Part shown: in pieces, positions 1 through 64,000 of the stretch
Position numbering within the stretch: position 1 is the stretch's first letter
Layout of the letters: each line of letters opens with the position of its first letter
Assembly (NCBI GenBank): GCA_023229385.1
Contig: JALNZI010000001.1
Span: 26,419-90,418, forward strand
DNA from: Candidatus Omnitrophota bacterium
Lineage (GTDB): Bacteria; Omnitrophota; Gorgyraeia; Gygaellales; Profunditerraquicolaceae
Reading direction: 5' to 3'
DNA: 64,000 nucleotides
Notes under the pieces: model-generated
What the model saw: only the letters and a program-made list of their open reading frames with translations
Told to the model about the DNA's origin: nothing
The model's database searches: none
Made by a program: the position numbers and the translations under genes

Positions 1-165
1 ATCAGATATTTAGCTCTATGTAATAATGACTATAAAAAATATATAGAGTTAAGGATCGCGTACTATAATAAAATAGTAGCTGTTAACCCTAAATTAAAAG
101 TGTTTCTAAAAGGCTGGCTTAATAGAACAACCAGCCTTTTAACGTATCTAAAATCTATTCATTAA
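1..165 (+). CDS. 3' fragment of an unidentified CDS entering from the left edge
   Basis: Frame 1 has no stop from nt 1 to TAA 163-165 (54 codons, read by hand), which is long for DNA this AT-rich. It is absent from the ORF track because no start lies in the window. Its tail overlaps the nadE 3' end by 11 nt. Confidence 0.3.
   Translation: MRYLALCNNDYKKYIELRIAYYNKIVAVNPKLKVFLKGWLNRTTSLLTYLKSIH
108..140. terminator. bidirectional intrinsic-terminator-like hairpin
   Basis: AAAGGCTGG, 13-nt loop, CCAGCCTTT. An A-run lies 5' and a T-run 3', so it reads as stem plus U-tract on both strands. It sits just beyond the nadE stop. Confidence 0.5.
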
Positions 166-1873
166 ATCCAGTATAATTATTTAAAATAGTATCTCGCATT
201 GAAAATCCAAATGATCTATTTGACAAAATCAGCACAGGTGAACCCTGTGCTCTCTTATATGCAGTTGTCTTGATTTTTTTCCAAGCCAAATATACATTCT
301 TAGTAATATCTTCCAAGGTATATCCCCATAAATCACCTGAATAATTGGATTCTGCTCGTATTGCATTAATAACTTCTTTAGGGGTCATGCCTTCTCGAAT
401 GAACAATTCACAAACTCTGCTCATAATTACATAATCAAAAGGATCTTCGTTACTATCTTCTAATTCTGCTGCTGGTTTTAATGATCCATCATACAAGCAT
501 TTTGGAATTACTTCAACCATCTCTACTTTATTAATATATTCAGCTAATTTAAAGATCTCAGTTTTACTTAGATCCCCAATTGGCTGCAAAATTCCACAAT
601 AGTTTCCAATATCGCCAAATGAATTCCACCCTAATGCATTTTCAGTATGGTTTCCACAGGATAATAAACCGCTATTATAATTATGAGTAGCAGAAATACC
701 CAAAGCCTTTCGCAAAGTGGCTTCAAACGAAGCTATTTGTCCTGGCTTGGCATCTGGGTTGTTTTTCTTGTATACATCTATATATTCAATAATAGGTTCA
801 TACTTTAATTCTACTCCTAAGTTAGTGGCTAATACTTGAGCATTATTTAAAGTAATTTTCCCATTATTTTTTGAAGGCTGAGTTATGAATATTACATGAT
901 CCTTATCCATAGCTTTAACGGCGAAATATCCAACTAAAGCTGAATCAATTCCTCCGCTAATATGAACTTGAGCATTTTCAATGTGGCATTGTTCGTATAT
1001 ATGCTTAATTGAATAAATGATTGCATTTGCAATCATACCATATTTTGATTTATTTTCTAAAATATTGCTAGTATAATCCTCACTAGTTAATTCTAAATCA
1101 GAATCATTCAAAATAACTGTAGCTAAATGCTCCTTAAATCTAGGAGCAACTTGAGTTACATAGTGTTCATTATTTTTATTGTGTGAAATTAATGATCCAC
1201 CATCATAGCACATAAAATTCTTACTAATATCACCAATTCCTACACTATTAACATATAAAATAGGAATAATATTATGAATATTATGTAAAATATTAGCTCG
1301 CTGCTGCTTCTTGTCAAAAGTAAAATAACTAAAATTTAGAGAAAAAATTACTTCAGCACCTTCTTCTGCATTTTCTCTAATTAAATCCTTAGAATAAGAA
1401 TTCCAAAGATCTTCGCAAATTAAAACTCCAAATTTAATACCATTATAGTATAATACCTTATTACTCTTTCCTGCGGTAAAGTATTTACGATCTTCATGAT
1501 GATAATCATTAGCTAATTTTTGTTTATCATAAATTCCAATAATCTTTCCATCAGCCAAAACGAATGCACTATTGTATAATTTATGATTATCGTCTAATCT
1601 AGGTGATCCAATGATTACAACAGTTTTATTATTCTCGGTTAATTTAGCAATACTATTAACCCTATCTTCACAATCATGAATGAAAGGCTTTTTTTCAAAT
1701 AAATCACCACAATTATAACCGCTTAATGTCATCTCAGGGAATACGATAAAATCATATTGTAAATTATCCTTTACAATATTGAAAGCTTTATTGTAATTGT
1801 CTTCAACGGCACCCGTTTTGATCTCAATTTGAGCCGCTAAAATCTTTTTTGCTTCAGGCATCAAATACTCCAT
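155..1873 (-). CDS. nadE: glutamine-dependent NAD+ synthetase (CN-hydrolase + NAD synthase domains)
   Basis: 572 aa. The N-terminal nitrilase-type domain shows FPEMTLSGY, KQKL and GVLICEDLW, matching the Glu/Lys/Cys triad contexts. The C-terminal domain has the PP-loop HISGGIDSAL. Confidence 0.85.
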   Translation of the reverse strand: MEYLMPEAKKILAAQIEIKTGAVEDNYNKAFNIVKDNLQYDFIVFPEMTLSGYNCGDLFEKKPFIHDCEDRVNSIAKLTENNKTVVIIGSPRLDDNHKLYNSAFVLADGKIIGIYDKQKLANDYHHEDRKYFTAGKSNKVLYYNGIKFGVLICEDLWNSYSKDLIRENAEEGAEVIFSLNFSYFTFDKKQQRANILHNIHNIIPILYVNSVGIGDISKNFMCYDGGSLISHNKNNEHYVTQVAPRFKEHLATVILNDSDLELTSEDYTSNILENKSKYGMIANAIIYSIKHIYEQCHIENAQVHISGGIDSALVGYFAVKAMDKDHVIFITQPSKNNGKITLNNAQVLATNLGVELKYEPIIEYIDVYKKNNPDAKPGQIASFEATLRKALGISATHNYNSGLLSCGNHTENALGWNSFGDIGNYCGILQPIGDLSKTEIFKLAEYINKVEMVEVIPKCLYDGSLKPAAELEDSNEDPFDYVIMSRVCELFIREGMTPKEVINAIRAESNYSGDLWGYTLEDITKNVYLAWKKIKTTAYKRAQGSPVLILSNRSFGFSMRDTILNNYTGFNE

Positions 1874-2822
1874 TCTTTTTGTATATGTTAAAAAGTGCTT
1901 TATGTTCAGGCATGAAATGATCTTCTGTTAAGTCAGATTTACTAAATAACCTCAACTCCCCACCTTTCATATCATCTAAAGGAATAAAATTTGATCCGAC
2001 TTCAGCTTCTAATACAAATAAAGCAGTTTTAATGCAATGTTTAGATTTCTTATAACGAGGATCATTGACTCTAGGTCCAAAGATGTATCGTAAGTTATCA
2101 ATAGATCCAGTATATCCCGTTTCTTCCTGAACTTCCCGCAAAGCATCTTCCTCTAAAGATTCAGAATCTGGATCAGAAAATCCCCCAATAAATCTAAATT
2201 TATCTTGATTTGGCTTTCTACCTAATAATACCCCATCCCCAACTAAAATGCAAGCATCTACAGTTTGATAAGCTGTTGGATATTGATTATTTGCCAAATA
2301 AAATGCTCCTTTAATGAACATAGGATCTGGTAAAAATACAGTAGAGCATTGCTGACGCATATTGGTTGCACTTATGCCGTCATTAAAATATTGAAATCTA
2401 ACTTTATTGTTAAATTCTCCAAAATAATGATCAATAAAAGAATCTCTTCCACCCATTAATCCAACTTCATCAGGAGTAGTATAATATTTGCAATTTTTGA
2501 TTTTCTCATCTAGCATTTTGGACCACTTAGGCACATCATGCACATCTACTAATTCAGTAAATTCAATGCGGCTAATAGTGCGAATAACGTCCCCCATCGT
2601 TGATTTTGGAGTATTGAATACATTATATAATGCTCTAATTAATAGTTCTACCCTTACTTCATAAGGAATTAAATCAATTTCTGTTTTGATACTATTTGAA
2701 CCAATTACTACTAGTACACTATTTGCACTATTTAAAGCGCTTGTGATCAATGCAATATGAGATTCAGTTGGCTCTGGTGCTTGGAATTTTCCAACAACAA
2801 CTCCTAATTTATAGTTAGACAT
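1854..2822 (-). CDS. nadM: bifunctional NMN/NaMN adenylyltransferase (NadM type) fused to a Nudix ADP-ribose pyrophosphatase domain
   Basis: 322 aa. GKFQ...TESH sits where the (H/T)xGH motif is expected, and ISATNMR matches ISxTxxR. The Nudix box is GGFSDPDSESLEEDALREVQEETG. The architecture matches KVP40 NatV and cyanobacterial NadM-Nudix. Confidence 0.8.
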   Translation of the reverse strand: MSNYKLGVVVGKFQAPEPTESHIALITSALNSANSVLVVIGSNSIKTEIDLIPYEVRVELLIRALYNVFNTPKSTMGDVIRTISRIEFTELVDVHDVPKWSKMLDEKIKNCKYYTTPDEVGLMGGRDSFIDHYFGEFNNKVRFQYFNDGISATNMRQQCSTVFLPDPMFIKGAFYLANNQYPTAYQTVDACILVGDGVLLGRKPNQDKFRFIGGFSDPDSESLEEDALREVQEETGYTGSIDNLRYIFGPRVNDPRYKKSKHCIKTALFVLEAEVGSNFIPLDDMKGGELRLFSKSDLTEDHFMPEHKALFNIYKKNGVFDA

Positions 2823-3990
2823 TTTTTACATCCTCCTCTAATGCATTCAATAAATATTCTTGATATTTTTTATTTTCGCACATACTCTTTCCAATATCAT
2901 TACTAATTTTAGAAACTGGACGACCATTAACTGAAGTGATCTTCATTACAATATTAAGTATTGTGTGATTTAATCCAACGTCATTTGTTAAATTAGTACC
3001 GACTCCAAAAGAAACATTAATTTTGTTTCCAAATTCTTCATATAGTTTAATACAATCAGGAATACTTAAACTATTACTAAAAACCATACTTTTTGTTTTA
3101 GGATCAATTCCATATTTTTTATAATGATTTAATATTTCATAACCCCATTTAATAGGATCACCACTATCATGTCTAACTCCATTATAAGTCTTAGTTAAGT
3201 ATTCATCAAAATCTTTTAAAAACTTATTGTTAGGAAAAATATCACTCAAAGCTATTAAGAAATTATTTCCCCATAATCTATTCCAATCATATAAACATTT
3301 AATTTGAGAATCAAGTGGATGATTGATTCCTTGATAAAATTGCAAAATAGAATGTCCCATTGTACCTAAAACATTAATATTAAATATTTTACCTAATTCT
3401 ACATTTGAAGTACCTAATATATTATCAGTTTCACTTATTAATCTACTTAAAACATGTAAATGCCATTCTTTACTAAATCTGCGTCTAGTTCCAAATTCCA
3501 TTAGTTTAATATTAGGATTATTGTTCAATAGCTCTATCTTGCTAGTTAATAATTCATCCCCTTTTACTTCAAAATCCTCTAATTCTTTACGCGAATATAA
3601 TTGCTCATTAAATGTCTCATTTACTATTGATAATACTGGAATATCCAATAATAATGTAGTCCAATACTCTCCTTTAACTTTAATGTTTAAATTATTATTA
3701 ATAATACTAACAATTATTCCATTTTCATCAAATGGTACATTATTATTAATATATTCATATAAGAAAGATAATTTATCATAACATATTTTATTTAAATATT
3801 TAACTTCATTGTTAGTAAATCTTAATTTAATATATTCAGATAATTGATATCTAACACTATCTGCAATATTGGATAGATTAATATCATTGCGGCACTTAAA
3901 AGAATATTCTACCCAATTTCCACTATGCTGTTTAGCTAGCGCAAGCATAGTAAACTGGTAAACATCAGTATCTAGAAAACTAGTTAACAT
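2815..3990 (-). CDS. pncB: nicotinate phosphoribosyltransferase
   Basis: 391 aa, colinear with E. coli PncB as I remember it. Shared elements: LDTDVYQFTM N-terminus, MEFGTRRRFS, GVRHDSGDP, SFGVGTNLT, NIVMKI..NGRPVSKIS. Confidence 0.8.
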   Translation of the reverse strand: MLTSFLDTDVYQFTMLALAKQHSGNWVEYSFKCRNDINLSNIADSVRYQLSEYIKLRFTNNEVKYLNKICYDKLSFLYEYINNNVPFDENGIIVSIINNNLNIKVKGEYWTTLLLDIPVLSIVNETFNEQLYSRKELEDFEVKGDELLTSKIELLNNNPNIKLMEFGTRRRFSKEWHLHVLSRLISETDNILGTSNVELGKIFNINVLGTMGHSILQFYQGINHPLDSQIKCLYDWNRLWGNNFLIALSDIFPNNKFLKDFDEYLTKTYNGVRHDSGDPIKWGYEILNHYKKYGIDPKTKSMVFSNSLSIPDCIKLYEEFGNKINVSFGVGTNLTNDVGLNHTILNIVMKITSVNGRPVSKISNDIGKSMCENKKYQEYLLNALEEDVKNV

Positions 3991-4008
3991 TTTATTTTCT
4001 CCTGTTGA

Positions 4009-4884
4009 TTAAGATTTGTTTCTAACTGCCAAAATCACACTCTTGTTTCTTTTTAATATTTTACTAATATCTTCATCTGAATAATTTAATTCAATCAAAT
4101 ATTCAATATTAACTCTATCTATTATTTCACTATTTTCGTCACAATTAATATTATTCATCTTTAATGTTTCACATACAATTGATTCACTGCACCCAACTAC
4201 TTTAGCTATTTTTGATTGGCCCACTCCATCAATATGCAAAGAAATAATTAAATCTCTATCTACTCTTTTATTATAATTATTTTTTAATGAAGCTATTTTC
4301 TTATATATTTCATCTTTATATTTTTTAAACATTTCAATGTTTGCATGTTCATCTCTATGACAATTTGAGCATAATACTTTACATTTATCTAATTCGCTAT
4401 ATATTAAATCAATGTTTTCATTTATTTTATTTTTAGTAAATACTACTAAATCACTTATTCCATATTCCTTATTAATAATATGATGGAATTCTAATGATTG
4501 TATCGTTTTATTATACCCACATTTTTCACAACTATTAATATTTTTATATTTTAGAAACAATTCTTTATTTAAAAATGTTTCATATTTACTATCATCTACA
4601 TGATGTAATTCTCTATGACAATTTCCGCACAAACATATACATTTTAAGCTTTCTTTATATAACTTCTCATAAGAAAAATCGCCTTTAGTACCAATTTCAA
4701 ATAATTTAGTATTTGGATCTAAATGATGAAATTGATATATCCAGGGTCTATCTAGATCAGATATTCCGCATTTTTGGCATCTGCCTCCGTGAGCTTGGAT
4801 TAATTTTATCTTCTTAGCCATTTTTATAATATAGCGGCTTATTTTTGTTTTATTTAAATCTCTATTTCCTTTATAATAACTCAT
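4009..4884 (-). CDS. free-standing HNH homing endonuclease with duplicated HNH/zinc modules and a C-terminal HTH
   Basis: 291 aa. Module 1: CQKCG..FHHLDP..CGNCHRELHH. Module 2: CEKCGY..FHHI..CSNCHRDEH. The tail GQSKIAKVVGCSESIV looks like an HTH. Confidence 0.7.
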   Translation of the reverse strand: MSYYKGNRDLNKTKISRYIIKMAKKIKLIQAHGGRCQKCGISDLDRPWIYQFHHLDPNTKLFEIGTKGDFSYEKLYKESLKCICLCGNCHRELHHVDDSKYETFLNKELFLKYKNINSCEKCGYNKTIQSLEFHHIINKEYGISDLVVFTKNKINENIDLIYSELDKCKVLCSNCHRDEHANIEMFKKYKDEIYKKIASLKNNYNKRVDRDLIISLHIDGVGQSKIAKVVGCSESIVCETLKMNNINCDENSEIIDRVNIEYLIELNYSDEDISKILKRNKSVILAVRNKS

Positions 4885-4903
4885 ATTTCATGTGCCTCAC
4901 TAT

Positions 4904-4910
4904 TATTTAG
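4904..4910 (-). promoter_or_regulatory. late-type box CTAAATA
   Basis: Lies 19 nt upstream of ATG 4884. The spacer contains a GAGG Shine-Dalgarno. Confidence 0.35.
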
Positions 4911-4951
4911 CAAATGCACATGAAGTATTTTATTTTATAAATTAATATAAC

Positions 4952-4987
4952 AAAAAATGGGCCAGCTTTAAATATAAAACCGGCCCA
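4952..4987 (-). terminator. intrinsic terminator after thyX
   Basis: On the minus strand: TGGGCCGG, loop, CTGGCCCA, followed by TTTTTT. Confidence 0.55.
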
Positions 4988-5009
4988 ACACCTAAATAAC
5001 TAATATTTT

Positions 5010-6578
5010 TTAATTATTACTATTAGCTTCAATTTTGCTTTGAATAACTTCTTCTTGTTTTCTTCTATCAGAATATTCATTAAGATTTACTCTAATGTGC
5101 TTTGATAAAGATTTAAAATTATTGTCAAATAATTTATACATAGCCTGAGCTAATCTTCTGTATGAGTAATGTCCAGCTTCACCACTTCTTAATTCAATTA
5201 TATAGGCTAATTCTTTAAAATTACATTCTAATATAAATCTAACATTATGGCCTAATAATAATGCATATTCTGAATTATTATTTTTATCTTTTATTAATTT
5301 AGAATTTAATTTTGAATACTCTTCAAATAAGCTTATATATTTTTCTTTAATATCTAATAATTTATAATCATTTAAAGATTCTGGAATAGAATATCCTCTT
5401 AATGAACTCCATTTTTCAACAATTTGAGTGCAATTACGATGTCTTTGCAAATCTCTAAATGCTCCAATATCACAAATTACTTCAAATTGAATCATTCCAA
5501 CTGCACATTCATCTGGAAAATCATCATGAATGCCTCTTTCTTCAAATGCTAAATTAAATACCTCATCCAATCCTAATGAAGTATCTACTAATACATTACT
5601 ATCAAATAATCCAGTTGCATTTATTAAAGAATATGCTACTTCAAGCTCAATATTGCTAGCTGAATTTAAGTACACTCCAGGTTTTGATTCATTTAGGGGT
5701 AATTCTTTTATTTCAGTTGAACATATTTTCTTAGCTAAAGCGCCTAATCTTCTATTTAAAAATGTATTTTTTTCAACATGATTAATTAAAGCAGCGGTAA
5801 TTTTGCCACATTCTATTTTTAATTTTTCTCCAATTTCTACCACTTCTGGAAACTCAGACGTTAATAATTTAGATATCCATCGTTCTGTTTCTCTAGTGCT
5901 CATAGTTGCACCTAAAGATGTTTTAATTGTGGTTGGAAGTAAATATCTAGCATCATCAAAAGCTTTAGCCGAACAAGTTCTAATCCAAGCATTTTGATTC
6001 TTAAAATCACTTTCAGGAATTATTTCCTTATAATACTCAATTAATCTAGATTTAGCTTCTGAATATACTTGCATTGCTTTTGCAGATAATTCATCTATAG
6101 CTTTATCAATTAAAATATAAGAATCTCCAGAAAAATCCATATATCTAGTTGATTTTTCTTGAAAAGCGGCTAATTTAGATTCTTCTATAAACTTAGAAGC
6201 TCTAATACTAACACCTTCAATAGCCATCATATTAAATGCACTATCTTTTAAGCTATTATGCCCATATTCAATAGACCACTTAGCCATAAATTTATTAGCT
6301 TTTTCCATTATTTTTGCTATATAATTATTAGTAGCTGGTAAATCATTAGTAAAAGATGATAATAATTGATAATATTCAATTGATTCTTCTTTAGCTAAAT
6401 CCTTTAATACCTTTAAAAATCTATCTCTTAAAGATAATCCTGATCTAGAATAGCCTCCTAATAATAATCCCCAAATTGATATTGGCATATTATCAGTTGC
6501 ACAATAAACATTTGAATCATTGTTGGTAAAATAATAAGACAATATAGCCGTTTCAAGCTCTTCAATTGTATTTGGCAT
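5010..6578 (-). CDS. thyX: flavin-dependent thymidylate synthase, long (about 520 aa) two-lobed form
   Basis: The C-terminal lobe carries DLQRHRNCTQ..SSLRGY and ELRSGEAGHYSYRRLAQAM (ThyX RHR and C-terminal Arg motifs). The N-terminal lobe carries AAFQEKSTRY, which is SxRY-like but has no RHR. Confidence 0.6.
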   Translation of the reverse strand: MPNTIEELETAILSYYFTNNDSNVYCATDNMPISIWGLLLGGYSRSGLSLRDRFLKVLKDLAKEESIEYYQLLSSFTNDLPATNNYIAKIMEKANKFMAKWSIEYGHNSLKDSAFNMMAIEGVSIRASKFIEESKLAAFQEKSTRYMDFSGDSYILIDKAIDELSAKAMQVYSEAKSRLIEYYKEIIPESDFKNQNAWIRTCSAKAFDDARYLLPTTIKTSLGATMSTRETERWISKLLTSEFPEVVEIGEKLKIECGKITAALINHVEKNTFLNRRLGALAKKICSTEIKELPLNESKPGVYLNSASNIELEVAYSLINATGLFDSNVLVDTSLGLDEVFNLAFEERGIHDDFPDECAVGMIQFEVICDIGAFRDLQRHRNCTQIVEKWSSLRGYSIPESLNDYKLLDIKEKYISLFEEYSKLNSKLIKDKNNNSEYALLLGHNVRFILECNFKELAYIIELRSGEAGHYSYRRLAQAMYKLFDNNFKSLSKHIRVNLNEYSDRRKQEEVIQSKIEANSNN

Positions 6579-6868
6579 TACTTGCCCACCTTGGGTAAAG
6601 AATCGCCGGTAGCTCGTCTATGTGCCCGAATAAGCACTCTTGAGTCAATTGGATCAGTCTGAATATTATTAGATATTGATAATACTAGCCATTCAATCCA
6701 AATTCCTTCATCATTTTTTATTTCTAAAATTTTTCCTATTTTAGCTAATTTTAATGGGATTAATACTACTGTTTGAACCACTTCATAATTAATTTTACGA
6801 ACTAATGTGCATTGCTTAAAATCACCTTTAACTACTCCACTATCATTTTGAGAAGTATTTACATTCAT
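6578..6868 (-). CDS. hypothetical protein
   Basis: 96-aa ORF. Its stop abuts the thyX start (shared nt 6578). No motif recognised. Confidence 0.5.
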   Translation of the reverse strand: MNVNTSQNDSGVVKGDFKQCTLVRKINYEVVQTVVLIPLKLAKIGKILEIKNDEGIWIEWLVLSISNNIQTDPIDSRVLIRAHRRATGDSLPKVGK

Positions 6869-7326
6869 TTCTTTTTTCCTTTTTTACTATCTATTGCTTC
6901 AAATTCCTTAGAATTTCCATACCAATTTATTAAATTAACATTATCATCACAGGTAGTTTTAACTAATATAAATGGATCATACCCATATATATCACCCATA
7001 ACTAAAAATTCTTCACTTTCAGAAACTGATGATAATTTACTATCATCTTTTAACATTAATCCGCCTTCAATAGCTTTATATATATTCGCAACTGAAGTTA
7101 ATTCATTAGAAAATCCTAATAAAATTCTACCTTCTTCATCAAATTCTTTTAATATAATATCTCTAGGATTCTTAGTACTTACATAAACTCCAGATGGTAT
7201 ATCTGGATTTATACTAATTTCATGCAAATCAGTTAAAGTGTCAAATGTATAATAATCATCAAATTCATATAGATTTAGATTATTATGTTCATTTATCATA
7301 TCTTTAATGAAATTACTTAGCGACAT
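6865..7326 (-). CDS. hypothetical protein (weak SUKH/SMI1-KNR4-like C-terminal pattern)
   Basis: 153-aa ORF with 4-nt overlap coupling to its neighbour. EFLVMGDIYGYDPFILV is only loosely SUKH-like. Confidence 0.5.
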   Translation of the reverse strand: MSLSNFIKDMINEHNNLNLYEFDDYYTFDTLTDLHEISINPDIPSGVYVSTKNPRDIILKEFDEEGRILLGFSNELTSVANIYKAIEGGLMLKDDSKLSSVSESEEFLVMGDIYGYDPFILVKTTCDDNVNLINWYGNSKEFEAIDSKKGKKK

Positions 7327-7588
7327 ATTGCTGTAAACTTTCTACTTCATTTATTAATTCAGGATCAATATCTATTTCTAGCAATTTTGCAAAATCCACA
7401 TTATATGTGAATTTTTTTTCTTTAACATTGTATTGTAATTTTAAATTAGGATCGCTTGCTTCGCTTTTACTCAAAGATAATGCATTCAATAAATCATTAA
7501 ATTTAGGCAAAGTTTCTTTTCTCGAATAAAGCTCACCTATTTCATCAATCGCTTGCAATCTCTGATTCAATGTCAGGCTTAGTTTCAT
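7313..7588 (-). CDS. hypothetical protein (start set at internal ATG 7588; the track ORF extends to 7657)
   Basis: The frame is open from 7657, but the upstream 69 nt overlap the preceding ORF. The first plausible start is MKLSLTLNQ. Confidence 0.45.
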   Translation of the reverse strand: MKLSLTLNQRLQAIDEIGELYSRKETLPKFNDLLNALSLSKSEASDPNLKLQYNVKEKKFTYNVDFAKLLEIDIDPELINEVESLQQYVAK

Positions 7589-7892
7589 TGCGTTTCTTTC
7601 TAGTTTTTTTAGGAGGTAATGGTAATAATTCATTATTATCTTCAATAATTTTATCAATTTTAATAGTAATCATTTTATCAAATTTAAATATACTAGCTTC
7701 TACGTCTTTTAATTTCCAATTATTAACATAGCTATTGTATACATCTTTGACTATTTTTTTGTCTTCGGGAGTATGATATTGAAATAAACCTGGGCAGTCA
7801 TCAGAATATAGCCACCCACCATCTATCCAATATCTATATTTATCTGTAACATGACTGAAAGCAATAAATTCCTTACATTTAGTATAATCCAT
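7545..7892 (-). CDS. hypothetical protein
   Basis: 115-aa ORF with a basic PPKKTRKKR tail. It is preceded by a TGATATAAT box. Confidence 0.55.
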   Translation of the reverse strand: MDYTKCKEFIAFSHVTDKYRYWIDGGWLYSDDCPGLFQYHTPEDKKIVKDVYNSYVNNWKLKDVEASIFKFDKMITIKIDKIIEDNNELLPLPPKKTRKKRNETKPDIESEIASD

Positions 7893-7898
7893 ACATTA

Positions 7899-7907
7899 AT
7901 TATATCA
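7899..7907 (-). promoter_or_regulatory. extended -10 promoter TGATATAAT (TGATATAATTA family)
   Basis: Lies 6 nt upstream of ATG 7892. Its TGA is the stop codon of the 7905-8171 gene. Confidence 0.45.
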
Positions 7908-8171
7908 TTTATTTGAAACAGCTACTTCAACATAGTCTCCTGAATTTCCTAATAAAATAGTCGAGCCATTTTTGTTTAATAAACGTGTCCTATCTATCGT
8001 ATATTCCCCAATTCTAAATAATATTTCAGGATTAGTTCCTGGAACTTTTTCATTTATTATGCTATCTATTACTGCAATTGATATTGTAGGAGTACTCGTT
8101 CCACTATAATCTCTAAAAATCACAGCATCCCCTTTAGCTACGTTACACATTTCTTTAATTTCAATTATCAT
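7905..8171 (-). CDS. hypothetical protein
   Basis: 88-aa ORF. ATGA start/stop overlap with the macro-domain gene. Confidence 0.5.
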   Translation of the reverse strand: MIIEIKEMCNVAKGDAVIFRDYSGTSTPTISIAVIDSIINEKVPGTNPEILFRIGEYTIDRTRLLNKNGSTILLGNSGDYVEVAVSNK

Positions 8172-8635
8172 TACTTATCTCCACTTCTTCTGCATACGAT
8201 TACTTCAGGATATACTGAGAATATGATTGATTCTACTGTTTTCCAATCACCTCCGCCTAATCCACATCCAATCTTAAATGGAATGTAAACTGGTTTATGT
8301 TTAATATTCACTAATTTGAGAAAAGTGAAGCATGATTTAATGGCTTCGTAGCTAGTATATAATTTTCCATCATAACCATAATCATATTGCATGAATGCAT
8401 TAACTATTTTTAAGTTATCATTGATGGTTACAATATTGTTTGTTCCTAATATTGCATCTGCTTCTCCATTATTATAATAATCTTTTATTACTTTTGAATA
8501 GCCATTAAAAATTATTGGGTATTTTTTTCTAAGTTGACCCGCAACTCCACTACCCATTCTACCCCTGCAATTAACTTGATGAACAATAAATCCCTCATCA
8601 ATTAATGTAATATCTTTTTCAATCTCTTCTAGCAT
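8171..8635 (-). CDS. macro-domain protein (ADP-ribose binding/hydrolase family)
   Basis: 154 aa. FIVHQVNCRGRMGSGVAGQLRKKYP and CGLGGGDW are typical stand-alone macrodomain signatures. AAGAGGA Shine-Dalgarno upstream. Confidence 0.7.
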   Translation of the reverse strand: MLEEIEKDITLIDEGFIVHQVNCRGRMGSGVAGQLRKKYPIIFNGYSKVIKDYYNNGEADAILGTNNIVTINDNLKIVNAFMQYDYGYDGKLYTSYEAIKSCFTFLKLVNIKHKPVYIPFKIGCGLGGGDWKTVESIIFSVYPEVIVCRRSGDK

Positions 8636-8647
8636 TAATTATTCCTC

Positions 8648-9100
8648 TTAATTACAATGCATTTGAATGTCGTCTTCAGTAAATACATAAAACAACATTC
8701 CATTTGCAGTAGCATATGCGTTAGCTGCTTTAAATTTAGCATTATTCACTACATATTGCTTAGTTTCAGTCATTACAGTTTTTTTAGATCTATGCTCAGT
8801 TTTAGGCGGATTTAATTGCTTTTTTGGTTTAACTTCAATTAATATACGTTTACGTTCACCATTTTGTCCAGCTATCTCAACATAAAAGTCTACAAAATAT
8901 CTATGGATTTTCCCATCTAATGGAGACATATAGGGCACTGTAACTAATTCACTACCCCATTTAACGATATTATCATTATTATCTAAAAACCACATCACTC
9001 TACGCTCCCAAGATGATCTAAAATTAGGAGTATGATCTCCTAAATATTTTTCTTTATTTATTGGGTGATATAATCCAATTGGTGGTAACTTAGAATTCAC
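8648..9100 (-). CDS. T4 gp4-like head completion nuclease (PD-(D/E)xK fold)
   Basis: 150 aa with a GTG start. RSSWERRVMWFLDNN, IHRYFVDFYV and ILIEVKPKKQ fit D...ExK. Size and motifs fit my recollection of the gp4 family. A late box lies 6 nt upstream. Confidence 0.5.
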   Translation of the reverse strand: MNSKLPPIGLYHPINKEKYLGDHTPNFRSSWERRVMWFLDNNDNIVKWGSELVTVPYMSPLDGKIHRYFVDFYVEIAGQNGERKRILIEVKPKKQLNPPKTEHRSKKTVMTETKQYVVNNAKFKAANAYATANGMLFYVFTEDDIQMHCN

Positions 9101-9105
9101 ATATA

Positions 9106-9246
9106 TTATTTAGAATATAATTTTTTTAAATATTCTCTCATCTTAATATAATCCAATTCAGCTTTCTTAGCTCTAATTTTAGTATCTTCTGATATTTCAT
9201 CAATACTCTTCTCTGATTGAGAAGATTTTGACTTCTTTGTTTCCAT
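9106..9246 (-). CDS. small hypothetical protein (46 aa), below the ORF-track cutoff
   Basis: Hand-translated as METKKSKSSQSEKSIDEISEDTKIRAKKAELDYIKMREYLKKLYSK*. It fills an otherwise empty 147-nt gap on the coding strand. Confidence 0.35.
   Translation of the reverse strand: METKKSKSSQSEKSIDEISEDTKIRAKKAELDYIKMREYLKKLYSK
9107..9113 (-). promoter_or_regulatory. late-type box CTAAATA
   Basis: 6 nt upstream of GTG 9100. Confidence 0.5.
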
Positions 9247-9247
9247 T

Positions 9248-9559
9248 TTAAATTCGATTTAAATTAGAATTAATATCTTTAACAATATCTAAAATAACAT
9301 TTAAACTTTTATTACTTAATTTTTCTTTATTTTTAGTAGTATATTTATCAATATTAAAAATCGTATACTTAACTGAACTAGTATATCCTAATAAAAATTG
9401 TTTTAATAATGCAACTCTAGTATATTCAACAAATTCTTCATCATCTTGTTTATTAGCAAATTGGCATAATGCTTTAAGAGAGCTTTCAAATTCATCGTAA
9501 ATACCTAATTCTATTAATAAAGAATCTGTATTGTTTACTATTTCAGCTTCGTCGTTCAT
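9248..9559 (-). CDS. hypothetical protein
   Basis: 103-aa ORF with a 4-nt overlap with the upstream gene. Confidence 0.5.
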   Translation of the reverse strand: MNDEAEIVNNTDSLLIELGIYDEFESSLKALCQFANKQDDEEFVEYTRVALLKQFLLGYTSSVKYTIFNIDKYTTKNKEKLSNKSLNVILDIVKDINSNLNRI

Positions 9560-9975
9560 CTTGCTAAGATTATCCCAGATGGAGTGGTTGGATTACTAAG
9601 TAAATATTTTTTCTCTAATTCATCATATTCTTTTGATAATTTACCATATTCATTTATTAACCCAGATATTGTAACATTTTGGCTCTGAATTAATGATAAT
9701 AAATTTTCAGTAGTAGTTGCATCAAAAACTTCAACATATAATGTAGCAGTTTTTTGATAATACTTTCTAAAATACATTATATCTTCTTCATCATCAACAT
9801 TAATAGTTGGAGTCCATAGTAAATAATATTTGCTTCCTTTTGCTGTAGTAGACGATTCAATTGATTCAACAAATCTATGTTCAACTGAACTACTGCAAAC
9901 ATAAGCCTTTTTCTTACTTCCCTCAACGAGTTCTAACTTACTACCACAAAATGGGCAAATGTAATTCTTAGTCAT
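9556..9975 (-). CDS. hypothetical zinc-ribbon protein
   Basis: 139 aa with an N-terminal CPFCGS...CSSSVEH. AAAGGA Shine-Dalgarno and a TGTTATAAT box lie upstream. Confidence 0.55.
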   Translation of the reverse strand: MTKNYICPFCGSKLELVEGSKKKAYVCSSSVEHRFVESIESSTTAKGSKYYLLWTPTINVDDEEDIMYFRKYYQKTATLYVEVFDATTTENLLSLIQSQNVTISGLINEYGKLSKEYDELEKKYLLSNPTTPSGIILAR

Positions 9976-9991
9976 ATCAATCCTTTAATTA

Positions 9992-10000
9992 ATTATAACA
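9992..10000 (-). promoter_or_regulatory. extended -10 promoter TGTTATAAT
   Basis: 16 nt upstream of ATG 9975, immediately after the nrdJ terminator. Confidence 0.45.
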
Positions 10001-10026
10001 AAAAGACCTCAATCGAGGTCTTTTTT
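10001..10026. terminator. bidirectional intrinsic terminator
   Basis: AAAAGACCTC-AATC-GAGGTCTTTTTT. Stem 10005-10010 pairs with 10015-10020, with A/T runs on both sides. It lies 4 nt beyond the nrdJ stop. Confidence 0.65.
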
Positions 10027-10029
10027 GAA

Positions 10030-12504
10030 TTATCCACATTTAGCATAGCCGCAATGAGTACACATTAAACAGCCTTCAATATATGAAATATCTCCTCCGC
10101 AATTTGGGCATTTTTGCTTAGATGAAGTGCCATCTTTAATATATTTCTTCAAAACTCTAGCAATTATCCTAGAAAATGAATACATATCAGATGCTTTATC
10201 CTTTTGAATTTGCTCAACTATAATATGAATCGGTGTCCCTATTCTCAATAATAAAGAAATCATTCTGGTAAATGCACCCTGAGTAGGATTCTCAAACATA
10301 TTAACTACATCTTTTATTTTCCCAGTTTCATCTCCATCTGAATATACTAATTCATATATAGATAATCCATCATCATTTTTACCGCATCTATCTAAGAAAC
10401 CATGCTTAATTTTTTTAGGTAATTCAACTTTAGAAGATAGCCCTCCAAATAATTCATAAGGCTTTCCATCTAATTTACCAATAAAAATTGTCCATGCTTG
10501 CGAATTTATTATAGCTTGATGAATATCACACTCTAATCTCTTAGGTCTAGTTATTGAATGAACTTCTCCGCATGTGCATTCTTCATTTTTAGTTTCTTTT
10601 TTAGTAATTAATACTCCATCTCGACATCCATCTCTATATACAGTGAATCCTTTGCATCCAGATTCCCAAGCTTTCATATAAATATCTGCAACTAATTCTT
10701 TAGTTGCAGAATTAGGAAGATTACATGTTTTAGAAATACTATGACATATCCATTTCTGAGCCACAGCTTGTATTTTTACTGAAGCTAACCAATCTACATC
10801 ATTGGCAGTAGCTTTATAATACGGAGATTTATCAAAATCTTCATAAGTATATCCAGTTACATCCATCCATTGCTTAAATCCTTCATGATATACTTCAAAT
10901 ACTTGCCATTTATCCCCCAATGAATCAATGTAATCAACTTTTTCATTTGAATTACTTAAATTTATTTTTTTACGTCTTGAATATTTTATTGCAAATACTG
11001 GCTCAATACCTGATGTAGTTTGAGTCATCATTGAAACTGATCCAGTTGGAGCAGTGGTAGTTAATGCAATATTTCTTCTACCAAATTTTTTATATTTTTC
11101 TTGAACTTCAATTGGTAAATTACTAATTACTCTAGATACAAACACATGGTCTTTTTCTAATTCATAATTAAATATTGGAAATGAACCACGTTCTTCGGCT
11201 AATTCAATAGAAGATTCATATGCACTGACTTCTAAAGTCTTGTATATTTTTTCAGTCACTTCTATTGATTCATCAGAACCGTATCTAATATTTAATGCAG
11301 CTAATGCATCACCTAAAGCAGTTATACCTAGTCCAGTTCTTCTACCTTTTAAGCAAGTTTCTTTAATTTTATTCCATAATTCTAATTCAACTCTTTTTAT
11401 TTCATAAGGCTCTGGATCTGATTCAACTTTGGCTAATATTTTATCAATCTGTTCAAGCTCAATATCAATCATATCATCCATTAATCTTTGAGCAATCTTA
11501 GTTATCTTAATAAAATTCACATAATCAAAATATGCCTTTTTTGTAAATGGATTTATTACAAAAGATTTTAAGTTTTCACAAATTAATCTGCAAGAATCAT
11601 AAGCAGGTAATACAATTTCTCCACAAGGATTTGTTGCAATACTTCTGAATCCAAAATCTCCATATATATCACTTGGCGTATATTTTAATGCGTTATCCCA
11701 AAATAATAATCCAGGTTCAGCCGATTCCCAAGCTGCAAAAATTATTTGATTCCATATTGATCTAGCGTCAACCATCTTACTTATTGATGGATTATCAGAA
11801 TCAACCGGCCATCTTTGCTCATAATCGGTGCCATTTTTTACAGCATTCATGAATTCATCAGTTAATTTGACTGATATATTAGCACCTGTAATTCTAGTCT
11901 TATCTCTTTTTATGTTAATGAATGTTTCTATTTCAGGATGATGCACCGAACATGCTTCTAATAAAGCACCTCTTCGGCCAGATTGTGCAACTTCTCTAGT
12001 AGTATTGGAAAATCTATCCATATAGACGCCAATTCCATCAGTGGTTTTAGCAGCATTTGCTACTGGAAGACCAGATGGACGAATATTTGAAATATCATGT
12101 CCAACTCCACCTCTTCTTTTCATTAATTGAGCTTGCTCTTCGTCTGTTCTATGTATTCCACCCATAGAATCATAAGCTGAATCAATAACAAAGCAATTAC
12201 TAGCAGACTGAGTATTATAAGGATTTCCAATTGCGCTCATTGGAGAACCCTGGGGAATTATATATCTAAAATTTTCAAATAATCCATATATAGTATCTTT
12301 ATCTAAAGAATTTGGATACTTTTTTTCAATCCTTGCAAATTCTCCAGCTAATCTTTTATGCATTTCATTAGGAGTTAATTCATAATAAATATCACCATCT
12401 TTCAACGCATATTTGTCTGCAAAAACTTTTGCAGCCATTTCATCACCATTAAAATATTTAATAGATTCTTTAATTACTTCTTTGTAAGTAGCCATGATTT
12501 CCAT
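10030..12504 (-). CDS. nrdJ: class II (adenosylcobalamin-dependent) ribonucleotide reductase
   Basis: 824 aa. Shows NPCGEI active-site context, SNCFV, the TTAPTGS region and a C-terminal CPNCGG..CTHCG zinc ribbon. An alternative start is ATG 12495. Confidence 0.85.
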   Translation of the reverse strand: MEIMATYKEVIKESIKYFNGDEMAAKVFADKYALKDGDIYYELTPNEMHKRLAGEFARIEKKYPNSLDKDTIYGLFENFRYIIPQGSPMSAIGNPYNTQSASNCFVIDSAYDSMGGIHRTDEEQAQLMKRRGGVGHDISNIRPSGLPVANAAKTTDGIGVYMDRFSNTTREVAQSGRRGALLEACSVHHPEIETFINIKRDKTRITGANISVKLTDEFMNAVKNGTDYEQRWPVDSDNPSISKMVDARSIWNQIIFAAWESAEPGLLFWDNALKYTPSDIYGDFGFRSIATNPCGEIVLPAYDSCRLICENLKSFVINPFTKKAYFDYVNFIKITKIAQRLMDDMIDIELEQIDKILAKVESDPEPYEIKRVELELWNKIKETCLKGRRTGLGITALGDALAALNIRYGSDESIEVTEKIYKTLEVSAYESSIELAEERGSFPIFNYELEKDHVFVSRVISNLPIEVQEKYKKFGRRNIALTTTAPTGSVSMMTQTTSGIEPVFAIKYSRRKKINLSNSNEKVDYIDSLGDKWQVFEVYHEGFKQWMDVTGYTYEDFDKSPYYKATANDVDWLASVKIQAVAQKWICHSISKTCNLPNSATKELVADIYMKAWESGCKGFTVYRDGCRDGVLITKKETKNEECTCGEVHSITRPKRLECDIHQAIINSQAWTIFIGKLDGKPYELFGGLSSKVELPKKIKHGFLDRCGKNDDGLSIYELVYSDGDETGKIKDVVNMFENPTQGAFTRMISLLLRIGTPIHIIVEQIQKDKASDMYSFSRIIARVLKKYIKDGTSSKQKCPNCGGDISYIEGCLMCTHCGYAKCG

Positions 12505-12517
12505 ATCCTTGTGAGAT

Positions 12518-12524
12518 TATTTAG
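12518..12524 (-). promoter_or_regulatory. late-type box CTAAATA
   Basis: 13 nt upstream of ATG 12504. The spacer contains an AAGGA Shine-Dalgarno. Confidence 0.35.
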
Positions 12525-12532
12525 TGAAAAAA

Positions 12533-13417
12533 TTAAGCATTTTTAAAGAGCTTTCTGTTAAATAAATTTAGTATTTCACTATATTCTAAGTTGCTCTTCA
12601 TAGCCATTTCACTACTATCTGGTACTATAATTTTAACATTATTGTATTGCTCAAGTATCATTTCTTCTAATTTCTTGGGAATAAACTCAAAATTAACTAG
12701 CCTTTGATTTAGTAAATATTGCTTATCCAATTTAATTTTAGTGAAATATGGTAATAGATTACCTTCACTTTCTGTAATTACCCCTCTAGCTTTAACTGGA
12801 CCAAATCCCCTAGCTACTGGTTTAATGTTATCTCCTCGATCTCCACTAATAACCTTAAGATTAATCAACTCTCGCCAATCAATATTATCGACTTCTTTTC
12901 TATCTTTTGCATTATAGCATCTAAAATTAGAAAATCTAAAAAGTTGATGAATATCAGCATCACCTGTTACTGCTATTATTTCTTCTTCTTCATGCAAGTG
13001 CTTAGTTAATACAGCTATAATATCGTCCGCTTCTGCGTATTTGTTATATAAAGTCTTAAATGGATATATTTTAGATAAATTCATTAAAAATTCATCTCTA
13101 ACTATAGAAAATTTACCCCAATCAACTGGAAATGCGGCTCTAGCTTTAGCTCTAGTTCCTTTATATTCTGGATAAAAATGCCTTCTCCATAATTTATTTC
13201 CATCACAAGCTATTGTTAATTTATCGGGATTAAAAAGATCAATTAAATTTACTATTTCTAATTCCATTTCCTTACATAAATTGATAAATCCGCTATCTGA
13301 TTCTTGCATTAAAAATAGGTTTTTAGTATTTTTATCAAAACCTTTAGATCCTGATACTAAGGAAAAAAGTTTCCAATAACTAATTGAGCCAGCATCTACT
13401 ATTAACTCTGTAAGCAT
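12533..13417 (-). CDS. rnh: 5'-3' exonuclease / flap endonuclease (T4 RNase H-like)
   Basis: 294 aa. Shows AEADDIIA, VTGDADIHQL and ISGDRGDNIKPV (GDxxDNI helix-hairpin-helix motif). Confidence 0.75.
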   Translation of the reverse strand: MLTELIVDAGSISYWKLFSLVSGSKGFDKNTKNLFLMQESDSGFINLCKEMELEIVNLIDLFNPDKLTIACDGNKLWRRHFYPEYKGTRAKARAAFPVDWGKFSIVRDEFLMNLSKIYPFKTLYNKYAEADDIIAVLTKHLHEEEEIIAVTGDADIHQLFRFSNFRCYNAKDRKEVDNIDWRELINLKVISGDRGDNIKPVARGFGPVKARGVITESEGNLLPYFTKIKLDKQYLLNQRLVNFEFIPKKLEEMILEQYNNVKIIVPDSSEMAMKSNLEYSEILNLFNRKLFKNA

Positions 13418-13430
13418 TTTGTAATTGTAA

Positions 13431-13437
13431 CTAAATA
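13431..13437 (+). promoter_or_regulatory. late-type box CTAAATA
   Basis: 6 nt upstream of ATG 13444. Confidence 0.5.
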
Positions 13438-13443
13438 TTAAAT

Positions 13444-14172
13444 ATGAAGGTTACTGATTTTACTATCCTGGCAGAAGATGTTGATCCAGATGATATTGAT
13501 ATATCTTCGCTTATTTTACGCAAAGAATTAAATCCAAAAATATGGAATAATTTTAATTTAGTGCCTGATGTAGCCGATACTGCTAAAAAAATAGCTAAAG
13601 ATTATTCAGATTTTATGCTGAAAAATCTAAAAGATGCTGAAGTATCTGAAATATATTTTACTGGAAGTTTAGCAAACTACAATTGGTCTAATTATTCAGA
13701 TTTTGATATTCACGTTATAATAGATTATTCAGATATTAATAAAGATATTGATTTAGTTGGAGATTATTTTTGGGATAGAACTCTATTATATAGATTAGAT
13801 AATAAATTTGAAATAAGTGGATTTGAAGTTGAATTAAATATTAATAATATTACTCCTCTTAGAAAAAATGCAGGAGTTTATTCATTATTATATGATGAAT
13901 GGGTTCAAAAACCAGACACTAATAAAATAATAATTGACTTCAAATTAGTTAAAGAAAAAGCCGCAGCTATTATGAATATGATTGATGATTCCAGATGCGA
14001 TTTAAATAATTTGATCAATATTAAAGAAAAAATAAGAAAAATGAGAGATTCTGGTATTGATAAATATGGAGAATTCTCTATAGAAAATTTAGCATTTAAA
14101 ATATTAAGAAGAACTGGATATATAGATAAGCTTAAAAAAGAAATATCTGAATATTCTAAACTTACCGTATAA
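13444..14172 (+). CDS. Pol-beta-superfamily nucleotidyltransferase (stand-alone)
   Basis: 242 aa. FTGSLANYNWSNYSDFDIHV matches hG[GS]-x10-[DE]h[DE]h. A downstream GFEVELN is a candidate third acidic residue. Confidence 0.6.
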   Translation: MKVTDFTILAEDVDPDDIDISSLILRKELNPKIWNNFNLVPDVADTAKKIAKDYSDFMLKNLKDAEVSEIYFTGSLANYNWSNYSDFDIHVIIDYSDINKDIDLVGDYFWDRTLLYRLDNKFEISGFEVELNINNITPLRKNAGVYSLLYDEWVQKPDTNKIIIDFKLVKEKAAAIMNMIDDSRCDLNNLINIKEKIRKMRDSGIDKYGEFSIENLAFKILRRTGYIDKLKKEISEYSKLTV

Positions 14173-15724
14173 CAACTGTTCCACTAAATGAAATACTAAA
14201 TGTTAGAATAATTGTGTTACTATCAACAACCGTAATACTAGGAATAATTGTTGAACCCGATGAATTAGTACAATTTACAGTAACTGTTTTATTTAAATTA
14301 TGAATAATTGTTGCAGTAGTTACATTGTATAAAGTAGTTGAATAAGTTGAAGTAATTGTTTTTTCTATTGAATTTACAATATTATTATCAGATATCTCAG
14401 CAAAATGATCATATGCTAAGTCAACTACTGAACTTACATTAGTAACTCTTAAATTGTCATATACTGAATTAGTACTATCAGAAGTTTTTTTAGTATCTTT
14501 TTTTGAATTAGAAATATTAGTTTCAGCTAATGTTATTTCAGCTTTTTTTTCAACTAATTTTGCACTTAAATTAGTTGTTAATTCTTTAACACGTAATGCT
14601 GCACTATCATCATCTGATATTGGCAAAAATGAACTTAATTTAGATTTAATTACATTACTTTGAGAAGATTTGATTGCTTCTGATTCAATGGCATCTCTAG
14701 CTAAAATAGAAGCTCTTCCTCCAGTTAATGTATCTAATTCCTCACATATTACCTTAATTGCCCCTAGAGAAGCATTTGCAAGGCATGTAGAGTATTCTAA
14801 TTGTGTTTGGACATACTTGCTAAGTAGACCATCTGGACCGCTTAAACAGTCTTCTAGCATCTCTTTTATTGCTTTAGCTAAAGATGAATTATTTTTTTTA
14901 GCGGAAGCTGGTAATTTTGATAGCATAGATGAAGGCAATTTGCTATCTCCTAAATCACTGTGCCCATTTTGCTTTAATATTTCGTAAAATTTACTTTCTT
15001 TATTTTTTAGAAAATCACTTATTGTAGAACTAGATTCATTGAATAATAATGCAGTATGTCCTGGTTCACTTTCATTTATTAATGAGCTATCATTAAATTC
15101 AATATGTAACTCAGTATTTGATTGTTTTATAAAAATTCCACTTAAATTGAAATAATCACTATTATTAATATAAAACCAATTTACTATATTATAAACATAG
15201 TCGAAATATTCAGATTTAGTTCTAATATCTATAGCTAATCCTCTTTGATGAACTGAGGTATTAGGCTTGGCCCAAGTATATCCTAATGAATTTAGTGCGG
15301 ATTGAATTGAATTGTAATCAAATTCAAATAAATAATTACCATTATATTTTCCTATCAATTCAGGATTTGTTTGTTTTGATTTGTACTTTGAAAAATTAAT
15401 ATTTGGATTATTATCATATAATAATTTCAATCCTATTTTTGCTTGTAATTCAGGAGGAATATATGCATTTGAAATGTATGTGCTTTCTGGCATATATCTC
15501 CCAACTATACTCCAAAAATCATAATGAAAACTTTTAAGATAAGCTCCATCTAAAATTAAAGGTTGCAATAAAGGATATCTTAATGTTTTAATACTATTAT
15601 TTACACCAGATACTTCATACACTTTAGCATCGCTAATCAGTGAACTATTTCCATTTTGGAAATAACTTAAAGCGCTTGCATTAAAATATGATAGTGAAAG
15701 ATCACTGCCCTTTGGATAATTCAT
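14162..15724 (-). CDS. LAS-family (peptidase M15/VanY-like) cell-wall peptidase domain protein with a long S/T/N-rich C-terminal region
   Basis: 520 aa. SVHQRGLAIDI matches HxxGxAxD, followed by TELHIEF. A late box lies 6 nt upstream. Confidence 0.5.
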   Translation of the reverse strand: MNYPKGSDLSLSYFNASALSYFQNGNSSLISDAKVYEVSGVNNSIKTLRYPLLQPLILDGAYLKSFHYDFWSIVGRYMPESTYISNAYIPPELQAKIGLKLLYDNNPNINFSKYKSKQTNPELIGKYNGNYLFEFDYNSIQSALNSLGYTWAKPNTSVHQRGLAIDIRTKSEYFDYVYNIVNWFYINNSDYFNLSGIFIKQSNTELHIEFNDSSLINESEPGHTALLFNESSSTISDFLKNKESKFYEILKQNGHSDLGDSKLPSSMLSKLPASAKKNNSSLAKAIKEMLEDCLSGPDGLLSKYVQTQLEYSTCLANASLGAIKVICEELDTLTGGRASILARDAIESEAIKSSQSNVIKSKLSSFLPISDDDSAALRVKELTTNLSAKLVEKKAEITLAETNISNSKKDTKKTSDSTNSVYDNLRVTNVSSVVDLAYDHFAEISDNNIVNSIEKTITSTYSTTLYNVTTATIIHNLNKTVTVNCTNSSGSTIIPSITVVDSNTIILTFSISFSGTVVIR

Positions 15725-17330
15725 TTAAAGTATTTATTATAGAAAATGTATGGTTTAAAGTAAGAGTTTCTATATTGAATTTTTTCTTTAAGTAATAACC
15801 ATGCCTAGCTATATATTGTAGATTAACTCTACTTCTCCACATATTTCCTGTTCTTTTTAAAATTGATAAATCATCTACTAAATCATAGATAGTGGCAAAA
15901 TCCTTAGTTTCATGTAATCTTAATATTCTACCTATTGATTGTACAATTGTTTCATATGAGCGCAAAGATGATGCAAAAATACAATTATGTAATTTCTTGA
16001 TGTTAATACCTGTTGACATTGTTGTATAAGTAGCAACTAATATAACACCTTCTCTATCATTCATTGAAGTAATAATGGCATCTCTTTTTGTTTTCTTTAT
16101 GCCACCGTATATTATTTCTGTAGTAAATTGAGGATGATATTTGTTTATATGTTTAACAATATCATCCAATTCACCATTTTCTATTTTACTACAAAGAATT
16201 AATGTATTTTGTTTAGGTGTTATTTTACCAGAATTTATTAAATTAGATATGGTCCATAATTTTGATTTATTTAATCTTAATAATTCAACTTCCTCATCAA
16301 ATTTTATATCATTTTGCTTCATAAATTTAATGGATTTTAAATCATAAGGTAACATTACTTCAACAATATTTGCTTTAGCCAATATTCCTCTATCTTGAAG
16401 ATCTTTAGTTTCAGCTAATATTATTTTTTTACCAAACGCACCTTCTAAAGTTTTCACATACAAAGGCTCTTCAGGAATCGTCCCGGTGAATCCTAGTCTG
16501 TATTCAGCATTTATGCATGAATTCAATACTCCTAATAATGTTTTACCATCTTTTTTTGCTCTATGCGCTTCATCTAACATAACCATATTGAATCTATTAC
16601 AGAATTCTTTATCTTTTGATAGTAATCCATCAATTGAATTATATACAGCTATCATTACTGGCTTAGTTAATGCATCTGCTTTTTCAGAGGCAGTAAATTC
16701 AGAATCATATAATCCAACATATTTGTCAATATTATTCCATTTATATGATTTAAAATCTCTATACATTTGAGTAACTAATGCTACATTTGGAACTAACAAT
16801 AATACTTTAAAATCTTTATCTTTATTTAAATGCATTAAATATCTTATTAATAGATAAATTAATACACTTTTACCAGATCCAGTAGGTGATTCAAATAATA
16901 GTCTTTTCTTTTTAATAGCTAATTTAAATCCATTAATTTGAAAATCATATGGATTGAATCCATTTAATTTAGCAAAATTATCAATAAATGAATCTATTTC
17001 ATCGTAATTAATATTATCTTCTAAAAATGATGTTTTAATATCATCACTAACTTCTACTTCAAATGAAGATGCTTTTAGTAATTTAACGGCTTCAGGCACT
17101 AAGCCTAATGGCAAAGCTCCATATATTTTTTTAAATACATGTAATTTACCATCATATCTAGTTATTTTTCTATTTTTGTACCTTTTATCAAATTTATAAT
17201 TTGGAGTATATATTGCAAAATTACCATCTAAATATGATAATGGATTTGCATAAGTAGATTCTGTTTCTGATCTACCTAACCAAACAAATTTAGCCCATAT
17301 ATTGTTTAATTTATCTACTCTAACTGGCAC
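15702..17330 (-). CDS. uvsW: SF2 DEAD/DEAH-box DNA helicase, UvsW-like
   Basis: 542 aa with a GTG start. Walker A is ESPTGSGKS and Walker B is MLDEAH. Also shows GFTGT and the C-terminal helicase motif QSIGRILR. Confidence 0.65.
   Translation of the reverse strand: MPVRVDKLNNIWAKFVWLGRSETESTYANPLSYLDGNFAIYTPNYKFDKRYKNRKITRYDGKLHVFKKIYGALPLGLVPEAVKLLKASSFEVEVSDDIKTSFLEDNINYDEIDSFIDNFAKLNGFNPYDFQINGFKLAIKKKRLLFESPTGSGKSVLIYLLIRYLMHLNKDKDFKVLLLVPNVALVTQMYRDFKSYKWNNIDKYVGLYDSEFTASEKADALTKPVMIAVYNSIDGLLSKDKEFCNRFNMVMLDEAHRAKKDGKTLLGVLNSCINAEYRLGFTGTIPEEPLYVKTLEGAFGKKIILAETKDLQDRGILAKANIVEVMLPYDLKSIKFMKQNDIKFDEEVELLRLNKSKLWTISNLINSGKITPKQNTLILCSKIENGELDDIVKHINKYHPQFTTEIIYGGIKKTKRDAIITSMNDREGVILVATYTTMSTGINIKKLHNCIFASSLRSYETIVQSIGRILRLHETKDFATIYDLVDDLSILKRTGNMWRSRVNLQYIARHGYYLKKKFNIETLTLNHTFSIINTLNELSKGQ
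15731..15737 (-). promoter_or_regulatory. late-type box ATAAATA
   Basis: 6 nt upstream of ATG 15724, inside the helicase 3' end. Confidence 0.45.
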
Positions 17331-17336
17331 ATATAG

Positions 17337-17343
17337 TATTTAT
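17337..17343 (-). promoter_or_regulatory. late-type box ATAAATA
   Basis: 6 nt upstream of GTG 17330. Confidence 0.45.
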
Positions 17344-17360
17344 GCCATTATTAAAGCCAT

Positions 17361-17816
17361 TTAGTATGCCATTAATGAAGTCTTAATCAATTCAACTTGA
17401 TTTGATACTTTAGCATTAATGTATTTAAAATACTCTACATAATCCTTAAGTAAATTGTATATTACTTCTAATTTTGAGATACTTTCTCGTATTGAAATAT
17501 ATTCACTATCAAGGGCTATTTTTTCAAGCATTTCAGTCTTGTCAATAACTCTATGTTCATTGAAAGTTTCATCATATCTACATTTTTGTTTTATTTTATT
17601 TTCTATAATATTTAATTTATTTTTTAATTGATTTAATTTTATAGAAGTTCTACCTAATTTTGATAACCATTTATTAAATAGCAATCCAGTACCTAGATTG
17701 TATCTCATTAAATCTTCAATTTTCTCTGGAAGTACACTATCTTTTTCAAATATATTAATGAGATTTTCAAGTTTATATTCTTCATCAAACATTATCTCAA
17801 AATCAGTCTTTTCCAT
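17361..17816 (-). CDS. hypothetical coiled-coil protein
   Basis: 151-aa ORF, the first gene leftward of the divergent hub. Confidence 0.5.
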   Translation of the reverse strand: MEKTDFEIMFDEEYKLENLINIFEKDSVLPEKIEDLMRYNLGTGLLFNKWLSKLGRTSIKLNQLKNKLNIIENKIKQKCRYDETFNEHRVIDKTEMLEKIALDSEYISIRESISKLEVIYNLLKDYVEYFKYINAKVSNQVELIKTSLMAY

Positions 17817-17823
17817 TATGTAA

Positions 17824-17829
17824 ATTATA
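17824..17829 (-). promoter_or_regulatory. -10 hexamer TATAAT
   Basis: 7 nt upstream of ATG 17816. There is no TG extension. Confidence 0.3.
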
Positions 17830-17880
17830 ACTATTGTTTAATAGCTATATATAAATTATATATAATTATTTAATAATTCA

Positions 17881-18107
17881 ATATGTTCTTTAATAATTAT
17901 ATATACTATAAATTATTCAATATATTGTACGAAGTACTAATAAATTAATCAATAATATATCAATACTTTTAAGATATTTAACAATATATATTTAATTCTT
18001 TAATATGTTCTTTAATAATTATATATACTATAAATTATTCAATATATTGTACGAAGTACTAATAAATTAATCAATAATATATCAATACTTTTAAGATATT
18101 TAACAAT
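17881..18107. repeat. tandem direct repeat: two perfect 105-bp copies (17881-17985, 18003-18107), period 122 bp
   Basis: Copies compared base by base. Each holds GTACGAAGTAC and TTAAGATATTTAACAA. A unit has 14 G+C in 105 nt. Confidence 0.9.
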
Positions 18108-18111
18108 TGGA

Positions 18112-18117
18112 TATAAT
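18112..18117 (+). promoter_or_regulatory. -10 hexamer TATAAT facing the C-rich island
   Basis: Context is ttggaTATAATttc, immediately after repeat copy 2. It would start transcription near 18124. Confidence 0.3.
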
Positions 18118-18440
18118 TTCTCTAATTCCCCCTTCCAGCCCCATTGAGATTTGACGAATCTCAGCTAGAAGAAGTACTTCTCTACATTACAAAACTTATG
18201 TCATTAAGAATTATATGTAACGCCCCCCTTTAGATACTCAGTTGTGATTTCGATGAAATCTAGGAATTTCTCTTCCTAATCAACTACCTCTGCCATGCTC
18301 CAGTTGTTAAGATATACTTAACAACCTCCCGTAGGCGTATCTACAATGTCTATGAGCCAGCTTCATCAGCTTTGATTTCTCGTGACTCTCATAAACCTTC
18401 CTCCGATTTCTGTTAGCTCGGAAACTCTAAGCAAAGTATA
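18118..18440 (+). ncRNA. candidate structured non-coding RNA or long structured leader (unclassified); strand uncertain
   Basis: No ORF longer than 11 codons. 40% G+C (121 of 300, hand count for 18121-18420), against 13% in the adjacent repeat. C 79 versus G 42. At least 7 local hairpins or palindromes. Confidence 0.3.
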
Positions 18441-18456
18441 ACAAAAAATTTTGGTT

Positions 18457-18465
18457 TGATATAAT
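18457..18465 (+). promoter_or_regulatory. extended -10 promoter TGATATAAT (TTTGATATAATTA family)
   Basis: 30 nt upstream of ATG 18496. The identical 13-mer recurs at 23431 and 31634. Confidence 0.5.
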
Positions 18466-18495
18466 TACTTAGTAGAACTAAATAAGTAGGTGAGC

Positions 18496-19833
18496 ATGAA
18501 ACATTTTTTAAAATATAGCACCGAATTAATTGATTTAATTTTAGGTGAATTATCCAATGGAGCTTCAGTTAAAGATTTATCTAAAAAATATGCAATAGAT
18601 ACTAGACGCATATATGAATGGAAAAACAAGCATAGAAAAAAAGTAGATGTTTCAATTAAACAAGATTTAGAGATTAAAGAAGAAAACGAAAAAGTAATTA
18701 CTTCAAATTCTAAAGAATTTTTAACAATTGAAGAAGTATTAAGAAAAAATGGAATATCTCAAGATGAATGGGAAGTTACCAATGTAAAGATAAACAATTG
18801 GGAAGATTCATCAGGTGAAGTGCATTATCAAAATAAAATAAATTTAATTAAGAAAAATATTAATTTAACTTATGAAGTACCGGCTCCAATTATAATTAAT
18901 AATAATTCGCATCAATCATATCGTGCAACTTTAAATACAAATTTAAAATGTGCAATAATTTTACCAGACATTCAAACTGGTTTTAGACGAGATGTTAATA
19001 CTGGTAAACTAACTGCTATTCATGATAGAGTTGCAATAGATTTAGCTCTTCAATTAATTAAATATTTAAATCCTCATAGAGTTGTTTTATTAGGAGATAA
19101 TTTAGATTTAGCAGAATTTTCAACTAAATATCAAATTTCAAATGATTTTTATTTTACAACTCAAGCATCTCTAGTAGAACTAGCTTGGTGGCTTGGGCAA
19201 ATAAGATCAATAAATCCTAACATGCAAATTGATTACACACAAGGTAATCATGAAAAAAGACTTGAAAAATATATAAATGAAAAAGCAATTGCATTAAGCG
19301 GCTTAAAAGCTGCAAATAACCTAAATGGATTTCCTTCAATTAGTGTCGAATCGTTATTAGGTTTAGATTCTTTAAATATTAAATGTCATTCATATCCAGA
19401 AGGTAAAGTAGCTCTTAATAGTAATTTAATTTGTATACATGGAGAAACAGCAAAAGGCCAATCTGGTGCAACTGTTTCTGAATTAGTTAAATCAGCCAGA
19501 GTATCAGTAATTCAAGGGCATATACATAGACATGAAGTAGCTGTTAGAACTACTTGGGATGCTTATGATGATTATTATCAATACACTGCTGCATCATTTG
19601 GATGTTTATGTAAAATAGCTCCAGGGGTTGTACCTGGAATGAAGATACGCCAAAATTGGCAAAACGGCATTGGTATTGTTTGGTATGAAGAATCTGGATT
19701 AGAACAATTTAGATTAGAATATGTACCAATTATTAATGGTAGAAGCTTATATGATGGAGTAATATTTAATGGTAGTAATGAATCAGATATTGTAAAAAAC
19801 ATAGAAAGCGACACTAATTATAAAGTATCATGA
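18496..19833 (+). CDS. HTH-domain protein fused to a calcineurin-like metallophosphoesterase
   Basis: The track starts at GTG 18490, but ATG 18496 has better AGG spacing. N-terminal HTH: VKDLSKKYAIDTRRIYEW. MPE motifs: LPDIQTG, LLGDNLD, GNHE, IHGE, QGHIHRH. Confidence 0.65.
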   Translation: MKHFLKYSTELIDLILGELSNGASVKDLSKKYAIDTRRIYEWKNKHRKKVDVSIKQDLEIKEENEKVITSNSKEFLTIEEVLRKNGISQDEWEVTNVKINNWEDSSGEVHYQNKINLIKKNINLTYEVPAPIIINNNSHQSYRATLNTNLKCAIILPDIQTGFRRDVNTGKLTAIHDRVAIDLALQLIKYLNPHRVVLLGDNLDLAEFSTKYQISNDFYFTTQASLVELAWWLGQIRSINPNMQIDYTQGNHEKRLEKYINEKAIALSGLKAANNLNGFPSISVESLLGLDSLNIKCHSYPEGKVALNSNLICIHGETAKGQSGATVSELVKSARVSVIQGHIHRHEVAVRTTWDAYDDYYQYTAASFGCLCKIAPGVVPGMKIRQNWQNGIGIVWYEESGLEQFRLEYVPIINGRSLYDGVIFNGSNESDIVKNIESDTNYKVS

Positions 19834-20129
19834 GCTATTTTAATAAAGAATCTCAAGATAATAAAATAAAAGAATCAGATTTAACTAAAATATTTGCTAA
19901 ATTTCTAGATATTAATGATACTGAAGATAGATTTAAAATACATGACAATATTATTAAAGCTATCAGATTAGTATTAGGGGAATTTAAACCAGAATACGCT
20001 CATTTTATTCAAGAAATAATTGATTTATATTTTGGGGAAATTGAAGTTCCAAATAATATCATTAATGAACCTATTGCAAAAATAAACAAATTCGATACTT
20101 CTGAAAAATTCAAGAAATTAAAGATATAA
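19830..20129 (+). CDS. hypothetical protein
   Basis: 99-aa ORF with ATGA overlap coupling to the upstream gene. Confidence 0.5.
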   Translation: MSYFNKESQDNKIKESDLTKIFAKFLDINDTEDRFKIHDNIIKAIRLVLGEFKPEYAHFIQEIIDLYFGEIEVPNNIINEPIAKINKFDTSEKFKKLKI

Positions 20130-20136
20130 TTACTAC

Positions 20137-22005
20137 ATGTCGAGGTATATTGAATTCGTAGAATGTGGTTTTAAAAATATTTTTAGATATGGGGCTAATT
20201 GGACAGTATTTAAGTTCAATAGTGGATTAACGAATGTATTTGGAAAAAATGGAATAGGTAAATCCACTATATTAGAAGCTCTTCATTATTGTTTGTTTGG
20301 TGAATCATATCGGGGGCTTACTTTAGCCAAATTAATCAATAGATCTAATAAGAAAAATTTTGAAATATATTTAATAATTAAAATAGTTTCAAATGGCAAA
20401 GAAGTTACTTATAAAATATTAAGAGGGCTTGATCCTAAAATTGAACAATTATATATACTAGGAGATCCGAAACCAATAGATATTAACGGTAGATTTAACA
20501 AATATATTATTGATAATTTATTAGGATTTGATGCTAATATTAATAAAAAAGTAATATCAGTTAATCCAAAAAACAATTCATTCACTACAATGTCTTTAGA
20601 TGAAAGACGAAAAGTTATTGATTCAATAGTTAATCTAAGTAAAACTAAAGAATATTTGAAAAATATAAAAGATAAATTAAATGAAGAAGCTACTAAAAAA
20701 ACAATATTAATATCTGATATTGATTTTAATAAGCGTTCGGCTGAACCTTATGAAATAATGATTGCTAAAAATGACATTGATAAAGATAGCAAGATCAACG
20801 CTATTGATTTATCAATATCAAAATGCAAGAAAGAGCAAGAAGATAATAATGTAAAATTAGTAGAATTAAATAATGGATTAAGTGATTTGGATGAAAATAT
20901 CAATAAATTACTTAAAGAAGAGGCTGATTTAAAATCAGTTTATTTATTAAAAAACCCAAAAGAATTAAATAATAAATTAATTAAACTTAAATCAAGTTTA
21001 TTATATCTGAAAAATAAAGCAAAGGATAAGAAAAATGAAATATCTAAAATCATTCCTAATACCATATGTTCTCACTGTGGAAATAGTTATACAGTGGATC
21101 AAGCTAATGATAAAAGACGAGAAGAAACAATAGAATATAATAAAATACTTGAAGATGGTCGTAAAGTTAATGATGAATTAAAATCTCTTAATGATGAAAT
21201 CAATGCGTTAACTAAGGAATATGACAACATTTCTAAATTAACTAATGAAATCATGGCTCTTAAAGATATAAAAAGTCAAAAGGTATATGAGATTAAAATA
21301 ATTGAACAACAAAATCTATTAAGTAGTCGATCTATAGATGAATTAAGTGAAAATAGATTAGAATTATTAAAAGATAACACTAATATTGATTCTATAAAAA
21401 ATAAATTAGCTGAAATTAATAAAAATAAAATTAAATTAGATGTACAATTAGTTGAAATAAACAAGAGCATAGATAATTTGTCATATTCGGCTAAGATGTT
21501 TTCGGACACTGGGCTTAAATCATTAATCTTACGCAAATTTTTGCCCATTTTAAATAAATTAATAAATTTCTATTTAAAAAAGTTTGAACTTAATATTACT
21601 TTCAATATTACCGAAGATTATAAGTATAATATTATTGCAGGAAATGAATATTCAGATGATTTTGATGGGTTATCAGGTGGCCAGCAGCAACGCATTAATT
21701 TGGCTATATTATTTGCACAAACTGATTTAATAAAATTAATAGGTAATTTTAAAACTAATTTATTATTTTTAGATGAATATATTGATGGTGGAGTAGACGA
21801 TGAAGGCTTAAATGCTACTATTAAAATATTAAAACAAATATGTTTAAAAGATAATAAATCAATTGTATTGATTTCTCATAAATTAAATGCAAATATTATA
21901 AAAGAATTAGATTATTTTTATCACGCTAAGAAAATTAATGATAATTTTTCAGAATTAGTAGAAGTTGATTCGAGTTATACATCTGAAATATTACTAGAAA
22001 ATTAA
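20137..22005 (+). CDS. gp46: Rad50/SbcC-like recombination ATPase (T4 gp46-like)
   Basis: 622 aa. Walker A is GKNGIGKSTILEAL. A long coiled coil carries a CSHCG zinc hook. Signature is LSGGQQQRINLA and Walker B is LLFLDEY. Confidence 0.85.
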   Translation: MSRYIEFVECGFKNIFRYGANWTVFKFNSGLTNVFGKNGIGKSTILEALHYCLFGESYRGLTLAKLINRSNKKNFEIYLIIKIVSNGKEVTYKILRGLDPKIEQLYILGDPKPIDINGRFNKYIIDNLLGFDANINKKVISVNPKNNSFTTMSLDERRKVIDSIVNLSKTKEYLKNIKDKLNEEATKKTILISDIDFNKRSAEPYEIMIAKNDIDKDSKINAIDLSISKCKKEQEDNNVKLVELNNGLSDLDENINKLLKEEADLKSVYLLKNPKELNNKLIKLKSSLLYLKNKAKDKKNEISKIIPNTICSHCGNSYTVDQANDKRREETIEYNKILEDGRKVNDELKSLNDEINALTKEYDNISKLTNEIMALKDIKSQKVYEIKIIEQQNLLSSRSIDELSENRLELLKDNTNIDSIKNKLAEINKNKIKLDVQLVEINKSIDNLSYSAKMFSDTGLKSLILRKFLPILNKLINFYLKKFELNITFNITEDYKYNIIAGNEYSDDFDGLSGGQQQRINLAILFAQTDLIKLIGNFKTNLLFLDEYIDGGVDDEGLNATIKILKQICLKDNKSIVLISHKLNANIIKELDYFYHAKKINDNFSELVEVDSSYTSEILLEN

Positions 22006-22007
22006 CT

Positions 22008-22014
22008 CTAAATA
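22008..22014 (+). promoter_or_regulatory. late-type box CTAAATA
   Basis: 16 nt upstream of TTG 22031. The spacer contains a GAGGTG Shine-Dalgarno at 22020-22025. Confidence 0.35.
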
Positions 22015-22030
22015 ATACTGAGGTGTTATA

Positions 22031-22948
22031 TTGCGAAATGCTGAAGAAATAATCAAGGATTTAGGCGAACTCTCTCCGATTGAATGGAATTCGGCTTTAG
22101 CTAAAGAATATGATTTAAGTGAAGAAGAATTTATAAAAATAGTATCTGCATATAATTATACAGTATTGTCTGAGGATAATATTCATCATAAAATGAAACC
22201 TGTCTATGCTATTATTTCTGAAAAATTAACAAATAAACCTATTGAAGATAATAAATCAATTAAAGATATTATTAAAATTTCATTTGTAGTTAGAGATATT
22301 GGCGGTATTTTATTTGAATTAGGGGATGTATTAGATCAAATGATTTTCTGCGGATTTGTTATGCGTGAAAGTCAAATGAGTGCATTAATTATTAAAAATT
22401 GTATTTTCAATAATTGCACAATGGTTGGTACTAATTTTCAATCAACTAGATTCATTCAATGTAAATTTATTGATTGTGATTTTTCTGGAGCCGATTTTAG
22501 CTCAAGTTTATTTATAAAATGCCAATTTTTTGAAAATAATTTTAGAAACGCCACCTGCAATGATTTGAAAATATACGATGGTGCATTTTATAATTGTGAA
22601 TTATTTGAGAGTGATTTTGATGGCTCGTCTGTTGTTAATACCTTAATACATGGCACTAGTTTTGTCAATGGATCATTTAAAAATATTGATTTTTTGAGTA
22701 CTGTTATTACTTATTGCGATTTTAAAAATTCATCATTAAAAAATTCATCATTTCTAGATTGTAATTTAATTTCAATTGATTTACGTGATTCTACTTTGAA
22801 TGGATTAGCATTAGTTGGAACATATAAAAGTGCATTATTAGTAGATGCAATGTATTCTGATTTATTTGAGGGATCTAGTGATGATTCTGAAAACTCGGAT
22901 AGTTCATTTGATGATGGAGATGAGGATAGTAGTTATGCAGATGATTGA
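22031..22948 (+). CDS. pentapeptide-repeat protein with an acidic Ser/Asp tail
   Basis: 305 aa with a TTG start behind GAGGTG. About 150 aa of uninterrupted A(D/N)LxX-type repeats, for example CDFSGADFSSSLFIKCQFFENNFRNATCNDLKIYDGAFYNCELFESDFDGSS. The tail is SSDDSENSDSSFDDGDEDSSYADD. Confidence 0.8.
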   Translation: MRNAEEIIKDLGELSPIEWNSALAKEYDLSEEEFIKIVSAYNYTVLSEDNIHHKMKPVYAIISEKLTNKPIEDNKSIKDIIKISFVVRDIGGILFELGDVLDQMIFCGFVMRESQMSALIIKNCIFNNCTMVGTNFQSTRFIQCKFIDCDFSGADFSSSLFIKCQFFENNFRNATCNDLKIYDGAFYNCELFESDFDGSSVVNTLIHGTSFVNGSFKNIDFLSTVITYCDFKNSSLKNSSFLDCNLISIDLRDSTLNGLALVGTYKSALLVDAMYSDLFEGSSDDSENSDSSFDDGDEDSSYADD

Positions 22949-23435
22949 TCATAATGAAGCAATGTCATTTGAATATGACCCTGATAGAATATTATTAGAT
23001 TCTGGAGAAATGTATTCAGATTATATTAATAAAATAAAGAATACTTATAATTTCAGGTATTACATGCCATCAGTTATTGCTGTTAAAGGTATAAATTATG
23101 ATATTGATAGATTTATCATTATATCAAATATTGTTAGATTAAAATATGCAGCATTACTGGAACTATTCATTGAAGATGAAACTCCTGAAATTTTTTGTAT
23201 AATTTTTGAAAAATATTTAGACGCATTAGCTTGCAATAAAACTGATGTAATTTTTAGAGATGGATTGGGCAATTCAATTTTTCATTATGATGCGGCTCAA
23301 GCTACTCATAGAAAAAATGCATATGAAGTAATAGAATCAGCTTTTAATAGTAACCATATTACTAAAATATCTATATTAAACGACATTAACACTAAAGGCA
23401 TTACTGTATTAGATGTAATTAATTCAAATATTTGA
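22935..23435 (+). CDS. hypothetical protein, possible ankyrin-repeat-like C-terminus
   Basis: The track ORF starts at 22845 inside the upstream gene. ATG 22935 or 22941 overlaps that gene's stop. DGLGNSIFHYDAAQ...INTKGITVLDVI loosely matches ANK. Confidence 0.45.
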   Translation: MQMIDHNEAMSFEYDPDRILLDSGEMYSDYINKIKNTYNFRYYMPSVIAVKGINYDIDRFIIISNIVRLKYAALLELFIEDETPEIFCIIFEKYLDALACNKTDVIFRDGLGNSIFHYDAAQATHRKNAYEVIESAFNSNHITKISILNDINTKGITVLDVINSNI

Positions 23436-23441
23436 TATAAT
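23433..23441 (+). promoter_or_regulatory. extended -10 promoter TGATATAAT (TTTGATATAATTA family)
   Basis: 7 nt upstream of ATG 23449, with no Shine-Dalgarno between. Confidence 0.5.
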
Positions 23442-23448
23442 TAATTTA

Positions 23449-24330
23449 ATGAACGACGAATTAGACATTAATGAAAGTTTAAATGAAGAAGATAATGTAA
23501 TTGAGGATATCTTATCAGAGATAGATTTAATATGCCCTAAGCGAAAAGCCCCCAAAATAGCTAAAAAAGTTAAACGTGAATATGTAAATCCAGTTGAATT
23601 ACGTGAAGAAATATTGAAGCATATCTTTAATAAAAAGATAAATGAAGATTATGTTATGGATAAGAAATTAGCTGTAATGTGCATGAAAATTATTGATGAA
23701 TTATTTGAAAAAGGGAATTTTAGAGGGTATCATAGTGGTTGGAAATATGAAATGAAATCCAAGGCATATGAGAACTTAATTAGATACATACATCAATATG
23801 ATAGTGAATTCGTAGAAAAACCTGACTTTTTTATTAATTGGATTTATAGAGTACACACTCAATTTATTATTGATTTTTTTGTATCTAAAGATTTAAGTTT
23901 TGATGCATTTAAGGATACATTAATTGATGTTAAAAAAAGATTCATAAAAAAAGCTAAAGATCCTAACAAAATAATCAAAGATACCTATAAAAAAGTTACT
24001 GCATCTGATTTTTCAGCATTTTTATCATCTAAAGGATTGGATTATGATGTAGATAAATTTAAATCATATCTATTTGAAATGCATCCAGATTTACAAGAAC
24101 AGTTTGAAGAATATAAATTAAGAAACGCTTTTAATTATGTTACTATGATGGTTTATAGATCAGCTCAACATGTAATTAAAAATGAAAAAAAGAATAAAGA
24201 AGATAATCAAAGACTAGATGAAGCTATATTATATAGAACAGATGATTTTGATGAAGATGCAATTGAACAAGATAATAGATATATAACTTTTGATGAGAAT
24301 AAATTAGATTATGGTGGATTTGAAATCTAA
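23449..24330 (+). CDS. gp55: late-transcription sigma factor, T4 gp55-like (extended)
   Basis: 293 aa. [29 protein letters not shown] aligns with T4 gp55 [52 protein letters not shown] aligns with [23 protein letters not shown] (T4 sequence from memory). Confidence 0.7.
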   Translation: [293 protein letters not shown]

Positions 24331-24982
24331 TAGTATTGTATATATTAATTTAGATAATGTTATGCTAAATTTTTATAAGTCATTTAGAGTAAAGCATTAT
24401 TTTCAAATACTCATAATGAAAAAGCATCCATTAGATTTTAACATATATACATACTACAATAAGCCTAACATTAAAAAAATAGTAGATGAACTTGTTTTAG
24501 ATAATGGTATTGATTTTTGGATTAATTTACCAAAGACTTCAGTGTGTAAATTTTATTGGCATAGATTATCTGAATATACTAATAGAATTTATTTCTTAAC
24601 TAATTATAGAACAGAATCCGAGCAAAAAGGTAAAATAATTTGGGTTAATACTAATCTTAAAATGTATGATAACAATAAGATTATATTTACCAATAATATT
24701 CCAAAATATGCTAAATCAAAATTATTTAATAATATTTTAATTGATAGTAATAGTAAAATGATTGATAGTTGGAATAATGCAGGTGGTATTGGGTTATTAG
24801 ATTTAAATAAAAGAGCGGTTGCTAGTTATTATATAGATAAATCAATAGTTCCTCATTTAGAATTATACAAGGGAGTTAGTTTATTGGCGGATATCCCTCA
24901 ATCAGCTAGAAGATTGCATAGAATTAGTAAATATAACGAAGATATTAGGTCAGTGTCTCTAGATGATTGTAATATGATTTAA
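24311..24982 (+). CDS. hypothetical protein (distant 5'(3')-deoxyribonucleotidase/HAD-like N-terminus)
   Basis: 223 aa. INLDNVMLNF resembles VDMDGVLADF, but the first Asp is replaced by Asn. Confidence 0.4.
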   Translation: MVDLKSNSIVYINLDNVMLNFYKSFRVKHYFQILIMKKHPLDFNIYTYYNKPNIKKIVDELVLDNGIDFWINLPKTSVCKFYWHRLSEYTNRIYFLTNYRTESEQKGKIIWVNTNLKMYDNNKIIFTNNIPKYAKSKLFNNILIDSNSKMIDSWNNAGGIGLLDLNKRAVASYYIDKSIVPHLELYKGVSLLADIPQSARRLHRISKYNEDIRSVSLDDCNMI

Positions 24983-24998
24983 TTGTTAAAATTAAACT

Positions 24999-26078
24999 AT
25001 GGGAAATAAAATAGCCATAGTTGGCGATCCTCATATTGGGAAAAAATCAATTGAACAAGTTAAAAAAGATAAATTATTATTTTCTCAAGAAATCTTTTTT
25101 AATAATTTTTATAATTTCTGCATTGAAAATGATATAAATGAAATAATTTGGACAGGCGACATTTTTGACACTAATCAAGCAATTGATTCATTTATATTAC
25201 AATATGTAGTTGAATTATTTAAAATAAAATTTGGTGAGATGAGACATTATGTTATATTAGGAAATCATTGCCTTTATAACAAAGACAGCTTAAAAGTATC
25301 AGCATTATCTTGTATAGAGCATTTGCCAAATGTTAATGTATATAGAAAACCTACTAAAGTTAATCTATTAGGACATAATTTCTTATTTGTACCATATTTA
25401 GTTAGTTCAATTTATTCAAAGTTTGCAGATAATATTAAAAAACTTGGTTCACTTAATGAAATAATAGTAGGTCATTTTAATATTATAGGGGCAAAAATGG
25501 AAAACGGCTTTCCTAGTCAATTTGGACTTAATATGAATGACCTATTAAATAATGTTAAATTAGTTATTAGCGGGCATTATCATAATGTATCTCAATATAT
25601 TAGAGGGCCGAATAAAATACAATATGTAGGTAGTCCATATCAATTAACTTTTGGGGATAGTAGACAAAATAGAGGTCATTGGACTTTAGATGATAATCTT
25701 AATTTAGAATTTTTTGAAAATAAATCTAGTTATACTTTTTTAAAGATACAATCTGAGGAAATAGATAATTATAGTAATCTAAGTGATTCTTTTGTAATAT
25801 GTGAATATCCTGCTTCTATATCAGAAGAGGATTTATTTACTTTGAATAAAAAAATAGAAAAACTTAATCCTATCTCGTACAAAGCTGAACCTAGAAATTT
25901 AGAGAATATTGAAGAATTAGCTTCTGAAAATGATGATAAAACAATTAGTGAAATGAGCGATGCCATAAACGTAGGTGATATTGTAAAAGTTTGCGAAGTA
26001 TATATGAATGTTGAGCCTCCACCTGATAAAGCGGCGGTTATTAAAATAATTAATGATATAAAAGATAAAATAAAATAA
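24999..26078 (+). CDS. gp47: Mre11/SbcD-like recombination nuclease (T4 gp47-like)
   Basis: 359 aa. Motifs GDPHIG, TGDIFD, LGNHC, VGHF, SGHYH. LPNVNVYRKPTKV and YVGSPYQLTFGDSRQNRGHW parallel remembered T4 gp47. Confidence 0.85.
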   Translation: MGNKIAIVGDPHIGKKSIEQVKKDKLLFSQEIFFNNFYNFCIENDINEIIWTGDIFDTNQAIDSFILQYVVELFKIKFGEMRHYVILGNHCLYNKDSLKVSALSCIEHLPNVNVYRKPTKVNLLGHNFLFVPYLVSSIYSKFADNIKKLGSLNEIIVGHFNIIGAKMENGFPSQFGLNMNDLLNNVKLVISGHYHNVSQYIRGPNKIQYVGSPYQLTFGDSRQNRGHWTLDDNLNLEFFENKSSYTFLKIQSEEIDNYSNLSDSFVICEYPASISEEDLFTLNKKIEKLNPISYKAEPRNLENIEELASENDDKTISEMSDAINVGDIVKVCEVYMNVEPPPDKAAVIKIINDIKDKIK

Positions 26079-26087
26079 TGTTATAAT
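26079..26087 (+). promoter_or_regulatory. extended -10 promoter TGTTATAAT
   Basis: 8 nt upstream of ATG 26096, with no Shine-Dalgarno. Confidence 0.45.
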
Positions 26088-26095
26088 TTCTTTAT

Positions 26096-27511
26096 ATGGC
26101 TAAGAATAAAAATAAAAAAAGAAAATTCAATGGTGGATATGGGCGAGGTCAGAATCCAATGGCTGAAGTTCTGCGATTGAATAATATGTTAGCAAAAATT
26201 GATGTAAATAAAAATGTAGATGAGGCTATTAAAAAAGTTAATCAAGTTAATAATAAAATAGTTGAAAACAATACAGTTCAAGTTGCTAATCAATTATTAG
26301 AAAATAGAACTATAATTAAAGATTTTACTGAGGGAGATTATTCTATATCTAGATATGTAGAAAAAGATAAGGTGCAAGTGGTTGATAAGCCGTTAGTAGT
26401 CGGATATTTAAGGGATTATTCGGGGTGCGGTCATTTTAGAATGGTATATCCTATGAATATGATCAATACTAAATTTGCATATTCTGGTAAAATTAATTGC
26501 ACATTATTTCCAGTTACTCTAACTCAAGAAGATATATTGCCGCATGTTAGATCTTTTGTTTTTCAAAGACCTATTGGAGATGATCAAACTTTTAAAATAA
26601 GAGCTTATAAAAAATTTCAAGAACAATATCAATATAAATTAATAGGCGAATTAGATGATTATGTCTTTGATTTACCTGAGTATCATCCAGGTTATGAAAA
26701 CAATATAATACGAAATGTTAGAAGTTTACTAGTTAATTTAAGATTAATGGATGAAATAATTGTTTCAACTAATAATCTTAAAAAAGAATTAATTGAGCTA
26801 GGTATTGATACAAAAATAACAGTTATTGAAAATACATTACCAAAGTATCTATATCAAACTGATGTTAAAAGATTTAAATTCAGTGATATTATTAAACCAA
26901 AAATAGCTTTTACAGGATCGAATTTCCACTATAACAATAGTAAGCAATTAGATGGTGATTTTAGTGGAGCTATTAAAGAGTTCATAATTAAAAATGTTGA
27001 TAATTTTGAATTTGTATTTTTTGGAGATGCCCCTTATTTCCTCAAAAAAGAAGTAAATGAAGGTAAAATAATAATTGTTCCTTATACTAACACTGTCGAA
27101 TATTCTACTAATCTTAAGAAATATAGAATAGATTTTGTAATAGCCCCTTTAGTTGAAAATTTATTTAATTCTTGTAAATCTGATTTAAGATACTTAGAAG
27201 CAAGTGCAATGGGATCAGTGTTTATTGGATATAAATTCTTAAATGGATTAACTAGTCCTTATCAAAACAATAGATTAACTTTGGATGAAAATTCTACAGT
27301 TGAAGATGTTGAAAATATAATTAAGAAATATTCTACTAAAGATTCATTTAATGATGAAATTTCATCACAATATAATGAGTTAGATGATAGATGGCTAGAA
27401 AATACTGCAAACTTGCTAAAGTATATTGAAGTATATTCATCAGGAATAAAAGGTTTAATAATAGAGCAAGATCATCCTCAATATGAGGAATTTAAACCCT
27501 TTATACGATAG
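26096..27511 (+). CDS. putative GT-B-fold glycosyltransferase
   Basis: 471 aa. GCGHFRMVYP and the C-terminal PLVENLFNSCKSDLRYLEASAMGSVFIG resemble the GT1-type sugar-donor lobe. The N-terminus is basic. Confidence 0.4.
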   Translation: MAKNKNKKRKFNGGYGRGQNPMAEVLRLNNMLAKIDVNKNVDEAIKKVNQVNNKIVENNTVQVANQLLENRTIIKDFTEGDYSISRYVEKDKVQVVDKPLVVGYLRDYSGCGHFRMVYPMNMINTKFAYSGKINCTLFPVTLTQEDILPHVRSFVFQRPIGDDQTFKIRAYKKFQEQYQYKLIGELDDYVFDLPEYHPGYENNIIRNVRSLLVNLRLMDEIIVSTNNLKKELIELGIDTKITVIENTLPKYLYQTDVKRFKFSDIIKPKIAFTGSNFHYNNSKQLDGDFSGAIKEFIIKNVDNFEFVFFGDAPYFLKKEVNEGKIIIVPYTNTVEYSTNLKKYRIDFVIAPLVENLFNSCKSDLRYLEASAMGSVFIGYKFLNGLTSPYQNNRLTLDENSTVEDVENIIKKYSTKDSFNDEISSQYNELDDRWLENTANLLKYIEVYSSGIKGLIIEQDHPQYEEFKPFIR

Positions 27512-27525
27512 AATTGTTAAAATTT

Positions 27526-27560
27526 CTTAACAGCCCATAGGATAAATATAGGCTGTTAAG
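27526..27560 (+). promoter_or_regulatory. 10-bp perfect hairpin abutting the DNA polymerase Shine-Dalgarno (candidate translational operator)
   Basis: CTTAACAGCC, 15-nt loop, GGCTGTTAAG. The 3' arm runs into AAGGGGGA, 3 nt before ATG 27568. No U-tract follows. Confidence 0.45.
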
Positions 27561-27567
27561 GGGGATT

Positions 27568-30500
27568 ATGTTTAAGAATATCTATGTAGATAAGTATAAA
27601 AATACTTTTAAAATTTGGAATACTGAAGATAAAGTTATTGAAAGTAAATTTCAATGCCGTTCTTGGGTAGAAAATCCTGGCATAGATAGTCCATATAAAA
27701 CGATATATGGTGTTCCGGTTATGCCGGTATTTAAGAACTATAAAGATGAATATCTAGATAGAACAGACGGCAATCTTAGGCATGAAATAGATATTCAGCC
27801 TGAAATTAGAATATTAAGTGAATATTATGAGAAAGAAAAAGATTTAGATTTCGATATTAGTGATTTTAATATAATGTCATTTGATATTGAAACTGAAATT
27901 GGTTGCGGATTCCCTGAGCCATCTGAAGCCAAAATGAAAGTGAATCTTATTAGCTGCTATTGCACAAAGCAGCAAAAATATATGATTTTTGGATTGCATC
28001 CAATAGATGATCAAAGATTTCATAGTTTAATTATTGAAAAAAATAAAATATATCAAGAGCAATTTCCTGATATTAATATTACTGATAATTATACATATGT
28101 TTGCGCATATGAGGATGAAACTAGACTTTTAAATGATTTTTTTAAGTATGTAGAAAAAGCTCATCCTGACATCTATACAGGTTGGAACTGTATTGCCAAA
28201 AACTCAAGTCTATGGCTGCAAGATAGAATAATTGAAATTAAAGATTCATCATCTGGAGATAATACTTTCATTGATGGCAATATTATCAAAACAGCTAATA
28301 CTGGTTTTAAAAAAGCTTATAAAATAGAAACAGTAAATGGCTATTCAATCACTTCATCAGGTGAACATATATTTCCAATCAAATATATTAAGGAAGGAAA
28401 ATATTGCAATAATGTATCTAAATCTTTATTAAATAAGGACTGTAAAGTATCTGAATTAATTGATTTATCTAAAGAAAATAGATTATTTTTAAAAGTAGAT
28501 ATTAGAAATAATACTAATAAAAAATATACATATAGGGATTTGTTAATATATGCACTAATATCTGGTCGAAATAGTAAATTAGATATATTAATACCTGAAC
28601 CTATATATACTAAGAATAGGAAAAAATTAAATGCTAATTATTCGTATAATAAAGCTAAACAATATCCTTTTAAATTTTCAGTAAATAATTGCAGAAAATT
28701 AGTAAATATTAGCGACTCTGAATTAATAGATTCTATTAATTCAATTGATGAAGCTGTGGTATTAATAGATAAAAGTAATGCTACTATTAATTTAAATGAA
28801 ATAATTCCTGATGATATTTTTAAGTTAATGGGATTAATATATACTGATGGTAGCTATTGCAGCAAGCATAAAGAATTTAGTTTTTATAATACTGATGAGC
28901 AGATATTAGATTGGGTGCTCAATTGTTTGCATTCAAATAAATTATCAAACACTAATTCATTAAGTAATGGTCATTTTTGCAAAAGAATACGTTGCACTAA
29001 TTCTGCTAAAAATAATTTAATAAAAACATTAATATATAATGAAGACAAAAAAGATATTGATTTAAGTAATTTATCTAGAATAGCCTATTCTCAATTTTGC
29101 GCAATGTTTTCTGGATTAATTGACGGAGATGGATGGATTTCTAAAAAGAATTCAGCTATCGGATTTTGTAATTATAATAATAATGACATTAATAAAATAG
29201 CTGAATTGCTACAATGGAATGGTGTATTATGCGGAGTTCATAAAAATAAAATACATATATCAAATAAATCTGTTAATACAAAGTTTATAAATTCTTTATC
29301 GTTAGTTGGTAAAAAAAGAGATTTAATAAGTAATATTAATCTAGTTGACAATAAGAATACTAAATCAAAATTATTAGATTATATTTTTTACGAAAATTAT
29401 TACTATGTTAAGATTGATTCAATAACAGCAGTTGATTCAGTTGAAATGGTTGATATAGAAACTGAATCGCATTATTTTAATACCAATTATGGAATTAAAA
29501 CTCATAATTGTAACGCTTTTGACTTGCCATATTTGGTAAATAGAGCTAAAAATCTAGGAATGTATGAATATTTACTATTATCTCCAGTAAAAAAAGTATA
29601 TTTAAGAAAATCCCGTAATGAAGAATATAATACTGAGGAATTGATTCCAGTAATTAGTGGAGTTTCTTGTATTGACTATTTAACATTATATAAGCATTTC
29701 AATAAAGGTAGCCAAAAAGAAAGTTGGAAACTTGATTTTATTGCTAATGAAGAATTAGATGGATTAGGTAAAGTTAAATTAGGTGATACTGGATTAAATC
29801 TTGCTAAAAAAGATTGGACTGCTTTTTCTTTATATAACTTAGTAGATACGGTATTAATTACACTATTAGAACCTAGACTTCAAATGATCGAAACTCTTAT
29901 AGGGACATGTTCAGAGGCTAGAATTCCCCTTGAATTCTTCTTCACTCCTAAAAAAGTGACGTTAGGATTTATGCTAACATATATGCACAGAAAAGGGTTG
30001 GTAATTCCATTTACTAAACCTGCGGTAAAAGAAAAATATGAGGGTGCCTATATTAAGATGAATCCAGGACCCTATAGGAATGTGTCATCATTAGATGCGA
30101 AATCAATGTATCCATCTATAATGATATCTTGTAATATTTCACCTGAAACTAAAGTAATATCTGATAAACCAATACCTGGATATAGTAGATCAATTATTCC
30201 AAATATTTATTACAATAATGAAAAAAGAGGCATTATTCCTGAAATTGTTGCTTATATGGTTGATACTAGAGATGAATATAAAAAGCAACAAAAAATATAT
30301 TCAAATCCAGAAAGACCTGAATATAATAAAACAAAGGCATCTTATTTTAAACGTAAACAGAATGCTTATAAAATATTTGCTAACTCAATATATGGACTAT
30401 TGGGTAATAATAACTTCCAATTCTATGATTTGGATAATGCGGCAACCATTACTGGAATAGGTAATAGGTTAATTCAATATGTAATTACTTATTTGAACGT

Positions 30501-31611
30501 ATGGATTGACAATAAACTCGGAACCAATAAAGATTACTTTAATGAATTTGGCGAATTTGCAAATGTAAAAATAAAAGGTGAATTAAGTGATACCTATATT
30601 AATTCAATACAAGATAATGAGCAAAAAGCTGGGCTGGGTAAATACACTAGATTGGCATTAGCGCATACTGATTCATTCTTCTTTGATTATAGTGATTTAT
30701 ATGAACCTTTTGAAAATAAAACTAGATCATATGAAGAATATGCAGCAATAAAAGAAAGGTTTAGTAATAAAAATAGCCCGTCATTCAACATTCCATTAAA
30801 AAAATATTTTGAAGATATGCATGATGAACAATTGGAAAAGATGACTTTTACTGAATTCATGCTTAGATTTAATTATTGTATTTTTCAAAAAATAATAAAC
30901 AAGATTACTCAAAGATGGTGCGAAACTTACTCTTATAGAGAAGATCGTATGTATTTCAAATTAGAAAAATGTTGTTCAAATGTTGTGGCATTAAGCAAAG
31001 CTCACTATATATGCTATCTGCAATATGATGAAGGTGATTTATTAATCAGACAGCCTTTTAAAAAGAGATTAAAAGCAGTTGGAGTTGAGATGATTAAGGC
31101 TGATACTCCCTCTTGGTCAAAAGCTAAAATTCTAGAAACTCTAGAGTTTACATTTACTAAAAACAATAAGCAAGAAGTTTCCAAATTTATAGGAATGCTA
31201 AAGAAAGAATATAAAGATCCCGCTAATATATCTAAAATATCTAGGCCGGTTTCGATAAATAGTTTAGGTCCAACCAAAGCCAATAGTTTTCCAGCTCCTA
31301 GATTAGGGGCAATAAAGTGGAATGCAATTTTATCAGAAGATACTAATTTTTCAAATTATGAGCAAATAAGTGAGGGGACAAAGGTAAAATGGATTGCAGT
31401 AAAGTTGCCAAATAAATTCAATATTCAAGCTATTAGCTACAATAGCGATACTTGGCCTGTTGAATTAAATAGATACTTTAGAATTGATTATGAAACACAA
31501 TTTTACAAAACATTTAGACGCCCATTAGAGAAAATTATGGAATGTTATGGATGGGGCAATGTTTTTGATGGAAACGTAGATTCAATAAGAAGGTTCTTCG
31601 CACCAAAATAA
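27568..31611 (+). CDS. gp43: family B DNA polymerase (T4 gp43-like) interrupted by an intein
   Basis: 1347 aa. Exo I is FDIETE. Exo II, GWN / CNAFDLPY, is split by the intein. Motif A is SLDAKSMYPSIM, motif B is KIFANSIYG, motif C is LAHTDSFFF. It is 907 aa after intein removal. Confidence 0.9.
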   Translation: MFKNIYVDKYKNTFKIWNTEDKVIESKFQCRSWVENPGIDSPYKTIYGVPVMPVFKNYKDEYLDRTDGNLRHEIDIQPEIRILSEYYEKEKDLDFDISDFNIMSFDIETEIGCGFPEPSEAKMKVNLISCYCTKQQKYMIFGLHPIDDQRFHSLIIEKNKIYQEQFPDINITDNYTYVCAYEDETRLLNDFFKYVEKAHPDIYTGWNCIAKNSSLWLQDRIIEIKDSSSGDNTFIDGNIIKTANTGFKKAYKIETVNGYSITSSGEHIFPIKYIKEGKYCNNVSKSLLNKDCKVSELIDLSKENRLFLKVDIRNNTNKKYTYRDLLIYALISGRNSKLDILIPEPIYTKNRKKLNANYSYNKAKQYPFKFSVNNCRKLVNISDSELIDSINSIDEAVVLIDKSNATINLNEIIPDDIFKLMGLIYTDGSYCSKHKEFSFYNTDEQILDWVLNCLHSNKLSNTNSLSNGHFCKRIRCTNSAKNNLIKTLIYNEDKKDIDLSNLSRIAYSQFCAMFSGLIDGDGWISKKNSAIGFCNYNNNDINKIAELLQWNGVLCGVHKNKIHISNKSVNTKFINSLSLVGKKRDLISNINLVDNKNTKSKLLDYIFYENYYYVKIDSITAVDSVEMVDIETESHYFNTNYGIKTHNCNAFDLPYLVNRAKNLGMYEYLLLSPVKKVYLRKSRNEEYNTEELIPVISGVSCIDYLTLYKHFNKGSQKESWKLDFIANEELDGLGKVKLGDTGLNLAKKDWTAFSLYNLVDTVLITLLEPRLQMIETLIGTCSEARIPLEFFFTPKKVTLGFMLTYMHRKGLVIPFTKPAVKEKYEGAYIKMNPGPYRNVSSLDAKSMYPSIMISCNISPETKVISDKPIPGYSRSIIPNIYYNNEKRGIIPEIVAYMVDTRDEYKKQQKIYSNPERPEYNKTKASYFKRKQNAYKIFANSIYGLLGNNNFQFYDLDNAATITGIGNRLIQYVITYLNVWIDNKLGTNKDYFNEFGEFANVKIKGELSDTYINSIQDNEQKAGLGKYTRLALAHTDSFFFDYSDLYEPFENKTRSYEEYAAIKERFSNKNSPSFNIPLKKYFEDMHDEQLEKMTFTEFMLRFNYCIFQKIINKITQRWCETYSYREDRMYFKLEKCCSNVVALSKAHYICYLQYDEGDLLIRQPFKKRLKAVGVEMIKADTPSWSKAKILETLEFTFTKNNKQEVSKFIGMLKKEYKDPANISKISRPVSINSLGPTKANSFPAPRLGAIKWNAILSEDTNFSNYEQISEGTKVKWIAVKLPNKFNIQAISYNSDTWPVELNRYFRIDYETQFYKTFRRPLEKIMECYGWGNVFDGNVDSIRRFFAPK
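28189..29508 (+). mobile_element. class 1 intein with a LAGLIDADG homing endonuclease domain (440 aa)
   Basis: Starts with Cys (CIAKNSSLWL). Block B is GYSITSSGEHIF. LAGLIDADG motifs are LMGLIYTDGSY and FSGLIDGDGWI. Block F is VEMVDIETESHYF. Ends GIKTHN, followed by +1 Cys. In frame (1320 nt). Confidence 0.85.
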
Positions 31612-31635
31612 TAAATCATTACTTTGCTCATATTT

Positions 31636-31644
31636 TGATATAAT
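31636..31644 (+). promoter_or_regulatory. extended -10 promoter TGATATAAT (TTTGATATAATTA family)
   Basis: 6 nt upstream of ATG 31651, with no Shine-Dalgarno. Confidence 0.5.
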
Positions 31645-31650
31645 TAAGAT

Positions 31651-32790
31651 ATGAGTAAACGCTTTGATATGGGAAAAATGATAGCTGCTACTGGTAATGA
31701 ATATGTTACCGCAGCAGGAGATCCAAAAGGTATAACTGATGAATATATTTCAACTGGATCATATGCTTTAAATGCTTTGATCTGTGGATCAATATTTGGA
31801 GGAATACCTAACAACAAATCTGTAATGTTTGCAGGTATTGAATCAGTAGGTAAATCTTTATTTACTGGATTTATTTGTAATTCTGCAATGAATATGGGTT
31901 ATAAAGCTTTTTATTTTGAAACTGAAGGTGCAACTGATGAAAATACATTCAAGGGATTCAAAAAAACAAAAGGTGTAGATTACGCAATATTACCAATTAA
32001 GACTATTGATGACTTGAGATTACAAGCATATCAAATTATTGATATGTATAAAGCATATTACAATAGCTTAAGTGCCGAAGAATACCTAAAACGCCAAAAG
32101 ATATTAATGGTAGTTGATTCAATAGGTATGTTAGGTTCTACTGCAAATATTAAAAATTTAGCTAAAGGCGAGATCAAAAGAGATTTAACCAAACAGCAAG
32201 CATTAAGGGAATTATTCAGAGATATTACAGTTGATTTAAATATTTTAAAAATACCATTGATACCAGTAAATCATGTATACGAAACTATAGATCCTTATGG
32301 AGAGAAGTTTAAAGTATCAGGTGGTGGAGGTGGAAGATATGGAGCTTCTTCAATTATCACATTAAGTAAGACTAAAGTAAAAGACTCTACTAAGAAATTT
32401 CAGTTAGGTGTTATCATTAAAGCAAAGGCACCGAAGTCCAGATTCATCCAAGAGAATAAAGAAGTTGAAGTTTATTTAGATTTTAAAAAAGGATTAGATC
32501 CTTTCTACGGATTAAATAAATTTTTAGCTGATGAAACTATTCTAGCAAAAACCAAGAATAAAGAAGTTAGTGAATATTATTTAATCTATAGAGGAAAAAA
32601 TGAATCTGGCGAATATGATACTGTTAAAGGAAATCCATTCAAAGATAAGCAAATTAGAGATGAAATTTTACCGTTAATTGATGAAAAGGTAAAAGAAGAT
32701 TTCTGTTTTGGTTCATCTGGATTAGGTAATGAAGATGATGAAGATTATTTAGATGACGTTGAAGTGGAAACTACAGAAGAGGTTGAATAG
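31651..32790 (+). CDS. uvsX: RecA-family recombinase (T4 UvsX-like)
   Basis: 379 aa. Walker A is AGIESVGKSLF and Walker B context is ILMVVDSIG. The C-terminal tail is acidic. Confidence 0.8.
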   Translation: MSKRFDMGKMIAATGNEYVTAAGDPKGITDEYISTGSYALNALICGSIFGGIPNNKSVMFAGIESVGKSLFTGFICNSAMNMGYKAFYFETEGATDENTFKGFKKTKGVDYAILPIKTIDDLRLQAYQIIDMYKAYYNSLSAEEYLKRQKILMVVDSIGMLGSTANIKNLAKGEIKRDLTKQQALRELFRDITVDLNILKIPLIPVNHVYETIDPYGEKFKVSGGGGGRYGASSIITLSKTKVKDSTKKFQLGVIIKAKAPKSRFIQENKEVEVYLDFKKGLDPFYGLNKFLADETILAKTKNKEVSEYYLIYRGKNESGEYDTVKGNPFKDKQIRDEILPLIDEKVKEDFCFGSSGLGNEDDEDYLDDVEVETTEEVE

Positions 32791-32792
32791 AC

Positions 32793-32815
32793 AATCTCTT
32801 TGTTTAAAGGAGATT
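32793..32815 (+). promoter_or_regulatory. hairpin pairing the helicase Shine-Dalgarno
   Basis: AATCTCT, loop, (A)GGAGATT, giving 6-7 bp. AGGAG at 32808-32812 lies in the 3' arm. Confidence 0.3.
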
Positions 32816-32816
32816 C

Positions 32817-34184
32817 ATGAATAGCTTAGATGATTTTAGTAATTTAACACCGACTGAAATAGAAGATATTGTTTTAAGATACTGTTTTAAAAATCATGAA
32901 GCGGGAGATAAAATATTCCCGCTATTAACCCCTGATCTTTTTCAAGATGAAGTGACTCAAAGGATAATAGTAGCCATACAAGGTTATTTCAATGAATTCA
33001 GTAGATACCCTAGACCTAGAGAATTATATGATTTTAAATTACAAACTAAAGATGAAAAATCTAGATTTGATGAAATAGGTAAAATCAATTTAAGCTATTA
33101 TACTGATGATTTAATTAAATTAGAGATAGAAAAATTCATTAGAGGTAAATTAACATACTTAGCAATCAAAAAGACTGCTGAGGAATGGAAAGCTAATAAC
33201 TACAACACTATGACACCTGTTGTAGAGGAAATCAAAAAAGCAGTTAATTTCACCATTAATACAAAGGTTGGAATATCTGTTAAAAAAGATTTTGATTCTC
33301 TAATGGATTATTTACAAAAAAAGATAAAAATGGTGCCTAGTGCTTTTACTGCATTAAATGGATTAATAGATGGTGGGCATCCTGCAAAAGCAGTTACCAT
33401 GTATTTTGGAGAAGCAAATATAGGTAAAACTACCTTCTTATGTAACGATGCCGCATTTGCAATAGCACATGGTTATAGTGCATTATACGTGACATTAGAA
33501 ATGCCAGATTTTGAGATATTCAAAAAAATTGCAGCTAATCTATTAGAAGTACCTGTAAATAAACTTAAAGATGCTAATACTAGTGAATTAAAAAAGAAAA
33601 TGGAAGGATTATGCAAGGCTGATTTAAAGATAATCGAGTATCCTTCTTTTGAAATGACTGCATATGATTTGAGAAATATATTAAGCGAATTAGCATATAA
33701 AGAGCATTTTAAGCCTGACATTATTTTCATTGATTATGTGAACTGTATGCTTTCCAGTAAACAAAGTGGAGGGCAGCGCCATGAAGATCTTGGATATATA
33801 ATGAAAGAGCTTGAGAACATCGCTAAAGAATTTGATTTACCAATAGTAAGCTGTTCTCAATTGAATAGAGATGGGTATGGTACATTAGAAGTATCTGCAA
33901 AAAATATTGGAGAATCAATTGATATAATTAAGTATTGCGCACAAGGTTATGCAATTATGAGAGATCCTACTATGAAATCAAAGGGATTATTTTTAGTTAA
34001 AATATTAAAAAATAGATATGGACCTAATGAATTGCAATTTTATTTAAAAGGAAGAATGGAAATAATGAAAATAACAGATGCAACTAGGAATGAAGTTGAA
34101 TCTATACAAACTTCTATACAAACACAAAATGTAGTTGATGCTGATGGAGCCACAGTGGAGAGTGTATTTGATGATCAAAAATAA
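32817..34184 (+). CDS. gp41: DnaB-family replicative helicase (T4 gp41-like)
   Basis: 455 aa. Walker A is FGEANIGKTTFL and Walker B is IIFIDYV. Also shows CSQLNRDGY. Confidence 0.85.
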   Translation: MNSLDDFSNLTPTEIEDIVLRYCFKNHEAGDKIFPLLTPDLFQDEVTQRIIVAIQGYFNEFSRYPRPRELYDFKLQTKDEKSRFDEIGKINLSYYTDDLIKLEIEKFIRGKLTYLAIKKTAEEWKANNYNTMTPVVEEIKKAVNFTINTKVGISVKKDFDSLMDYLQKKIKMVPSAFTALNGLIDGGHPAKAVTMYFGEANIGKTTFLCNDAAFAIAHGYSALYVTLEMPDFEIFKKIAANLLEVPVNKLKDANTSELKKKMEGLCKADLKIIEYPSFEMTAYDLRNILSELAYKEHFKPDIIFIDYVNCMLSSKQSGGQRHEDLGYIMKELENIAKEFDLPIVSCSQLNRDGYGTLEVSAKNIGESIDIIKYCAQGYAIMRDPTMKSKGLFLVKILKNRYGPNELQFYLKGRMEIMKITDATRNEVESIQTSIQTQNVVDADGATVESVFDDQK

Positions 34185-34506
34185 AGAAAAAGATAGTTCA
34201 ATTGTAAATTGGATAGATGTAATTAATGAAAAATTACTAATAATAGGGGTGTCATTAAAAACAGACATTTCTATATTAGGTAAGCATAAAATTGAGTTTA
34301 ATGAAATAATTAGAGATTTATTAGATGATCATCCAAATAGTTTATTAAACAATATCATAATGTCAATGAAAGAATATTATGAAGTTGAAGAATTATATTC
34401 AATATTAGATGAGCAAAATAAATCAATATTATTGAGACATGCTAGTGAGTATTATAATATTCCATTAGTAAAGAAATCAAACAAACGATCATCTAAAAAA
34501 AGATAA
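34171..34506 (+). CDS. hypothetical protein
   Basis: The track ORF starts at 34135 inside gp41. ATG 34171 (MIKNKEKDSS) overlaps the gp41 stop region. Confidence 0.45.
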   Translation: MIKNKEKDSSIVNWIDVINEKLLIIGVSLKTDISILGKHKIEFNEIIRDLLDDHPNSLLNNIIMSMKEYYEVEELYSILDEQNKSILLRHASEYYNIPLVKKSNKRSSKKR

Positions 34507-34512
34507 AATTAG

Positions 34513-34520
34513 TATAAATA
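34513..34520 (+). promoter_or_regulatory. late-type box TATAAATA (followed by CTTATT)
   Basis: Upstream of gene 32, giving a leader of about 55 nt. Confidence 0.4.
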
Positions 34521-34528
34521 CTTATTAC

Positions 34529-34545
34529 CCAGCAATAAATGTTGG
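34529..34545 (+). promoter_or_regulatory. leader hairpin followed by an A/U-rich tract upstream of gene 32
   Basis: CCAGCA-ATAAA-TGTTGG (6 bp with one G-U), then about 35 nt that are almost pure A/T before the start. Confidence 0.3.
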
Positions 34546-34581
34546 CTAATAAGAAAATAAAAAATGAAAAAGGAAATAAAA

Positions 34582-35520
34582 ATGAAAACAAGTAGTTTAA
34601 TAGCAGACATGGAATCAATTGATGAAACATTAAATGCAATAAATGGAAATAAAAAAACATTTGAAAAAGACCCTCGCCAATTTAGACCTAATTTAAAAAA
34701 TGAAAAGAAAGAATATAGAGCTACAGTTAGATTCTTGAGTCAAGGGATTCAGCAAGTAGCAAAGAAAGCATATTTCATCGAAAGATGGGATCATGCATTT
34801 ATTGAGAATGGACAATGGTATATCGAGCGTTGCCCATCATTAATAAACAAGCAATTAGGCGTTAAGGATCATAAGTGCCCTGCTTGCATTAGCAATCGTA
34901 GAGATTATAATTCTAAGCAAGAAGTTTTAGTTCAACGAGCACATGATCGTAAGATTAAAAAAACTTATGTGACCAATATTTTAGTAATTGATGATCCGCA
35001 GTTTCCAGAGAATAATGGAAAAATAATGTATTGGAATATGCCTTATGAAATTGTTAAATTAATTGAAATTAAATGGCATCCTGAATCTAAAAAGAGATCA
35101 CCATCTAATCCTTATTGCCCAATCAAAGGCTATGCATTAGATTTAGTATTAAAGATAAATCCATCCACTGGATATGCTACATATGCTGGATCTGAATGGT
35201 TAGAGCCTGAGCCAATTTATGAGAATGAAGAAGAAATTGTTAAATTATTAAATTCAACAATTGATTTGGATGAATTTTTATCTGAACCTGATAAATTTAA
35301 GTCTTTTGATGAATTAAACAATCGTTTCCTTAAAGTTACATCAGGTGGAGTTATAATAGATTCTCCAATGAATACGATAATTGTTGACGATAAGCCTACT
35401 ACTGCTTTAGATAAAGTTACTTCAAGTATTACTACATCAGCATTAGCAGCAGACGTTCCAGATAAGCCGGTTGAAGGTGGCGAAGTTTCAACTGAAGATG
35501 ATAGTTGGCTAGAAGATTAA
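34582..35520 (+). CDS. gp32: single-stranded DNA-binding protein (T4 gp32-like)
   Basis: TVRFLS, NGQWYIERCPS and HKCPACI form the zinc site. NILVIDDPQFPENNGKIMYW and DKFKSFDELNNRF closely parallel remembered T4 gp32. The tail is acidic. The track start 34564 is possible, but ATG 34582 has an AAGGA Shine-Dalgarno. Confidence 0.85.
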   Translation: MKTSSLIADMESIDETLNAINGNKKTFEKDPRQFRPNLKNEKKEYRATVRFLSQGIQQVAKKAYFIERWDHAFIENGQWYIERCPSLINKQLGVKDHKCPACISNRRDYNSKQEVLVQRAHDRKIKKTYVTNILVIDDPQFPENNGKIMYWNMPYEIVKLIEIKWHPESKKRSPSNPYCPIKGYALDLVLKINPSTGYATYAGSEWLEPEPIYENEEEIVKLLNSTIDLDEFLSEPDKFKSFDELNNRFLKVTSGGVIIDSPMNTIIVDDKPTTALDKVTSSITTSALAADVPDKPVEGGEVSTEDDSWLED

Positions 35521-35534
35521 TAGTAAAAAATAGT

Positions 35535-35541
35535 CTAAATA
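35535..35541 (+). promoter_or_regulatory. late-type box CTAAATA
   Basis: 29 nt upstream of ATG 35571, overlapping the gp32 terminator region. Confidence 0.25.
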
Positions 35542-35544
35542 TTA

Positions 35545-35570
35545 AGAGTGCTGAAAGGCGCTCTTTTTTT
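35545..35570 (+). terminator. intrinsic terminator after gene 32
   Basis: AGAGTGC-TGAAAG-GCGCTCT followed by TTTTTT. Confidence 0.55.
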
Positions 35571-36116
35571 ATGTCTAAAAATCCAGAAGAATTTAATAAA
35601 ATAAATGAGTTATTTAATAACGGATATTTAAACCTAATAAAAAATATTCCAAATAGAGATGATATTGATTATAAACAAAATATGAAAAAATTCATCAAAC
35701 ATAACTTAGATTATGATGTTAAACTAAAAAGGAAAGAACTCAGAAAGTTAACATCACACATAAGTATCAAAATTAACTATTTTGTATCAAAAATTAATTC
35801 AGAGCAATTAGATTATATTGATATTAAAAAAGAATACATTAAAATTGAAAATACTTTATATAAGTACACTGAGCATAGGATGTTTAATAATATTAAAATA
35901 TGCAAAGATACCAATTTATCATTGATGATGATACAAGATGAATATAGTGATCCAACTTCTTATAGATTTAATTTTATATTTTTTTATAGAATGGCTGAAA
36001 ATGGAATAAAACAAAATTATATTCAATGCAGAAATACTATTAAAAAATATGAAACTACTTTAAAGATATTAAAAAAGATGAAGAGGGAAGTTGTATACCT
36101 GAATTCGCTCTATTAG
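35571..36116 (+). CDS. hypothetical protein
   Basis: The track ORF starts at 35505, inside the gp32 3' end, and crosses the terminator. ATG 35571 (MSKNPEEF) is the first start after it. Confidence 0.45.
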   Translation: MSKNPEEFNKINELFNNGYLNLIKNIPNRDDIDYKQNMKKFIKHNLDYDVKLKRKELRKLTSHISIKINYFVSKINSEQLDYIDIKKEYIKIENTLYKYTEHRMFNNIKICKDTNLSLMMIQDEYSDPTSYRFNFIFFYRMAENGIKQNYIQCRNTIKKYETTLKILKKMKREVVYLNSLY

Positions 36117-36126
36117 TTATCATTAT

Positions 36127-37245
36127 ATGATGGTGACGAAATACATTCCACTTGAAGCCTATCAAGAATATCTGGAAAAGATTGTTGAAGATGGTGCAGT
36201 AGAAGTAGCTAGTGAAAGTAAGCTACTGTTTAGATGTCCAATATGTGGAGATTCAAAGAAAAGTAAATCAAAACGAAGGGGTTTCTTATTAAGTGATGGC
36301 GAGCATGCCACAATGGGATGTTTAAAATGTGGAGTTAGAATACCATTTTATTATTATCTAAAGACTGAACATTCAGCATTATATAGTGACTGGATTATGA
36401 ATGTTTATGTTTTTGATAAAGAATATGAAAAAAAAGAAGAAGAATTTGCAAAAGAAACATGCTATGTAGATTATTCGGAATTTTATCCATTAACCGATAA
36501 AACAGCACCAACGATACGAAATAGCGCCTTGCATTTAATAAACAGCAGAAAAATACCTAAATTAATTGCAAAAAAATTATTGTATTCTTATTCTGGAAAA
36601 TTTGCAAATAGATTAATATTTCCATATTATATGAGAGATGGATCTTTTAAATATTTTGAAGCTAGAGATTTAGGAAATAATGATATTCAAAAATATAAGT
36701 TTCCGACTGCATTACCTCAAGAATATTATAATTTAAATTTTGTTGATAAAAATAGATTATTTTTTATTTTTGAAGGATTAATAGACTCATTTTTTATAGA
36801 AAATTCTATTACATCAGGTGGAGCTACTAAAATTGGTACATTATTAAGTGAAATAGATAAAAAATATCATAAAAATGCTGTTTTAATTTTTGATGGAGAT
36901 ATTGTAGGAATACGCCAAGCCTATAGATATTTTAAAAAAGGTTATAAAGTGTTTGTGTGGAATGAATCAATGTTAAAATTATCAAAAGATGGTAAAATTG
37001 ACATGAATGAATTAGTTATTAAAGGGTTCTTTGATTCTGTTTTAGATAAAAGTGGTAGAATACCTGAATCAAAAATAATGAAATACGTTATGGTGCCTAG
37101 CATTTATAATTTGTTAGAATTTGAAATGTATTACTCAAGAATGGGTTTTGAGTTAGAGGAAAAGCTAGATGCTAAATTTATTCACAAAAGAGCAATTGAA
37201 CCAGTTAAAAATAATAGGAATAAACGGAAAAGCGGGGTCCGGTAA
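36127..37245 (+). CDS. gp61: DNA primase (T4 gp61-like)
   Basis: 372 aa. Zinc ribbon is FRCPICGDSKKSKSKRRGF...CLKCG. The Toprim-like region shows FIFEGLIDSFF and FDGD. Confidence 0.8.
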   Translation: MMVTKYIPLEAYQEYLEKIVEDGAVEVASESKLLFRCPICGDSKKSKSKRRGFLLSDGEHATMGCLKCGVRIPFYYYLKTEHSALYSDWIMNVYVFDKEYEKKEEEFAKETCYVDYSEFYPLTDKTAPTIRNSALHLINSRKIPKLIAKKLLYSYSGKFANRLIFPYYMRDGSFKYFEARDLGNNDIQKYKFPTALPQEYYNLNFVDKNRLFFIFEGLIDSFFIENSITSGGATKIGTLLSEIDKKYHKNAVLIFDGDIVGIRQAYRYFKKGYKVFVWNESMLKLSKDGKIDMNELVIKGFFDSVLDKSGRIPESKIMKYVMVPSIYNLLEFEMYYSRMGFELEEKLDAKFIHKRAIEPVKNNRNKRKSGVR

Positions 37246-37732
37246 GGATTTCATAGCTAAAAACTGTTATCCTAGATATTTTCAAATCGCTTTTGCTGAT
37301 CATTTTAAATATGATTTAGTTGGTAAAAAAATACGCACATATGAAGATGTATATGTAACTAAGACACCTGAGACTAGACATATCATGCAAGAATACGGAA
37401 CAGAAAAAGGCCGTAATGTGTATGGCGAGGATGTTTGGATTAATTGTACTGAATCTATGATATATAATATTTTTAATAGAAATCATATACAGGATTTTAT
37501 ATTTCCAGATGTTAGATATGATAATGAAGCTCAATTTATTAGAAATTTAGGTGGAATTGTTATTTCAATTGAATCAAATAGAAATTTATCAACTATGGAT
37601 GATACTGCAAAAAAGCATTCATCTGAATCAGATATATCATCTGATTTATTAGATGTTATTGTTACTAATAATTTAGATGATGATTTAGCTTCAATAAAAG
37701 ATCAATTAAGTATTTGGTTACCTATAAAATAA
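37169..37732 (+). CDS. P-loop nucleotide kinase, dNMP-kinase-like
   Basis: 187 aa. The P-loop is IGINGKAGSGKDF. It overlaps the primase 3' end by 77 nt, and no alternative ATG precedes the P-loop. Confidence 0.5.
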   Translation: MLNLFTKEQLNQLKIIGINGKAGSGKDFIAKNCYPRYFQIAFADHFKYDLVGKKIRTYEDVYVTKTPETRHIMQEYGTEKGRNVYGEDVWINCTESMIYNIFNRNHIQDFIFPDVRYDNEAQFIRNLGGIVISIESNRNLSTMDDTAKKHSSESDISSDLLDVIVTNNLDDDLASIKDQLSIWLPIK

Positions 37733-37745
37733 GTAGTATTTTTCC

Positions 37746-37753
37746 TATAAATA
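37746..37753 (+). promoter_or_regulatory. late-type box TATAAATA
   Basis: 9 nt upstream of ATG 37763. Confidence 0.4.
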
Positions 37754-37762
37754 TTCAGTATT

Positions 37763-38464
37763 ATGAATATTGTTGGATGCGATTTATCTATAAATGGATC
37801 TGGTTTCACTGTATTAGAATGTAATGATAATTTAGATGTTACAAATGTTTTTTTCTTAGGATTTACTAAAATTAAAAAATTAGTTAGGCATTTAAATAAT
37901 CTACATATTGAATTATTGCCAAAAAATTATAGTGAATATCCGTATCATTGTCGTGGAAATATAATTTTTGATATTTTTGCGAAATATTATAATCCAGGTA
38001 ATTTAGATTTTATGGTAGTTGAAGATTATTCATTTGGATCAAAGGGTAACACTTTTGATATAGCTGAGGTAATTGGAGGAATTAAAAATAGATTTTATCA
38101 ATTAAGAATTCCATATAAGAAATACTCCCCAAGCACGATTAAACTCTTTGCAACTGGTAAGGGGAGCGCTGATAAGGTTTTTATGGGATTGGCCTTTGAA
38201 CAGCTTAAAAACGGCCTTATTGACGATTCTGTTGCATTGCCTAGCTATGAATCACCTAAAGCAGATCTAGTAGATTCATTTTGGGCAGCTCAATTATATC
38301 GTCATGAATTACTATATCTTAAACACGGTGAACCATATTCCGATATATTAAAGCCATATGGTGAAAAATCAATAGCTGCTTTAATTGGTGGAAACAAAAA
38401 AGTAAAAACCGCTCCAGCTATGGAACATGAAACTATTCTATATCATAATGAATATTTAAACTAA
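37763..38464 (+). CDS. RuvC-like Holliday junction resolvase
   Basis: 233 aa. IVGCDLSINGSGFTV carries the first Asp, VVEDYSF the Glu, and KADLVDSFWAA the C-terminal Asp pair. Confidence 0.6.
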   Translation: MNIVGCDLSINGSGFTVLECNDNLDVTNVFFLGFTKIKKLVRHLNNLHIELLPKNYSEYPYHCRGNIIFDIFAKYYNPGNLDFMVVEDYSFGSKGNTFDIAEVIGGIKNRFYQLRIPYKKYSPSTIKLFATGKGSADKVFMGLAFEQLKNGLIDDSVALPSYESPKADLVDSFWAAQLYRHELLYLKHGEPYSDILKPYGEKSIAALIGGNKKVKTAPAMEHETILYHNEYLN

Positions 38465-39059
38465 AGACTCTACCTTCTCTTTGGTAAGTCAATCCTTTTA
38501 ATACTTCCAACTGTAATACTATATAATAATCACTGATAGCATTCTCAACTTCAGTAAATAGTAATTCACTTTTGCCTCCATTGAAAGTTAAAGGCACTTT
38601 AACTAAATTATTAAATTTATTATCATTTACATAGTAAGATTCTAAATTTTCTATTGCAATCGAGCTTAATGTATTAACTGGTTTAATATAATTTTGAGAT
38701 AAACCAATTCTAATAACACTAGAATCATCAATTGTTGAATTTATCCATAATGCAATGTTTTTAACAACAGTGTACGTTCTGTTGTAGCAATAATTAGAAC
38801 ATTCATCTGTTATTGTTAATCCTCTAGAATTCAACGAATATTCAATATTTTTATTTAAGTTTAATTGTAATTTTATCCAATTTTCATAAGAAAATGAGCG
38901 GGATTTTAGATACGGGGCATATACTGGATAATTTAATGAATCAGCTACTTCACAGGTAGTTGCGCTATCAATTGATTTAAACGCTAGACTAGATATTTCA
39001 AAAGAATAGCCGGATGATCCAGTTGATTTTAATAAAACAAAATTAATCAAGTCATTCAT
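38433..39059 (-). CDS. hypothetical late protein
   Basis: 208-aa ORF. Its 3' end overlaps the resolvase gene by 32 nt. A late box lies 7 nt upstream. Confidence 0.5.
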   Translation of the reverse strand: MNDLINFVLLKSTGSSGYSFEISSLAFKSIDSATTCEVADSLNYPVYAPYLKSRSFSYENWIKLQLNLNKNIEYSLNSRGLTITDECSNYCYNRTYTVVKNIALWINSTIDDSSVIRIGLSQNYIKPVNTLSSIAIENLESYYVNDNKFNNLVKVPLTFNGGKSELLFTEVENAISDYYIVLQLEVLKGLTYQREGRVFSLNIHYDIE

Positions 39060-39066
39060 TATTTAA

Positions 39067-39073
39067 TATTTAT
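39067..39073 (-). promoter_or_regulatory. late-type box ATAAATA
   Basis: 7 nt upstream of ATG 39059. Confidence 0.45.
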
Positions 39074-39155
39074 TATTCTCATATAACTTACTATTTTAAT
39101 TTAGTTATATACATTAAAGGGATTGGTCATTAATTTAAATTTTGAGGTGTAAACA

Positions 39156-40334
39156 TTGAGAGCTACAAATTCTACTTTACTTAAAACTTCTAGCATTAGA
39201 TACTATGATAAAAAAATAAAGCAATGCTCTTTATTTACTAAAGAAGAAGAAATAAGTATTTTTACGTTAATGTTTAATATTAAAAAAAACATATGCAATA
39301 TACTATTAAATGATATTAATATATTCAATAAATTTAAAAAAATAGCTAGCGAATATTTAGATAATGACAATTTAATGGATTTTATTTTATTTGATACTGA
39401 TTTTTGTAAAACTTCAGATTTAGAGGAAATTGTTGATTTTTACGAAACAGCAACTAACTCAATTATATTATTAGAAAAATACGAAGATACAAAAGATTAT
39501 ACTAATTTGATTTATTTTAGTAATGAAGCTTTTAATAGTTTAATTTGCTTATTATCAAATGAAGAAAGAGAAAAATATAACATAGATAGCTTATTAAAAA
39601 TAATTGATTCAATTAGGGATAGAATAATTGAACATAATTTAGCAATGGCAGTTGAACTAGCATTAAAATATAAAAACACTATACAAATCTCATTAGATGA
39701 TGCAATACAGGGCGCAATGATTGGATTATCTATTGCTGTTGATAAGTTCAACCCTTTTATAAAAACTAAATTGTCAACCTCGGCTTATTCTTGGATATTC
39801 CAAGGTATTCAAAGACTAAATGATAATACTTGTGAATTAATACAAACTCCATGTAATATCATTGAACAAAGTAAGAAAAATAATAAAATAATAAATGACT
39901 TATTAAAAAGCAAAGGATCGTTTCCTAGCGCAGATGAAATATGCGAAGCTGCCGGAAATGATTCATATCTAGTATCTATTAAAAGATATGATTCATTTGA
40001 TTCAGTGGATGCAAATAATATTCAGTTATGCGATAAGATAAAAGATCCAAATATTGCAGATAATACTACTATTTTAGAATATAATAAACTTAAAAATAAA
40101 ATGAAAGATATTATTAATTCTTTGGATGATAAAGAAAAAGAAATAATTGAATTAATGTTTGGTTATAATAATAAAGAACCGTTAAGCAATAAAGCAATAA
40201 TGGATAAATTAAGCATAGATAATTATTCTTTTAACAAATTAAGAACCATTGCTTTAAATAAAGTTAAAGATTTAGTTGAAGAAGAATTTGAATTCGACAA
40301 TTGGAGAGAAATTTTTGAAAGCGAGGAGTTATAA
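39156..40334 (+). CDS. sigma-70-family RNA polymerase sigma factor
   Basis: 392 aa with a TTG start 6 nt after GAGGTG. Region 2 is IIEHNLAMAVELALKY..LDDAIQGAMIGLSIAVDKFNP..STSAYSWIFQGIQR. Region 4 is LDDKEKEIIELMFG...NKLRTIALNKVK. Confidence 0.75.
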   Translation: MRATNSTLLKTSSIRYYDKKIKQCSLFTKEEEISIFTLMFNIKKNICNILLNDINIFNKFKKIASEYLDNDNLMDFILFDTDFCKTSDLEEIVDFYETATNSIILLEKYEDTKDYTNLIYFSNEAFNSLICLLSNEEREKYNIDSLLKIIDSIRDRIIEHNLAMAVELALKYKNTIQISLDDAIQGAMIGLSIAVDKFNPFIKTKLSTSAYSWIFQGIQRLNDNTCELIQTPCNIIEQSKKNNKIINDLLKSKGSFPSADEICEAAGNDSYLVSIKRYDSFDSVDANNIQLCDKIKDPNIADNTTILEYNKLKNKMKDIINSLDDKEKEIIELMFGYNNKEPLSNKAIMDKLSIDNYSFNKLRTIALNKVKDLVEEEFEFDNWREIFESEEL

Positions 40335-40675
40335 TGTCAATAAGTGATAACAAATACACTGGTAAAAAAACTAAAACTAAATTAAAAAGATTGATTAGTT
40401 CTTCTAAATTATTAAAAGATGCTAAACATTGCAAAACTTTTACTAGTAAAATTACCTATAGTATTTTTAAAGATGAAAAGCTGATATATTCTAATAATTA
40501 TATGAGCGCAATAAATTGTTCAGACCTAAATAGTTACTCGAAAATTATAATAAATACTATAAGACTCAATGGAGCTACTGAAATAAATTCAGATAGAAAC
40601 AGAATAACAATCACATCTAAAACTTGTGATAATTTGATGTTAAAATCTTCAATTGAGTTAATAGGAATAAAGTAA
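40334..40675 (+). CDS. hypothetical protein, co-operonic with the sigma factor
   Basis: 113-aa ORF. Its ATG overlaps the sigma stop (TAATG). Confidence 0.5.
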   Translation: MSISDNKYTGKKTKTKLKRLISSSKLLKDAKHCKTFTSKITYSIFKDEKLIYSNNYMSAINCSDLNSYSKIIINTIRLNGATEINSDRNRITITSKTCDNLMLKSSIELIGIK

Positions 40676-40676
40676 T

Positions 40677-40994
40677 ATGTCATTAAAAAATTTTGTAGAC
40701 AATTGTGTATTAATTGCAAATTTTCATCCCAAATCAACTAGAATAAGTTTTGAAAATGATATTTGTATTAAAGCTGGAATAAATTCATTTATGAATTCAT
40801 TGGAGTATAGAGATAATTATATTATAATTTCTAATTCTTTAGATGACTCTGCGGTATTTATTGAAGCAATAACGCCAATAGCTAAGGTATTAGTTTTAAT
40901 TGATGGAAGAGGTACATTAATTATCGGAGATAGTGACTATCAATATTTAACTAATTATGTTAATATATTGTTTTCACAAATACCTAAAGATTAA
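40677..40994 (+). CDS. hypothetical protein, co-operonic with the sigma factor
   Basis: 105-aa ORF starting 1 nt after the previous stop. Confidence 0.5.
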   Translation: MSLKNFVDNCVLIANFHPKSTRISFENDICIKAGINSFMNSLEYRDNYIIISNSLDDSAVFIEAITPIAKVLVLIDGRGTLIIGDSDYQYLTNYVNILFSQIPKD

Positions 40995-41755
40995 TATATC
41001 CCTATCATAGGTTGAGCACTTTCGCCAATCAATTGCGCTTCATATTTTTCTCGATCTTTTACTCCCATGTCATAAACAAATTGACCATTTACCTTGCCCC
41101 CACCTGGAAGTGGTCTATCATATAAATTTAGCACAATTCCCCATATTTCTTTTAATCTAGCAACTGCTATTTCAACAAACAAAGGGTGGCCAAATACTTG
41201 TCCTAATTCTGCTCTTCTATAAACTCTACCTATTAAAAATCTTCCACCATATGAATTATCAAAAGTAGGAGGAGGTGGAGTTATATGTAATTCTTTTTCT
41301 CCTTTGGAATTAAATATTAATTTTGAATAATATTGAGGGCCACAAGATCTATTAATTTCAGCTAGATTCATTTTAGCGGCGGTATATCCAGCCATATTCC
41401 AATCTTGATAATTAACACTCATGGTTAAAAAGCTTTCCATAGACCCAACATCTAGCATCATAAATGGATTAGCTAGCATTCCATTAAATGATGCATATAC
41501 CTCAATAACATCTTCTACCCAATATGGTACAGGATATATAGATTGTCCAGGTATAGCTGGAATAGTTATCCAACTCATGTAAGAAGATTCATTGGCATTA
41601 TGTCTAAAAAAGAAATCTAAGGTTTGATTAATTGTATCATCTAGGTGATTTCTAGGTGATATTGAATCGGGAAATAATTTCAAATCAATATTATGCATAG
41701 GTGCTCCCAATTTTAGCATAATACTCTCCGACACTTGACTTCTAGTTAAAAACAT
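40991..41755 (-). CDS. structural protein, possibly T4 gp13/gp14-type neck protein
   Basis: 254 aa. The N-terminal pattern SIMLKLGAPMHNIDL...TINQTLDFFF resembles the LGxPxxxIEL...F opening I associate with T4-type neck proteins. It is a late gene. Confidence 0.35.
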   Translation of the reverse strand: MFLTRSQVSESIMLKLGAPMHNIDLKLFPDSISPRNHLDDTINQTLDFFFRHNANESSYMSWITIPAIPGQSIYPVPYWVEDVIEVYASFNGMLANPFMMLDVGSMESFLTMSVNYQDWNMAGYTAAKMNLAEINRSCGPQYYSKLIFNSKGEKELHITPPPPTFDNSYGGRFLIGRVYRRAELGQVFGHPLFVEIAVARLKEIWGIVLNLYDRPLPGGGKVNGQFVYDMGVKDREKYEAQLIGESAQPMIGIY

Positions 41756-41773
41756 TTAGTACCTTCTACCTAT

Positions 41774-41785
41774 TATTTATAAATA
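41774..41785. promoter_or_regulatory. palindromic bidirectional late promoter TATTTATAAATA
   Basis: A perfect 12-nt palindrome gives TATAAATA on both strands. Each box is exactly 18 nt from its ATG (41755 and 41804), and each spacer holds a Shine-Dalgarno (GAAGG or AAGGA). Confidence 0.5.
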
Positions 41786-41803
41786 AATACTAAGGACTAT
41801 AAA

Positions 41804-42622
41804 ATGAATTCTGTAAAATACATTAATTTAAATAAAGCTAAAGTAACTCTATTAGAGACTTTAGTTGGAACTAGATATAAATCTAAAAACAAATTCAAAA
41901 AAGCTTTTTTTGAATCAATTGAAAAAAGATTTATATTAACAGAGGGAATTAAAGAAAATTTATCTAAATTAGTTGATGATGTTATGTTCTTTTTCAAGAA
42001 TACGGCTGAAAACAACAAAAGATTAGATTATTTAATAAATGTAGGTAAAAAAGCATTAAGTTTACATGGATTCACTAATGCACCTGCATTAAATAGAACA
42101 TTGCATGCATTTATTGGGAAAGAACCAACTGGAGATAGATTAAAACAATTTTTAAAATTATGGATGAATTATTTAGTTTATAGTTATGATGGCAAAAGTC
42201 CAATAATAACATTTAATATGGAATTAGGTGCATTAGAATCAGCACTTAAAGCTTTCAAAAATAATGGAGCTTTACAGGGATATAATAACAATATTGATGA
42301 ATTATTATCAGAAAATGGTTTAATATACATTTTGAAAAAACTTTCAAATAGATTAAATGATGGGGCTGAAGAATTAAAAAATAATGCCGAATATAGAACT
42401 AATAATAAAGTTGAAGCTAAACCAAACATTTCGGATAAAATAAGTATTAAAAAGCAAGGTGAAAATAAATTAATTAAATTAGATAATAACGAAGATTTAA
42501 CAAATTTATTTACTTCATATCAAGAAAGAGAACAGTTCCCTAAAGATAAAAGATTTAAAACTTATGCATATGAATCAGTATATAATGCTTTTATAATTGC
42601 TCTAGATACTCTGATAGGGTAA
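41804..42622 (+). CDS. hypothetical late protein
   Basis: 272-aa ORF, the only plus-strand gene inside the structural block. Confidence 0.5.
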   Translation: MNSVKYINLNKAKVTLLETLVGTRYKSKNKFKKAFFESIEKRFILTEGIKENLSKLVDDVMFFFKNTAENNKRLDYLINVGKKALSLHGFTNAPALNRTLHAFIGKEPTGDRLKQFLKLWMNYLVYSYDGKSPIITFNMELGALESALKAFKNNGALQGYNNNIDELLSENGLIYILKKLSNRLNDGAEELKNNAEYRTNNKVEAKPNISDKISIKKQGENKLIKLDNNEDLTNLFTSYQEREQFPKDKRFKTYAYESVYNAFIIALDTLIG

Positions 42623-42956
42623 TAAGAGAATCTCCAAAATCTGTCACGCACAAGCCAATCTTAATAATGTTTAAATAGTCCTCATCAAATTTAATATTGG
42701 CTTCTTTACATACCCCTAATACATAATCTAACGATCCGATTCTAAATCCCTCCATATACAGGTATTCTTCAAAATATTCAATTGAAGTAATTCTGCAATA
42801 ATTATGCGCATCTAATTTTGAATTAATGGCATCCCGATATCCAATTACAAACAATTTAAGTAATTCATCACTAATCAGACTTTGATTCAATGGCTTTCCA
42901 TATTCAAGTTCCAAAGTAGCTCGAATAAGAATATTCTTAGTGATCGTAACTGCCAT
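42591..42956 (-). CDS. hypothetical protein
   Basis: The track starts at TTG 42974. ATG 42956 (MAVTITKN) follows GAGGTG by 4 nt. Confidence 0.5.
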   Translation of the reverse strand: MAVTITKNILIRATLELEYGKPLNQSLISDELLKLFVIGYRDAINSKLDAHNYCRITSIEYFEEYLYMEGFRIGSLDYVLGVCKEANIKFDEDYLNIIKIGLCVTDFGDSLITLSEYLEQL

Positions 42957-42983
42957 GATGCACCTCGCTTTCAAGTTGAATAT

Positions 42984-43036
42984 AAAAAAATTGCCCTTTT
43001 TGGCAACAAAAAAAGCGAAGTAGTTAAACTTCGCTT
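42984..43036 (-). terminator. two tandem intrinsic terminators after the major capsid gene
   Basis: On the minus strand: AGCGAAG, loop, CTTCGCT plus T7, then TTGCC-AAAAAG-GGCAA plus T7. Confidence 0.65.
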
Positions 43037-43064
43037 CATTTAAATACTGACGATTATGCTATTA

Positions 43065-44333
43065 TTAGTAGCTTAATCCTGGGAAGTAGTTGTTCAAGCC
43101 ATTGAAATTCAATACTCTGTAGAATGTTCCTGATCCGAACATGTTATCAAGGATAGCATATCTGGTGCTCAAGATAATTCTTGGAGTAGCGTCTTCAGAG
43201 CCTAAAGTCTTCTGAACCATCAAAGGAATATAAGGCATATAGATGATACCGGATTGTCCAAGCTTTTCACCTTTAAATCCAACTAAGGCGTAATCGCTAG
43301 TTGCGAATGTATCAACGTATACTTCAATCTGTGAACCAAGCAATGTTCCAACTTTAACACCCATCTGAGAACCGTTAACCGAAGTTTCGTTTCTAGTAAA
43401 GATGCCATTGTTTAAGGACTGTAATGCCGCTACTACACCTGGGCTAGCAACTACAAAGTTACCTTGTCCCTGACGAGTAGTGATTCTCAATTTCTGAGAT
43501 GCAGCTACAATTGCGTTAGCAATGGTTGCAAATCTTTCCTGTGAGAAACGTCCATCAGATACAACAGTGGTTCCACTAATACCGGCTGTAAGATTTGGGC
43601 TTACGTCAATCGTATAAGCAGGAGCACCACCTAATGTTGGGTTAACAGCACAAGATTTCATTCTGATTAACAATTCACGATCCAACTCTTGCTGTAATTC
43701 ATACTGAAGAGTTTCCATCATTAATTGCTCAATGTCCTGTCCATGAACATTAGCAATATCTTGCTGCATTTCTACAGTGTATGATGTTTTGATTTTACGA
43801 GTTCCAGCTTCAATAGCTTTCTTCTCGATGGTTACTTTACCTTTAGCAATTTGGTTTTCTGGCTGGGTTAATCCACCTGCACAGTTTTCCATATAGTTAG
43901 AAAGCAATTCACCCTCTGGAGTAGTCCAAGTTGATGGAGCAGATGAAACACCTTTACCAGTCCATTCAGGTTTAACGTAGTTATAACCCATTTCAGTCTG
44001 GCTGAATGAATCAACTCCACACTCATCATAACGGAATCTCATAGCAAAAGCTAATCCGTAAGGCTGAGTTAATGGCTGAACGCTTGCGACATTCATAGCT
44101 AAAAGCTCAGGGAACATACGGCGAACTAGAGGCATAGCATAGTTCTGGTACTGTTGCATGTCTGAAGATACAGACTGTGATTCTGGTAAGAATCCTTTAT
44201 TAAGTTTATACTGGTTCTCAAGCAAGGTAGCTACAGTATGAGCTTCTGATTGAGTCTTTAAAGCACGGCCAATTGGCATTTCCAAAGCGCCTTGCCATTT
44301 TTTGATTAATGATTGATTTACTACTGGTTTCAT
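43065..44333 (-). CDS. gp23: major capsid protein (T4 gp23-like)
   Basis: 422 aa. MPLVRRMFPELLAMNVASVQPLTQPYGLAFAMRFRY parallels T4 gp23 MGMVRRAIPNLIAFDICGVQPMNSPTGQVFALRAVY. G+C is higher than in the neighbouring genes. Confidence 0.85.
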   Translation of the reverse strand: MKPVVNQSLIKKWQGALEMPIGRALKTQSEAHTVATLLENQYKLNKGFLPESQSVSSDMQQYQNYAMPLVRRMFPELLAMNVASVQPLTQPYGLAFAMRFRYDECGVDSFSQTEMGYNYVKPEWTGKGVSSAPSTWTTPEGELLSNYMENCAGGLTQPENQIAKGKVTIEKKAIEAGTRKIKTSYTVEMQQDIANVHGQDIEQLMMETLQYELQQELDRELLIRMKSCAVNPTLGGAPAYTIDVSPNLTAGISGTTVVSDGRFSQERFATIANAIVAASQKLRITTRQGQGNFVVASPGVVAALQSLNNGIFTRNETSVNGSQMGVKVGTLLGSQIEVYVDTFATSDYALVGFKGEKLGQSGIIYMPYIPLMVQKTLGSEDATPRIILSTRYAILDNMFGSGTFYRVLNFNGLNNYFPGLSY

Positions 44334-44336
44334 ATT

Positions 44337-44387
44337 TTCTCCTAAATTAAGGACTATTCCTCATCCTTTAATTTATATTTAGGAGAA
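44337..44387 (-). promoter_or_regulatory. 11-bp perfect inverted repeat enclosing the MCP Shine-Dalgarno, with an inner hairpin
   Basis: TTCTCCTAAAT (44337-44347) pairs with ATTTAGGAGAA (44377-44387). In the mRNA the downstream arm is the AGGAGA Shine-Dalgarno. The inner stem is AAGGA/TCCTT. Confidence 0.45.
44376..44382 (-). promoter_or_regulatory. late-type box CTAAATA
   Basis: 42 nt upstream of ATG 44333, overlapping the upstream arm of the inverted repeat. Confidence 0.4.
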
Positions 44388-44430
44388 TGATTTTAAAATT
44401 ATAAAAAGTGATCAAAAAAGTGTATAAGAA

Positions 44431-45228
44431 TTATCCCCAAGTTCTCATAAATTCATTAACAGGATCATTATCATCTACTTGATTATCTTCTTCATTATTA
44501 TGCATAGCATATGCTTCATCTAATACAGTCTTTTTAAGTTTAGGAATATTTATTTTAGTATTAGGTTTGAATTTTCCATCTAATACTGTTTTATTAGTAG
44601 CAATAGTACTATTATCTGATTCTAATAAACTATTAGCTTCTGATAGTAGAGAATCAACATCTTTATCAGAACTTTCAAATTGAATAGATTTAGCAGATTT
44701 TTCATCTTTTAGTTTAGTAACATATAATGCAACTTCTTTTAAGAAATCATCTCTACTTAATTTATCATATCTAGGGTCATTTTTAAATCTATTAATAGCA
44801 GTATTGATTATATCTTTATTCATACCAGATAAGCTGGCTTCTATTGTTTCATGTATTTCTAACATATCTCTTAAGTCCTGTATTGTTTTAACTGCTTCCA
44901 TTAATGTTGATTGCATATCAATTAATGTGCTATTGGTTTCGGTGGTATTTTCTGAAATGCTCTCTGTTAAAGTATTTTTAATACCTTTACCATTAAGAAC
45001 AGATACTATACTATCTACAATAGGTTTATAGTATATTTTATCACAACTTTTATCTATTGATTCTAATTGAACATTCTTTTTAATTGCTTCTGATGCGAAT
45101 TTTTTTAAAGTATCATATAATTCATCTTTTAATTTATTAAAATGATCCTTATACTGACTTTCCAATAATGATTCTTTTTTAGCTACTTCAGCTTCAATTA
45201 ATGTTTGCATTTCAGGTGATATATTCAT
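44431..45228 (-). CDS. gp22: prohead scaffold protein (T4 gp22 position)
   Basis: 265 aa, acidic and helix-rich, lying between the protease and the MCP as in T4. Confidence 0.55.
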   Translation of the reverse strand: MNISPEMQTLIEAEVAKKESLLESQYKDHFNKLKDELYDTLKKFASEAIKKNVQLESIDKSCDKIYYKPIVDSIVSVLNGKGIKNTLTESISENTTETNSTLIDMQSTLMEAVKTIQDLRDMLEIHETIEASLSGMNKDIINTAINRFKNDPRYDKLSRDDFLKEVALYVTKLKDEKSAKSIQFESSDKDVDSLLSEANSLLESDNSTIATNKTVLDGKFKPNTKINIPKLKKTVLDEAYAMHNNEEDNQVDDNDPVNEFMRTWG

Positions 45229-45968
45229 TATTTACCAATAGTATTTAGAAGTTTGTTAAGTGAATAATATTGAGTCTGCATTAATGTACCAGCCTTAACA
45301 GACATATCAACTTCATTTCTAAACTCTGCAATAGCTGATTCAACCAAAGGTCTATAATATCCATTAACTGATTCAGTTAGAAGTTTTTTACTAGGGGAAG
45401 TAGCTTCCATTACAGCTTGCATCATTGCATCTTTACCATAAGAAGGACGGCCAACTGCATCAATGGTTATTAATTCATAATCATCAGATACTATATTTCT
45501 TCCACCATCTCTATAAACAGAGCCTAATCCTCTTAACGAAACTCCAATAGGAATTCCTTCATCTGCTAATATTTTTAAAATAGCCCCGCAAGGATGTTTT
45601 TCAATGACTCTGAATTTAATCATCATTCTATTGCCAACCATTTTTAACTCTTCTATAATATGGCTAACTTTTTCTAAATTAATTTCAGTAACAGGTAATA
45701 GTTTAGGATTACCTTCATCATCTACAGGTGGATGGTTCAATTCACCTAATGCATTAAATGTTTTAATATAATTTTCATTATAATTATTACACTCTCTCGA
45801 CATTAATCTTGTAGGATATGTTCTGCCATTTATACCTGCTTCATCACATACAATAGCAGTGCCCTTCATTTTTAATCGTTTAACTCCAGGCATTGTTCCA
45901 ATAGATTCATATATTGGAGTGATTAGTGAAGTACCTTCATTACCGTCAACTAGTTTTAGTTTACCCAT
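45228..45968 (-). CDS. gp21: prohead core protease (T4 gp21-like)
   Basis: 246 aa. NGRTYP, GELNHPP, EKVSHII and VSLRGLGSV parallel remembered gp21 (GELDHP, ISSRGLGS). Confidence 0.7.
   Translation of the reverse strand: MGKLKLVDGNEGTSLITPIYESIGTMPGVKRLKMKGTAIVCDEAGINGRTYPTRLMSRECNNYNENYIKTFNALGELNHPPVDDEGNPKLLPVTEINLEKVSHIIEELKMVGNRMMIKFRVIEKHPCGAILKILADEGIPIGVSLRGLGSVYRDGGRNIVSDDYELITIDAVGRPSYGKDAMMQAVMEATSPSKKLLTESVNGYYRPLVESAIAEFRNEVDMSVKAGTLMQTQYYSLNKLLNTIGK
45242..45248 (-). promoter_or_regulatory. late-type box CTAAATA (CTAAATACTATT)
   Basis: 13 nt upstream of ATG 45228. The extension matches the T4 TATAAATACTATT tail. Confidence 0.4.
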
Positions 45969-45970
45969 TG

Positions 45971-46129
45971 TTATTTACCACTTTCAAGTTCATTAAATCT
46001 AGTCGAAACAATATTGTTATATTGCTCTTCTAATACTTCAGAAAAAAGTAACAAAAAAGAGTCTAGATCTTTATTGGAAATAGACTCTATCAATATTTTC
46101 TCTCTAATTTTATCTGAAGCTAAACTCAT
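45971..46129 (-). CDS. small acidic protein (52 aa) at the T4 gp67/gp68 position, below the ORF-track cutoff
   Basis: Hand-translated as MSLASDKIREKILIESISNKDLDSFLLLFSEVLEEQYNNIVSTRFNELESGK*. TATAAATA lies 7 nt upstream. Confidence 0.45.
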   Translation of the reverse strand: MSLASDKIREKILIESISNKDLDSFLLLFSEVLEEQYNNIVSTRFNELESGK

Positions 46130-46136
46130 AATAAAT

Positions 46137-46144
46137 TATTTATA
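46137..46144 (-). promoter_or_regulatory. late-type box TATAAATA
   Basis: 7 nt upstream of ATG 46129. Confidence 0.45.
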
Positions 46145-46162
46145 TAATATTATTAAATTACA

Positions 46163-48001
46163 TTATTTTTCACTTGGTAGCTCTAAGTTAGGCGCTGAGT
46201 TCTCAGGTTCAGTTGCAGGAGCTTCTTCACCTCCGGGTTCTCCCATAGGTGCTTCTAAAGGGGCTGCGCCACCAATACCACCCAATTCACTTCCCCCTAT
46301 TTCATCTCCACCAAACCCACTACCGCCACCTTCGGGTACATTTAAAGTTTGAGTTTCTTTATTTATTTCTTCTAGCCTTTCTTTTTCTCTTAAGCGTCTA
46401 ACTAATTCTTTATCTCTTAATTGTAAATTCTTACTATATTGCTCATCGCTCATTTGACAGAAGTCTTTAAGAACTAATTCTTTAGCTAATATATCTTTTG
46501 GACCTCCACTAAAATCAGCGAGGAATTCAGAAGCTTTAGCTAATATATCTAATTTCATATTAATCATTTCTGATTCTTTAATCATCTTAAATACATTAGA
46601 CTGTTCAAATGTAACTTGGTATAATTTAGGATCTTTTATCTTATCATCATATTCAGGTCTAGTCTCTAAGTACATTATGAATAAATCAATCAATACTTTA
46701 CCAAAGCTAGCTTGCATGTTTTCAATAAAACGAGTTAAAATAACTTGTTCAACATCAATTTCCCCAGGTTTACCTATTGAAGCTGGTTGAGCTTGTTGAG
46801 TATTCATTCTTGAACGACTTCTAGGGTATTTTAATGCTTGATAGATTTTCTCTCTAAAATAATTCAATGGAGTTATTTCACCAATATTAGTACCGGCTGG
46901 GAGAACATCAATTTTAGAAGGGCTAGTTCCATCTGGAACTGGAACAAAGATAGATTCAGACATAGCCTGAATTCTTTCACTTCCTAATATAGTACCTTCA
47001 TCTCCATTATAATAAACTTTTCTATTCAATACATTAGCTTGTCTTTGTAAATGCTCTTCTGCTTTAGGAGGCGGCATTTTACCAGTTGAAATATAATAGA
47101 CTAATTTTTCAGTACCTCTAGTTATAATGTATTTGGCATATGAATCTTCAAGATTGCCTAAAACATTTACGAATTTTTTAGCAGGTTCTAAATAAGATTG
47201 TCTATCGTTAATTCCACCCATTCCCCAACTTTGATAATCCCACCATAATATTTGATTTACTGAATAATCTTTGTAAGTATAGCGACCATTATTTGTTGCA
47301 GCTTTATCTATATTAATTCCACCATATTCATTATCAATAATCTGTCTAAATCCAACAATAACTCCATCATCTATAATTACTAACATATTATATGAAGGTA
47401 AATGATTAACACCTGTTATTTTATTTTTTTCTTTATTATAACAAACTTCCCAAAATTGCGCTCCTTCAACTAAAAATTTAATGAATACATTTTTTGCAAC
47501 TTCATTAAAGTTAAATATTGTTTGCATGACATTACTAAAATCTTGCTGTAAATTATTTTTAGAAATATCTCCAATAGCAACTCCAGGGTATCTATCATTA
47601 ATAGCTAATGATATTACTTGACCTCTTCCATTATCAGTAATAGCTTCATTAGCTATATTCTCTACAATCTCAGAAACTTCTGGATTTTTTAACATATTTC
47701 TGTATGAAATAACCCTTTGTCTTAATTTCTGATGGCTATCATCTACTATTTTATCAGCTATTAATTTTCTACGCTCAATTGGATCTTTTTCTAATTGGGA
47801 ATTTCGATATAATAAAACTGGACCTTCGGCTGTAGCTGAAATGGGCATTACTGCTCGTTCAGACTGCCCTACTTTATCTCTATTAGCTTCAGCATCGCGT
47901 TTGGATTCAACTTTTCTAAAATCCTTAAAATCATCATATTTAGAATTATTTGTTAATTGAATTAACTTTTGTTTTCTTCTATCTTCAGCAGACTGTATCA
48001 T
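46163..48001 (-). CDS. gp20: portal protein (T4 gp20-like) with a Gly/Pro/Glu-rich C-terminal extension
   Basis: 612 aa. RNMLKNPEVSEIVENIANEAI and LEDSYAKYIITRGTEKLVYYISTGKMPPPKAEEHLQ parallel T4 gp20 ([36 protein letters not shown]). Confidence 0.85.
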   Translation of the reverse strand: MIQSAEDRRKQKLIQLTNNSKYDDFKDFRKVESKRDAEANRDKVGQSERAVMPISATAEGPVLLYRNSQLEKDPIERRKLIADKIVDDSHQKLRQRVISYRNMLKNPEVSEIVENIANEAITDNGRGQVISLAINDRYPGVAIGDISKNNLQQDFSNVMQTIFNFNEVAKNVFIKFLVEGAQFWEVCYNKEKNKITGVNHLPSYNMLVIIDDGVIVGFRQIIDNEYGGINIDKAATNNGRYTYKDYSVNQILWWDYQSWGMGGINDRQSYLEPAKKFVNVLGNLEDSYAKYIITRGTEKLVYYISTGKMPPPKAEEHLQRQANVLNRKVYYNGDEGTILGSERIQAMSESIFVPVPDGTSPSKIDVLPAGTNIGEITPLNYFREKIYQALKYPRSRSRMNTQQAQPASIGKPGEIDVEQVILTRFIENMQASFGKVLIDLFIMYLETRPEYDDKIKDPKLYQVTFEQSNVFKMIKESEMINMKLDILAKASEFLADFSGGPKDILAKELVLKDFCQMSDEQYSKNLQLRDKELVRRLREKERLEEINKETQTLNVPEGGGSGFGGDEIGGSELGGIGGAAPLEAPMGEPGGEEAPATEPENSAPNLELPSEK

Positions 48002-48007
48002 TTAAAT

Positions 48008-48014
48008 TATTTAG
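48008..48014 (-). promoter_or_regulatory. late-type box CTAAATA
   Basis: 6 nt upstream of ATG 48001. Confidence 0.5.
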
Positions 48015-48017
48015 TAA

Positions 48018-48752
48018 TTATTTAATACTTGAATATAGACTATCATATGCTTTAAGATATTTTTCAGCTAATAATTCATATACTTTTTTAGCAATTGGCT
48101 TATTTCTTTTCTTAAATGATTGAGAATCTGGGTCGAATTTATATTCGCGTCTAATCTTAATTTCACTCTTTTTGTCTACTTTAGCTCCTTTAGTAGCTAA
48201 ATCTAATAGTCTATTTCTTATTAAACTATTTTTCTTATTGAAATAACAAATATCTTGAATTAATTCAACATTATTCTCAACTCCAATAATTCTAGAGCTA
48301 AAGACTTCATTAAAATCTCTATAATTATCTATAGAAATTTCAACTAGCCCAACTGCTTCTAATATGTCAGTTCCTTGTAATATTTTAGCTATATATTTAA
48401 AAATTCTCTCAGTTATATCTAAATCAAATGGAACATCATTAATATATTCAATTTCAGTCATATTAGGGATCAATGAACTGAATGATTTAATTTTACTAGA
48501 TTTCTTTAATTCAAGCACATCTGAATTATCTAAAACCAAAGAAGTCATTAATACCAATATTTTATTTTTTGTTTTTTCATCAATGGTTTCACTAGAATTA
48601 ACATGTTCAATTAATTTATTAATTGCATCTACATAGCCATTGGTTAATGATTCAATATATTCTCTATTGAATTTTCTATAAGGGGATTCTTTTGGAATCC
48701 CATTGACTGCTATTTCACCACTTGCTTCTCTAAATTGATATATATTAGACAT
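48018..48752 (-). CDS. hypothetical late protein
   Basis: 244-aa ORF. Confidence 0.5.
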   Translation of the reverse strand: MSNIYQFREASGEIAVNGIPKESPYRKFNREYIESLTNGYVDAINKLIEHVNSSETIDEKTKNKILVLMTSLVLDNSDVLELKKSSKIKSFSSLIPNMTEIEYINDVPFDLDITERIFKYIAKILQGTDILEAVGLVEISIDNYRDFNEVFSSRIIGVENNVELIQDICYFNKKNSLIRNRLLDLATKGAKVDKKSEIKIRREYKFDPDSQSFKKRNKPIAKKVYELLAEKYLKAYDSLYSSIK

Positions 48753-48757
48753 ACAAT

Positions 48758-48764
48758 TATTTAT
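48758..48764 (-). promoter_or_regulatory. late-type box ATAAATA
   Basis: 5 nt upstream of ATG 48752. Confidence 0.45.
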
Positions 48765-48777
48765 CTTAATTATAGTT

Positions 48778-49917
48778 TTACTTAATTTTCTTGCTATATG
48801 CTGTGGCAGTTGCTACATTCTTTTTTTCTTTATCTAAATTATCAATATCTCTAAAATTGCTTTGCATTTTTCCATAATCAGATGATGTTTGGTATGGTGT
48901 ATTGATAGTTTTTAATTTATCCTTAATATCTTCTTTTCCAAAAGCTATTTCTGTTGCAGTTTTTTCAGTATTAGTTATTGCTTTTTTAATTAAATTAGGT
49001 TTTAAATCATCTAAATTAGATTCTATAGTGAAAACTATTTTATTAATTAATTCATTTATCTTTTTAATATTATTAGCTTCATTTTTATTGTATAATATTC
49101 CAATATTAATTGTTTTAACTCTTCCATCAACCTTTGTATTAATATCAAATCCAAATTTATATAAATTAGTCAATTTTTCAAAGTTCCAATCTTGGTTGTT
49201 TGAAAATCCAGTAGATAATTGTCTTGTTATATCATTTAATTTATCATTCCATTCCCCAATATTTAATTCAGTGTTATTAAAATCAGAAGATGAACTTGGA
49301 TTTAAATATCCATTTTCCATATAAGTAATTTTAGGAGGATCATATAATGTGTCTAAATTAGATACAAATGATTTTTTAAATAATTCACCTGATTCAACTT
49401 TAGAATTTAAATAATCTATTATATTTAAATTATATAAAGCTACAAAATAAAAATAATGTCTGTATATAGCTGTAATTTTTCTGTATTGGAAGTCATCAGT
49501 TGTTCTATAATTAGCTGTATCACTTTTACCACCTGATAGATTTCTATATTCTATGGCGATATTAGTTGCAACTTTTTCAATTAAAGTAATTACGTTTTTT
49601 TGCAATTCAGATAATACTGCTAAACTTGTTTTAGCCTTATTTGACATAGCATATTGAGAGAAATAATTAATGATTACATTCCATAAATCCATATTAGATA
49701 ATTTTGTGCCAGCTAATTTAATATTTTCATTAGCCCCCATATATGAAAATTCTTCATTAGATTTAGTATATTCATTTAATATTCTTAATGCTTCATCTTG
49801 ACTAGCTGTATTGATTTTAGGTAAATTGATTTTTTCAGGGGCTTTAGTAGTAGGCTCATCTACGGTAGATGTTTCTTCTAATAAGTAATATCTCCCCTTA
49901 TATATTAATTCATTCAT
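48778..49917 (-). CDS. hypothetical late/structural protein
   Basis: 379-aa ORF. Confidence 0.5.
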   Translation of the reverse strand: MNELIYKGRYYLLEETSTVDEPTTKAPEKINLPKINTASQDEALRILNEYTKSNEEFSYMGANENIKLAGTKLSNMDLWNVIINYFSQYAMSNKAKTSLAVLSELQKNVITLIEKVATNIAIEYRNLSGGKSDTANYRTTDDFQYRKITAIYRHYFYFVALYNLNIIDYLNSKVESGELFKKSFVSNLDTLYDPPKITYMENGYLNPSSSSDFNNTELNIGEWNDKLNDITRQLSTGFSNNQDWNFEKLTNLYKFGFDINTKVDGRVKTINIGILYNKNEANNIKKINELINKIVFTIESNLDDLKPNLIKKAITNTEKTATEIAFGKEDIKDKLKTINTPYQTSSDYGKMQSNFRDIDNLDKEKKNVATATAYSKKIK

Positions 49918-49922
49918 ATTAT

Positions 49923-49929
49923 TATTTAT
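49923..49929 (-). promoter_or_regulatory. late-type box ATAAATA
   Basis: 5 nt upstream of ATG 49917. Confidence 0.45.
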
Positions 49930-51353
49930 GGTTCAGGTGGAGTAATCATCTCATCGAACGATGTAGTATTAGTTGAATATTTTATTGCTTGAGAAATATC
50001 AATAACACCTCTAGTTGTTTTTACAAAATCTCTATTAGGGGGAGTAATCATTTCTTCAAATATTGTCATGCTATTTGCAATAGTTTTTGCAGTATCAATA
50101 TCATTTATTAATTTAGTTGGATCAATTCCTAAATCGCCAATCAAACCATGCTCATTTATTTCAAATCGTATATCAGTATAAGCAGAAGAAGTTTTATTAA
50201 TTTCTTCGGCTATTTTACTTTCAGAAATATTAGATAAAGTATTATTATATACACTATCACTAGAATCAGACATAGTTAATTCAACTAAATCAAAATCATC
50301 TTTAGTTGGCAAATAATCGGTTGGCATTATATATATCGTACTAGTAGAGATAGTAATCTTTTCTTCAAATTCATTATAGTAATAGAAATAAGTATTACCA
50401 GAATCATCTTCATAAAATGTTAAACTTCCACTATTAACAATATTATTATTTTCATCAAATGTATAGCTATATGCTTCATCATATAATATTTGAAATAATT
50501 GTTTGTTATTATAATCGCCTAATATTGAATAATAAATAATAGCTTCTTTTAGTGAATATTTGTTATTTTGTGCCCACGTTATTAATGAAATAATAGTGTA
50601 TTGTTTTTTTAAATTAATTTCACATTTTAGCTTCCATAAACTTAAATAATCTTCTTCAACAATTTCTAGATCATCTGATAGATAAGTATTTCCAGTATAG
50701 GGTATTTCATTATCTAAAACAGTAAGTATATCATAATTATCATAAATTGTATTAAGAAAATCATCTCTCATAGTAGATATTTCATTTGGAGCTAATCCAG
50801 GATGCCATTCCCAATGAGAAAAATTAGAATACCCCGAAAATAATCCACCCCAATATATAACATATGGATCATCAACATATTTTTTTAATAAATCATTAAC
50901 ATCTGCTTTTACATTATAGATTATACTAGGATATACTCCAAATATTTTTACAACATTGCCATCCAATAAGTTTGCACTAAACCAATCCTGACAAGCTTTA
51001 ATAAAAGTAGTAGCAGATCCATCATCAAAATTTAAAGATGTTTTTATATAATCATTAGTGGAACTTGCATCAATTATTTGGTCAGATGTTTTATTGTAAA
51101 CATTTATAGATATTGCATTACCATATAAATACCAGCTTAATCCATTTTTTCTATCTTCAAATAATGTAGTAATTTTTTTCTCACAATACCAAGATCGTTT
51201 AGTACGAACAATATCATATGCATAAGTTGGATTATTGGCAACCCAATAATCTAAAAATTTAATAAGATGATTAACAATAGGAATAAAAGCGCGTTTTAAT
51301 TCGCTTATTGCTACGCTAGTTTCATTATATATTTTAGGTAAAGAACTATCCAT
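49926..51353 (-). CDS. hypothetical late/structural protein
   Basis: 475-aa ORF with an 8-nt overlap with the upstream gene. Confidence 0.5.
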   Translation of the reverse strand: MDSSLPKIYNETSVAISELKRAFIPIVNHLIKFLDYWVANNPTYAYDIVRTKRSWYCEKKITTLFEDRKNGLSWYLYGNAISINVYNKTSDQIIDASSTNDYIKTSLNFDDGSATTFIKACQDWFSANLLDGNVVKIFGVYPSIIYNVKADVNDLLKKYVDDPYVIYWGGLFSGYSNFSHWEWHPGLAPNEISTMRDDFLNTIYDNYDILTVLDNEIPYTGNTYLSDDLEIVEEDYLSLWKLKCEINLKKQYTIISLITWAQNNKYSLKEAIIYYSILGDYNNKQLFQILYDEAYSYTFDENNNIVNSGSLTFYEDDSGNTYFYYYNEFEEKITISTSTIYIMPTDYLPTKDDFDLVELTMSDSSDSVYNNTLSNISESKIAEEINKTSSAYTDIRFEINEHGLIGDLGIDPTKLINDIDTAKTIANSMTIFEEMITPPNRDFVKTTRGVIDISQAIKYSTNTTSFDEMITPPEP

Positions 51354-51816
51354 TTAATTCGCTTATTTTGCCATGAACCCAATTAACGAATTCAGCTAAT
51401 GAGGTTTTAGGGTCGTCTTGTGAAATGCTGTCTAATTTAGTCCAAATGTCATCTGAAAACATTTTAAACTTATCTTCATCTACATCATTTATGCCCAATC
51501 TTGTGAAAAATGAAGATACATATTCTTTAATATTATCTTGATCGAGCATATCAGCAGTCATTATTTCTATTAAATTATGAATAGCTGGATCATTATCTAT
51601 ATAACTATTAAGTACTTTACCATTTAAAAATATATCAGAATTTTTAACAGTAGATTCTTCAGGAGGCGGCGCAATTTGAACATTACTATTGTTTGGTTCA
51701 TTAGTTGAATCATCGGTAGGTGCAGGCGTTTCATCAGGTGCATCATCTGCTTCAAATATTCCAGTGACAATATTCATAAAGTCATCATTTAAATTATTAT
51801 TAGTAAAAATATCCAT
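51346..51816 (-). CDS. hypothetical acidic protein
   Basis: 156-aa ORF. Confidence 0.5.
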   Translation of the reverse strand: MDIFTNNNLNDDFMNIVTGIFEADDAPDETPAPTDDSTNEPNNSNVQIAPPPEESTVKNSDIFLNGKVLNSYIDNDPAIHNLIEIMTADMLDQDNIKEYVSSFFTRLGINDVDEDKFKMFSDDIWTKLDSISQDDPKTSLAEFVNWVHGKISELNG

Positions 51817-51822
51817 ATATGT

Positions 51823-51829
51823 TATTTAG
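51823..51829 (-). promoter_or_regulatory. late-type box CTAAATA
   Basis: 6 nt upstream of ATG 51816, directly after a terminator. Confidence 0.5.
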
Positions 51830-51833
51830 ATAA

Positions 51834-51863
51834 AATAAAAAAGGAGTTGCTAACAACTCCTTT
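51834..51863 (-). terminator. intrinsic terminator
   Basis: On the minus strand: AGGAGTTG-TTAG-CAACTCCT followed by TTTTTT. Confidence 0.6.
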
Positions 51864-51889
51864 CTATTAACCAACTAATTAATAATTAA

Positions 51890-53299
51890 TTATCTTCCTT
51901 CTCTAATTATTCTTTTAGCTTCCTCTAAAAAGCTTTTAGCTTTATTTTCTACTGATTCTCTAACTACAGCAGCTTTAACTTGTGGAGTTACTGCTTTCTG
52001 AGCAGGAGCTTTTTTAGGAGTAACTGGTTTAGGAATTCCAGACGTAACAGGAATGGTTTCTTGAGATTTTCCGACATCACGTTTATCTTTAGTGAAACCT
52101 GGATTTACTTTATTGACTTCTGTTTCATTTTCAGCTTGCTCTTTAGTCTGAGGAGATACTTTCTTAGGTGCTGAAGCTAATGCTCTTAATTCACCTAATT
52201 TATATCCTGGTTTTGAAGTCTTAGGAGTTGCTTTTAATTGAAAGTCTGGATGTTGAGCACCATCATTTGCTTTAGGATCTCCACCTTCAACAAATTTATT
52301 ATTGTACTCACCAAATAATCCAATTGATTCAAAAACAGCTTCATTTTTTCCAGCTAAAGATTTAACTAATTCTTTTAATTCATCAATCTCAGATTTCAAT
52401 CCTTCTAAAGTAGCTTCTCCGCCTTCTGGAGCGCCTAATGCTTCCGAAGGTATTTCCTCATCACCTGATCCACTAACAACCTCTACAGGCTCTACCTCGT
52501 CAGCAGTGACTACTTTAATAGTATCTTCATCGTCATCTACGTTAGGAATACCGTGTTCACCATGTTCTCCACATTCAGCGCAAACACCTTCATTAGTAGA
52601 TTCTTCCTCTTCTTCAGGAACTTCGGATGTTTCAACTGGATTACCTTGGGTACCGTCTTCATCACCAGCTTCTTCCGAACTTGGATCTGAATCTTCAGTT
52701 AATTTTTCCTTCTCTTCTTCTGATTTTTCTTCAGCAGGAGTTTCGCTAGCTTCATGAGAGGCATCTTCTTCTGAATTTTCTTCAGGAGTGCCTTCATTAT
52801 TCTCAGCATTCTCTTCTGGAATCTGCCCACCATTTTCAAGGCCAAGATCTAAGGATTGTTTACAATATTCAATTATTGCATTCTTTTTAGCTTTTAATAA
52901 TTCATTCTCTTCAACAGGAGTTGATACACTATCTTGTTCAGCTTCGCTTAAATAAGCACTAGTATTAGCAACTTCTTCTAAAATCATCTCTAAAGCTGGT
53001 TCAGAAATGGATTCACCACTAATTTCATCAAGCATATCTTGCAAATTGCGTCTAATAATTGCCTTATCTTCATCAGATAATTCAATATCCTTTGAATCAT
53101 AGTGAACTGGACTTTCAATTCCATTCTCCTGATCATCTAGGTCAACAGTATTATTCAAATCCTCTATTGAGAAGGGATCTGAAGAAGCTCCTGCTGCTTC
53201 GGTTACTGCTGATTTAGCGTCTTGTTTTCTTTGCTGATCTATTGACTCAACAAGAGCTAAAATATTTTCAGTATCTTTCATTGTGTTTAAATATGACAT
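51890..53299 (-). CDS. highly acidic Glu/Asp/Pro-rich protein with a basic Lys/Pro-rich C-terminus
   Basis: 469 aa. AAGGAGA Shine-Dalgarno upstream. G+C is visibly higher than in the neighbouring genes. Confidence 0.55.
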   Translation of the reverse strand: MSYLNTMKDTENILALVESIDQQRKQDAKSAVTEAAGASSDPFSIEDLNNTVDLDDQENGIESPVHYDSKDIELSDEDKAIIRRNLQDMLDEISGESISEPALEMILEEVANTSAYLSEAEQDSVSTPVEENELLKAKKNAIIEYCKQSLDLGLENGGQIPEENAENNEGTPEENSEEDASHEASETPAEEKSEEEKEKLTEDSDPSSEEAGDEDGTQGNPVETSEVPEEEEESTNEGVCAECGEHGEHGIPNVDDDEDTIKVVTADEVEPVEVVSGSGDEEIPSEALGAPEGGEATLEGLKSEIDELKELVKSLAGKNEAVFESIGLFGEYNNKFVEGGDPKANDGAQHPDFQLKATPKTSKPGYKLGELRALASAPKKVSPQTKEQAENETEVNKVNPGFTKDKRDVGKSQETIPVTSGIPKPVTPKKAPAQKAVTPQVKAAVVRESVENKAKSFLEEAKRIIREGR

Positions 53300-53316
53300 A
53301 TCAATCTCCTTATTTC

Positions 53317-53323
53317 TATTTAG
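53317..53323 (-). promoter_or_regulatory. late-type box CTAAATA
   Basis: 17 nt upstream of ATG 53299. The spacer contains AAGGAGA. Confidence 0.4.
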
Positions 53324-53359
53324 TTATTTATGAATTTTAAGTACATTTTTTATAATTAA

Positions 53360-53947
53360 TTAAATGTATTCCCCAATTATTTCGTTAATATTATCTGGCT
53401 TATTATAAATAAAGAATTCATCGAATTTAAAAGCTGCATCAAATGTAACAGGCTCATCAGAATTGAATACTTGATTAAGCTGTCCTAATGTTTCAATGAA
53501 TACTCTTTTAAATCTAAAAATAGTTTTAACCTTATTGTTATTATTCATTAAACATATATCTGCATATGGGCAAAATGCTTGTTTAGCATCCCAATGTTTC
53601 ATGTCTGGGGTATTTTTATCTGTACGATAAGTTGTTCTTTTATATACATCTAACCAATCATATAATAGTAAATAACTATCTAAATCTTCATCTGCAATAA
53701 AAGTAACTTGCAAAGATACTGAGCTAAAATCAGTAACTGCTGAAGTTGGTACAACAGTTGTTGCACCTAAGAATCTATCATATTGCATTTCTGCTTCAAT
53801 TTCAGGAACAGTATATTCTCTAATATTACATTGAATTGATGTTGTAGATAATGTATCATCTACAATTATTGGTAATTTAGAAAAAACTAATACTCCAGTA
53901 CCTTGAACTAACGGATTAAATATTTTATTTGGTAAAGCACCTTGCAT
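53360..53947 (-). CDS. T4 gp19-family tail tube / baseplate-tube-like protein
   Basis: 195 aa. The C-terminus FIETLGQLNQVFNSDEPVTFDAAFKFDEFF aligns with T4 gp19 WPTNVGELQLDWDSNNEIQTFEVTLALDYW. The central VTFIADEDLDSYLLLYDWL aligns with TVTVMNDEAHDARQKFVDWQ. Confidence 0.5.
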   Translation of the reverse strand: MQGALPNKIFNPLVQGTGVLVFSKLPIIVDDTLSTTSIQCNIREYTVPEIEAEMQYDRFLGATTVVPTSAVTDFSSVSLQVTFIADEDLDSYLLLYDWLDVYKRTTYRTDKNTPDMKHWDAKQAFCPYADICLMNNNNKVKTIFRFKRVFIETLGQLNQVFNSDEPVTFDAAFKFDEFFIYNKPDNINEIIGEYI

Positions 53948-53948
53948 A

Positions 53949-56900
53949 TTACCTATTTAGCGGTAATTGATAATAATTAAATAGCTTCCAATTTGATTTG
54001 TTTATAGGAGAATCTTGATAAGTATCAATATAGTTTGAATCTAATTTACCTATATTCTTTAATGACATTTTATATTCAGATTTTTTAACAATTGAAGACA
54101 CTTCAGTACTACTTAATGTTTTATACATTGTTTTTGTTCCAGTTATAGTTGATTTTGATCTACTGCCACCGATACTATATTTATTATTATCAATTCTTAA
54201 TAGTGACATATTTAATAAATTACTATCGTCTTTATATTTAATAATGTAACCATTTTTTACATATTTTAAATTAGATATTCCAACAGTTCCTTCAAATACA
54301 TTGCTTGAAGTTGCATAGAATGATTGGAAATATGACATAAGTCCAGTAATAATATTATATGCATATTTATAATTATTTGGAGGATCAGTGGATGAGCTTC
54401 CATCTGAATAAGTAGTAGTTGTTGGAAACAATTGAACATAATTTTTATCATAATAAACATAATCGTTAGTGAATCCAGAAGTACCCCAATTAACCAAATC
54501 AGTTTTATTTATATTAGAATATTCACTTGTCATTGTATATGAGCTAATTTGAACAACATCTGCACTATTTGAACTAAAATCAATATCATCAATAGATGCA
54601 AAACTTGATATTGGTTTTTTCAATAGATATAATATCTTTGGATTATTAATATATGGATTAATTGAATTTAGCCCACTTACTTTTCCACTAATATCGCCGT
54701 CAATTTGCATAGTATATATTGATAAATTTCTAGCATCAGCTATTGATAAATTAGTTAAATCATAGTCTTTTAATTTTAAATATATTCCAACATCAGGTCT
54801 ATAATATAGATAATCTTTAGAATTAGTACTATTATAATTATTAACAAATTCGTCAATATAATTAATATTATCACCAATAGATTTATTAAAATAATTAGCT
54901 ACTTTTGAATTTGGTACCGTTTTATCATAATTAAAGTAGGTATGAATTATTGTAGATTTCCCATTTGAATCATTTAAAATATTTACAACTGCATTATCTG
55001 AATAATCATAATCATATGAATTTGAATCATCATCATAAGAAGCCGCACCTTTATTATTACTTATTTTTAGGGTAATTTGAGTATTAGTTGTTACATTAAG
55101 TTCATATGGAATTTTACCACATGAGCCAAATGTTATAGATTTAGATATTCCATTTTGGTAAGTTTCTAATATTAAACTTAATAAATCACTAAACACTGTA
55201 TTATTTTGATAGTAAGATGTACCATTTTCTTCTATACCACTAGTAGCATATTCTATAGTTTCATTTATTAAAGCATCTGAACAATCATTAGTGGTAACAG
55301 TATCAGTTGGTGATTTTTTAGAAAAACTTGAAGAAAATTCAGCATATCCTTTGTTTGGTTTATAGTAAAAAACTGATTTATTTTTATTGTATATAAATGA
55401 GCATCTAAATGATATATCATTTATTTTATCATTTTCACTACTAAGATTAGCCATAGTAAAAACTGATTTAGGATTTGAATCAACTGTTAATAGGTATCCC
55501 TTAATATTTTTTACAGGAAATATTTTAGATTCTAAACTAATCCCATCATTATCATAATCTTCATATAAATTATATTTTATAGAATTAATATTTAATTCAT
55601 TAGTAAATAATGAATCTAATTCAGTTTTAGTTAAATTATAATTTAATGCTATATTTTGTAATTTAACGATATCATAATCACTTGTATTAGTATTAGCTAA
55701 TATATATGTTTCAAAATATGGATTCCAATTTGAAATAGCTGAAATATCTACTTCAGTCGAATAGTCACTTAATAAAGTATTGGTTATTAATGAATAAATT
55801 GCGCATCTTAATCTTATTTTATTTTTAACAAAATAATACCCACTGCTAATTCTAATTTTTGAAATATTTGCATCTGTTATAGTTTTGCTGTCAAGTAAAA
55901 CCTCATTTACATATAATTGATATGTGCCATTATATTTTTTTACATAAGCAGTTAAATCACTATCTTGTATTCCAAATTTAAGTACAGTAGCATTGCTTGA
56001 AGTATTTCCAATAGTATAATCTACACTCAATTTCATATTACAGTCAATTGAAGTATATGGTGTGTTTTTATTAATACAAAATTCAGGGGGGTATTCATTT
56101 ATTAGATAATTGGTATCTATGACTGAATTACTGCAAGTATTAGTAAATAAAGTTGAATAATTATATGCAATTTTATTAGTATTTTGGCCTAATACGCACG
56201 AATGTCCATTATTTGTTTTTAGAATTATTTCATCATTATCTACACATACTTTGCTATAACTTAAATCATCACTTTTTAATAATAATAGTAAATCATTATT
56301 TTTATACATCTTTATTTTTTCATTATCAAATAGCCCATAGTTATCAAAATAAAGTTCATTTAAATTAGTTATATCTAATTTAGCACCCTTCCCATAGAAT
56401 GTGTTGAATATTTGGGTTTTAGTATTTTTAGAGATTAAAAAATATTCATTAGCATAAGTTTTTGATATGAATTTAGTATTCATATATGTTTGATAAGATA
56501 AAGGTAAATCAATTCTAGATATATATTCATAATCAATTCCATCAATTCTAGCATAATTACCATTATAACTTAAACATATGTTACAATAAGTACCATCAAT
56601 GAAAACAACTTGCGGATACTTATTAGTTGAAATTGATTTATCAACTGTAGAATCAGAGACAAAATTTATTTTAAATTCAAATTGGCCCCCATCACTAAAA
56701 GTTTTATCCAATACTATGAATAAAACATTTGATAAAGTTGAAGCAGAATTTTTGATAGTTATATAATGATATGTTTCATTTTTTTCTTTATTTAATCTAA
56801 TTAATGAATACTTGCCTTTATTATTAGTTAAATATTTTTGTGAAATTTGTTCATATTCTGATTTATTTTGGTCGTAATTAATTGGATAATAATTATCAAA

Positions 56901-57146
56901 ATCAAATGTCGGCCATACTTTTACAGAATTAATATCATTAGAAGTTGATAGACCTAGCTCACTAAATATTGAACTGCTATCTAATGTATACTCACTTCCA
57001 TCACTAAAATAAAATTCAGTTTTTATTTTAGAAGTGCCTAATAATATATTTTTTAATATAGTATATGCCTTATTTACTGAATCTGATCTTGTTTCAACAT
57101 AATCAACTAAAGCTGCTGAAGAATTACTTTTAGGAAAAACGCCCAT
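53949..57146 (-). CDS. large N/S/T/Y-rich structural protein (fibre or baseplate component)
   Basis: 1065-aa ORF. No sheath motifs recognised. Confidence 0.55.
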   Translation of the reverse strand: MGVFPKSNSSAALVDYVETRSDSVNKAYTILKNILLGTSKIKTEFYFSDGSEYTLDSSSIFSELGLSTSNDINSVKVWPTFDFDNYYPINYDQNKSEYEQISQKYLTNNKGKYSLIRLNKEKNETYHYITIKNSASTLSNVLFIVLDKTFSDGGQFEFKINFVSDSTVDKSISTNKYPQVVFIDGTYCNICLSYNGNYARIDGIDYEYISRIDLPLSYQTYMNTKFISKTYANEYFLISKNTKTQIFNTFYGKGAKLDITNLNELYFDNYGLFDNEKIKMYKNNDLLLLLKSDDLSYSKVCVDNDEIILKTNNGHSCVLGQNTNKIAYNYSTLFTNTCSNSVIDTNYLINEYPPEFCINKNTPYTSIDCNMKLSVDYTIGNTSSNATVLKFGIQDSDLTAYVKKYNGTYQLYVNEVLLDSKTITDANISKIRISSGYYFVKNKIRLRCAIYSLITNTLLSDYSTEVDISAISNWNPYFETYILANTNTSDYDIVKLQNIALNYNLTKTELDSLFTNELNINSIKYNLYEDYDNDGISLESKIFPVKNIKGYLLTVDSNPKSVFTMANLSSENDKINDISFRCSFIYNKNKSVFYYKPNKGYAEFSSSFSKKSPTDTVTTNDCSDALINETIEYATSGIEENGTSYYQNNTVFSDLLSLILETYQNGISKSITFGSCGKIPYELNVTTNTQITLKISNNKGAASYDDDSNSYDYDYSDNAVVNILNDSNGKSTIIHTYFNYDKTVPNSKVANYFNKSIGDNINYIDEFVNNYNSTNSKDYLYYRPDVGIYLKLKDYDLTNLSIADARNLSIYTMQIDGDISGKVSGLNSINPYINNPKILYLLKKPISSFASIDDIDFSSNSADVVQISSYTMTSEYSNINKTDLVNWGTSGFTNDYVYYDKNYVQLFPTTTTYSDGSSSTDPPNNYKYAYNIITGLMSYFQSFYATSSNVFEGTVGISNLKYVKNGYIIKYKDDSNLLNMSLLRIDNNKYSIGGSRSKSTITGTKTMYKTLSSTEVSSIVKKSEYKMSLKNIGKLDSNYIDTYQDSPINKSNWKLFNYYQLPLNR
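53954..53960 (-). promoter_or_regulatory. late-type box CTAAATA
   Basis: 6 nt upstream of ATG 53947. Confidence 0.5.
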
Positions 57147-57152
57147 GCATAA

Positions 57153-57159
57153 TATTTAT
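57153..57159 (-). promoter_or_regulatory. late-type box ATAAATA
   Basis: 6 nt upstream of ATG 57146. Confidence 0.5.
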
Positions 57160-57884
57160 GATATAAATGGATCTGCAAAATTACTTAAAGTCAATGAAGT
57201 AGTTGATATATTATATTCATTATCAGGTATTTCATATAAATCAAGAATAATCCATTTATACCCATTACTGGGAGTATTAACGTATTGAAGACTAACTTTA
57301 AATAATATTGGATATGTATTGTTGGCATTCAGCACCGGAGATTGTTCAATCAAATTGCTTAATCTATTTTTTCCAAGCATTACAATATTACTTAAATTAT
57401 TTAAATCATTTATATATACAAAATGAGTTCCTAATTTTCCTGTAGATGGATTTATTTTTATAATAAAATTAATAATATCTCCTTCATATTGTGCAGCATC
57501 TAAATTTATAGTTAAACCTTGCTCAATATCAAACTTATTATATTCAATATAATGAGTTGGAGGATAATTAGTATTATCTAATGTTATTGTATATTTCCCA
57601 TCATTATCTTTAACTGCACTATCAAAAATAGTAGATCCCCAATATTTAACACCTACTGGTCTATTTTTACTCCAATTACTAATTTGCCCATATGTTTTTA
57701 TATAATGCAAAGATGGAATTGTATAATTTTCAAAAAAAGGTTCATCTGCTACTTTTAAGACAATTTGTATATTATCACTAGTTGTCGTAGCCCAAACGGA
57801 TAATTTACTTATTAGTTCTCTTGTATTAAATTGAACTATATTAAATTTATCAGCTAATCTCTCTAAGGGTGAAATAAAACTCAT
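57156..57884 (-). CDS. structural protein sharing an N-terminal module with the 1281-aa protein
   Basis: 242 aa. FNTRELISKLSVWATTTSDNIQI aligns with YNAREVLNKFSIWASTSDSDVEF of the upstream gene. Confidence 0.55.
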   Translation of the reverse strand: MSFISPLERLADKFNIVQFNTRELISKLSVWATTTSDNIQIVLKVADEPFFENYTIPSLHYIKTYGQISNWSKNRPVGVKYWGSTIFDSAVKDNDGKYTITLDNTNYPPTHYIEYNKFDIEQGLTINLDAAQYEGDIINFIIKINPSTGKLGTHFVYINDLNNLSNIVMLGKNRLSNLIEQSPVLNANNTYPILFKVSLQYVNTPSNGYKWIILDLYEIPDNEYNISTTSLTLSNFADPFIS

Positions 57885-60800
57885 TAGCAGCCAACCTCTT
57901 GATTATTTATCTCAGTGAATCCTAATATAATACTTGATTGATTTTCAGTTGTGGAAGCAATTACTGTATTTTGAGAGAATCCTTCAAAATAGTCACATCT
58001 GATACTAGTGACATTGCTTTTTTCATTTATTATTGACAAATAATTATTGAAATTGCTATCAGAAGGATTTAATAATGAAGAATCAATCGAAACTACATTA
58101 AAACTTCCACCTTTACTGATAAGTAAATTATTTGCGTTAAAACTTATCAAATTATTATATAAAAATGTTTTATTTAATACTGTAGTAGGAGTACCATTAG
58201 TTGATACATTTGTTAATACATATGTTCTATTATATGTTTTGTCATATACTAAGATATAGTGCCCATATTTGTAATTATCATCAGTATATAGGCCATCATT
58301 AACTTGATAATTTGTTTCAAAATTACTATCTAATAAGAATTTTTCGCAATGCCCACTGTTTGCATATACTGTATTCCAATCAAATGTTGCAAATACAAAA
58401 TTAGCAGAATTATCTACTGATATTCCAACTGATTCAAAGGTAATAGTAAAATCGTTTCTATTTATCAATGTAGTATTTGAAGCATAAGCTCTTTTAGTGA
58501 ACAATGATAATGCTTCAATTGGTACACTAAATCTTCCTAAATATGAGTTGTTAATATTTGATAGATTATTAGGTGAAGTTATCTTTATTAATGCTCCAGA
58601 TTTTCTAGAAATATTAGCAACAGCATTTCCATTAAAGCATATCAAAGATATTGGAAGATTAGCTGCACTATTATCTACTACATTATCCTCTAAGCATAGA
58701 TTTAATGCCACTGTATTATCAGTTGAAATAGTATCATTACTAACCACAATTTGGCTAAAATCATTTCCATTACTATCAAGTATTAATGCGCTAACTTCAA
58801 CAATTTCTGAATCATTTCCAGTATTGACAGATATTGATTCGTCACTATTATTTGTTGTTAATTTATATGAGTTAATTTTGTATGAATATTTAGTTGATAC
58901 TTCATTAGATAATATAGCATTATAACTAGTATAACCTTGATTATCAAGTCCTATTACATCAATATATGATGCTGATATGTAATCATTGTATTTGTTAATT
59001 ATTGAATTAACTACTGTAACTACTTTTGTTGATGTCACCAATGAATTATAAGTAACAGATCCCGTTGCAGTAGAGCTATATGCTAATATTAATGTGCTAT
59101 TATTAATTACTGCTATTGTTTGATTATTTAATACATAAGTATTAGTATAATTAGATACATTTAATCCAGTTATTGTTAAATTAATATTTGTAATCGTAGT
59201 ATTAGTAATTAAAGTAAATATTTCAAATTCAGGGATACTAGTATTATCATTTAAATGTGCAACTCCAGTATTTGTCTTATATAAGTAAGAGGTAGAACCT
59301 GAATCATATATAAATCCTGAATTTTCAGATACTACTGAATTAGATAATATTGAACCTAATGTGCCATACGTTGGAGTTATTGTACTAAAATCAGTAGTTG
59401 AATATAATGCAGATCCAAAGAAATAGTAAGCCTTAGTCTTTATATTGTATACATTAAAATATGTATAAATTTTAAATCCATTTGCACTGGAATATATAAC
59501 ATTTAATTTATTCGCATATGAATAATATTGGCTAGTTCCCCCGCCTTCAATTATTGCAAGTCCAGGGTCCGCATTATTCCATATTCTAGTTCCAGATGTT
59601 AAAATTAATGCATGGTTACTTATACTAATATTAAATAATAACCCAATATTATAATCATTGCTTTTACGCTGCATATGGGTATTGGTGCTAATTAGCAATA
59701 TTGATCCAAAGGTAGTTCCATTATAATATGCGCCTAGACTGGCAATTTCAGGTGGATTTGATATTTTTCTAGTAGTATAAGTATATGAATAGCTACTTGT
59801 AGTGGCAAAGTAATTAGGTAGATCTATACTTAATATTTCATTTTCATATTCATCATAATTATAAATACTAATATCAACGCATTGATTAAACTCTGGATCA
59901 ACATTAGTAGTAGTTGATTCAATTTTTAACCAAATAGAATCTTTTATTCCGCATCCACTCAAATTTTCACTAGTAATACTAGTATTGATACTTATTACTT
60001 TATCTAAAGTTAAATTATTTTTATATTTAAATTTATTTAAAGTAACTGTGAAACTATTACCTCTATCATTAGATGAACATACTGTAACACCTTGAACATC
60101 GGAAATAAAGAAATAAGTGTTTATTTGGCCTGAATCACTTGTAGCTTGAACATTAGTAATATCGGTATAAAATGTAGAAATAGTTGTTTTATATAATGGA
60201 GTTGCATAGTTAGGAGTTCTACCTATTAAATAAGAATAAGTTTCACATATTAAATTATACTCATTTGCTGTTGAAGTTGATTCAAAATAATATACATATT
60301 CATAAACAGTTGTAGTATCTGAATTAAAAGTAGTCCAAATATATTTTTCATGAGCTGCTAATACATTAAAATCATTTGTTATTTTAGTGCAAACATCATT
60401 ACCATTAAATGAAGTGCTATTATTTATTTTTGATAATCTAAATGCTTTAATTTGATTATTTACATCATAATATCTTTTTATATCAGATAAATTAGTTTTA
60501 GTATAAATGGGTAATTCTAAATTAGGTATAGAGACTGCACCTTTTTTAACAACAATTTCACTACTAGAACCAATATTGAAATCTATTTCATTTGCTGATT
60601 TTACTGTTAATAAATCTTCTCCATCTAGCGTAAGCGTTCCATTTGTTCCTATGTTTAAATAGTAGGGAATTGAACTACTTTGAGATTTTTTTAAATTATC
60701 TGGAATTGAAGTATTAAAATCTGAATAAGTATTAGTATCTCTAGTTGATACATAATATTTGTCAACTCCACCCTCAACCCACACATCAAAAAATTTATCA

Positions 60801-61729
60801 AATGCTGAGGTGTCATCAGTGCTACTATTTTTAACAAAAAAGCTAAATCCTTCTTTAACACTACTTCCTAATTTTTCAGAATCATTACCTGCATATGCAT
60901 ATTTCCCACCATCAGCAAAATAAGAAGTTTCAGTGTCATTATCATATCCTAATAAATCAAATCCATTATCATCATTTTGAGATAATAAAAATCCTTCTGC
61001 AAAATGAAAATTAATATCTTTAGCATTTAATATGAAATCTATTCCAATATTACCTAAAGTCAATAATGATGTGCTAAAATCTATTAAGTTTGTTTTAATT
61101 CCATCTATTTTTGTATATAATAAATATTCACCTGCATAATTAGTAATTGTTCCTGTTGAAATAGAATTCCCAATACTTATCTTATTAGAATTAATACCAA
61201 TTGCAGTTGTTCCAGTTAAATTAATATTATTTGCTTTTTCTAATATTAAATCTGAAGTTAAGTTGATATTAGTGGTTCCTTCCACATAGCTAAGGGTATT
61301 ATGTCTAATTATTATTGAATTATCATTTCCACTAGACGATTTATCATATATACTACTAACATTTATATGTAATTTGGGGGTAGTTGTGCTTTTTGCTACA
61401 TTTCCAGTAGTGGCTACATATTCATCAAAATACCAGCCAACTCCATTTGATACGAAATCAAAATTCCAATATATATCCCTAGTTGATGTAGTACCTAATG
61501 TACCAAATATTCCACTAGATATTGATGAAAAAGAAGGAACAGTTAATGGTTTTAAATATTCCCCATCTCCAGTTGTTCCATTATTAGTATATGAAGGTAG
61601 TGCATCAAATAAATCAAATTCTACATCTGAATCAGAAGTAGAAGCCCAAATGCTAAATTTATTTAATACTTCTCTAGCATTATAAGTCAATAAGTCAATT
61701 GATTTTAAAATTCTATCTTCATGTAGCAT
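57884..61729 (-). CDS. very large N/S/T-rich tail-fibre-like protein
   Basis: 1281-aa ORF. Confidence 0.55.
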   Translation of the reverse strand: MLHEDRILKSIDLLTYNAREVLNKFSIWASTSDSDVEFDLFDALPSYTNNGTTGDGEYLKPLTVPSFSSISSGIFGTLGTTSTRDIYWNFDFVSNGVGWYFDEYVATTGNVAKSTTTPKLHINVSSIYDKSSSGNDNSIIIRHNTLSYVEGTTNINLTSDLILEKANNINLTGTTAIGINSNKISIGNSISTGTITNYAGEYLLYTKIDGIKTNLIDFSTSLLTLGNIGIDFILNAKDINFHFAEGFLLSQNDDNGFDLLGYDNDTETSYFADGGKYAYAGNDSEKLGSSVKEGFSFFVKNSSTDDTSAFDKFFDVWVEGGVDKYYVSTRDTNTYSDFNTSIPDNLKKSQSSSIPYYLNIGTNGTLTLDGEDLLTVKSANEIDFNIGSSSEIVVKKGAVSIPNLELPIYTKTNLSDIKRYYDVNNQIKAFRLSKINNSTSFNGNDVCTKITNDFNVLAAHEKYIWTTFNSDTTTVYEYVYYFESTSTANEYNLICETYSYLIGRTPNYATPLYKTTISTFYTDITNVQATSDSGQINTYFFISDVQGVTVCSSNDRGNSFTVTLNKFKYKNNLTLDKVISINTSITSENLSGCGIKDSIWLKIESTTTNVDPEFNQCVDISIYNYDEYENEILSIDLPNYFATTSSYSYTYTTRKISNPPEIASLGAYYNGTTFGSILLISTNTHMQRKSNDYNIGLLFNISISNHALILTSGTRIWNNADPGLAIIEGGGTSQYYSYANKLNVIYSSANGFKIYTYFNVYNIKTKAYYFFGSALYSTTDFSTITPTYGTLGSILSNSVVSENSGFIYDSGSTSYLYKTNTGVAHLNDNTSIPEFEIFTLITNTTITNINLTITGLNVSNYTNTYVLNNQTIAVINNSTLILAYSSTATGSVTYNSLVTSTKVVTVVNSIINKYNDYISASYIDVIGLDNQGYTSYNAILSNEVSTKYSYKINSYKLTTNNSDESISVNTGNDSEIVEVSALILDSNGNDFSQIVVSNDTISTDNTVALNLCLEDNVVDNSAANLPISLICFNGNAVANISRKSGALIKITSPNNLSNINNSYLGRFSVPIEALSLFTKRAYASNTTLINRNDFTITFESVGISVDNSANFVFATFDWNTVYANSGHCEKFLLDSNFETNYQVNDGLYTDDNYKYGHYILVYDKTYNRTYVLTNVSTNGTPTTVLNKTFLYNNLISFNANNLLISKGGSFNVVSIDSSLLNPSDSNFNNYLSIINEKSNVTSIRCDYFEGFSQNTVIASTTENQSSIILGFTEINNQEVGC
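57904..57910 (-). promoter_or_regulatory. late-type box ATAAATA
   Basis: 19 nt upstream of ATG 57884. The spacer contains AGAGGT. Confidence 0.35.
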
Positions 61730-61735
61730 ATAACA

Positions 61736-61742
61736 TATTTAT
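61736..61742 (-). promoter_or_regulatory. late-type box ATAAATA
   Basis: 6 nt upstream of ATG 61729. Confidence 0.5.
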
Positions 61743-61750
61743 CAATATTA

Positions 61751-63316
61751 TTACATTATATTTTTTTCATCAAAAACATTAACTTCACTAACTATCCAGC
61801 TTGAATTAGTTGAACTATATACTAATTTAATGTTTACTTTAGCATAAGTTGCTCCATTTAACATTGATGAATCTAATATTAATAATTTTTGTTTTAATTT
61901 TGATGTGTAATTAGTTACATATATTTTACCGCTCCAAAGATAAACAGTTGCTGAATTAGCAGTATAATATCTCCCATCTAAATTATCTATTATTATATTT
62001 AATTCGTCTCCATCATTTATTGTAGAAGTTGATGCAGTCGCATTGTAAATATTAAATTGAACATTAGCATTATTAATTATTGTATTATCAGTATCACTTG
62101 CTCTAAAATAATCTCCTTTGAAATAATATACATTTTTACTAGTATTACCTAGATAATACTCACTATTCATTTGAAGAAGAGCTATTGAATTTATTCCTTG
62201 CTTAATTTCCACTATTGGATTAGTTCCACTTAATTTGTTTAAATATTTACCTATTTGAGCTATTTGTAACTGTAGTTGCATAATAGCTTCAGTTGTATTT
62301 GCTGTAGCTTCTATTTGATTTAAATAAAAATTAGTAGCTTCATCTCTTACGGTATCTACATACATATAAGCATATCCAGCAAAGCAAGGATAGCTATTAA
62401 CTGAGCTTAATGATACTTGTGCATCATAAGTAAAAGAAGCAAGCCCACTGTCATCTCTAGTTTTAAAAATATCTAAAACACTATCACTGCATAAGTCACT
62501 GCTAGTACTTAAATCAATTATTGCAAATAAAACAGGTTCTTCGTCTGCAACAGGTGTTAATGCAGTTATTAATTTATCTATTGGATCAGGGTATGTACTT
62601 TTAGTTACATATAATCCAATTCTATTGAATTTAAAATTACCAATTGAATTTGCTATATTATATGCTTCATTAGCTATTTGACTAGTGATAGCTGGTAATT
62701 CTAATTGGTAATTCATTAGTGATACTTTAGCATCAATAGTGTCATCGGTAGTTTCTACTGCACTAAAGGATTTTATTGGAAAATATTTACTATATTTTTT
62801 ACAAGCTAGAGTAGTTGCAGTAGCTGTATCATAATAAAGAGGTGCCGGTATGTTAGATAGTGTTAATTCACCGTAATGCCCTCCCGAATATTCTCCACTA
62901 CTAGCTTCTTCAGATGCTCCATATAGAACAATTCCAGTAGTTTTAAAACCATATTCTAAGCCCGCTAAAGTAGAATCACTATAATAAGCTTGCAAAGTAT
63001 TTCTTTTTGAGCATTCATCATATTCGTATTTGAAATAATTACCAAACCCTTCTGACATGTTAGTTCCAACACCATAACTAGTTCCAGTACTATTCCAAAC
63101 AAAGGGAGTTTGCCATATATTAAAAATATAGTCTCCATCACTCTCGCCATCTTCATGAGTTAATATTAATTCAGTTGCATTTTCATTTGCTGGGTTATTA
63201 GTGCGTTCAGTTGAATTTACCCAAGCTAAAGCAAAATGGGTAATTGAAAACCAAGCACCGCCAGTAGTATTTGTTGAAATAAATTGTCTACCAATATTTG
63301 TTATAGCTGATTTCAT
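61751..63316 (-). CDS. tail-fibre-like protein with a P2 gpH-type N-terminal pattern
   Basis: 521 aa. ITNIGRQF..SITHFALAWVN...FNRIGLYV...PVLFAIIDL loosely parallels P2 gpH (ITTAGAAKLA..ITTMAVGDG..MRELGLYD..TLIAVAN). Confidence 0.4.
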   Translation of the reverse strand: MKSAITNIGRQFISTNTTGGAWFSITHFALAWVNSTERTNNPANENATELILTHEDGESDGDYIFNIWQTPFVWNSTGTSYGVGTNMSEGFGNYFKYEYDECSKRNTLQAYYSDSTLAGLEYGFKTTGIVLYGASEEASSGEYSGGHYGELTLSNIPAPLYYDTATATTLACKKYSKYFPIKSFSAVETTDDTIDAKVSLMNYQLELPAITSQIANEAYNIANSIGNFKFNRIGLYVTKSTYPDPIDKLITALTPVADEEPVLFAIIDLSTSSDLCSDSVLDIFKTRDDSGLASFTYDAQVSLSSVNSYPCFAGYAYMYVDTVRDEATNFYLNQIEATANTTEAIMQLQLQIAQIGKYLNKLSGTNPIVEIKQGINSIALLQMNSEYYLGNTSKNVYYFKGDYFRASDTDNTIINNANVQFNIYNATASTSTINDGDELNIIIDNLDGRYYTANSATVYLWSGKIYVTNYTSKLKQKLLILDSSMLNGATYAKVNIKLVYSSTNSSWIVSEVNVFDEKNIM

Positions 63317-63317
63317 A

Positions 63318-63330
63318 CTAAATATTTATA
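63318..63330. promoter_or_regulatory. overlapping divergent late boxes (CTAAATA on plus, TATAAATA on minus)
   Basis: CTAAATATTTATA sits in a 15-nt gap between the divergent ATGs 63316 and 63332. Spacers are 6 and 7 nt. Confidence 0.5.
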
Positions 63331-63331
63331 G

Positions 63332-64000
63332 ATGTCAACTAAAACAAAAAATCCATTTAGTAATAAAATAGATGGTACTTATTTTAATGAATTAGAAGTG
63401 AATATTAGATCTGTTACTGATAACTCAACTATATATTATACTATAAATGGAAATGATCCTAATGAATCATCATCATCATTTAAATCTGGATTAGTTCTTA
63501 CTTTTAGTAACATTGGAATAATTATATTAAAGTGCGCAGCTAAGGGAGCAGATGTTATAAATTCAGATGGAAGTATTACTACATATTCCTTAAGTGATGT
63601 AATAACTTTTACATATACAATAAAAGACAATACCAATTTTAATATAACTGAAACAACAGATAATTATGTAGAAACTCAACCAAACATATTAGAACCAATT
63701 GATGACAAGGGGGCTCAGTTATATGTTGATTTAACTCAATTTATTGGCGAGCATTTAAAAAATCAAGATGGATTTATGGAATTAATTTATACTTTTCAAG
63801 ATTATCTTAATAATGGATTTAGGGAAATTCCAACATATTATAAAACAATAACTTATTCTACAACAAATGATTGTGGAATAGCTACTAATAATACCTATAA
63901 AGAATATTTACCTCCTTACAATCATAGCATTGATATGATTTTAGATTATGAAAATAATTCTCAAAATTTGAATAATAACAAGGATGATAATTATAATACA
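63332..64000 (+). CDS. 5' part of a structural protein (runs off the right edge); N-terminal Ig/FN3-like 'YYTxxGxxP' domain
   Basis: ATG 63332, then 223 codons verified stop-free by hand to nt 64000. It is absent from the ORF track because no stop lies in the window. TIYYTINGNDP is typical of CHB_HEX_C-like beta-sandwich domains. Confidence 0.7.
   Translation, partial: MSTKTKNPFSNKIDGTYFNELEVNIRSVTDNSTIYYTINGNDPNESSSSFKSGLVLTFSNIGIIILKCAAKGADVINSDGSITTYSLSDVITFTYTIKDNTNFNITETTDNYVETQPNILEPIDDKGAQLYVDLTQFIGEHLKNQDGFMELIYTFQDYLNNGFREIPTYYKTITYSTTNDCGIATNNTYKEYLPPYNHSIDMILDYENNSQNLNNNKDDNYNT

Follow-up and report, generated by a model that had tools for sequence, protein, structure and literature searches.

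Three consecutive minus-strand genes, predicted to encode PncB, a fusion of a NadM-type adenylyltransferase with a Nudix domain, and NadE, raised the question of whether a phage carries its own Preiss-Handler route from nicotinate to NAD+ and what such a route would serve. The genes lie in a 64-kb stretch of DNA, which was analysed as a whole and is called the window. A reading made from the letters alone (the sequence-only reading) had proposed a third route of phage NAD+ reconstitution; this rank is already taken, as NARP3 has been published as the PnuC and NadR route (Sci Adv 2026; PMC13464706). A pncB-nadD-nadE Preiss-Handler cluster was also described in silico in the jumbo phage Kuafu_71 (Microbiome 2024; PMC11662467), whereas the window operon contains NadM-Nudix at the nadD step. 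A role in counter-defence or propagation was suggested for such jumbo-phage clusters, which were framed as complementing host NAD synthesis (PMC11662467). What is new here is the adenylyltransferase, which is related to the NARP2 type and yet is partnered with PncB and NadE.

Organisation and boundaries of the operon

All three open reading frames were found in the ORF list at the coordinates first claimed for them (Table 1), and the motifs quoted with them (MEFGTRRRFS, GVRHDSGDP, ISATNMR, GGFSDPDSESLEEDALREVQEETG and SGGIDS) were each found in the translations. The PncB and NadM genes were found to overlap by 8 nt (ATGTCTAA), with the Shine-Dalgarno sequence GAGGAGGA upstream. The 20-nt NadM/NadE overlap that had also been described holds only for the first ATG of NadE. 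A GGAG precedes the ATG at 1861, which is the start chosen by gene callers on identical contigs and gives an overlap of 8 nt (ATGCCTGA). At both junctions the overlap is an 8-nt ATGNNTRA accompanied by an internal Shine-Dalgarno sequence, and the three genes are translationally coupled in one operon.

The HNH gene was found to be an insertion between ThyX and PncB, outside the pathway and in the same transcription unit as PncB; at this site it was missing in lineages L001, L007 and L118 and was found in L119. The hairpin after ThyX was the strongest terminator site of a region that holds 13 sites against 2.6 expected, and is likely the 5′ boundary of the HNH-PncB-NadM-NadE unit. The hairpin behind NadE (-19.4 kcal/mol, z = -4.1, with 0 of 200 shuffles equally stable) is a candidate for the 3′ end of the operon. 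It falls within the 3′ end of a GH108-like gene that runs convergently; the plus-strand frame was open from 1 to 165, and gene callers placed such a gene at the corresponding site of identical contigs.

Table 1. Features of the NAD+ operon and its surroundings in the window
Feature	Position	Strand	Length	Basis or remark
PncB	2815..3990	-	391 aa	ORF list and profile searches
NadM-type adenylyltransferase-Nudix fusion (predicted)	1854..2822	-	322 aa	family profile and fold
Glutamine-dependent NadE (fused, two-domain)	155..1873	-	572 aa	Pfam and TIGR00552
NadE from likely true start, ATG 1861	155..1861	-	568 aa	GGAG upstream and gene calls
Shine-Dalgarno sequence AGGAG	3999..4003	-		read from the sequence; 8 nt upstream of the PncB ATG
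HNH homing-endonuclease-like gene	4009..4884	-		PHROG HNH endonuclease families, E 6e-36
Terminator-like hairpin, 13 pairs then TTTTTTG	4958..4987	-		terminator scan; after ThyX
Hairpin, 14 bp	105..142	-		RNA fold; 13 nt downstream of the NadE stop codon
Macro-domain protein	8171..8635	-	154 aa	Pfam Macro 29.8 bits, cutoff 22; 4 kb upstream

Identity of the three enzymes

The 391-aa protein was found to be PncB and not Nampt, in agreement with its first assignment. It passed the NAPRTase equivalog TIGR01514 (319.5 bits, cutoff 269.55), reached NF003704 (379 bits, cutoff 379) and contained NAPRTase_N followed by NAPRTase, and the domain search found no NAMPT_N; the Nampt PHROG matched at 8e-12 only. 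It aligned end to end with the solved PncBs 1YIR (E 2.4e-65) and 3OS4, with FGTRRRFS, GTMGH and RHDSGDP kept. GTMGH aligned with the GTMAHEW of the solved enzymes, which we take to be the phospho-His position of PncB.

The middle protein was found to contain a NUDIX domain and a weakly scoring N-terminal nucleotidyltransferase. Of the Pfam families that the sequence-only reading had named for the operon, NAPRTase, NUDIX, CN_hydrolase and NAD_synthase were found and CTP_transf_like was not detected in this protein, which also stayed far under the NCBIfam NadM equivalog cutoff (35.6 against 397 bits). The profile of its family matched NadM-Nudix structures across both domains, with E 6.5e-27 for 2QJT and E 3.2e-23 for 2QJO. 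Its AlphaFold model (mean pLDDT 93.3) contained a Rossmann-like N-terminal domain, and the best Foldseek matches were 2QJT, 2R5W and 2QJO (E 1e-16 to 1e-18). Family profile and predicted fold together identify it as a NadM-Nudix protein. Its HxGH motif takes the TxxH form (GKFQAPEPTESH), and ISATNMR was found as well as, in the Nudix half, the core R229-E230-x2-E233-E234. Like its counterpart in cellular NadM-Nudix enzymes, this half probably acts as an ADP-ribose pyrophosphatase.

NadE was found to contain CN_hydrolase (66.5 bits) and NAD_synthase (91.3 bits) and passed the nadE domain model TIGR00552; with 285.8 against 479 bits it was far under the NCBIfam equivalog cutoff. It aligned with the solved glutamine-dependent NadEs 5KHA (E 3.7e-43) and 4F4H, in which FPEM, DKQKLAN, LICEDLW and SGGIDSAL matched the corresponding motifs. 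The first three contexts were taken as the E-K-C triad and SGGIDS as the PP-loop. These closest enzymes, from Acinetobacter and Burkholderia, are likewise of the fused glutamine-dependent type. Catalytic motifs were present in all three enzymes of the operon.

Phage context and conservation

The window was found to contain a gp23-type major head protein, portal, DNA polymerase, UvsX, gp32, SbcCD and RNR, which mark it as part of a distant, large T4-like phage. Its PncB was also carried on a 268-kb contig, so that the genome is at least 268 kb. The label of a lytic phage is borne out for the phage part by the head, portal and replication genes; a lytic life style is plausible for a T4-like phage, and the ORFs scanned in the 64-kb window included no integrase.

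The synteny ThyX-PncB-NadM/Nudix-NadE(-dUTPase...clamp loader) was common to about ten diverged lineages (L001-L007, L094, L118 and L119). Identity to the window was 43-51% for PncB, 35-45% for NadM and 52-55% for NadE, and comparable for the flanking core genes ThyX (54-61%) and Gp44 (55-63%). Selection has kept the cassette in this phage lineage, and it would be an ancestral, vertically inherited part of these large T4-like phages. The cassette sits within a nucleotide-metabolism block with RNR, ThyX and, in relatives, dUTPase. The Macro-domain protein, similar to the macro proteins 2FG1 and 2AFC (E about 5e-10), was 58-69% identical across the lineage, above the cassette genes, and as a conserved neighbour is a possible ADP-ribose-linked accessory of the cassette.

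Exchange of Nampt for PncB and NadE

NARP2, a pair of Nampt and an adenylyltransferase, overcomes Thoeris and DSR2 and increases NAD+ also where no defence system is present (bioRxiv 2024.02.11.579819); the window operon instead combines a related adenylyltransferase with PncB and NadE. Among the best 80 IMG/VR viral loci encoding relatives of this adenylyltransferase, Nampt was found within 5 kb at 74, and PncB or NadE at none. The same Nampt pairing was found on 3 of 3 long metagenomic contigs and in phage Tunturi_5. Within the clade of the window (about ten lineages), the adenylyltransferase always had PncB on one side and NadE on the other, in the synteny given above, and no member contained Nampt. 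PncB and NadE take the place of Nampt beside a NARP2-related adenylyltransferase. The PncB-linked enzymes formed a single clade in a neighbour-joining tree, which supports a relationship with the NARP2-type partners rather than descent from them, because it was built without support values and was midpoint-rooted.

All ten PncB-linked enzymes lacked residue states conserved in 88-99% of the Nampt-linked enzymes, namely P51-L52-D53 of the NPLDF motif, D97, Y123 and H33, and contained clade-specific residues at these positions. The D97 site lies three residues before the invariant Trp100 and aligned with Asn78/Trp81 of the archaeal NMNAT 1F9A. Judging from archaeal NMNAT structures, two of the lost residues are presumably placed at the pyridine pocket. 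We interpret the differences in the pyridine-binding region as a change of substrate from NMN to NaMN; had NMN stayed the substrate, the remodelling would have been unnecessary.

Alternative explanations

An origin of the cassette in cellular DNA, as a host fragment or mis-assembly, has a close to negligible chance of being right. Genes for PncB and NadE are typical of bacteria, and several GenBank "phage" matches to the two look bacterial or prophage-adjacent (e.g. 'Acinetobacter phage MD-2021a'), but the same gene order was found amid phage genes of replication and nucleotide metabolism on independent contigs from many samples, in lineages only 43-55% identical; the GC content of the cassette matches that of the surrounding phage DNA, and the nearest cellular PncB shares only about 42% identity and has ordinary bacterial surroundings. 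It is very unlikely that the adenylyltransferase half is dead or repurposed, with the Nudix half alone active and host NadD supplying the step between PncB and NadE. The motif TESH in place of HxGH, the TVAQ of L118 (with Q at the second His) and the missed or low-scoring domain models would fit such a loss. Against it stand the high-confidence predicted fold and the residues retained across the clade (G11, F13, Q14, T19, W100-S101, D105, G124-R126-D127-S128-F129 and R156 of ISxTxxR). T- and Q-variants of the motif were also found in Nampt-linked members, with TxxH in L014, L028, L031 and L035, whose pair has no other adenylyltransferase; TxxH is also usual in the PPAT-type enzymes of the superfamily. 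The order of the steps is not self-evident, because NadM-family enzymes typically use NMN, which the sequence-only reading had left out of account, although they can be bifunctional with NMN and NaMN (PMC3376133). In Francisella, NadM replaces NadD and its gain went with the adaptation of NadE to an NMN synthetase acting before NadM (PMC3376133). The phage could follow this order, in which NadE converts NaMN from PncB to NMN and NadM converts NMN to NAD+ without NaAD, as would suit the efficient use of NMN by NadM enzymes and the Nampt partners of the nearest relatives, which make these relatives NMN users. We consider this unlikely: NMN use leaves the loss of pyridine-pocket residues without a reason, and the phage NadE is of the fused glutamine-dependent type, whereas the NMN synthetase of Francisella is a NadE that has a single domain and depends on ammonia. 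In the Acinetobacter NAD network the fused NadE that works with NadM is a conventional NAD synthetase (PMC3376133), and the window operon would represent the same arrangement, a Preiss-Handler route with NadM instead of NadD.

The same enzymology could also be purely metabolic, an auxiliary module enlarging the NAD(P) pool from environmental or host nicotinate for phage DNA synthesis, with no meaningful role against NAD+-depleting defence; we regard this as a serious possibility, though a somewhat doubtful one. In every lineage the cassette lies within the block RNR-ThyX-(dUTPase)-clamp loader, and both ThyX and ribonucleotide reduction require NADPH. The neighbours of the cassette are not recognised anti-defence genes, and this setting suits counter-defence and the metabolic boost, which the sequence-only reading gave as its alternative, equally well. 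NADases release nicotinamide, not nicotinate, and neither the window ORFs scanned nor the called genes of the ~10-kb sister-contig flank included PncA, Prs or a niacin transporter; host PncA would, however, turn released nicotinamide into nicotinate, and PncA is common in bacteria. The rise of NAD+ caused by NARP2 without any defence system (bioRxiv 2024.02.11.579819) and the framing of the jumbo-phage clusters (PMC11662467) are in line with a metabolic role, but NAD+ regeneration that is fast enough should blunt depletion, as for NARP2. The fused Nudix domain and the conserved Macro-domain neighbour point to ADP-ribose handling, and the relatives of the adenylyltransferase are NARP2-type partners.

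Proposed pathway and role

The gene identities and the Preiss-Handler logic of the sequence-only reading hold in profiles, motifs and alignments, and the operon anatomy, its conservation and the exchange of partners are likewise seen in the sequences; the substrate order, the flux in vivo and any counter-defence benefit are inferred. PncB would convert nicotinate and PRPP (with ATP) to NaMN, the NadM-type adenylyltransferase would convert NaMN and ATP to NaAD, and the fused glutaminase/synthetase NadE would convert NaAD, glutamine and ATP to NAD+. The Nudix half most likely hydrolyses ADP-ribose. Besides PRPP and glutamine, the route would consume ATP at each of its three steps. The operon is probably a NARP2-related module that makes NAD+ from nicotinate during infection, with PncB and NadE in place of Nampt and the adenylyltransferase retuned to NaMN. 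It would keep NAD+ high in the infected cell and support NAD(P)H-dependent nucleotide synthesis by RNR and ThyX. A counter-defence role is plausible given a source of nicotinate: if this is available from the medium or from host PncA acting on released nicotinamide, the operon may buffer the infected cell against NAD+-depleting defences.

Organisation of the cassette

The three consecutive open reading frames on the minus strand, which the sequence-only reading had described as a complete Preiss-Handler operon, were found in the ORF listing, and all motifs quoted in that reading were found in the translations. The PncB and NadM genes were found to overlap by 8 nt (ATGTCTAA), with GAGGAGGA upstream. 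The proposed 20-nt overlap of NadM with NadE was found to hold only with the first ATG; with the ATG at 1861, the overlap is again 8 nt (ATGCCTGA). This ATG follows a GGAG and is where gene calling on identical contigs places the NadE start. The cassette genes are translationally coupled, and an AGGAG sequence was found 8 nt 5′ of the PncB start.

A stable 14-bp hairpin (z = -4.1) was found 13 nt past the NadE stop, at the 3′ end of a convergent GH108-like gene. The region 1..10100 of the window was found to contain 13 terminator-like hairpins against 2.6 +/- 1.6 expected from shuffles, and a promoter scan gave 73 sites against 74 expected, with no enrichment.

Coordinates of the cassette and of other features of the window
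Feature	Coordinates	Strand	Remarks
NadE, fused glutamine-dependent NAD+ synthetase	155..1873	-	572 aa; CN_hydrolase + NAD_synthase
NadM-Nudix	1854..2822	-	322 aa
PncB, nicotinate phosphoribosyltransferase	2815..3990	-	391 aa; TIGR01514, NF003704, Pfam
HNH endonuclease gene	4009..4884	-	between the hairpin at 4958..4987 and PncB
Terminator-like hairpin	4958..4987		strong, after ThyX
ThyX	5010..6578	-	522 aa
Macro-domain protein	8171..8635	-	154 aa; 4 kb upstream of the cassette; resembles 2FG1 (BT1257) and 2AFC
TnsA-like endonuclease-N protein	8648..9100	-	150 aa; adjoins the Macro gene
Terminator-like hairpin	10000..10025		after RNR
Pentapeptide-repeat protein	22031..22948	+	305 aa; between SbcC-like and SbcD-like genes
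DNA polymerase ORF	27568..31611	+	1347 aa

Identity of PncB and NadE

The naming of the 391-aa protein as PncB rather than Nampt was borne out by the profile and PDB searches. The protein was found to score above the curated equivalog cutoff of TIGR01514 (319.5 bits versus 269.55), to reach 379 bits against NF003704 (cutoff 379) and to contain the Pfam domains NAPRTase_N (PF17767) and the NAPRTase catalytic barrel (PF04095). Its PDB sequence matches were all NAPRTases (for example 1YIR, E 2.4e-65). The NAMPT_N domain was not found in it by profile search, the Nampt PHROG matched it weakly (8e-12) and Nampt queries gave no match in the cassette loci. An end-to-end alignment was obtained with the solved PncBs 1YIR and 3OS4, in which FGTRRRFS, RHDSGDP and SFGVGT were kept and GTMGH was aligned to GTMAHEW; the His of this motif we take to be the autophosphorylated one, as in Salmonella PncB.

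The NadE was found to contain CN_hydrolase (PF00795) and NAD_synthase (PF02540), and its FPEM, DKQKLAN, LICEDLW and SGGIDSAL were aligned to the counterpart motifs of the glutamine-dependent NadEs 5KHA and 4F4H. The first three are presumably the contexts of the Glu/Lys/Cys triad and the fourth the PP-loop, as known for the family. The domain model TIGR00552 was passed with 71 bits (cutoff 63.65), and the score against the full-length equivalog NF010588 was below its cutoff (285.8 bits versus 479). The window NadE is a divergent member of the fused glutamine-dependent type, the closest structure being 5KHA of Acinetobacter baumannii.

Family and fold of the middle protein

The middle protein of the cassette was found to contain a Pfam NUDIX domain (36.8 bits, cutoff 21.1), and its N-terminal half gave weak matches to NadM models. 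The best NCBIfam score for a bifunctional NadM (PRK05379 models) was 35.6 bits, below the cutoff of 397. From 240 collected homologues, 30 were aligned (alignment A1), and the resulting profile was found to match both domains of the NadM-Nudix proteins 2QJT (Francisella, E 6.5e-27) and 2QJO (Synechocystis, E 3.2e-23), as well as the archaeal NMNATs over the N-terminal domain. The AlphaFold model (pLDDT 93.3) gave 2QJT, 2R5W and 2QJO as the top Foldseek matches over the full length; structural alignment to 2QJO and 2QJT gave identities of about 16-19%. The profile and the model both give a two-domain protein with an N-terminal nucleotidyltransferase of the HIGH superfamily and a C-terminal Nudix domain, and the proposed fusion of a NadM-type adenylyltransferase to Nudix was therefore confirmed. 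By its profile scores the protein is a divergent viral subfamily and no equivalog of the cellular NadM enzymes.

The Nudix core was found to contain R229-E230-V-Q-E233-E234-T-G-Y, with E230, E233 and E234 invariant in A1. The G-to-E spacing of the Nudix box was one residue longer than the consensus GX5EX7REUXEEXGU, likewise in the family consensus. The Nudix half is a homologue of the domain that acts as ADP-ribose pyrophosphatase in NadM-Nudix.

Genomic partners and residue changes of the adenylyltransferase

In all contigs that encode the nearest homologues of the middle protein (38-50% identity), the gene order was ThyX - PncB - NadM/Nudix - NadE - dUTPase ... clamp loader. The same cassette and synteny were found in L118 (a 170-kb contig) and L119, both reached through PncB homologues, and in the JGI contig L094. 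The co-occurrence survey of the three genes gave the PncB-NadM/Nudix-NadE synteny in every member of this PncB-linked clade (about ten lineages including the window), and Nampt was not found in the cassette loci of any of them. More distant relatives on long contigs were found to have Nampt directly after the adenylyltransferase, as in the Tunturiibacter phage Tunturi_5. Among the best 80 of 249 IMG/VR viral contigs with a relative, Nampt was present within 5 kb in 74, and PncB or NadE in none. The PncB-linked enzymes formed one clade in a neighbour-joining tree.

ISATNMR (ISxTxxR) was found in the middle protein, with Arg156 invariant. The first nucleotidyltransferase motif was T19-E-S-H22, in which two residues are inserted in comparison with GRFQPFHxGH, and the broader family was found to contain L-H-E-(G/A)-H at the HxGH site in A1. 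T19 and H22 were kept across the PncB-linked clade except in L118, with Q at position 22. TxxH was discarded as a hallmark of the clade, T-variants being found also in Nampt-linked members, and for the same reason the reading of TxxH as inactivating was rejected as unlikely. In L118 the adenylyltransferase (7137..8057) carries T-V-A-Q, with Gln instead of the second His of (H/T)xxH, and several Nampt-linked members have a motif ending in Q (LHAEQ, LHEGQ). Either the second His would be dispensable in this viral family or the Q-bearing copies (L118 and some Nampt-linked ones) would be inactive.

The comparison of residues covered the columns that were conserved in 88-99% of the Nampt-linked sequences and changed in all 10 PncB-linked ones (numbering of the window protein).

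Residues that differ between Nampt-linked and PncB-linked adenylyltransferase-Nudix proteins
Position	Nampt-linked	PncB-linked
33	His	A/G/C/Y
51-53 (of NPLDF)	P-L-D	(L/I)-(I/V/L/Y)-(P/S/K)
97	Asp	V/K/I/P
123	Tyr	aliphatic or Cys
255 (Nudix half)	Trp	P/A/V
260 (Nudix half)	Glu	S/T/G

Asp97 and Trp100 were found to align with Asn78 and Trp81 of the M. jannaschii NMNAT (1F9A), which are numbered Asn84 and Trp87 in the NMNAT of M. thermautotrophicus, and NPLDF was found to correspond to the archaeal NPF(T/S) motif. The pocket was assigned by alignment to 1F9A and 1EJ2, and the positions of Asp97/Trp100 and NPLDF are those which we take to line the nicotinamide pocket in the archaeal NMNAT structures. 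Loss of the acidic residue beside the stacking Trp would be expected if the enzyme must take the nicotinate carboxylate. Indirect pointers to the substrate, NMN (as the family name implies) or NaMN, are the genomic partner (PncB and NadE in place of Nampt) and the clade-specific changes at 33, 51-53, 97 and 123.

LR756500.1 (L092), from a 462-kb huge phage, was dropped as a second example of the cassette, being arranged differently; its PncB lies four genes from a NadM-Nudix, this NadM-Nudix has the Nampt-type residues, and no NadE is nearby. Within 6 kb of this contig (40000..53000) were found PncB, a nucleoside 2-deoxyribosyltransferase-like gene, a metallophosphoesterase, the NMN-type NadM-Nudix, ClpP and an ADP-ribosylglycohydrolase. 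The 177-kb contig L008 (ENA ERZ25067888 contig_39, 6001..12427) was found to contain a NARP2-type Nmnat-Nudix and Nampt followed directly by a run of ADP-ribose-processing genes, namely KptA/Tpt1-like (PTS_2-RNA), PARG-like, two NADAR, DUF6939, Macro and ADP-ribosylglycohydrolase, a dense NAD/ADPR 'island'.

The phage lineage and the neighbouring genes

The window was found to contain genes for a gp23-type major head protein, portal, DNA polymerase, UvsX, DnaB-like helicase, primase, gp32, SbcCD, RNR, ThyX, dNMP kinase and a sigma factor. Its capsid protein is about 30% identical to T4-like phage capsids, and megablast of the first 8 kb gave no match among GenBank phages. The exact PncB sequence was present on 14 contigs from several samples, the longest of 268,450 nt, and the phage is accordingly large, probably jumbo, and a distant T4-like phage. 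No tRNAs were found in the window. The GC content was about 27-28% and the nearest cellular PncBs were gammaproteobacterial (about 42% identity), which is not decisive for the host.

Homologues of the cassette were rare among deposited GenBank phages in protein searches (PncB 13 records, NadM-Nudix type 5, NadE 16). An IMG/VR scan with the PncB protein alone gave no match; the PncB-linked clade was absent from IMG/VR and was represented in JGI metagenomes by L094 only. Identity to the window across the lineage was 43-51% for PncB, 35-45% for NadM and 52-55% for NadE, and comparable values were found for the flanking ThyX (54-61%) and clamp loader (55-63%), which argues for long vertical co-inheritance under purifying selection.

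Among the subset of window ORFs scanned, PncA, ADP-ribosyltransferase, NAD-dependent ligase, Prs, PnuC and NiaP were not found, and the Macro domain was the only NAD-related gene detected; PncA, Prs and a transporter were absent from the genes called on the flanks of the sister contigs. The conserved Macro protein may hint at ADP-ribose processing. The Macro and TnsA-like pair was 58-71% identical across the lineage, above the NAD cassette and ThyX.

In the HNH endonuclease the HNH region was found to be duplicated, with HTH motifs at the C terminus. Such a gene lies between ThyX and PncB in the window and in L119 (5036..5914, 45% identity) and is absent there in the related contigs L001, L007 and L118; this resembles a homing endonuclease that inserts recurrently at one site. 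ThyX was unusually long, with two Thy1-matching stretches, and looks like a duplicated or fused form; its size is conserved in relatives (519-541 aa). Contigs identical to the window over the cassette were found to differ in RNR: L114 (1496..3961) contained, as the window, a class I/II-type large subunit (Ribonuc_red_lgC, 821 aa), whereas L115 (441..4002) and L116 (1..3557) contained an anaerobic NrdD-type gene, a 151-aa ORF and a LAGLIDADG endonuclease instead, which is a module swap between near-identical phages. Downstream of NadE, a dUTPase was found in L115 and L117 and other ORFs in its place in L114 and L116. The DNA polymerase ORF matched the PHROG polymerase only from about residue 640, the approximately 640 N-terminal residues being without annotation, and the pentapeptide-repeat protein may mimic DNA or be of the topoisomerase-protection type.

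Comparison with known systems

A clustered pncB-nadD-nadE Preiss-Handler set was described in silico in the jumbo phage Kuafu_71, with 174 'NAD-jumbo phages' in the same study, and an NAD+ boost for propagation or counter-defence was proposed there for the Kuafu_71 and Kuafu_19 clusters (PMC11662467). Those phages and the window share a clustered gene set, predicted for the window to be complete, from nicotinate to NAD+ in a large phage, both from sequence only. The window differs from the Kuafu cluster in containing NadM-Nudix and not NadD, in its translational coupling and in its T4-like lineage with fixed synteny, and a pncB-nadM-nadE combination is possible among the phages of the paper. 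An 'NAD-jumbo phage' has an enzyme for each step from nicotinate to NAD+ and a genome above 200 kb; PncB and NadE were present, with PncB on the 268,450-nt contig, and the middle step would be covered only if NadM takes NaMN. The pathway type is therefore already known in phages from sequence.

NARP2 (Nampt and Nmnat/NatV, Vibrio phage KVP40) has been shown by experiment to increase NAD+ and to defeat the Thoeris and DSR2 defences (Osterman et al. 2024). The adenylyltransferase-Nudix of the window comes from a viral family that neighbours Nampt almost without exception (74 of the best 80 of 249 IMG/VR loci), and the logic of a phosphoribosyltransferase followed by an adenylyltransferase to rebuild NAD+ is shared. 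The window differs in PncB for Nampt, in the need for NadE as a third enzyme, in the residues of the adenylyltransferase pocket and in its precursor, which is nicotinate and not nicotinamide, the NADase product used by NARP2. No tblastn match at 1e-5 was found between the middle protein and KVP40-type Nmnat, and the link between the two is transitive, through the Nampt-linked relatives. NARP1 (Adps and Namat, from ADPR and nicotinamide) and NARP3 (PnuC and NadR, from imported nicotinamide riboside; PMC13464706) are likewise phage pathways of NAD+ restoration, with entirely different enzymes and precursors; Prs-like, Namat, PnuC and NadR genes were not seen in or next to the cassette. The gene identities and the pathway logic of the sequence-only reading were upheld, but its count of a 'third route' was not, NARP3 already holding that place.

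Among cellular networks, that of Acinetobacter contains a bifunctional NMN/NaMN NadM and a conventional fused NadE, with no NadD (PMC3376133, citing Sorci et al. 2010). Its genes are dispersed in a cellular genome and do not form a phage operon. The window NadM-Nudix is only a distant relative of cellular NadM, given the identity of about 16-19% with 2QJO and 2QJT. The Francisella route is outlined in the same paper as PncB-derived NaMN, then the NMN synthetase NadE* and then NadM-Nudix (PMC3376133), so that amidation precedes adenylylation there, in contrast to the order proposed for the window. The best structural match of the middle protein was the Francisella NadM-Nudix, 2QJT.

In the Aravind-lab surveys the phage NAD genes given were NadV with NadM or NadR only, and PncB and NadE are unmentioned in the NARP paper and in the NARP3 paper (PMC13464706). 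A literature search for a deamidated phage NAD+ pathway (NARP4, pncB, NAD+ synthetase) gave nothing relevant. To our knowledge, the phage NAD+ routes shown experimentally so far all start from amidated precursors. The NadM-Nudix version seems not to have been described before, nor its tie to a NARP2-type partner, nor the correlated changes in residues.

Proposed route and alternatives

The best-supported reading of the gene set is a Preiss-Handler route with NadM replacing NadD, in which PncB would convert nicotinate to NaMN, the NadM domain would convert NaMN to NaAD in place of NadD, and NadE would convert NaAD to NAD+ with glutamine. The Acinetobacter pairing of NadM with a conventional fused NadE, and the ability of NadM enzymes to use both NMN and NaMN, are precedents for it (PMC3376133). 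The same genes could act in the Francisella order, NadE working first as an NMN synthetase and NadM after it. This is less likely, because the window NadE is of the fused glutamine-dependent type, unlike the Francisella enzyme, which is single-domain and ammonia-dependent, and because an adenylyltransferase that still used NMN would have had no need of the clade-specific remodelling.

For the Preiss-Handler route with NadM, a benefit like that of NARP2 against NAD+-depleting defence is plausible, because the cassette is built around a relative of the NARP2 adenylyltransferase. NADases release nicotinamide, and the route therefore needs host PncA or external nicotinate. A purely metabolic role, as a general NAD(P) boost, also fits, and the position of the cassette inside a nucleotide-metabolism block next to ThyX and RNR speaks for it. 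We hold it possible, though somewhat doubtful, that the operon represents a fourth type of phage NAD+ reconstitution, a deamidated one of NARP2-like origin, in which Nampt was replaced by PncB and NadE and the pocket was changed from NMN to NaMN, and which, with host PncA and with its own Nudix and Macro proteins acting on ADP-ribose, would replenish NAD+ once it had been depleted by Sir2- or TIR-type action. A deamidated route might be favoured in hosts with rapid deamidation of nicotinamide or NMN (PncA, PncC) or with a blocked amidated route.

Implications for phage NAD+ metabolism

The rebuilding of NAD+ by phages is a current focus of phage-defence research (NARP1, NARP2, NARP3). Should the cassette function in the predicted way, the deamidated Preiss-Handler branch would also be exploited by phages, through an adenylyltransferase recruited from the NARP2 family, and counter-defence by the nicotinate route should hinge on host PncA or on nicotinate from outside. 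In that case the clades linked to PncB and to Nampt would be a natural pair (positions 33, 51-53, 97 and 123) for the determinants of NMN/NaMN specificity. As a mere metabolic booster, the cassette would add to the auxiliary metabolic modules already known from large phages. The cassette is a clean case of partner swapping, with a probable switch of specificity, in a phage NAD+ module, and is not surprising in kind.

Follow-up and report, generated by a model that had tools for sequence, protein, structure and literature searches.

A probable T4-type late promoter box phased to start codons and Shine-Dalgarno sequences in an uncultured T4-like phage, and its probable leaderless mRNAs

Late-type box ahead of virion genes

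The window (the whole 64,000-nt stretch of DNA analysed, 27% GC) comes from an uncultured, very distant T4-like phage. The original prediction of a gp55 homologue on its plus strand at 23449..24330 was borne out, because this ORF matches both PHROG 234 ('late sigma transcription factor', E 7e-15) and the T4 gp55 chain 7d7c_F (E 7e-5), and it encodes a gp55-type late sigma factor homologue of 293 aa. None of the window ORFs was identified as a gp33 or gp45 homologue, and because the genome is ~268 kb these may be encoded elsewhere. The heptamer [A/C]TAAATA lies upstream of the genes for the portal, tube, gp4-like head closure, sheath-like, gp13-like, UvsW and RuvC-like proteins and of large structural ORFs, and is absent before gp55, UvsX, gp46, gp41 and gp32. 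Thus the tagged genes are of the late or virion type, as had been proposed.

In the class of sites with the shortest spacers, the box is followed after 5–7 nt by the start codon. On the minus strand, CTAAATA is present 6 nt before GTG 9100 of the gp4-like head-closure gene 8648-9100 (box 9107..9113), ATG 48001 of the portal gene, gp20 (48008..48014), ATG 51816 (51823..51829) and ATG 53947 of the tail tube gene (53954..53960, within the 3′ end of the upstream gene). ATAAATA is found on the same strand 6 nt before ATG 15724 of a 520-aa ORF (15731..15737), GTG 17330 of the UvsW-like helicase (17337..17343), ATG 57146 of a 1065-aa ORF (57153..57159, overlapping the upstream stop codon) and ATG 61729 of a 1281-aa ORF (61736..61742); 5 nt before ATG 48752 of a 244-aa ORF (48758..48764) and ATG 49917 of a 379-aa ORF (49923..49929, its TAA doubling as the stop codon of the upstream gene); and 7 nt before ATG 39059 of a 208-aa ORF (39067..39073). 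A further minus-strand box, TATAAATA at 46137..46143, stands 7 nt before ATG 46129 of a 52-aa ORF in the portal/protease interval. Plus-strand copies of CTAAATA occur at 13431..13437, 6 nt before ATG 13444, and at 18478..18484, 5 nt before GTG 18490 of a metallophosphoesterase gene, for which there is an alternative ATG at spacer 11 and an extended −10 farther upstream (18457-18466). Finally, a minus-strand box (63323-63329, 6 nt before ATG 63316) and a plus-strand box (63318-63324, 7 nt before ATG 63332) overlap inside the 15-bp divergent gap 63317-63331. All 15 sites listed in the original prediction were found at their coordinates and spacers, and the list was incomplete in that the site at 18490 had been overlooked.

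The phasing of the box to start codons is real and far above chance. On the coding strand, [A/C]TAAATA at a spacer of 5–7 nt precedes 15 of the 60 mechanically called gene starts (16 with the site at 18490), compared with 0.36 starts in shuffled upstream regions (maximum 4 in 2000 shuffles), and it precedes only 3 of 3155 non-start ATG/GTG codons at this spacer. Over both strands of the window the heptamer is depleted, with 76 copies compared with 146 ± 11 expected from dinucleotide shuffles. Fifteen of 29 upstream copies fall within 3 of 54 spacer bins (binomial P = 5e-12), and an unbiased 6-mer scan ranked TAAATA at spacer 5–7 at the top (16 of 32 copies), in agreement with the earlier claim that the phasing is the signal. 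When sites were aligned on the box (57 + 32 sites), its 7 positions were invariant and the 14 nt upstream of it were without conservation, hence without a −35 or upstream element. Because the base preceding the box is not conserved (T at −13 in only about 6–7 boxes), we take the 7-mer as the unit.

AT-rich DNA might produce such boxes by chance, or the register might be made by ORF calling, if the ORF is cut off by the TAA within the box and the next ATG is then called as the start. At spacer 6 this TAA is indeed in frame and bounds the ORF, and the bounding stop lies exactly 4 codons upstream in 12 of 60 genes. However, an in-frame TAA is an insufficient explanation, because it explains neither the full 7-mer, nor spacers 5 and 7, which are out of frame, nor the conservation described below. 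Moreover, the layout is also present in a relative of 43% GC, whereas Campylobacter phage CP220, at 28% GC, has no spacer peak. Together with the shuffled counts and the N-terminal alignments, these controls refute the chance or artefact explanation.

Start codons and conservation in relatives

The original prediction would have failed if the real starts were downstream internal ATGs. Orthologue N-termini, however, align from residue 1 in 8 sets, in which the box tracks the start codon; an alternative SD-led start within 50 codons is present in only 2 of 23 genes; and an in-frame stop is located inside or near the box. The start GTG 9100 is backed by a PHROG 218 alignment beginning at residue 9, and the first 50 codons of the UvsW-like helicase gene hold no in-frame start other than GTG 17330. 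No SD is present at any of the 16 late-box genes or of the 7 TATAAT/TACAAT genes with short spacers. A pyrimidine precedes the start codon in 11 of the 16 leaderless-class cases, which fits Y(−1)R(+1), the usual transcription start context. GTG is the start codon in 3 of these 16 genes, which counts against leaderless starts, as it is a poor leaderless start in E. coli. In mycobacteria, GTG is sufficient as a leaderless start (PMC4633059).

All syntenic relatives examined share this layout (portal identity 44–65%, GC 30–43%), and 11 related loci carry 4–10 phased boxes each compared with 0.06–0.18 expected, with orthologous sites being non-independent observations. Most copies of the heptamer in these relatives, on either strand, lie no more than 60 nt from a start (in locus L008, for instance, 16 of 18). 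The box stays intact as its flanks diverge, as at 49923..49929, which is intact in all 5 of 5 relatives, and its position follows that of the start codon: the orthologues of ATG 57146 in L010–L012 start 7 residues farther in, and the box is shifted along with the start. The box at 39067..39073 is retained by the orthologues in L008, L009 and L010, and the 52-aa ORF at 46129 is conserved together with its box in L009–L011, the ORF having 54 aa in relatives. The portal box is retained in L008 and L009, and is replaced in L010–L012 by an AAGGA-type signal.

One register for start codons, Shine-Dalgarno sequences and early-type promoters

About 60% of the late boxes adjoin a start codon and the rest adjoin an SD. 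For boxes 13–22 nt from the ATG, the SD core begins 5–6 nt past the box in 23 of 29 cases, so that the box-to-SD offset of the leadered class equals the box-to-ATG offset of the leaderless class. The sheath-like gene (ATG 53299) has two minus-strand boxes at 53317..53331 with spacers of 17 and 25, and AAGGAG begins 5 nt past the proximal box, which is the one 17 nt from the ATG. Other leadered boxes on the minus strand are at 4904-4910 (start 4884, spacer 19), 12518-12524 (start 12504, spacer 13), 41774-41780 (start 41755, spacer 18), 44376-44382 (start 44333, spacer 42), 45242-45248 (start 45228, spacer 13) and 57904-57910 (start 57884, spacer 19), and those on the plus strand are at 22008-22014 (start 22031, spacer 16) and, as a pair, at 41779-41789 (start 41804, spacers 14 and 18); one more longer-spacer box precedes start 37763 with a spacer of 9. 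The longer-spacer copies of the original prediction are thus present, but two of the start codons assigned to them, 34582 and 35571, are debatable (the ORF list has 34564 and a TTG at 35505). Because the SD core of the leadered class lies 5–6 nt past the box, we consider that the box keeps its phase with whichever translation signal comes first.

Early-type genes (gp55, UvsX, gp46) have an extended −10, TGnTATAAT, 6–8 nt before the ATG, and TATAAT or TACAAT at spacer 6–8 was found at 7 genes. The element of the gp55 homologue is TGATATAATT at 23433..23442 on the plus strand, with TATAAT 7 nt before ATG 23449. Similar −10 elements are located on the minus strand at 7898-7907 (start 7892) and 17823-17829 (start 17816), and on the plus strand at 20125-20131 (start 20137), 26079-26088 (start 26096) and 31636-31645 (start 31651). 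The 26-bp divergent gap 13418-13443 combines both types, as it holds the plus-strand CTAAATA together with a minus-strand TACAAT (13424-13429) 6 nt before ATG 13417, and this gap and the 15-bp gap at 63317-63331 contain two promoter boxes only. A TATAAT-to-ATG distance of 6–8 nt is the normal sigma70 discriminator length. Hence the proposal that late genes look leaderless is supported for the layout of late genes but not as a late-specific property, since the extended −10 in the same register at early-type genes extends the leaderless layout beyond them.

These positions also bear on whether the heptamer is a translation signal, that is, an A/U-rich element at −12 to −6 that would bind the ribosome or act as an enhancer in place of an SD, like the non-SD motifs of GeneMarkS-2 group B (Bacteroidota-type). 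It does sit at the usual SD position, and non-SD signals are frequent in FCB genomes (PMC6028130), the FCB group being where the sole host pointer leads (a relative's contig binned in an Ignavibacteria MAG). We nevertheless find this reading very improbable, because the heptamer is the late box known from the T4 family (PMC1524935) and the phage has a gp55 homologue, the motif is confined to late-type genes, and some copies stand 5–6 nt ahead of genuine SDs, where a second RBS would serve no purpose. Furthermore, the extended −10 of early-type genes is unmistakable and keeps the same register, one box directly follows a terminator, and canonical AGGAG-type SDs are clear on about 20 genes of the window.

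Predicted mRNA 5′ ends and comparison with known systems

The T4 late promoter box lies at −13 to −6, and CTAAATA of Aeh1 starts at −12 (PMC1524935). With this geometry, a spacer of 5–7 nt would place +1 on the A of the ATG or 1–2 nt before it, in agreement with the original prediction, although the start-site geometry could differ from that of T4 because the gp55 homologue is longer (293 aa compared with 185 aa in T4) and only weakly similar. We therefore suggest, with a probability of about 0.7, that gp55-type late promoters yield mRNAs that are leaderless or have the SD at their 5′ end. As the late box is a fixed 5–7 bases ahead, many mRNAs of this phage and its relatives probably begin exactly at the start codon. 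In the proposed mechanism, [A/C]TAAATA would be the late promoter of the clade, a T4-type box at −12 to −6 recognised by host core RNA polymerase with the phage gp55 homologue bound, and the siting of promoters would bring +1 onto the first translation signal or no more than 1–2 nt from it. At about 16 window genes transcription would begin with the start codon's own A (or G), and the resulting leaderless mRNAs would be loaded onto 70S ribosomes via the 5′-terminal AUG; at about 8–10 genes +1 would fall on the first purine of the SD core, leaving a minimal leader of 12–17 nt. With the extended −10 (TGnTAYAAT) of early-type genes in the same register, leaderless expression would be habitual throughout the clade. 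The host may, as the original prediction hinted, translate leaderless mRNAs efficiently, although about 20 window genes still have clear AGGAG-type SDs. From the layout we infer three things: the box acts as a promoter, +1 lies ~6 nt beyond it as it does in T4, and it is the leaderless transcripts that are translated.

Alternatively, the late promoters could be real while protein is made mostly from read-through polycistronic late mRNAs, in which SD-less starts would be used by termination-reinitiation (translational coupling) or A/U-rich S1-dependent initiation, the short spacer being mainly genome compaction. Late genes form long co-directional clusters with gaps of 1–33 nt and only two convincing terminators in 20 kb, and since the clusters are long and terminators few, many mRNA copies of a given late gene would be read-through with an internal AUG; moreover, the boxes at 49923-49929, 53954-53960 and 57153-57159 overlap or sit in the end of the upstream gene. 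Compaction alone, however, would fix neither the spacer at 5–7 nor the SD at an equal offset, and no upstream co-directional gene is available for coupling in the divergent gaps 13418-13443, 39060-39155 (which holds the phased box of 39059) and 63317-63331. A coupling partner is likewise lacking at the 147-nt gap preceding 9100 and after the intrinsic terminator at 51838-51865 (minus strand), which immediately precedes the box 51823..51829 in a terminator-box-ATG order kept in L008, L010 and L011. Moreover, the promoters of early-type genes are of another type and yet lie in the same register. On balance we consider this alternative unlikely. Four wastewater RNA runs gave contigs of 150–380 nt at depth 2–14, too sparse to locate transcript 5′ ends and without end pile-up, and these runs may contain DNA.

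A stronger form of the promoter reading is that translation in the clade is 5′-end-dependent, every late-promoter mRNA opening with the AUG or SD of one cistron and only the 5′-proximal cistron being translated well. This extension is speculative and rather doubtful. If true, the near-terminator-free late clusters would yield nested 3′-co-terminal transcripts, the stoichiometry of structural proteins would be set promoter by promoter, as a bacterial analogue of viral subgenomic mRNAs, and the phage would be free to impair the canonical, leader-dependent translation of its host.

T4 late promoters (TATAAATA) depend on gp55, gp33 and gp45, and the core TAAATA is likewise found here, with A or C at the first position. 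Relaxed variants are known in T4-like phages, namely CTAAATA in Aeromonas phage Aeh1 and a variable −13 in RB49, KVP40 and S-PM2, so that T at −13 is not conserved here or in other T4-like phages (PMC1524935). Common to both are also the lack of a conserved −35, virion or late genes downstream and a gp55 homologue (PMC1524935, PMC2988020). The T4 boxes, in contrast, lie 12–35 nt from the ATG (mode 27–28) with an SD in every case, and the 5–7 nt class is absent from T4 and the 4–5 other T4-like phages tested, CP220 among them, so the layout is, as had been claimed, unusual among the T4-like phages compared. It is accepted that a −10 box ~10 nt from the gene start marks leaderless transcription in genomes (GeneMarkS-2 group C, PMC6028130). 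In group C (Actinobacteria, Deinococcus-Thermus) starts are dual, first genes having a −10 box and others an SD (PMC6028130), and this is likewise so here; unlike in group C, the role of the box is shared here by a phage late-sigma box and a sigma70-type −10, in a viral genome of 27% GC, and the phasing of box to SD has no counterpart described in the group C work (PMC6028130). In the Thermus phages phiYS40 and Lalka27a most transcripts are leaderless and late −10 elements are distinct, but these phages have no relationship to T4, lack a gp55-type late sigma and use the late element TAGGGT; their 5′ ends were mapped experimentally, whereas the layout here was read from sequence, and their host phylum, Deinococcus-Thermus, is rich in leaderless genes. 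The classic leaderless phage mRNA is that of lambda cI from PRM, with a 5′-terminal AUG recognised directly by 70S ribosomes. It serves as a model (PMC11514452), but it concerns a single regulatory gene, whereas the layout described here extends to the structural module and covers about 23 of 61 genes.

Phasing of late boxes to start codons

The late box [A/C]TAAATA was found 5–7 nt upstream of the start codon in 15 of 60 mechanically called genes of the window. All 15 phased sites of the original prediction were recovered as described, a further one was found at 18490, and the phasing survived the shuffled control, in which shuffled upstream regions gave 0.36 such genes with a maximum of 4 (2000 shuffles). 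At non-start ATG or GTG codons the box stood at this spacing in only 3 of 3155 cases, the concentration of spacers corresponded to P ∼5e-12, and an unbiased scan of all 6-mers ranked TAAATA at spacer 5–7 first. The motif as such is rarer in the window than expected, the two strands together carrying 76 copies versus 146 ± 11 in shuffles. The spacer histogram is bimodal, with one group at 5–7 nt (3, 10 and 1–3 cases, respectively) and another at 13–19 nt. Moreover, a pyrimidine lies directly 5′ of the start codon in 11 of the 16 late cases, and a pyrimidine before a purine is the usual context for initiation at that purine.

The divergent gaps at 63317–63331 (15 bp) and 13418–13443 (26 bp) each contain two back-to-back boxes and nothing else. 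At 51865–51838 (minus strand) lies a strong intrinsic terminator, with a late box only a few bases past it and then the ATG at 51816, an order kept in three of the related phages (L008, L010 and L011), so that any transcript beginning after this terminator is essentially without a leader. Few terminators were found within the late clusters, and there must therefore also be read-through transcripts that carry these AUGs internally. The main rival explanation, which draws on this scarcity, is that such read-through transcripts are translated by coupling or by SD-independent routes, and these may coexist with leaderless mRNAs.

One copy of ATAAATA (27542–27548) was not counted as a promoter, as it sits within a hairpin loop (aacagcc...ggctgtt, 27530–27560, plus strand) immediately ahead of the DNA polymerase SD; the element is probably structural, or part of a terminator, and not a late promoter. 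The polymerase ORF itself (27568–31611, plus strand) encodes 1347 aa, and its best PHROG polymerase match spans residues 642–1329 only.

Conservation in relatives and correctness of the starts

Portal homologues delimit a family at 39–65% identity. The same arrangement was present in syntenic loci of related phages (30–43% GC), at orthologous as well as non-orthologous genes, with 4–10 phased boxes per locus versus 0.06–0.18 expected. Nearly all motif copies on either strand lie just 5′ of genes in these loci (for example, 16 of 18 in L008), and at orthologous sites the box stays intact, with A and C toggling at its first position, while the flanks diverge completely. The layout has been gained or lost gene by gene; for example, the portal gene of the window, L008 and L009 carries box + 6, and that of L010–L012 an AAGGA-type signal instead. 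The preferred spacer is 6 nt in the sub-clade of the window, L008 and L009 and 5 nt in the more distant L010–L012, which hints at slightly different start-site geometry of the gp55 homologues or RNA polymerases.

The start codons are consistent with these comparisons. For eight sets of orthologues drawn from the window and five relatives, the protein alignments begin at residue 1, and in a 1065-aa protein whose start lies 7 residues further in within one sub-clade, the box has shifted along with the start. Real starts at downstream internal codons find little room, because 21 of 23 candidate leaderless genes had no SD-led in-frame alternative in the first 50 codons, and for the gp4-like gene a PHROG alignment beginning at residue 9 backs the GTG start. 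With a spacer of 6 nt the in-frame TAA of the box bounds the ORF, a possible bias in start calling, but an ORF-boundary artefact was rejected because it leaves the full 7-mer, the out-of-frame spacers 5 and 7 and the comparative data unaccounted for.

Leaderless reading, Shine-Dalgarno sequences and early-type promoters

The T4 late box spans positions −13 to −6, and in phage Aeh1 its variant CTAAATA begins at −12 (PMC1524935; PMC2988020). On this geometry, a 5-nt spacer would place +1 on the A of ATG, and spacers of 6 and 7 nt would give a leader of 1–2 nt or shift initiation by one position, onto the purine that follows. Start-site geometry is only assumed for the gp55 homologue of the window, because this protein is longer than its T4 counterpart and weakly similar to it. 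A −10 box ∼10 nt ahead of gene starts, alongside SDs for the other genes, is accepted as the genomic hallmark of leaderless transcription (PMC6028130). In some bacteria a leaderless start can be GUG and not only AUG (PMC4633059), and phage precedents exist in the Thermus phages YS40 and Lalka27a (bioRxiv 10.64898/2026.04.20.719267). Canonical SDs are still used on about 20 genes by the present phage. In searches of public RNA data the matching runs were only wastewater metatranscriptomes, containing 6–21% of sampled words, and four of these compared with 43500–63400 yielded short, low-depth contigs with no 5′-end signal, too sparse to inform. The reading of late mRNAs as leaderless is an in silico one, although well controlled.

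Among leadered genes, whose box stands 13–22 nt from the ATG, the offset from box to SD core ((A)AGG or GAGG) is 5–6 nt in 23 of 29 cases from the window and relatives, orthologous sites among them being non-independent; the offsets in the window alone are 5, 5, 5, 5, 6, 7 and 8. This offset indicates that the box is phased to the first translation signal, whether AUG or SD. An HNH endonuclease gene (4009–4884, minus strand), probably a homing endonuclease, also has a late box and then an SD in the phased layout, with GAGG 5 nt past the box, which suggests late expression.

Early-type genes have TGnTATAAT or TACAAT 6–8 nt before the ATG, namely those for gp55, UvsX, gp46, a glycosyltransferase, an exonuclease and two ORFs without a named function, and relatives have TGnTACAAT + 7 nt + ATG. 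Because this distance is a normal sigma70 discriminator, +1 would again fall on the A of ATG. The motif TGNTAYAATT is not enriched in the whole window (9 copies versus 7.5 expected), and 6 of the 9 lie just 5′ of genes on the coding strand, so that the information is only in position relative to starts. Hence the predicted leaderless expression of late genes is supported by sequence, and the prediction should be widened to take in early promoters and 5′-terminal SDs. By their layout, about 23 of the 61 genes look leaderless, as do most apparent transcription units.

In addition to gp55, the window encodes a sigma70-family protein of 392 aa (39156–40334, plus strand; PHROG 351 match, weak Pfam Sigma70_r2 match), which might be the reader of the TGnTATAAT promoters. 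Its counterparts in relatives (PF04542; L010 18019–19245, L011 17429–18652, L012 17414–18643) lie beside the structural module, and such a protein in addition to gp55 is unusual for T4-like phages.

Transcripts beginning with A, as with the A of AUG, are in principle open to NAD-capping; the window carries a NAD salvage and synthesis cluster (155–3990, minus strand) with a NadE-like NAD synthetase, a NUDIX protein and a nicotinamide phosphoribosyltransferase.

The phage and other T4-like phages

The window (25–31% GC) contains a T4-type replication and recombination module (DNA polymerase, gp41, gp32, primase, UvsX, UvsW, gp46/47 and RNR), a virion module (major capsid protein, prohead protease, portal, tube and gp4-like head-closure protein) and, as originally predicted, a gp55-type late sigma factor (23449–24330, plus strand, 293 aa). 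Megablast of the window against 50,697 phage records gave no match, the best cultured relatives share only ∼25% identity in the portal and ∼30% in the major capsid protein, and metagenomes from landfill, groundwater, wastewater and peat contain the same or almost the same sequence on contigs as long as 268 kb. The phage is therefore uncultured and branches deeply within the T4 superfamily. Its clade comprises large T4-like phages of up to about 270–300 kb from these four habitats, with one relative of 306 kb. One scan of a genome collection gave a single match, a 10-kb relative contig in an Ignavibacteria bacterium MAG (L014, JBAZEQ010000073.1; 46% portal identity); this sole host pointer may be a binning accident and is too weak to use.

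No tRNAs were found in the window. A 670-bp divergent gap holds a 122-bp unit in tandem duplicate (17862–18105, plus strand, 96% identity) and after it an ORF-free, GC-richer and hairpin-rich segment of ∼325 nt (18122–18445, plus strand; MFE z = −2.75), which could be a non-coding RNA, an origin or a regulatory region; an Rfam scan of the window, this gap included, gave no match.

In T4 (75–125 kb) late boxes lie 12–35 nt from annotated starts, with a mode at 27–28 and an SD always present, and none at 5–7 nt. An annotation-free scan likewise gave no 5–7 peak in T4, Nitratidesulfovibrio phage SRB7757, Variovorax phage V45v66, Pseudoalteromonas phage XG4 and Campylobacter phage CP220, which bears out the expectation that the layout is unusual for T4-like phages and indicates that it is clade-specific among those tested. 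It is also not a by-product of AT-richness, which was rejected as a cause, together with the ORF-boundary artefact, by the shuffles, the out-of-frame spacers, the 43%-GC relative and the CP220 control (28% GC).

Among T4-like phages the relaxed box is not new, and leaderless phage transcription is known in unrelated phages. No paper linking gp55-type promoters with leaderless mRNAs was found in the literature searched, where the clade-wide registration of such promoters onto start codons or SDs appears undescribed. If true, the promoter–leader–RBS architecture of a conserved viral module would be open to wholesale rebuilding, and a pairing of each promoter with a single cistron could account for the setting of structural-protein dosage. 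Gene callers would gain a start-prediction rule for such phages (box + 5–7 nt = start), and the clade would offer a natural test bed for leaderless and 5′-terminal-SD initiation at low GC outside Actinobacteria and Deinococcus-Thermus. T4 late transcription is a textbook system, in which mRNAs carry leaders of ∼20 nt with strong SDs, whereas in this clade the same promoter type appears to have been re-registered onto the start codon.

Follow-up and report, generated by a model that had tools for sequence, protein, structure and literature searches.

An island at positions 18108-18456 of the window, the 64-kb stretch of DNA analysed here, is very probably a minus-strand gene for a structured non-coding RNA. 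Comparative sequence analysis shows a compactly folded RNA of ~320 nt, read leftward from the minus strand and preceded by its own sigma-70-type extended -10 promoter. The RNA body extends from ~18428 to 18109 (feature 18109-18434, minus strand) and matches a clade-A profile with an nhmmer E-value of 5e-64; it is conserved in 10 distinct sequences. A preliminary description of the island had proposed a non-coding, structured, phage-encoded RNA without a known family, and covariation and Rfam scans both agree with that proposal. Few large, highly structured RNAs are known with so many covarying helices, and past cases have been ribozymes, RNP cores or guide RNAs. A new structured-RNA class in T4-like phages, sited beside replication and recombination genes, would represent a significant addition.

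Composition, strand and promoters

The island stands out by composition. A recount of 18121-18420 gives A79 C79 G42 T100 (40.3% G+C), exactly as first counted, and the full interval 18108-18456 has 38.1% G+C with 84 C and 49 G. The neighbouring segment 17817-18107 has 12.0% G+C and the whole window 27.6%. The island had also been described as free of ORFs above 11 codons. No ORF of 30 aa or more is present, but a 20-aa cut-off admits two TTG-started ORFs of 29 and 22 aa; conservation of these two in the homologues is absent.

Wobble pairing identifies the transcribed strand. G·U pairs outnumber A·C pairs in the helices by 79:3 in one clade and 27:5 in the other, so the RNA strand is the minus strand and the helices work there only. 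The RNA gene has the extended -10 promoter TGTTATACT (TGnTATACT; 18435-18443, minus strand). Of the 13 homologous or analogous loci, 12 have TGYTAnnnT in this position and one, L284, has CGCTAAACT. The RNA likely starts at A18428 or G18427. A generic TGnTAnnnT scan across the window was uninformative, and the promoter scan of the window took the bases at 18435-18443 merely as a plus-strand -35.

A second extended -10 promoter, TGATATAAT (18458-18465, plus strand), belongs to the rightward replication/recombination operon and is arranged back-to-back with the RNA promoter. It had been noticed from the outset, and its assignment holds: it is a good extended -10 and the homologues have positional counterparts. 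The TATAAT hexamer at 18112-18117, once read as a promoter pointing into the island, is not conserved; it is TTTAAT in the near-identical strain L002 and missing from the other clades.

Relatives and fold of the RNA

Ten distinct clade-A homologues come from uncultured, metagenomic T4-like phages. They are invariably sited between uvsY-like and HTH-phosphoesterase genes, and conservation of the island extends to its nucleotides, whereas the proteins on either side share just 45-66% identity. The BLASTN comparison suggested earlier, run as blastn and megablast against INPHARED (cultured phages) for the island and the 10 kb around it, gave no match. Within IMG/VR, an exact 36-mer and a single-protein back-translation search likewise found no match, and the 15-mer AGCTGATGAAGCNGG gave chance matches only. 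Scans based on protein alignments yielded four usable loci from metagenomes and one from genomes, a phage (L018) binned within an Ignavibacteria MAG. Another locus, L179, found through a G-run 17-mer and carrying the 3' tail GGAGGTGCGCCAACC, was rejected as a further homologue on account of an unrelated neighbouring protein and a fold z of -0.9.

Rfam 15 has no match at gathering threshold anywhere in the window. Permissive scans of the island and two GC-richer homologues give noise, with a best E of 0.083 for a 13-nt T-loop fragment. The range covered takes in tmRNA, RNase P, group I intron, 6S, SRP, riboswitches and ROOL/GOLLD/OLE/raiA/HEARO, and the island falls in none of them. ARAGORN finds no tRNA or tmRNA gene in the window. 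Likenesses noticed by eye to a hammerhead (CUGAUGA), a C/D box, a K-turn, a T-box sequence, a cobalamin riboswitch and RNase P P4 were dropped for want of support in the Rfam scans, as was the idea of a permuted tmRNA prompted by a T-loop-like P1 in clade B. Judged by these searches, the RNA belongs to no described RNA family and the class appears to be new.

The real evidence for an RNA structure is comparative rather than from single-sequence folding, which improves only modestly on shuffles for either strand (z = -2.35 and -2.15). The sub-clades differ in where their helix strands lie, which defeated a 10-sequence MAFFT alignment with RNAalifold in the central and 3' domains, and a covariance model built from clade A2 alone recovered the other sub-clade weakly; per-clade alignments and hand registration were therefore used. 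The covariation that the preliminary description had asked of collected homologues is present, with ~13 helices backed by the 10 sequences in per-clade alifold and covariation analyses. In clade A1, to which the window belongs, 35 of 78 pairs have double changes. The clade A2 structure has 88 pairs, 27 of them with compensatory double changes, and is 95.7% paired, against 36-45% in slid controls. None of 500 shuffles equals the result in either clade.

From its 5' end on the minus strand, the RNA opens with hairpin P1 (18402-18422), a UCCGA/UCGGA stem with an 11-nt loop and compensatory changes in four of five pairs. The equivalent hairpin has a GNRA tetraloop in three of five clade A2 sequences (GAAA, GAGA, GCAA). 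P2 (18348-18396) is a 9-bp helix, GUUUAUGAG with CUCAUAGAC, canonical in the 10-sequence alignment A8 with double changes in six of nine pairs; inside it are an asymmetric loop, which is conserved, and hairpin P2a (18359-18371, loop GAUGA). The 5' strand of P3, UU-G-UAGAUAC with a conserved 1-nt bulge (18337-18346), pairs with GUAUCUAAA (18229-18237) ~100 nt away. Registered by hand over 10 sequences, P3 is canonical in 90 of 90 cells, and all nine pairs show compensatory double changes.

The span closed by P3 holds a variable hairpin and a three-way element. P4 (18292-18336), a hairpin of variable length, has compensatory replacements of G-C by A-U, and G·U pairs at places that would read as A·C on the plus strand. 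P5 (18239-18286) is canonical in 58 of 60 cells with double changes in all six pairs, and contains two hairpins: P5a (UAGGAA-GAGAAA-UUCCUA), whose loop GAGAMA is conserved, and P5b (GAUUUC-AUC-GAAAUC), whose length varies. Directly 3' of P3 lies an unpaired conserved G-run, A-GGGGG (18223-18228), with GGGG invariant in all 10 clade-A sequences; viewed on the plus strand, it is the sole C6 run in the 64-kb window. The variable hairpin P6 (18186-18221) corresponds to helices 11 and 12 of the alifold/covariation analysis and has many double changes.

The 3' domain begins with an unpaired AAGUACU (18173-18179) just 5' of P7. Its palindrome AGUACU is identical in all 10 clade-A sequences, and the whole motif is invariant except in L288, where G replaces the first A. 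P7 (18129-18174, helix 13) joins the pyrimidine strand CUUCUUCUAGC to the 3' G-tracts GCUGGAAGGGG and encloses GAGAU/AUCUC. It comprises nine pairs, four with double changes, and is 100% paired. In the position of P7, clade A2 has G4-5-TA-G5 and clade B has G6-TAA-G6. In L004, an intrinsic terminator lies on the minus strand ~15 nt past the RNA.

Local structures listed in the preliminary description fit this fold in part. All seven of its stems occur at their positions, and four coincide with minus-strand helices backed by covariation: GATTT/AAATC is P5b, TAGGAA/TTCCTA is P5a, the 9-bp stem at 18303-18325 forms the distal part of P4 (18304-18324), and the GAAGTACTTC region is where P7 begins, GAAGTACTTC itself being a conserved palindrome and not a hairpin. 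GAGAT/ATCTC is a hairpin within P7 but is unpaired in the alifold of the window's own clade; the stem positionally equivalent to it has covariation support in clade A2 only. Two stems are unsupported, GTAG/CTAC competing with the long-range helix P3 and GATTTC/GAAACTC with P1. The five pyrimidine tracts exist as listed, but their supposed lack of partners applies to the plus strand only. On the minus strand, the purine tract at 18129-18139 pairs with CUUCUUCUAGC (18164-18174), some pairs being G·U.

Replication setting and the 3' G-tract

Directly downstream of the RNA 3' end is an AT-rich tandem repeat (17862-18105) of 2 x 122 bp, 96% identical and 12-13% G+C. Each copy contains one GTAC-NNN-GTAC mini-hairpin and one minus-strand promoter-like site, making the repeat a candidate unwinding or iteron region and a candidate uvsY promoter region. 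Related phages have their own, differing short tandem repeats at the equivalent place, and six of the contigs retrieved terminate inside it. The motif AGTACTTC occurs four times in the window, each time inside 17931-18180, across island and repeats. An origin of the repeat from the RNA's 3' domain by duplication and decay was considered and rejected, since the two show no homology when aligned.

Phage T4 offers a template for such a locus. T4 oriF and oriG combine a promoter with an AT-rich unwinding element and act via R-loops, oriE consists of iterons and an early promoter, and T4 origins lie at points of transcriptional divergence and skew shift, with UvsW unwinding the R-loops (PMC3016281). 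As at a T4-type origin, the RNA promoter (18443-18435, minus strand) is directed at the repeat at 17817-18107 (12% G+C). Genes diverge here at 17816/18496, separating a UvsY/UvsW module from a polymerase/helicase/primase module, and the cumulative GC-skew minimum of the window is at ~18.3 kb. The T4-like combination of transcriptional divergence and skew switch is thus present, though the switch is confounded with the change in gene orientation.

The analogous RNAs of a sister clade, clade B, share place, orientation, size and the 3' pyrimidine/G-tract helix with clade A, and sequence profiles find no relation between the RNAs of the two clades. Clade-B RNAs end in GGGGGGTAAGGGGGGAG and have a T-loop-like hairpin. 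The 15-mer core of this 3' end, GGGGGGTAAGGGGGG, is exactly vertebrate mitochondrial CSB-2, the gecko and frog string being CCCCCCTTACCCCCC. Mitochondrial primers arise at the G-run CSB II by way of a hybrid G-quadruplex/R-loop, and transcription terminates there (PMC3488243, PMC4176368). The tract in the window, GGGG-CUGGAA-GGGGG (G4-N6-G5), is degenerate relative to G6-TAA-G6, that of clade A2 being G4-5-TA-G5; the window's closest relatives (L004, L006 and L284) have a G-tract weaker still.

The G-run 17-mer is found in at least 120 IMG/VR contigs, and the matches listed form 49 flank clusters versus 11 for an ATA-spacer control. In eight of 10 tested loci, G6-TAA-G6 lies within a replication-initiator gene beside iterons. 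Copies in initiator genes occupy three reading frames and both strands. Most initiator-gene origins carry the G-run not on the RNA-like strand but on the strand that serves as template for the initiator mRNA, so the motif may act at the DNA level, independently of a transcript. G6-TAA-G6 recurs beside iterons in many unrelated phage initiator genes, including those of lambda-O type.

Possible roles and comparison with known systems

The reading we prefer, while granting it less than an even chance, is that the RNA is a structured origin transcript or pre-primer acting in cis at a phage replication origin. Host RNA polymerase would make the RNA early, and its G-tract 3' end would run into the very AT-rich, iteron-like repeat that separates it from uvsY. 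Where this easily melted repeat begins, the G-rich 3' segment would nucleate a persistent RNA-DNA hybrid (an R-loop, possibly a G-quadruplex), which would provide a leading-strand primer and a helicase entry point. The folded body might keep the remaining transcript away from the template, or might recruit or regulate replication proteins. Such a model would merge the logic of T4 oriF(uvsY)/oriG, ColE1 RNA II and the mitochondrial LSP/CSB-II primer.

In favour of an origin transcript, the locus coincides with the divergence point of the replication modules and with the window's GC-skew minimum, a 12% G+C tandem repeat follows immediately with differing repeats in every relative, and the clade-B analogues carry the CSB-2 15-mer, a motif enriched beside iterons in initiator genes. 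Against it, a simple R-loop primer needs no tertiary-looking fold of ~13 helices, with GNRA loops and a T-loop-like hairpin in clade B, and T4 origin transcripts are without conserved structure. The G-tracts are paired in the RNA, in the covarying P7, and would thus have to open before hybridising with DNA; moreover, the window's tract is only a degenerate version of G6-TAA-G6. Constant synteny among related phages is no proof of a functional link to the repeats, and these could be mere uvsY promoter arrays, with promoter-like sites at 18074-18046 and 17952-17924. Doubtful in our estimation is the wider proposal that T4-like phages use a dedicated folded 'origin RNA' whose CSB-II-like G-tract 3' end gives rise to a primer or R-loop at an iteron/AT-rich origin, with G6-TAA-G6 as a widespread, undescribed phage origin element related mechanistically, and perhaps evolutionarily, to the mitochondrial CSB-II priming site.

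Another substantial possibility is that the folded RNA stands alone and acts in trans, as an RNP scaffold, protein decoy, ligand binder or ribozyme, in the manner of the large ornate RNAs of bacteria and phages (ROOL, GOLLD, OLE, raiA); its origin-side position would then be incidental synteny. The complex and strongly covarying architecture, the GNRA tetraloops and the conserved unpaired purine motifs all suit such a role, and the invariant palindromic AGUACU could allow dimerisation. The RNA has its own promoter, in L004 a strong terminator follows it directly, and uvsY seemingly has separate promoters in the spacer. However, no gene for a partner protein can be identified, and in unrelated phages the 3' motif has an independent link to replication origins. 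Clade B differs in sequence yet has kept the RNA's place, orientation and size as well as the 3' G-tract helix, which points to a position-dependent role. Regulated read-through from a long structured 5' leader, riboswitch-like or protein-binding, might instead control the leftward uvsY-uvsW operon, in keeping with transcription heading toward uvsY and with the missing obvious intrinsic terminator between RNA and uvsY at most loci. We consider this improbable: the stretch between RNA and uvsY, where an expression platform would be expected, is an AT-rich spacer (94-512 nt) containing promoter-like sites, L284 has a second TGTTATACT promoter directly ahead of uvsY, the post-RNA terminator of L004 is strong, and the leader shows no alternative terminator/antiterminator pairing and no match to known riboswitches.

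The remaining explanations each meet a more direct obstacle. The preliminary description had offered a minus-strand, G-rich sponge for CsrA-like proteins or 30S subunits as one option, and its strand was right; GGAGG occurs twice in the window RNA, and AAGGAG/GGAGGUG lies near the 3' end in most homologues. The sponge mechanism itself is very unlikely. Most of the RNA's purine tracts belong to helix strands or to unique, conserved junctions, GGA/GGAGG elements sit mostly in helices or are unconserved (GGGAGG at 18325-18330 is missing in L004 and L006), and the RNA has a single long-range architecture rather than the array of repeated GGA-loop hairpins typical of CsrB/RsmZ. A purely DNA-level element, made of origin cruciforms or protein-binding sites without a functional RNA, would suit the origin-like locus and the clustering of AGTACTTC in island and repeats. 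It is hardly credible given a conserved promoter that reads into the element, covariation between helices ~100 nt apart, and the acceptance of G·U but not A·C in helices, as expected of RNA or a single strand and not of duplex DNA or cruciforms. Close to negligible are the readings suggested by the plus-strand C-rich tracts and TATAAT at 18112-18117, together with that of a decayed coding fragment. The plus-strand C-rich anti-Shine-Dalgarno RNA first favoured is refuted by the G·U bias, which would become A·C mismatches in plus-strand helices, by the minus-strand promoter and by the unconserved TATAAT; the transcribed strand is G-rich, whereas an RsaE-type RNA has unpaired C-rich motifs on that strand. 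A leader of the rightward operon fails because that operon's promoter lies past the island and the RNA comes from the other strand. No ORF is conserved, and substitutions are compensatory rather than codon-like, which argues against coding decay.

Compared with T4 oriF(uvsY)/oriG, the putative origin shares a sigma-70-type promoter firing into an AT-rich region beside uvsY, at a point of divergence and skew shift. Its iteron-like repeats recall oriE, and the R-loop-unwinding helicase UvsW is encoded alongside, as in T4 (PMC3016281). The T4 origins differ in being ~100 bp long and without a conserved structured RNA; here, ~320 nt of covarying structure lies between promoter and AT-rich region, and no MotA box is evident.

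ColE1 RNA II is a long folded transcript that begins upstream of the origin and uses a G-rich segment to anchor a lasting hybrid on the C-rich template close to that origin. The present RNA has a fold of its own and 3' G-tracts, although these are paired within the RNA (P7). It has no sequence or Rfam relationship to RNA II, and its GNRA and long-range helices are unlike it. No antisense RNA I-like gene or conserved plus-strand promoter was noticed inside the island, and the phage encodes a T4-type RNase H/FEN rather than RNase HI. With mitochondrial LSP/CSB II, the RNA shares two G-runs on the RNA-like strand, a few hundred nt past a promoter and at the edge of a putative replication start. 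This resemblance may be convergent; the window tract is degenerate, the G-runs are paired in the RNA fold, and the polymerase here would be bacterial, not T7-like.

Like ROOL, GOLLD, OLE and raiA, the RNA is large, GC-enriched and phage-associated with many covarying helices. It differs in matching none of their Rfam models, in its smaller size (~320 nt) and in its context, a replication module and not the vicinity of tRNAs. The recurrence of G6-TAA-G6 makes testable an old question, how phage origins melt and get primed. If the origin link is true, the RNA would be a structured pre-primer in a T4-type virus and would connect T4 R-loop origins, ColE1 RNA II and mitochondrial CSB II, systems usually treated apart.

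Conservation and strand of the intergenic block

The C-rich block at 18108-18456 sits within a 679-bp divergent intergenic region. Leftward genes on its left encode a UvsY-like protein (17361-17816), a UvsW-like helicase (15702-17330), an RNase H/FEN-like protein and ribonucleotide reductase, while a rightward gene for a 445-aa HTH-metallophosphoesterase (18496-19833) heads the right side, which also carries SbcC-like, SbcD-like, late-sigma-like, DNA polymerase, UvsX, DnaB-like helicase, SSB and primase genes. In its replication and recombination genes the phage is therefore T4-like; it lacks a close cultured relative, INPHARED giving no nucleotide match and a top protein match of 32%. In the window, cumulative GC skew reaches its minimum at the block, the same place where gene orientation switches. 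Elsewhere in the window, the polymerase ORF (27568-31611, 1347 aa) is covered by the polymerase profile only over residues ~640-1330, leaving its N-terminal 640 aa outside. NAD synthetase-like, Nudix hydrolase and nicotinamide phosphoribosyltransferase-like genes (155-3990) form an auxiliary NAD salvage module like that of some large T4-like phages.

G+C content is 38.1% in the block (84 C, 49 G), compared with 27.6% across the window and 12.0% in the adjacent 17817-18107. For 18121-18420 the recount (A79 C79 G42 T100, 40.3% G+C) agrees exactly with the hand count in the preliminary description. No ORF in the block reaches 30 aa, and a 20-aa cut-off admits only two, both TTG-started, of 29 and 22 aa. 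Single-sequence folding is mildly better than shuffles on both strands (z = -2.35 plus, -2.15 minus); by itself, the sequence decides nothing about fold or strand.

Homologous loci were reached on metagenomic contigs through phosphoesterase relatives, with further loci in IMG/VR. Related contigs share the order uvsY, large intergenic region, phosphoesterase, and in all of them the intergenic region holds a block of ~300-370 nt with raised G+C. A clade-A profile recovers ten distinct versions (E 5e-38 to 2e-71): that of the window phage and its near-identical strains L001-L003, and those of loci L004, L006, L284, L289, L014, L015, L018, L286 and L288. Stretches such as GCTTCATCAGCT..TGACT..AACCTTCC are near-identical across phages whose flanking proteins are 64-66% identical. 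Clade B (L009, L010, L011-13) has a block of equal size, place and orientation; sequence profiles link it to clade A in neither direction, and it is treated as a positional analogue or very diverged relative.

Some phosphoesterase homologues (P0004, P0005, P0009, P0011, P0020) reach ~760-780 aa versus 445 aa in the window. The long forms likely carry an intein, since the 445-aa query aligns in two parts; one of them, P0011, gives a faint LAGLIDADG match. Over the 330-nt RNA region compared, contig L301 (JBAZEQ010000020.1, 16.6 kb), binned in a MAG labelled Ignavibacteria bacterium, does not differ from the L018 phage, a weak hint of an Ignavibacteria host or alternatively a binning artefact. 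The L014 locus (83-kb contig) also lies inside the 306-kb L017 (IMGVR_UViG_3300048599_000194), which could be a jumbo genome, a concatemer or a chimeric assembly.

An extended -10-like element stands on the minus strand directly right of the block in all 13 versions, 12 of which match TGYTAnnnT (the exception, L284, reads CGCTAAACT). In the window this element, TGTTATACT (18443-18435, minus), is back-to-back with the rightward-operon -10, TGATATAAT (18458-18465, plus). Counted over the predicted helices, there are 79 G·U against 3 A·C pairs in clade A2 and 27 against 5 in clade A1; read on the plus strand, those G·U pairs would become A·C mismatches. Because of this excess, the functional strand is judged from the alignments to be the minus strand, and the molecule to be single-stranded. 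The preliminary description had favoured a plus-strand RNA pairing with Shine-Dalgarno sequences; the promoter and the G·U asymmetry overturn both strand and mechanism, and the TATAAT it took as a plus-strand promoter (18112-18117) reads TTTAAT in strain L002, which is near-identical, and is missing elsewhere. The island it pointed out is real, with a structure more interesting than it proposed: a minus-strand, promoter-equipped, highly structured RNA gene. In L004, a strong hairpin and U-run follow on the minus strand ~15 nt past the block.

Predicted fold and covariation

RNAalifold, run per sub-clade, returns the same architecture from both clade-A sub-clades independently, and its main elements recur in clade B. 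On the minus strand, P1 (18402-18422) has a GNRA sequence (GAAA, GAGA or GCAA) in three of five clade-A2 sequences, and P2 (18348-18396) encloses an inner hairpin, P2a, with the loop GAUGA. The long-range helix P3 (18337-18346 with 18229-18237), which keeps a conserved 1-nt bulge, contains P4 (18292-18336), variable in length, and P5 (18239-18286), which holds P5a (UAGGAA-GAGAAA-UUCCUA) and the length-variable P5b. The tip of P4 is the 9-bp stem of the preliminary description. There follow a conserved unpaired G-run, A-GGGGG (18223-18228), the variable hairpin P6 (18186-18221), an invariant AAGUACU (18173-18179) and P7 (18129-18174), where two 3' G-tracts pair with a pyrimidine strand.

Covariation provides strong evidence that the RNA fold is conserved. 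The five clade-A2 sequences give 88 pairs, 95.7% canonical and 27 with both sides changed; none of 500 shuffles attains any of these measures, and controls slid by 1-3 nt reach 36-45% pairing and 2-6 double changes. Clade A1 (four sequences, including the window) gives 78 pairs, 93.7% canonical, with 35 double changes (0/500 shuffles). P2 is canonical over ten clade-A sequences, with six of nine pairs covarying. When registered by hand, P3 is canonical in 90/90 cells and compensatory in all nine pairs, and P5 in 58/60 cells and all six pairs.

Rfam 15 at gathering threshold has zero matches across the window, E-value-mode Rfam scans of the block and two homologues return only noise, and ARAGORN found nothing; judged against these libraries, the RNA is a new family. 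Likenesses seen by eye to hammerhead, C/D box, T-box, cobalamin riboswitch, RNase P and tmRNA elements were not upheld. Four copies of the 8-mer AGTACTTC are present in the 64-kb window, where 1.35 would be expected, and all fall within 250 bp (17931-18180): each 122-bp repeat has one, and the invariant AAGUACUUC of the RNA carries it on both strands. AGTACT appears again in the L004 and L006 spacers and is absent from clade-A2 spacers. The 8-mer may be a protein-binding or dimerisation site.

The G-rich 3' end and the adjoining spacer

At their 3' end, clade-B RNAs carry GGGGGGTAAGGGGGGAG, which pairs with a pyrimidine strand further upstream; at the aligned position clade A2 has G4-5-TA-G5-AA and the window GGGG-CUGGAA-GGGGG. 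The 17-mer GGGGGGTAAGGGGGGAG occurs on at least 120 IMG/VR contigs (L164-L283), versus 11 for an ATA-spacer control, with 49 flank clusters among the matches listed; example sites are L188 4384-4400, L242 12079-12095, L251 7063-7079, L180 6081-6097 and L170 5205-5221. In eight of ten tested loci the motif-bearing ORF is a lambda-O-like, DnaD-like or primosomal replication initiator, and within these genes the motif lies in three frames and on both strands (PPLPP, SPLTP, GGKGG, GVRGE). On one side it adjoins a CCCCCC-loop; on the other come T-rich tandem repeats and then iterons. The initiator genes, varied frames and strands, and flanking repeats and iterons mark the 17-mer as a nucleotide-level motif of predicted phage origins. 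A literature search found no earlier description of it as such, and we know of none. In two large groups among the matches listed, the L167 (29 contigs) and L166 (21 contigs) types of ~35-40 kb (pro)phage contigs, the 17-mer is embedded in a long purine tract (..AAGGGAGAGGTAAGA-motif-ATCGGAGAGGGATGGGAATAGG..); a GTACTAG..CTAGTAC palindrome stands before the tract, and iterons are absent there.

Directly past the RNA 3' end lies a 2 x 122 bp tandem repeat (17862-18105; 96% identical, 12-13% G+C). Each relative's spacer has short tandem repeats of its own (ATTAGCTC x4, TACAGACTC x2.4, AATCATATAAAC x4, a 24-mer x7.8). Small, very stable hairpins recur in the spacers; these plus-strand G+C mini-hairpins with GNA or UUC triloops (GTAC-GAA-GTAC, GCGAAGC, GCGGAGC) lie at 17926-17940 and 18048-18062 in the window, 3185-3200, 3290-3300 and 3405-3415 in L004, and ~2060 in L284. 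The GCGAAGC type is an extraordinarily stable DNA mini-hairpin, present at the phiX174 and G4 origins. Some, followed by a U-rich run on the minus strand, could be weak terminators. Six independently assembled contigs (L002, L003, L007, L008, L009, L014) stop within the spacer, 406-569 nt upstream of the phosphoesterase gene; most likely the tandem repeats broke the assembly there, and a physical genome end is the less likely alternative.

Possible roles of the RNA and comparison with known origins

Where the RNA lies and how it ends tentatively favour action in cis at a replication origin, as a structured origin transcript or pre-primer whose G-rich 3' end would anchor an RNA-DNA hybrid at the margin of the AT-rich repeat. 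Clade B, which keeps position, orientation, size and the 3' helix without detectable sequence similarity, fits a position-dependent role. However, a primer does not need so elaborate a fold, the G-tracts are base-paired within the RNA, the window's G-tract is degenerate, and in most initiator-gene origins the G-run is on the template strand. The main rival, a folded RNA acting in trans (an RNP, decoy or ribozyme) and merely adjoining the origin, is almost as likely. A uvsY leader is less likely. Sites resembling promoters and directed at uvsY lie in the spacer, and L284 has a second copy of TGTTATACT immediately before that gene. The mechanisms initially suggested, whether anti-Shine-Dalgarno regulator, minus-strand sponge or rightward-operon leader, are unlikely or refuted.

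Whichever role applies, the RNA represents a new, well-supported structured class in uncultured T4-like phages, and its link to replication initiation is plausible and testable. The 15-mer CCCCCCTTACCCCCC of the clade-B motif matches, letter for letter, the CSB-2 block in the mitochondrial control regions of geckos and frogs. At CSB II, the light-strand transcript of mitochondria enters a hybrid G-quadruplex/R-loop and becomes the replication primer (PMC3488243, PMC4176368). In T4, the origins oriF(uvsY) and oriG are each made up of a promoter plus an A+T-rich unwinding element, and a persistent R-loop formed by the transcript primes replication; oriE has iterons and an early promoter (PMC3016281). 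Active T4 origins lie at transcription divergence and a nucleotide-skew shift, and R-loops are unwound by UvsW (PMC3016281). The locus in the window shows all these features at the sequence level.
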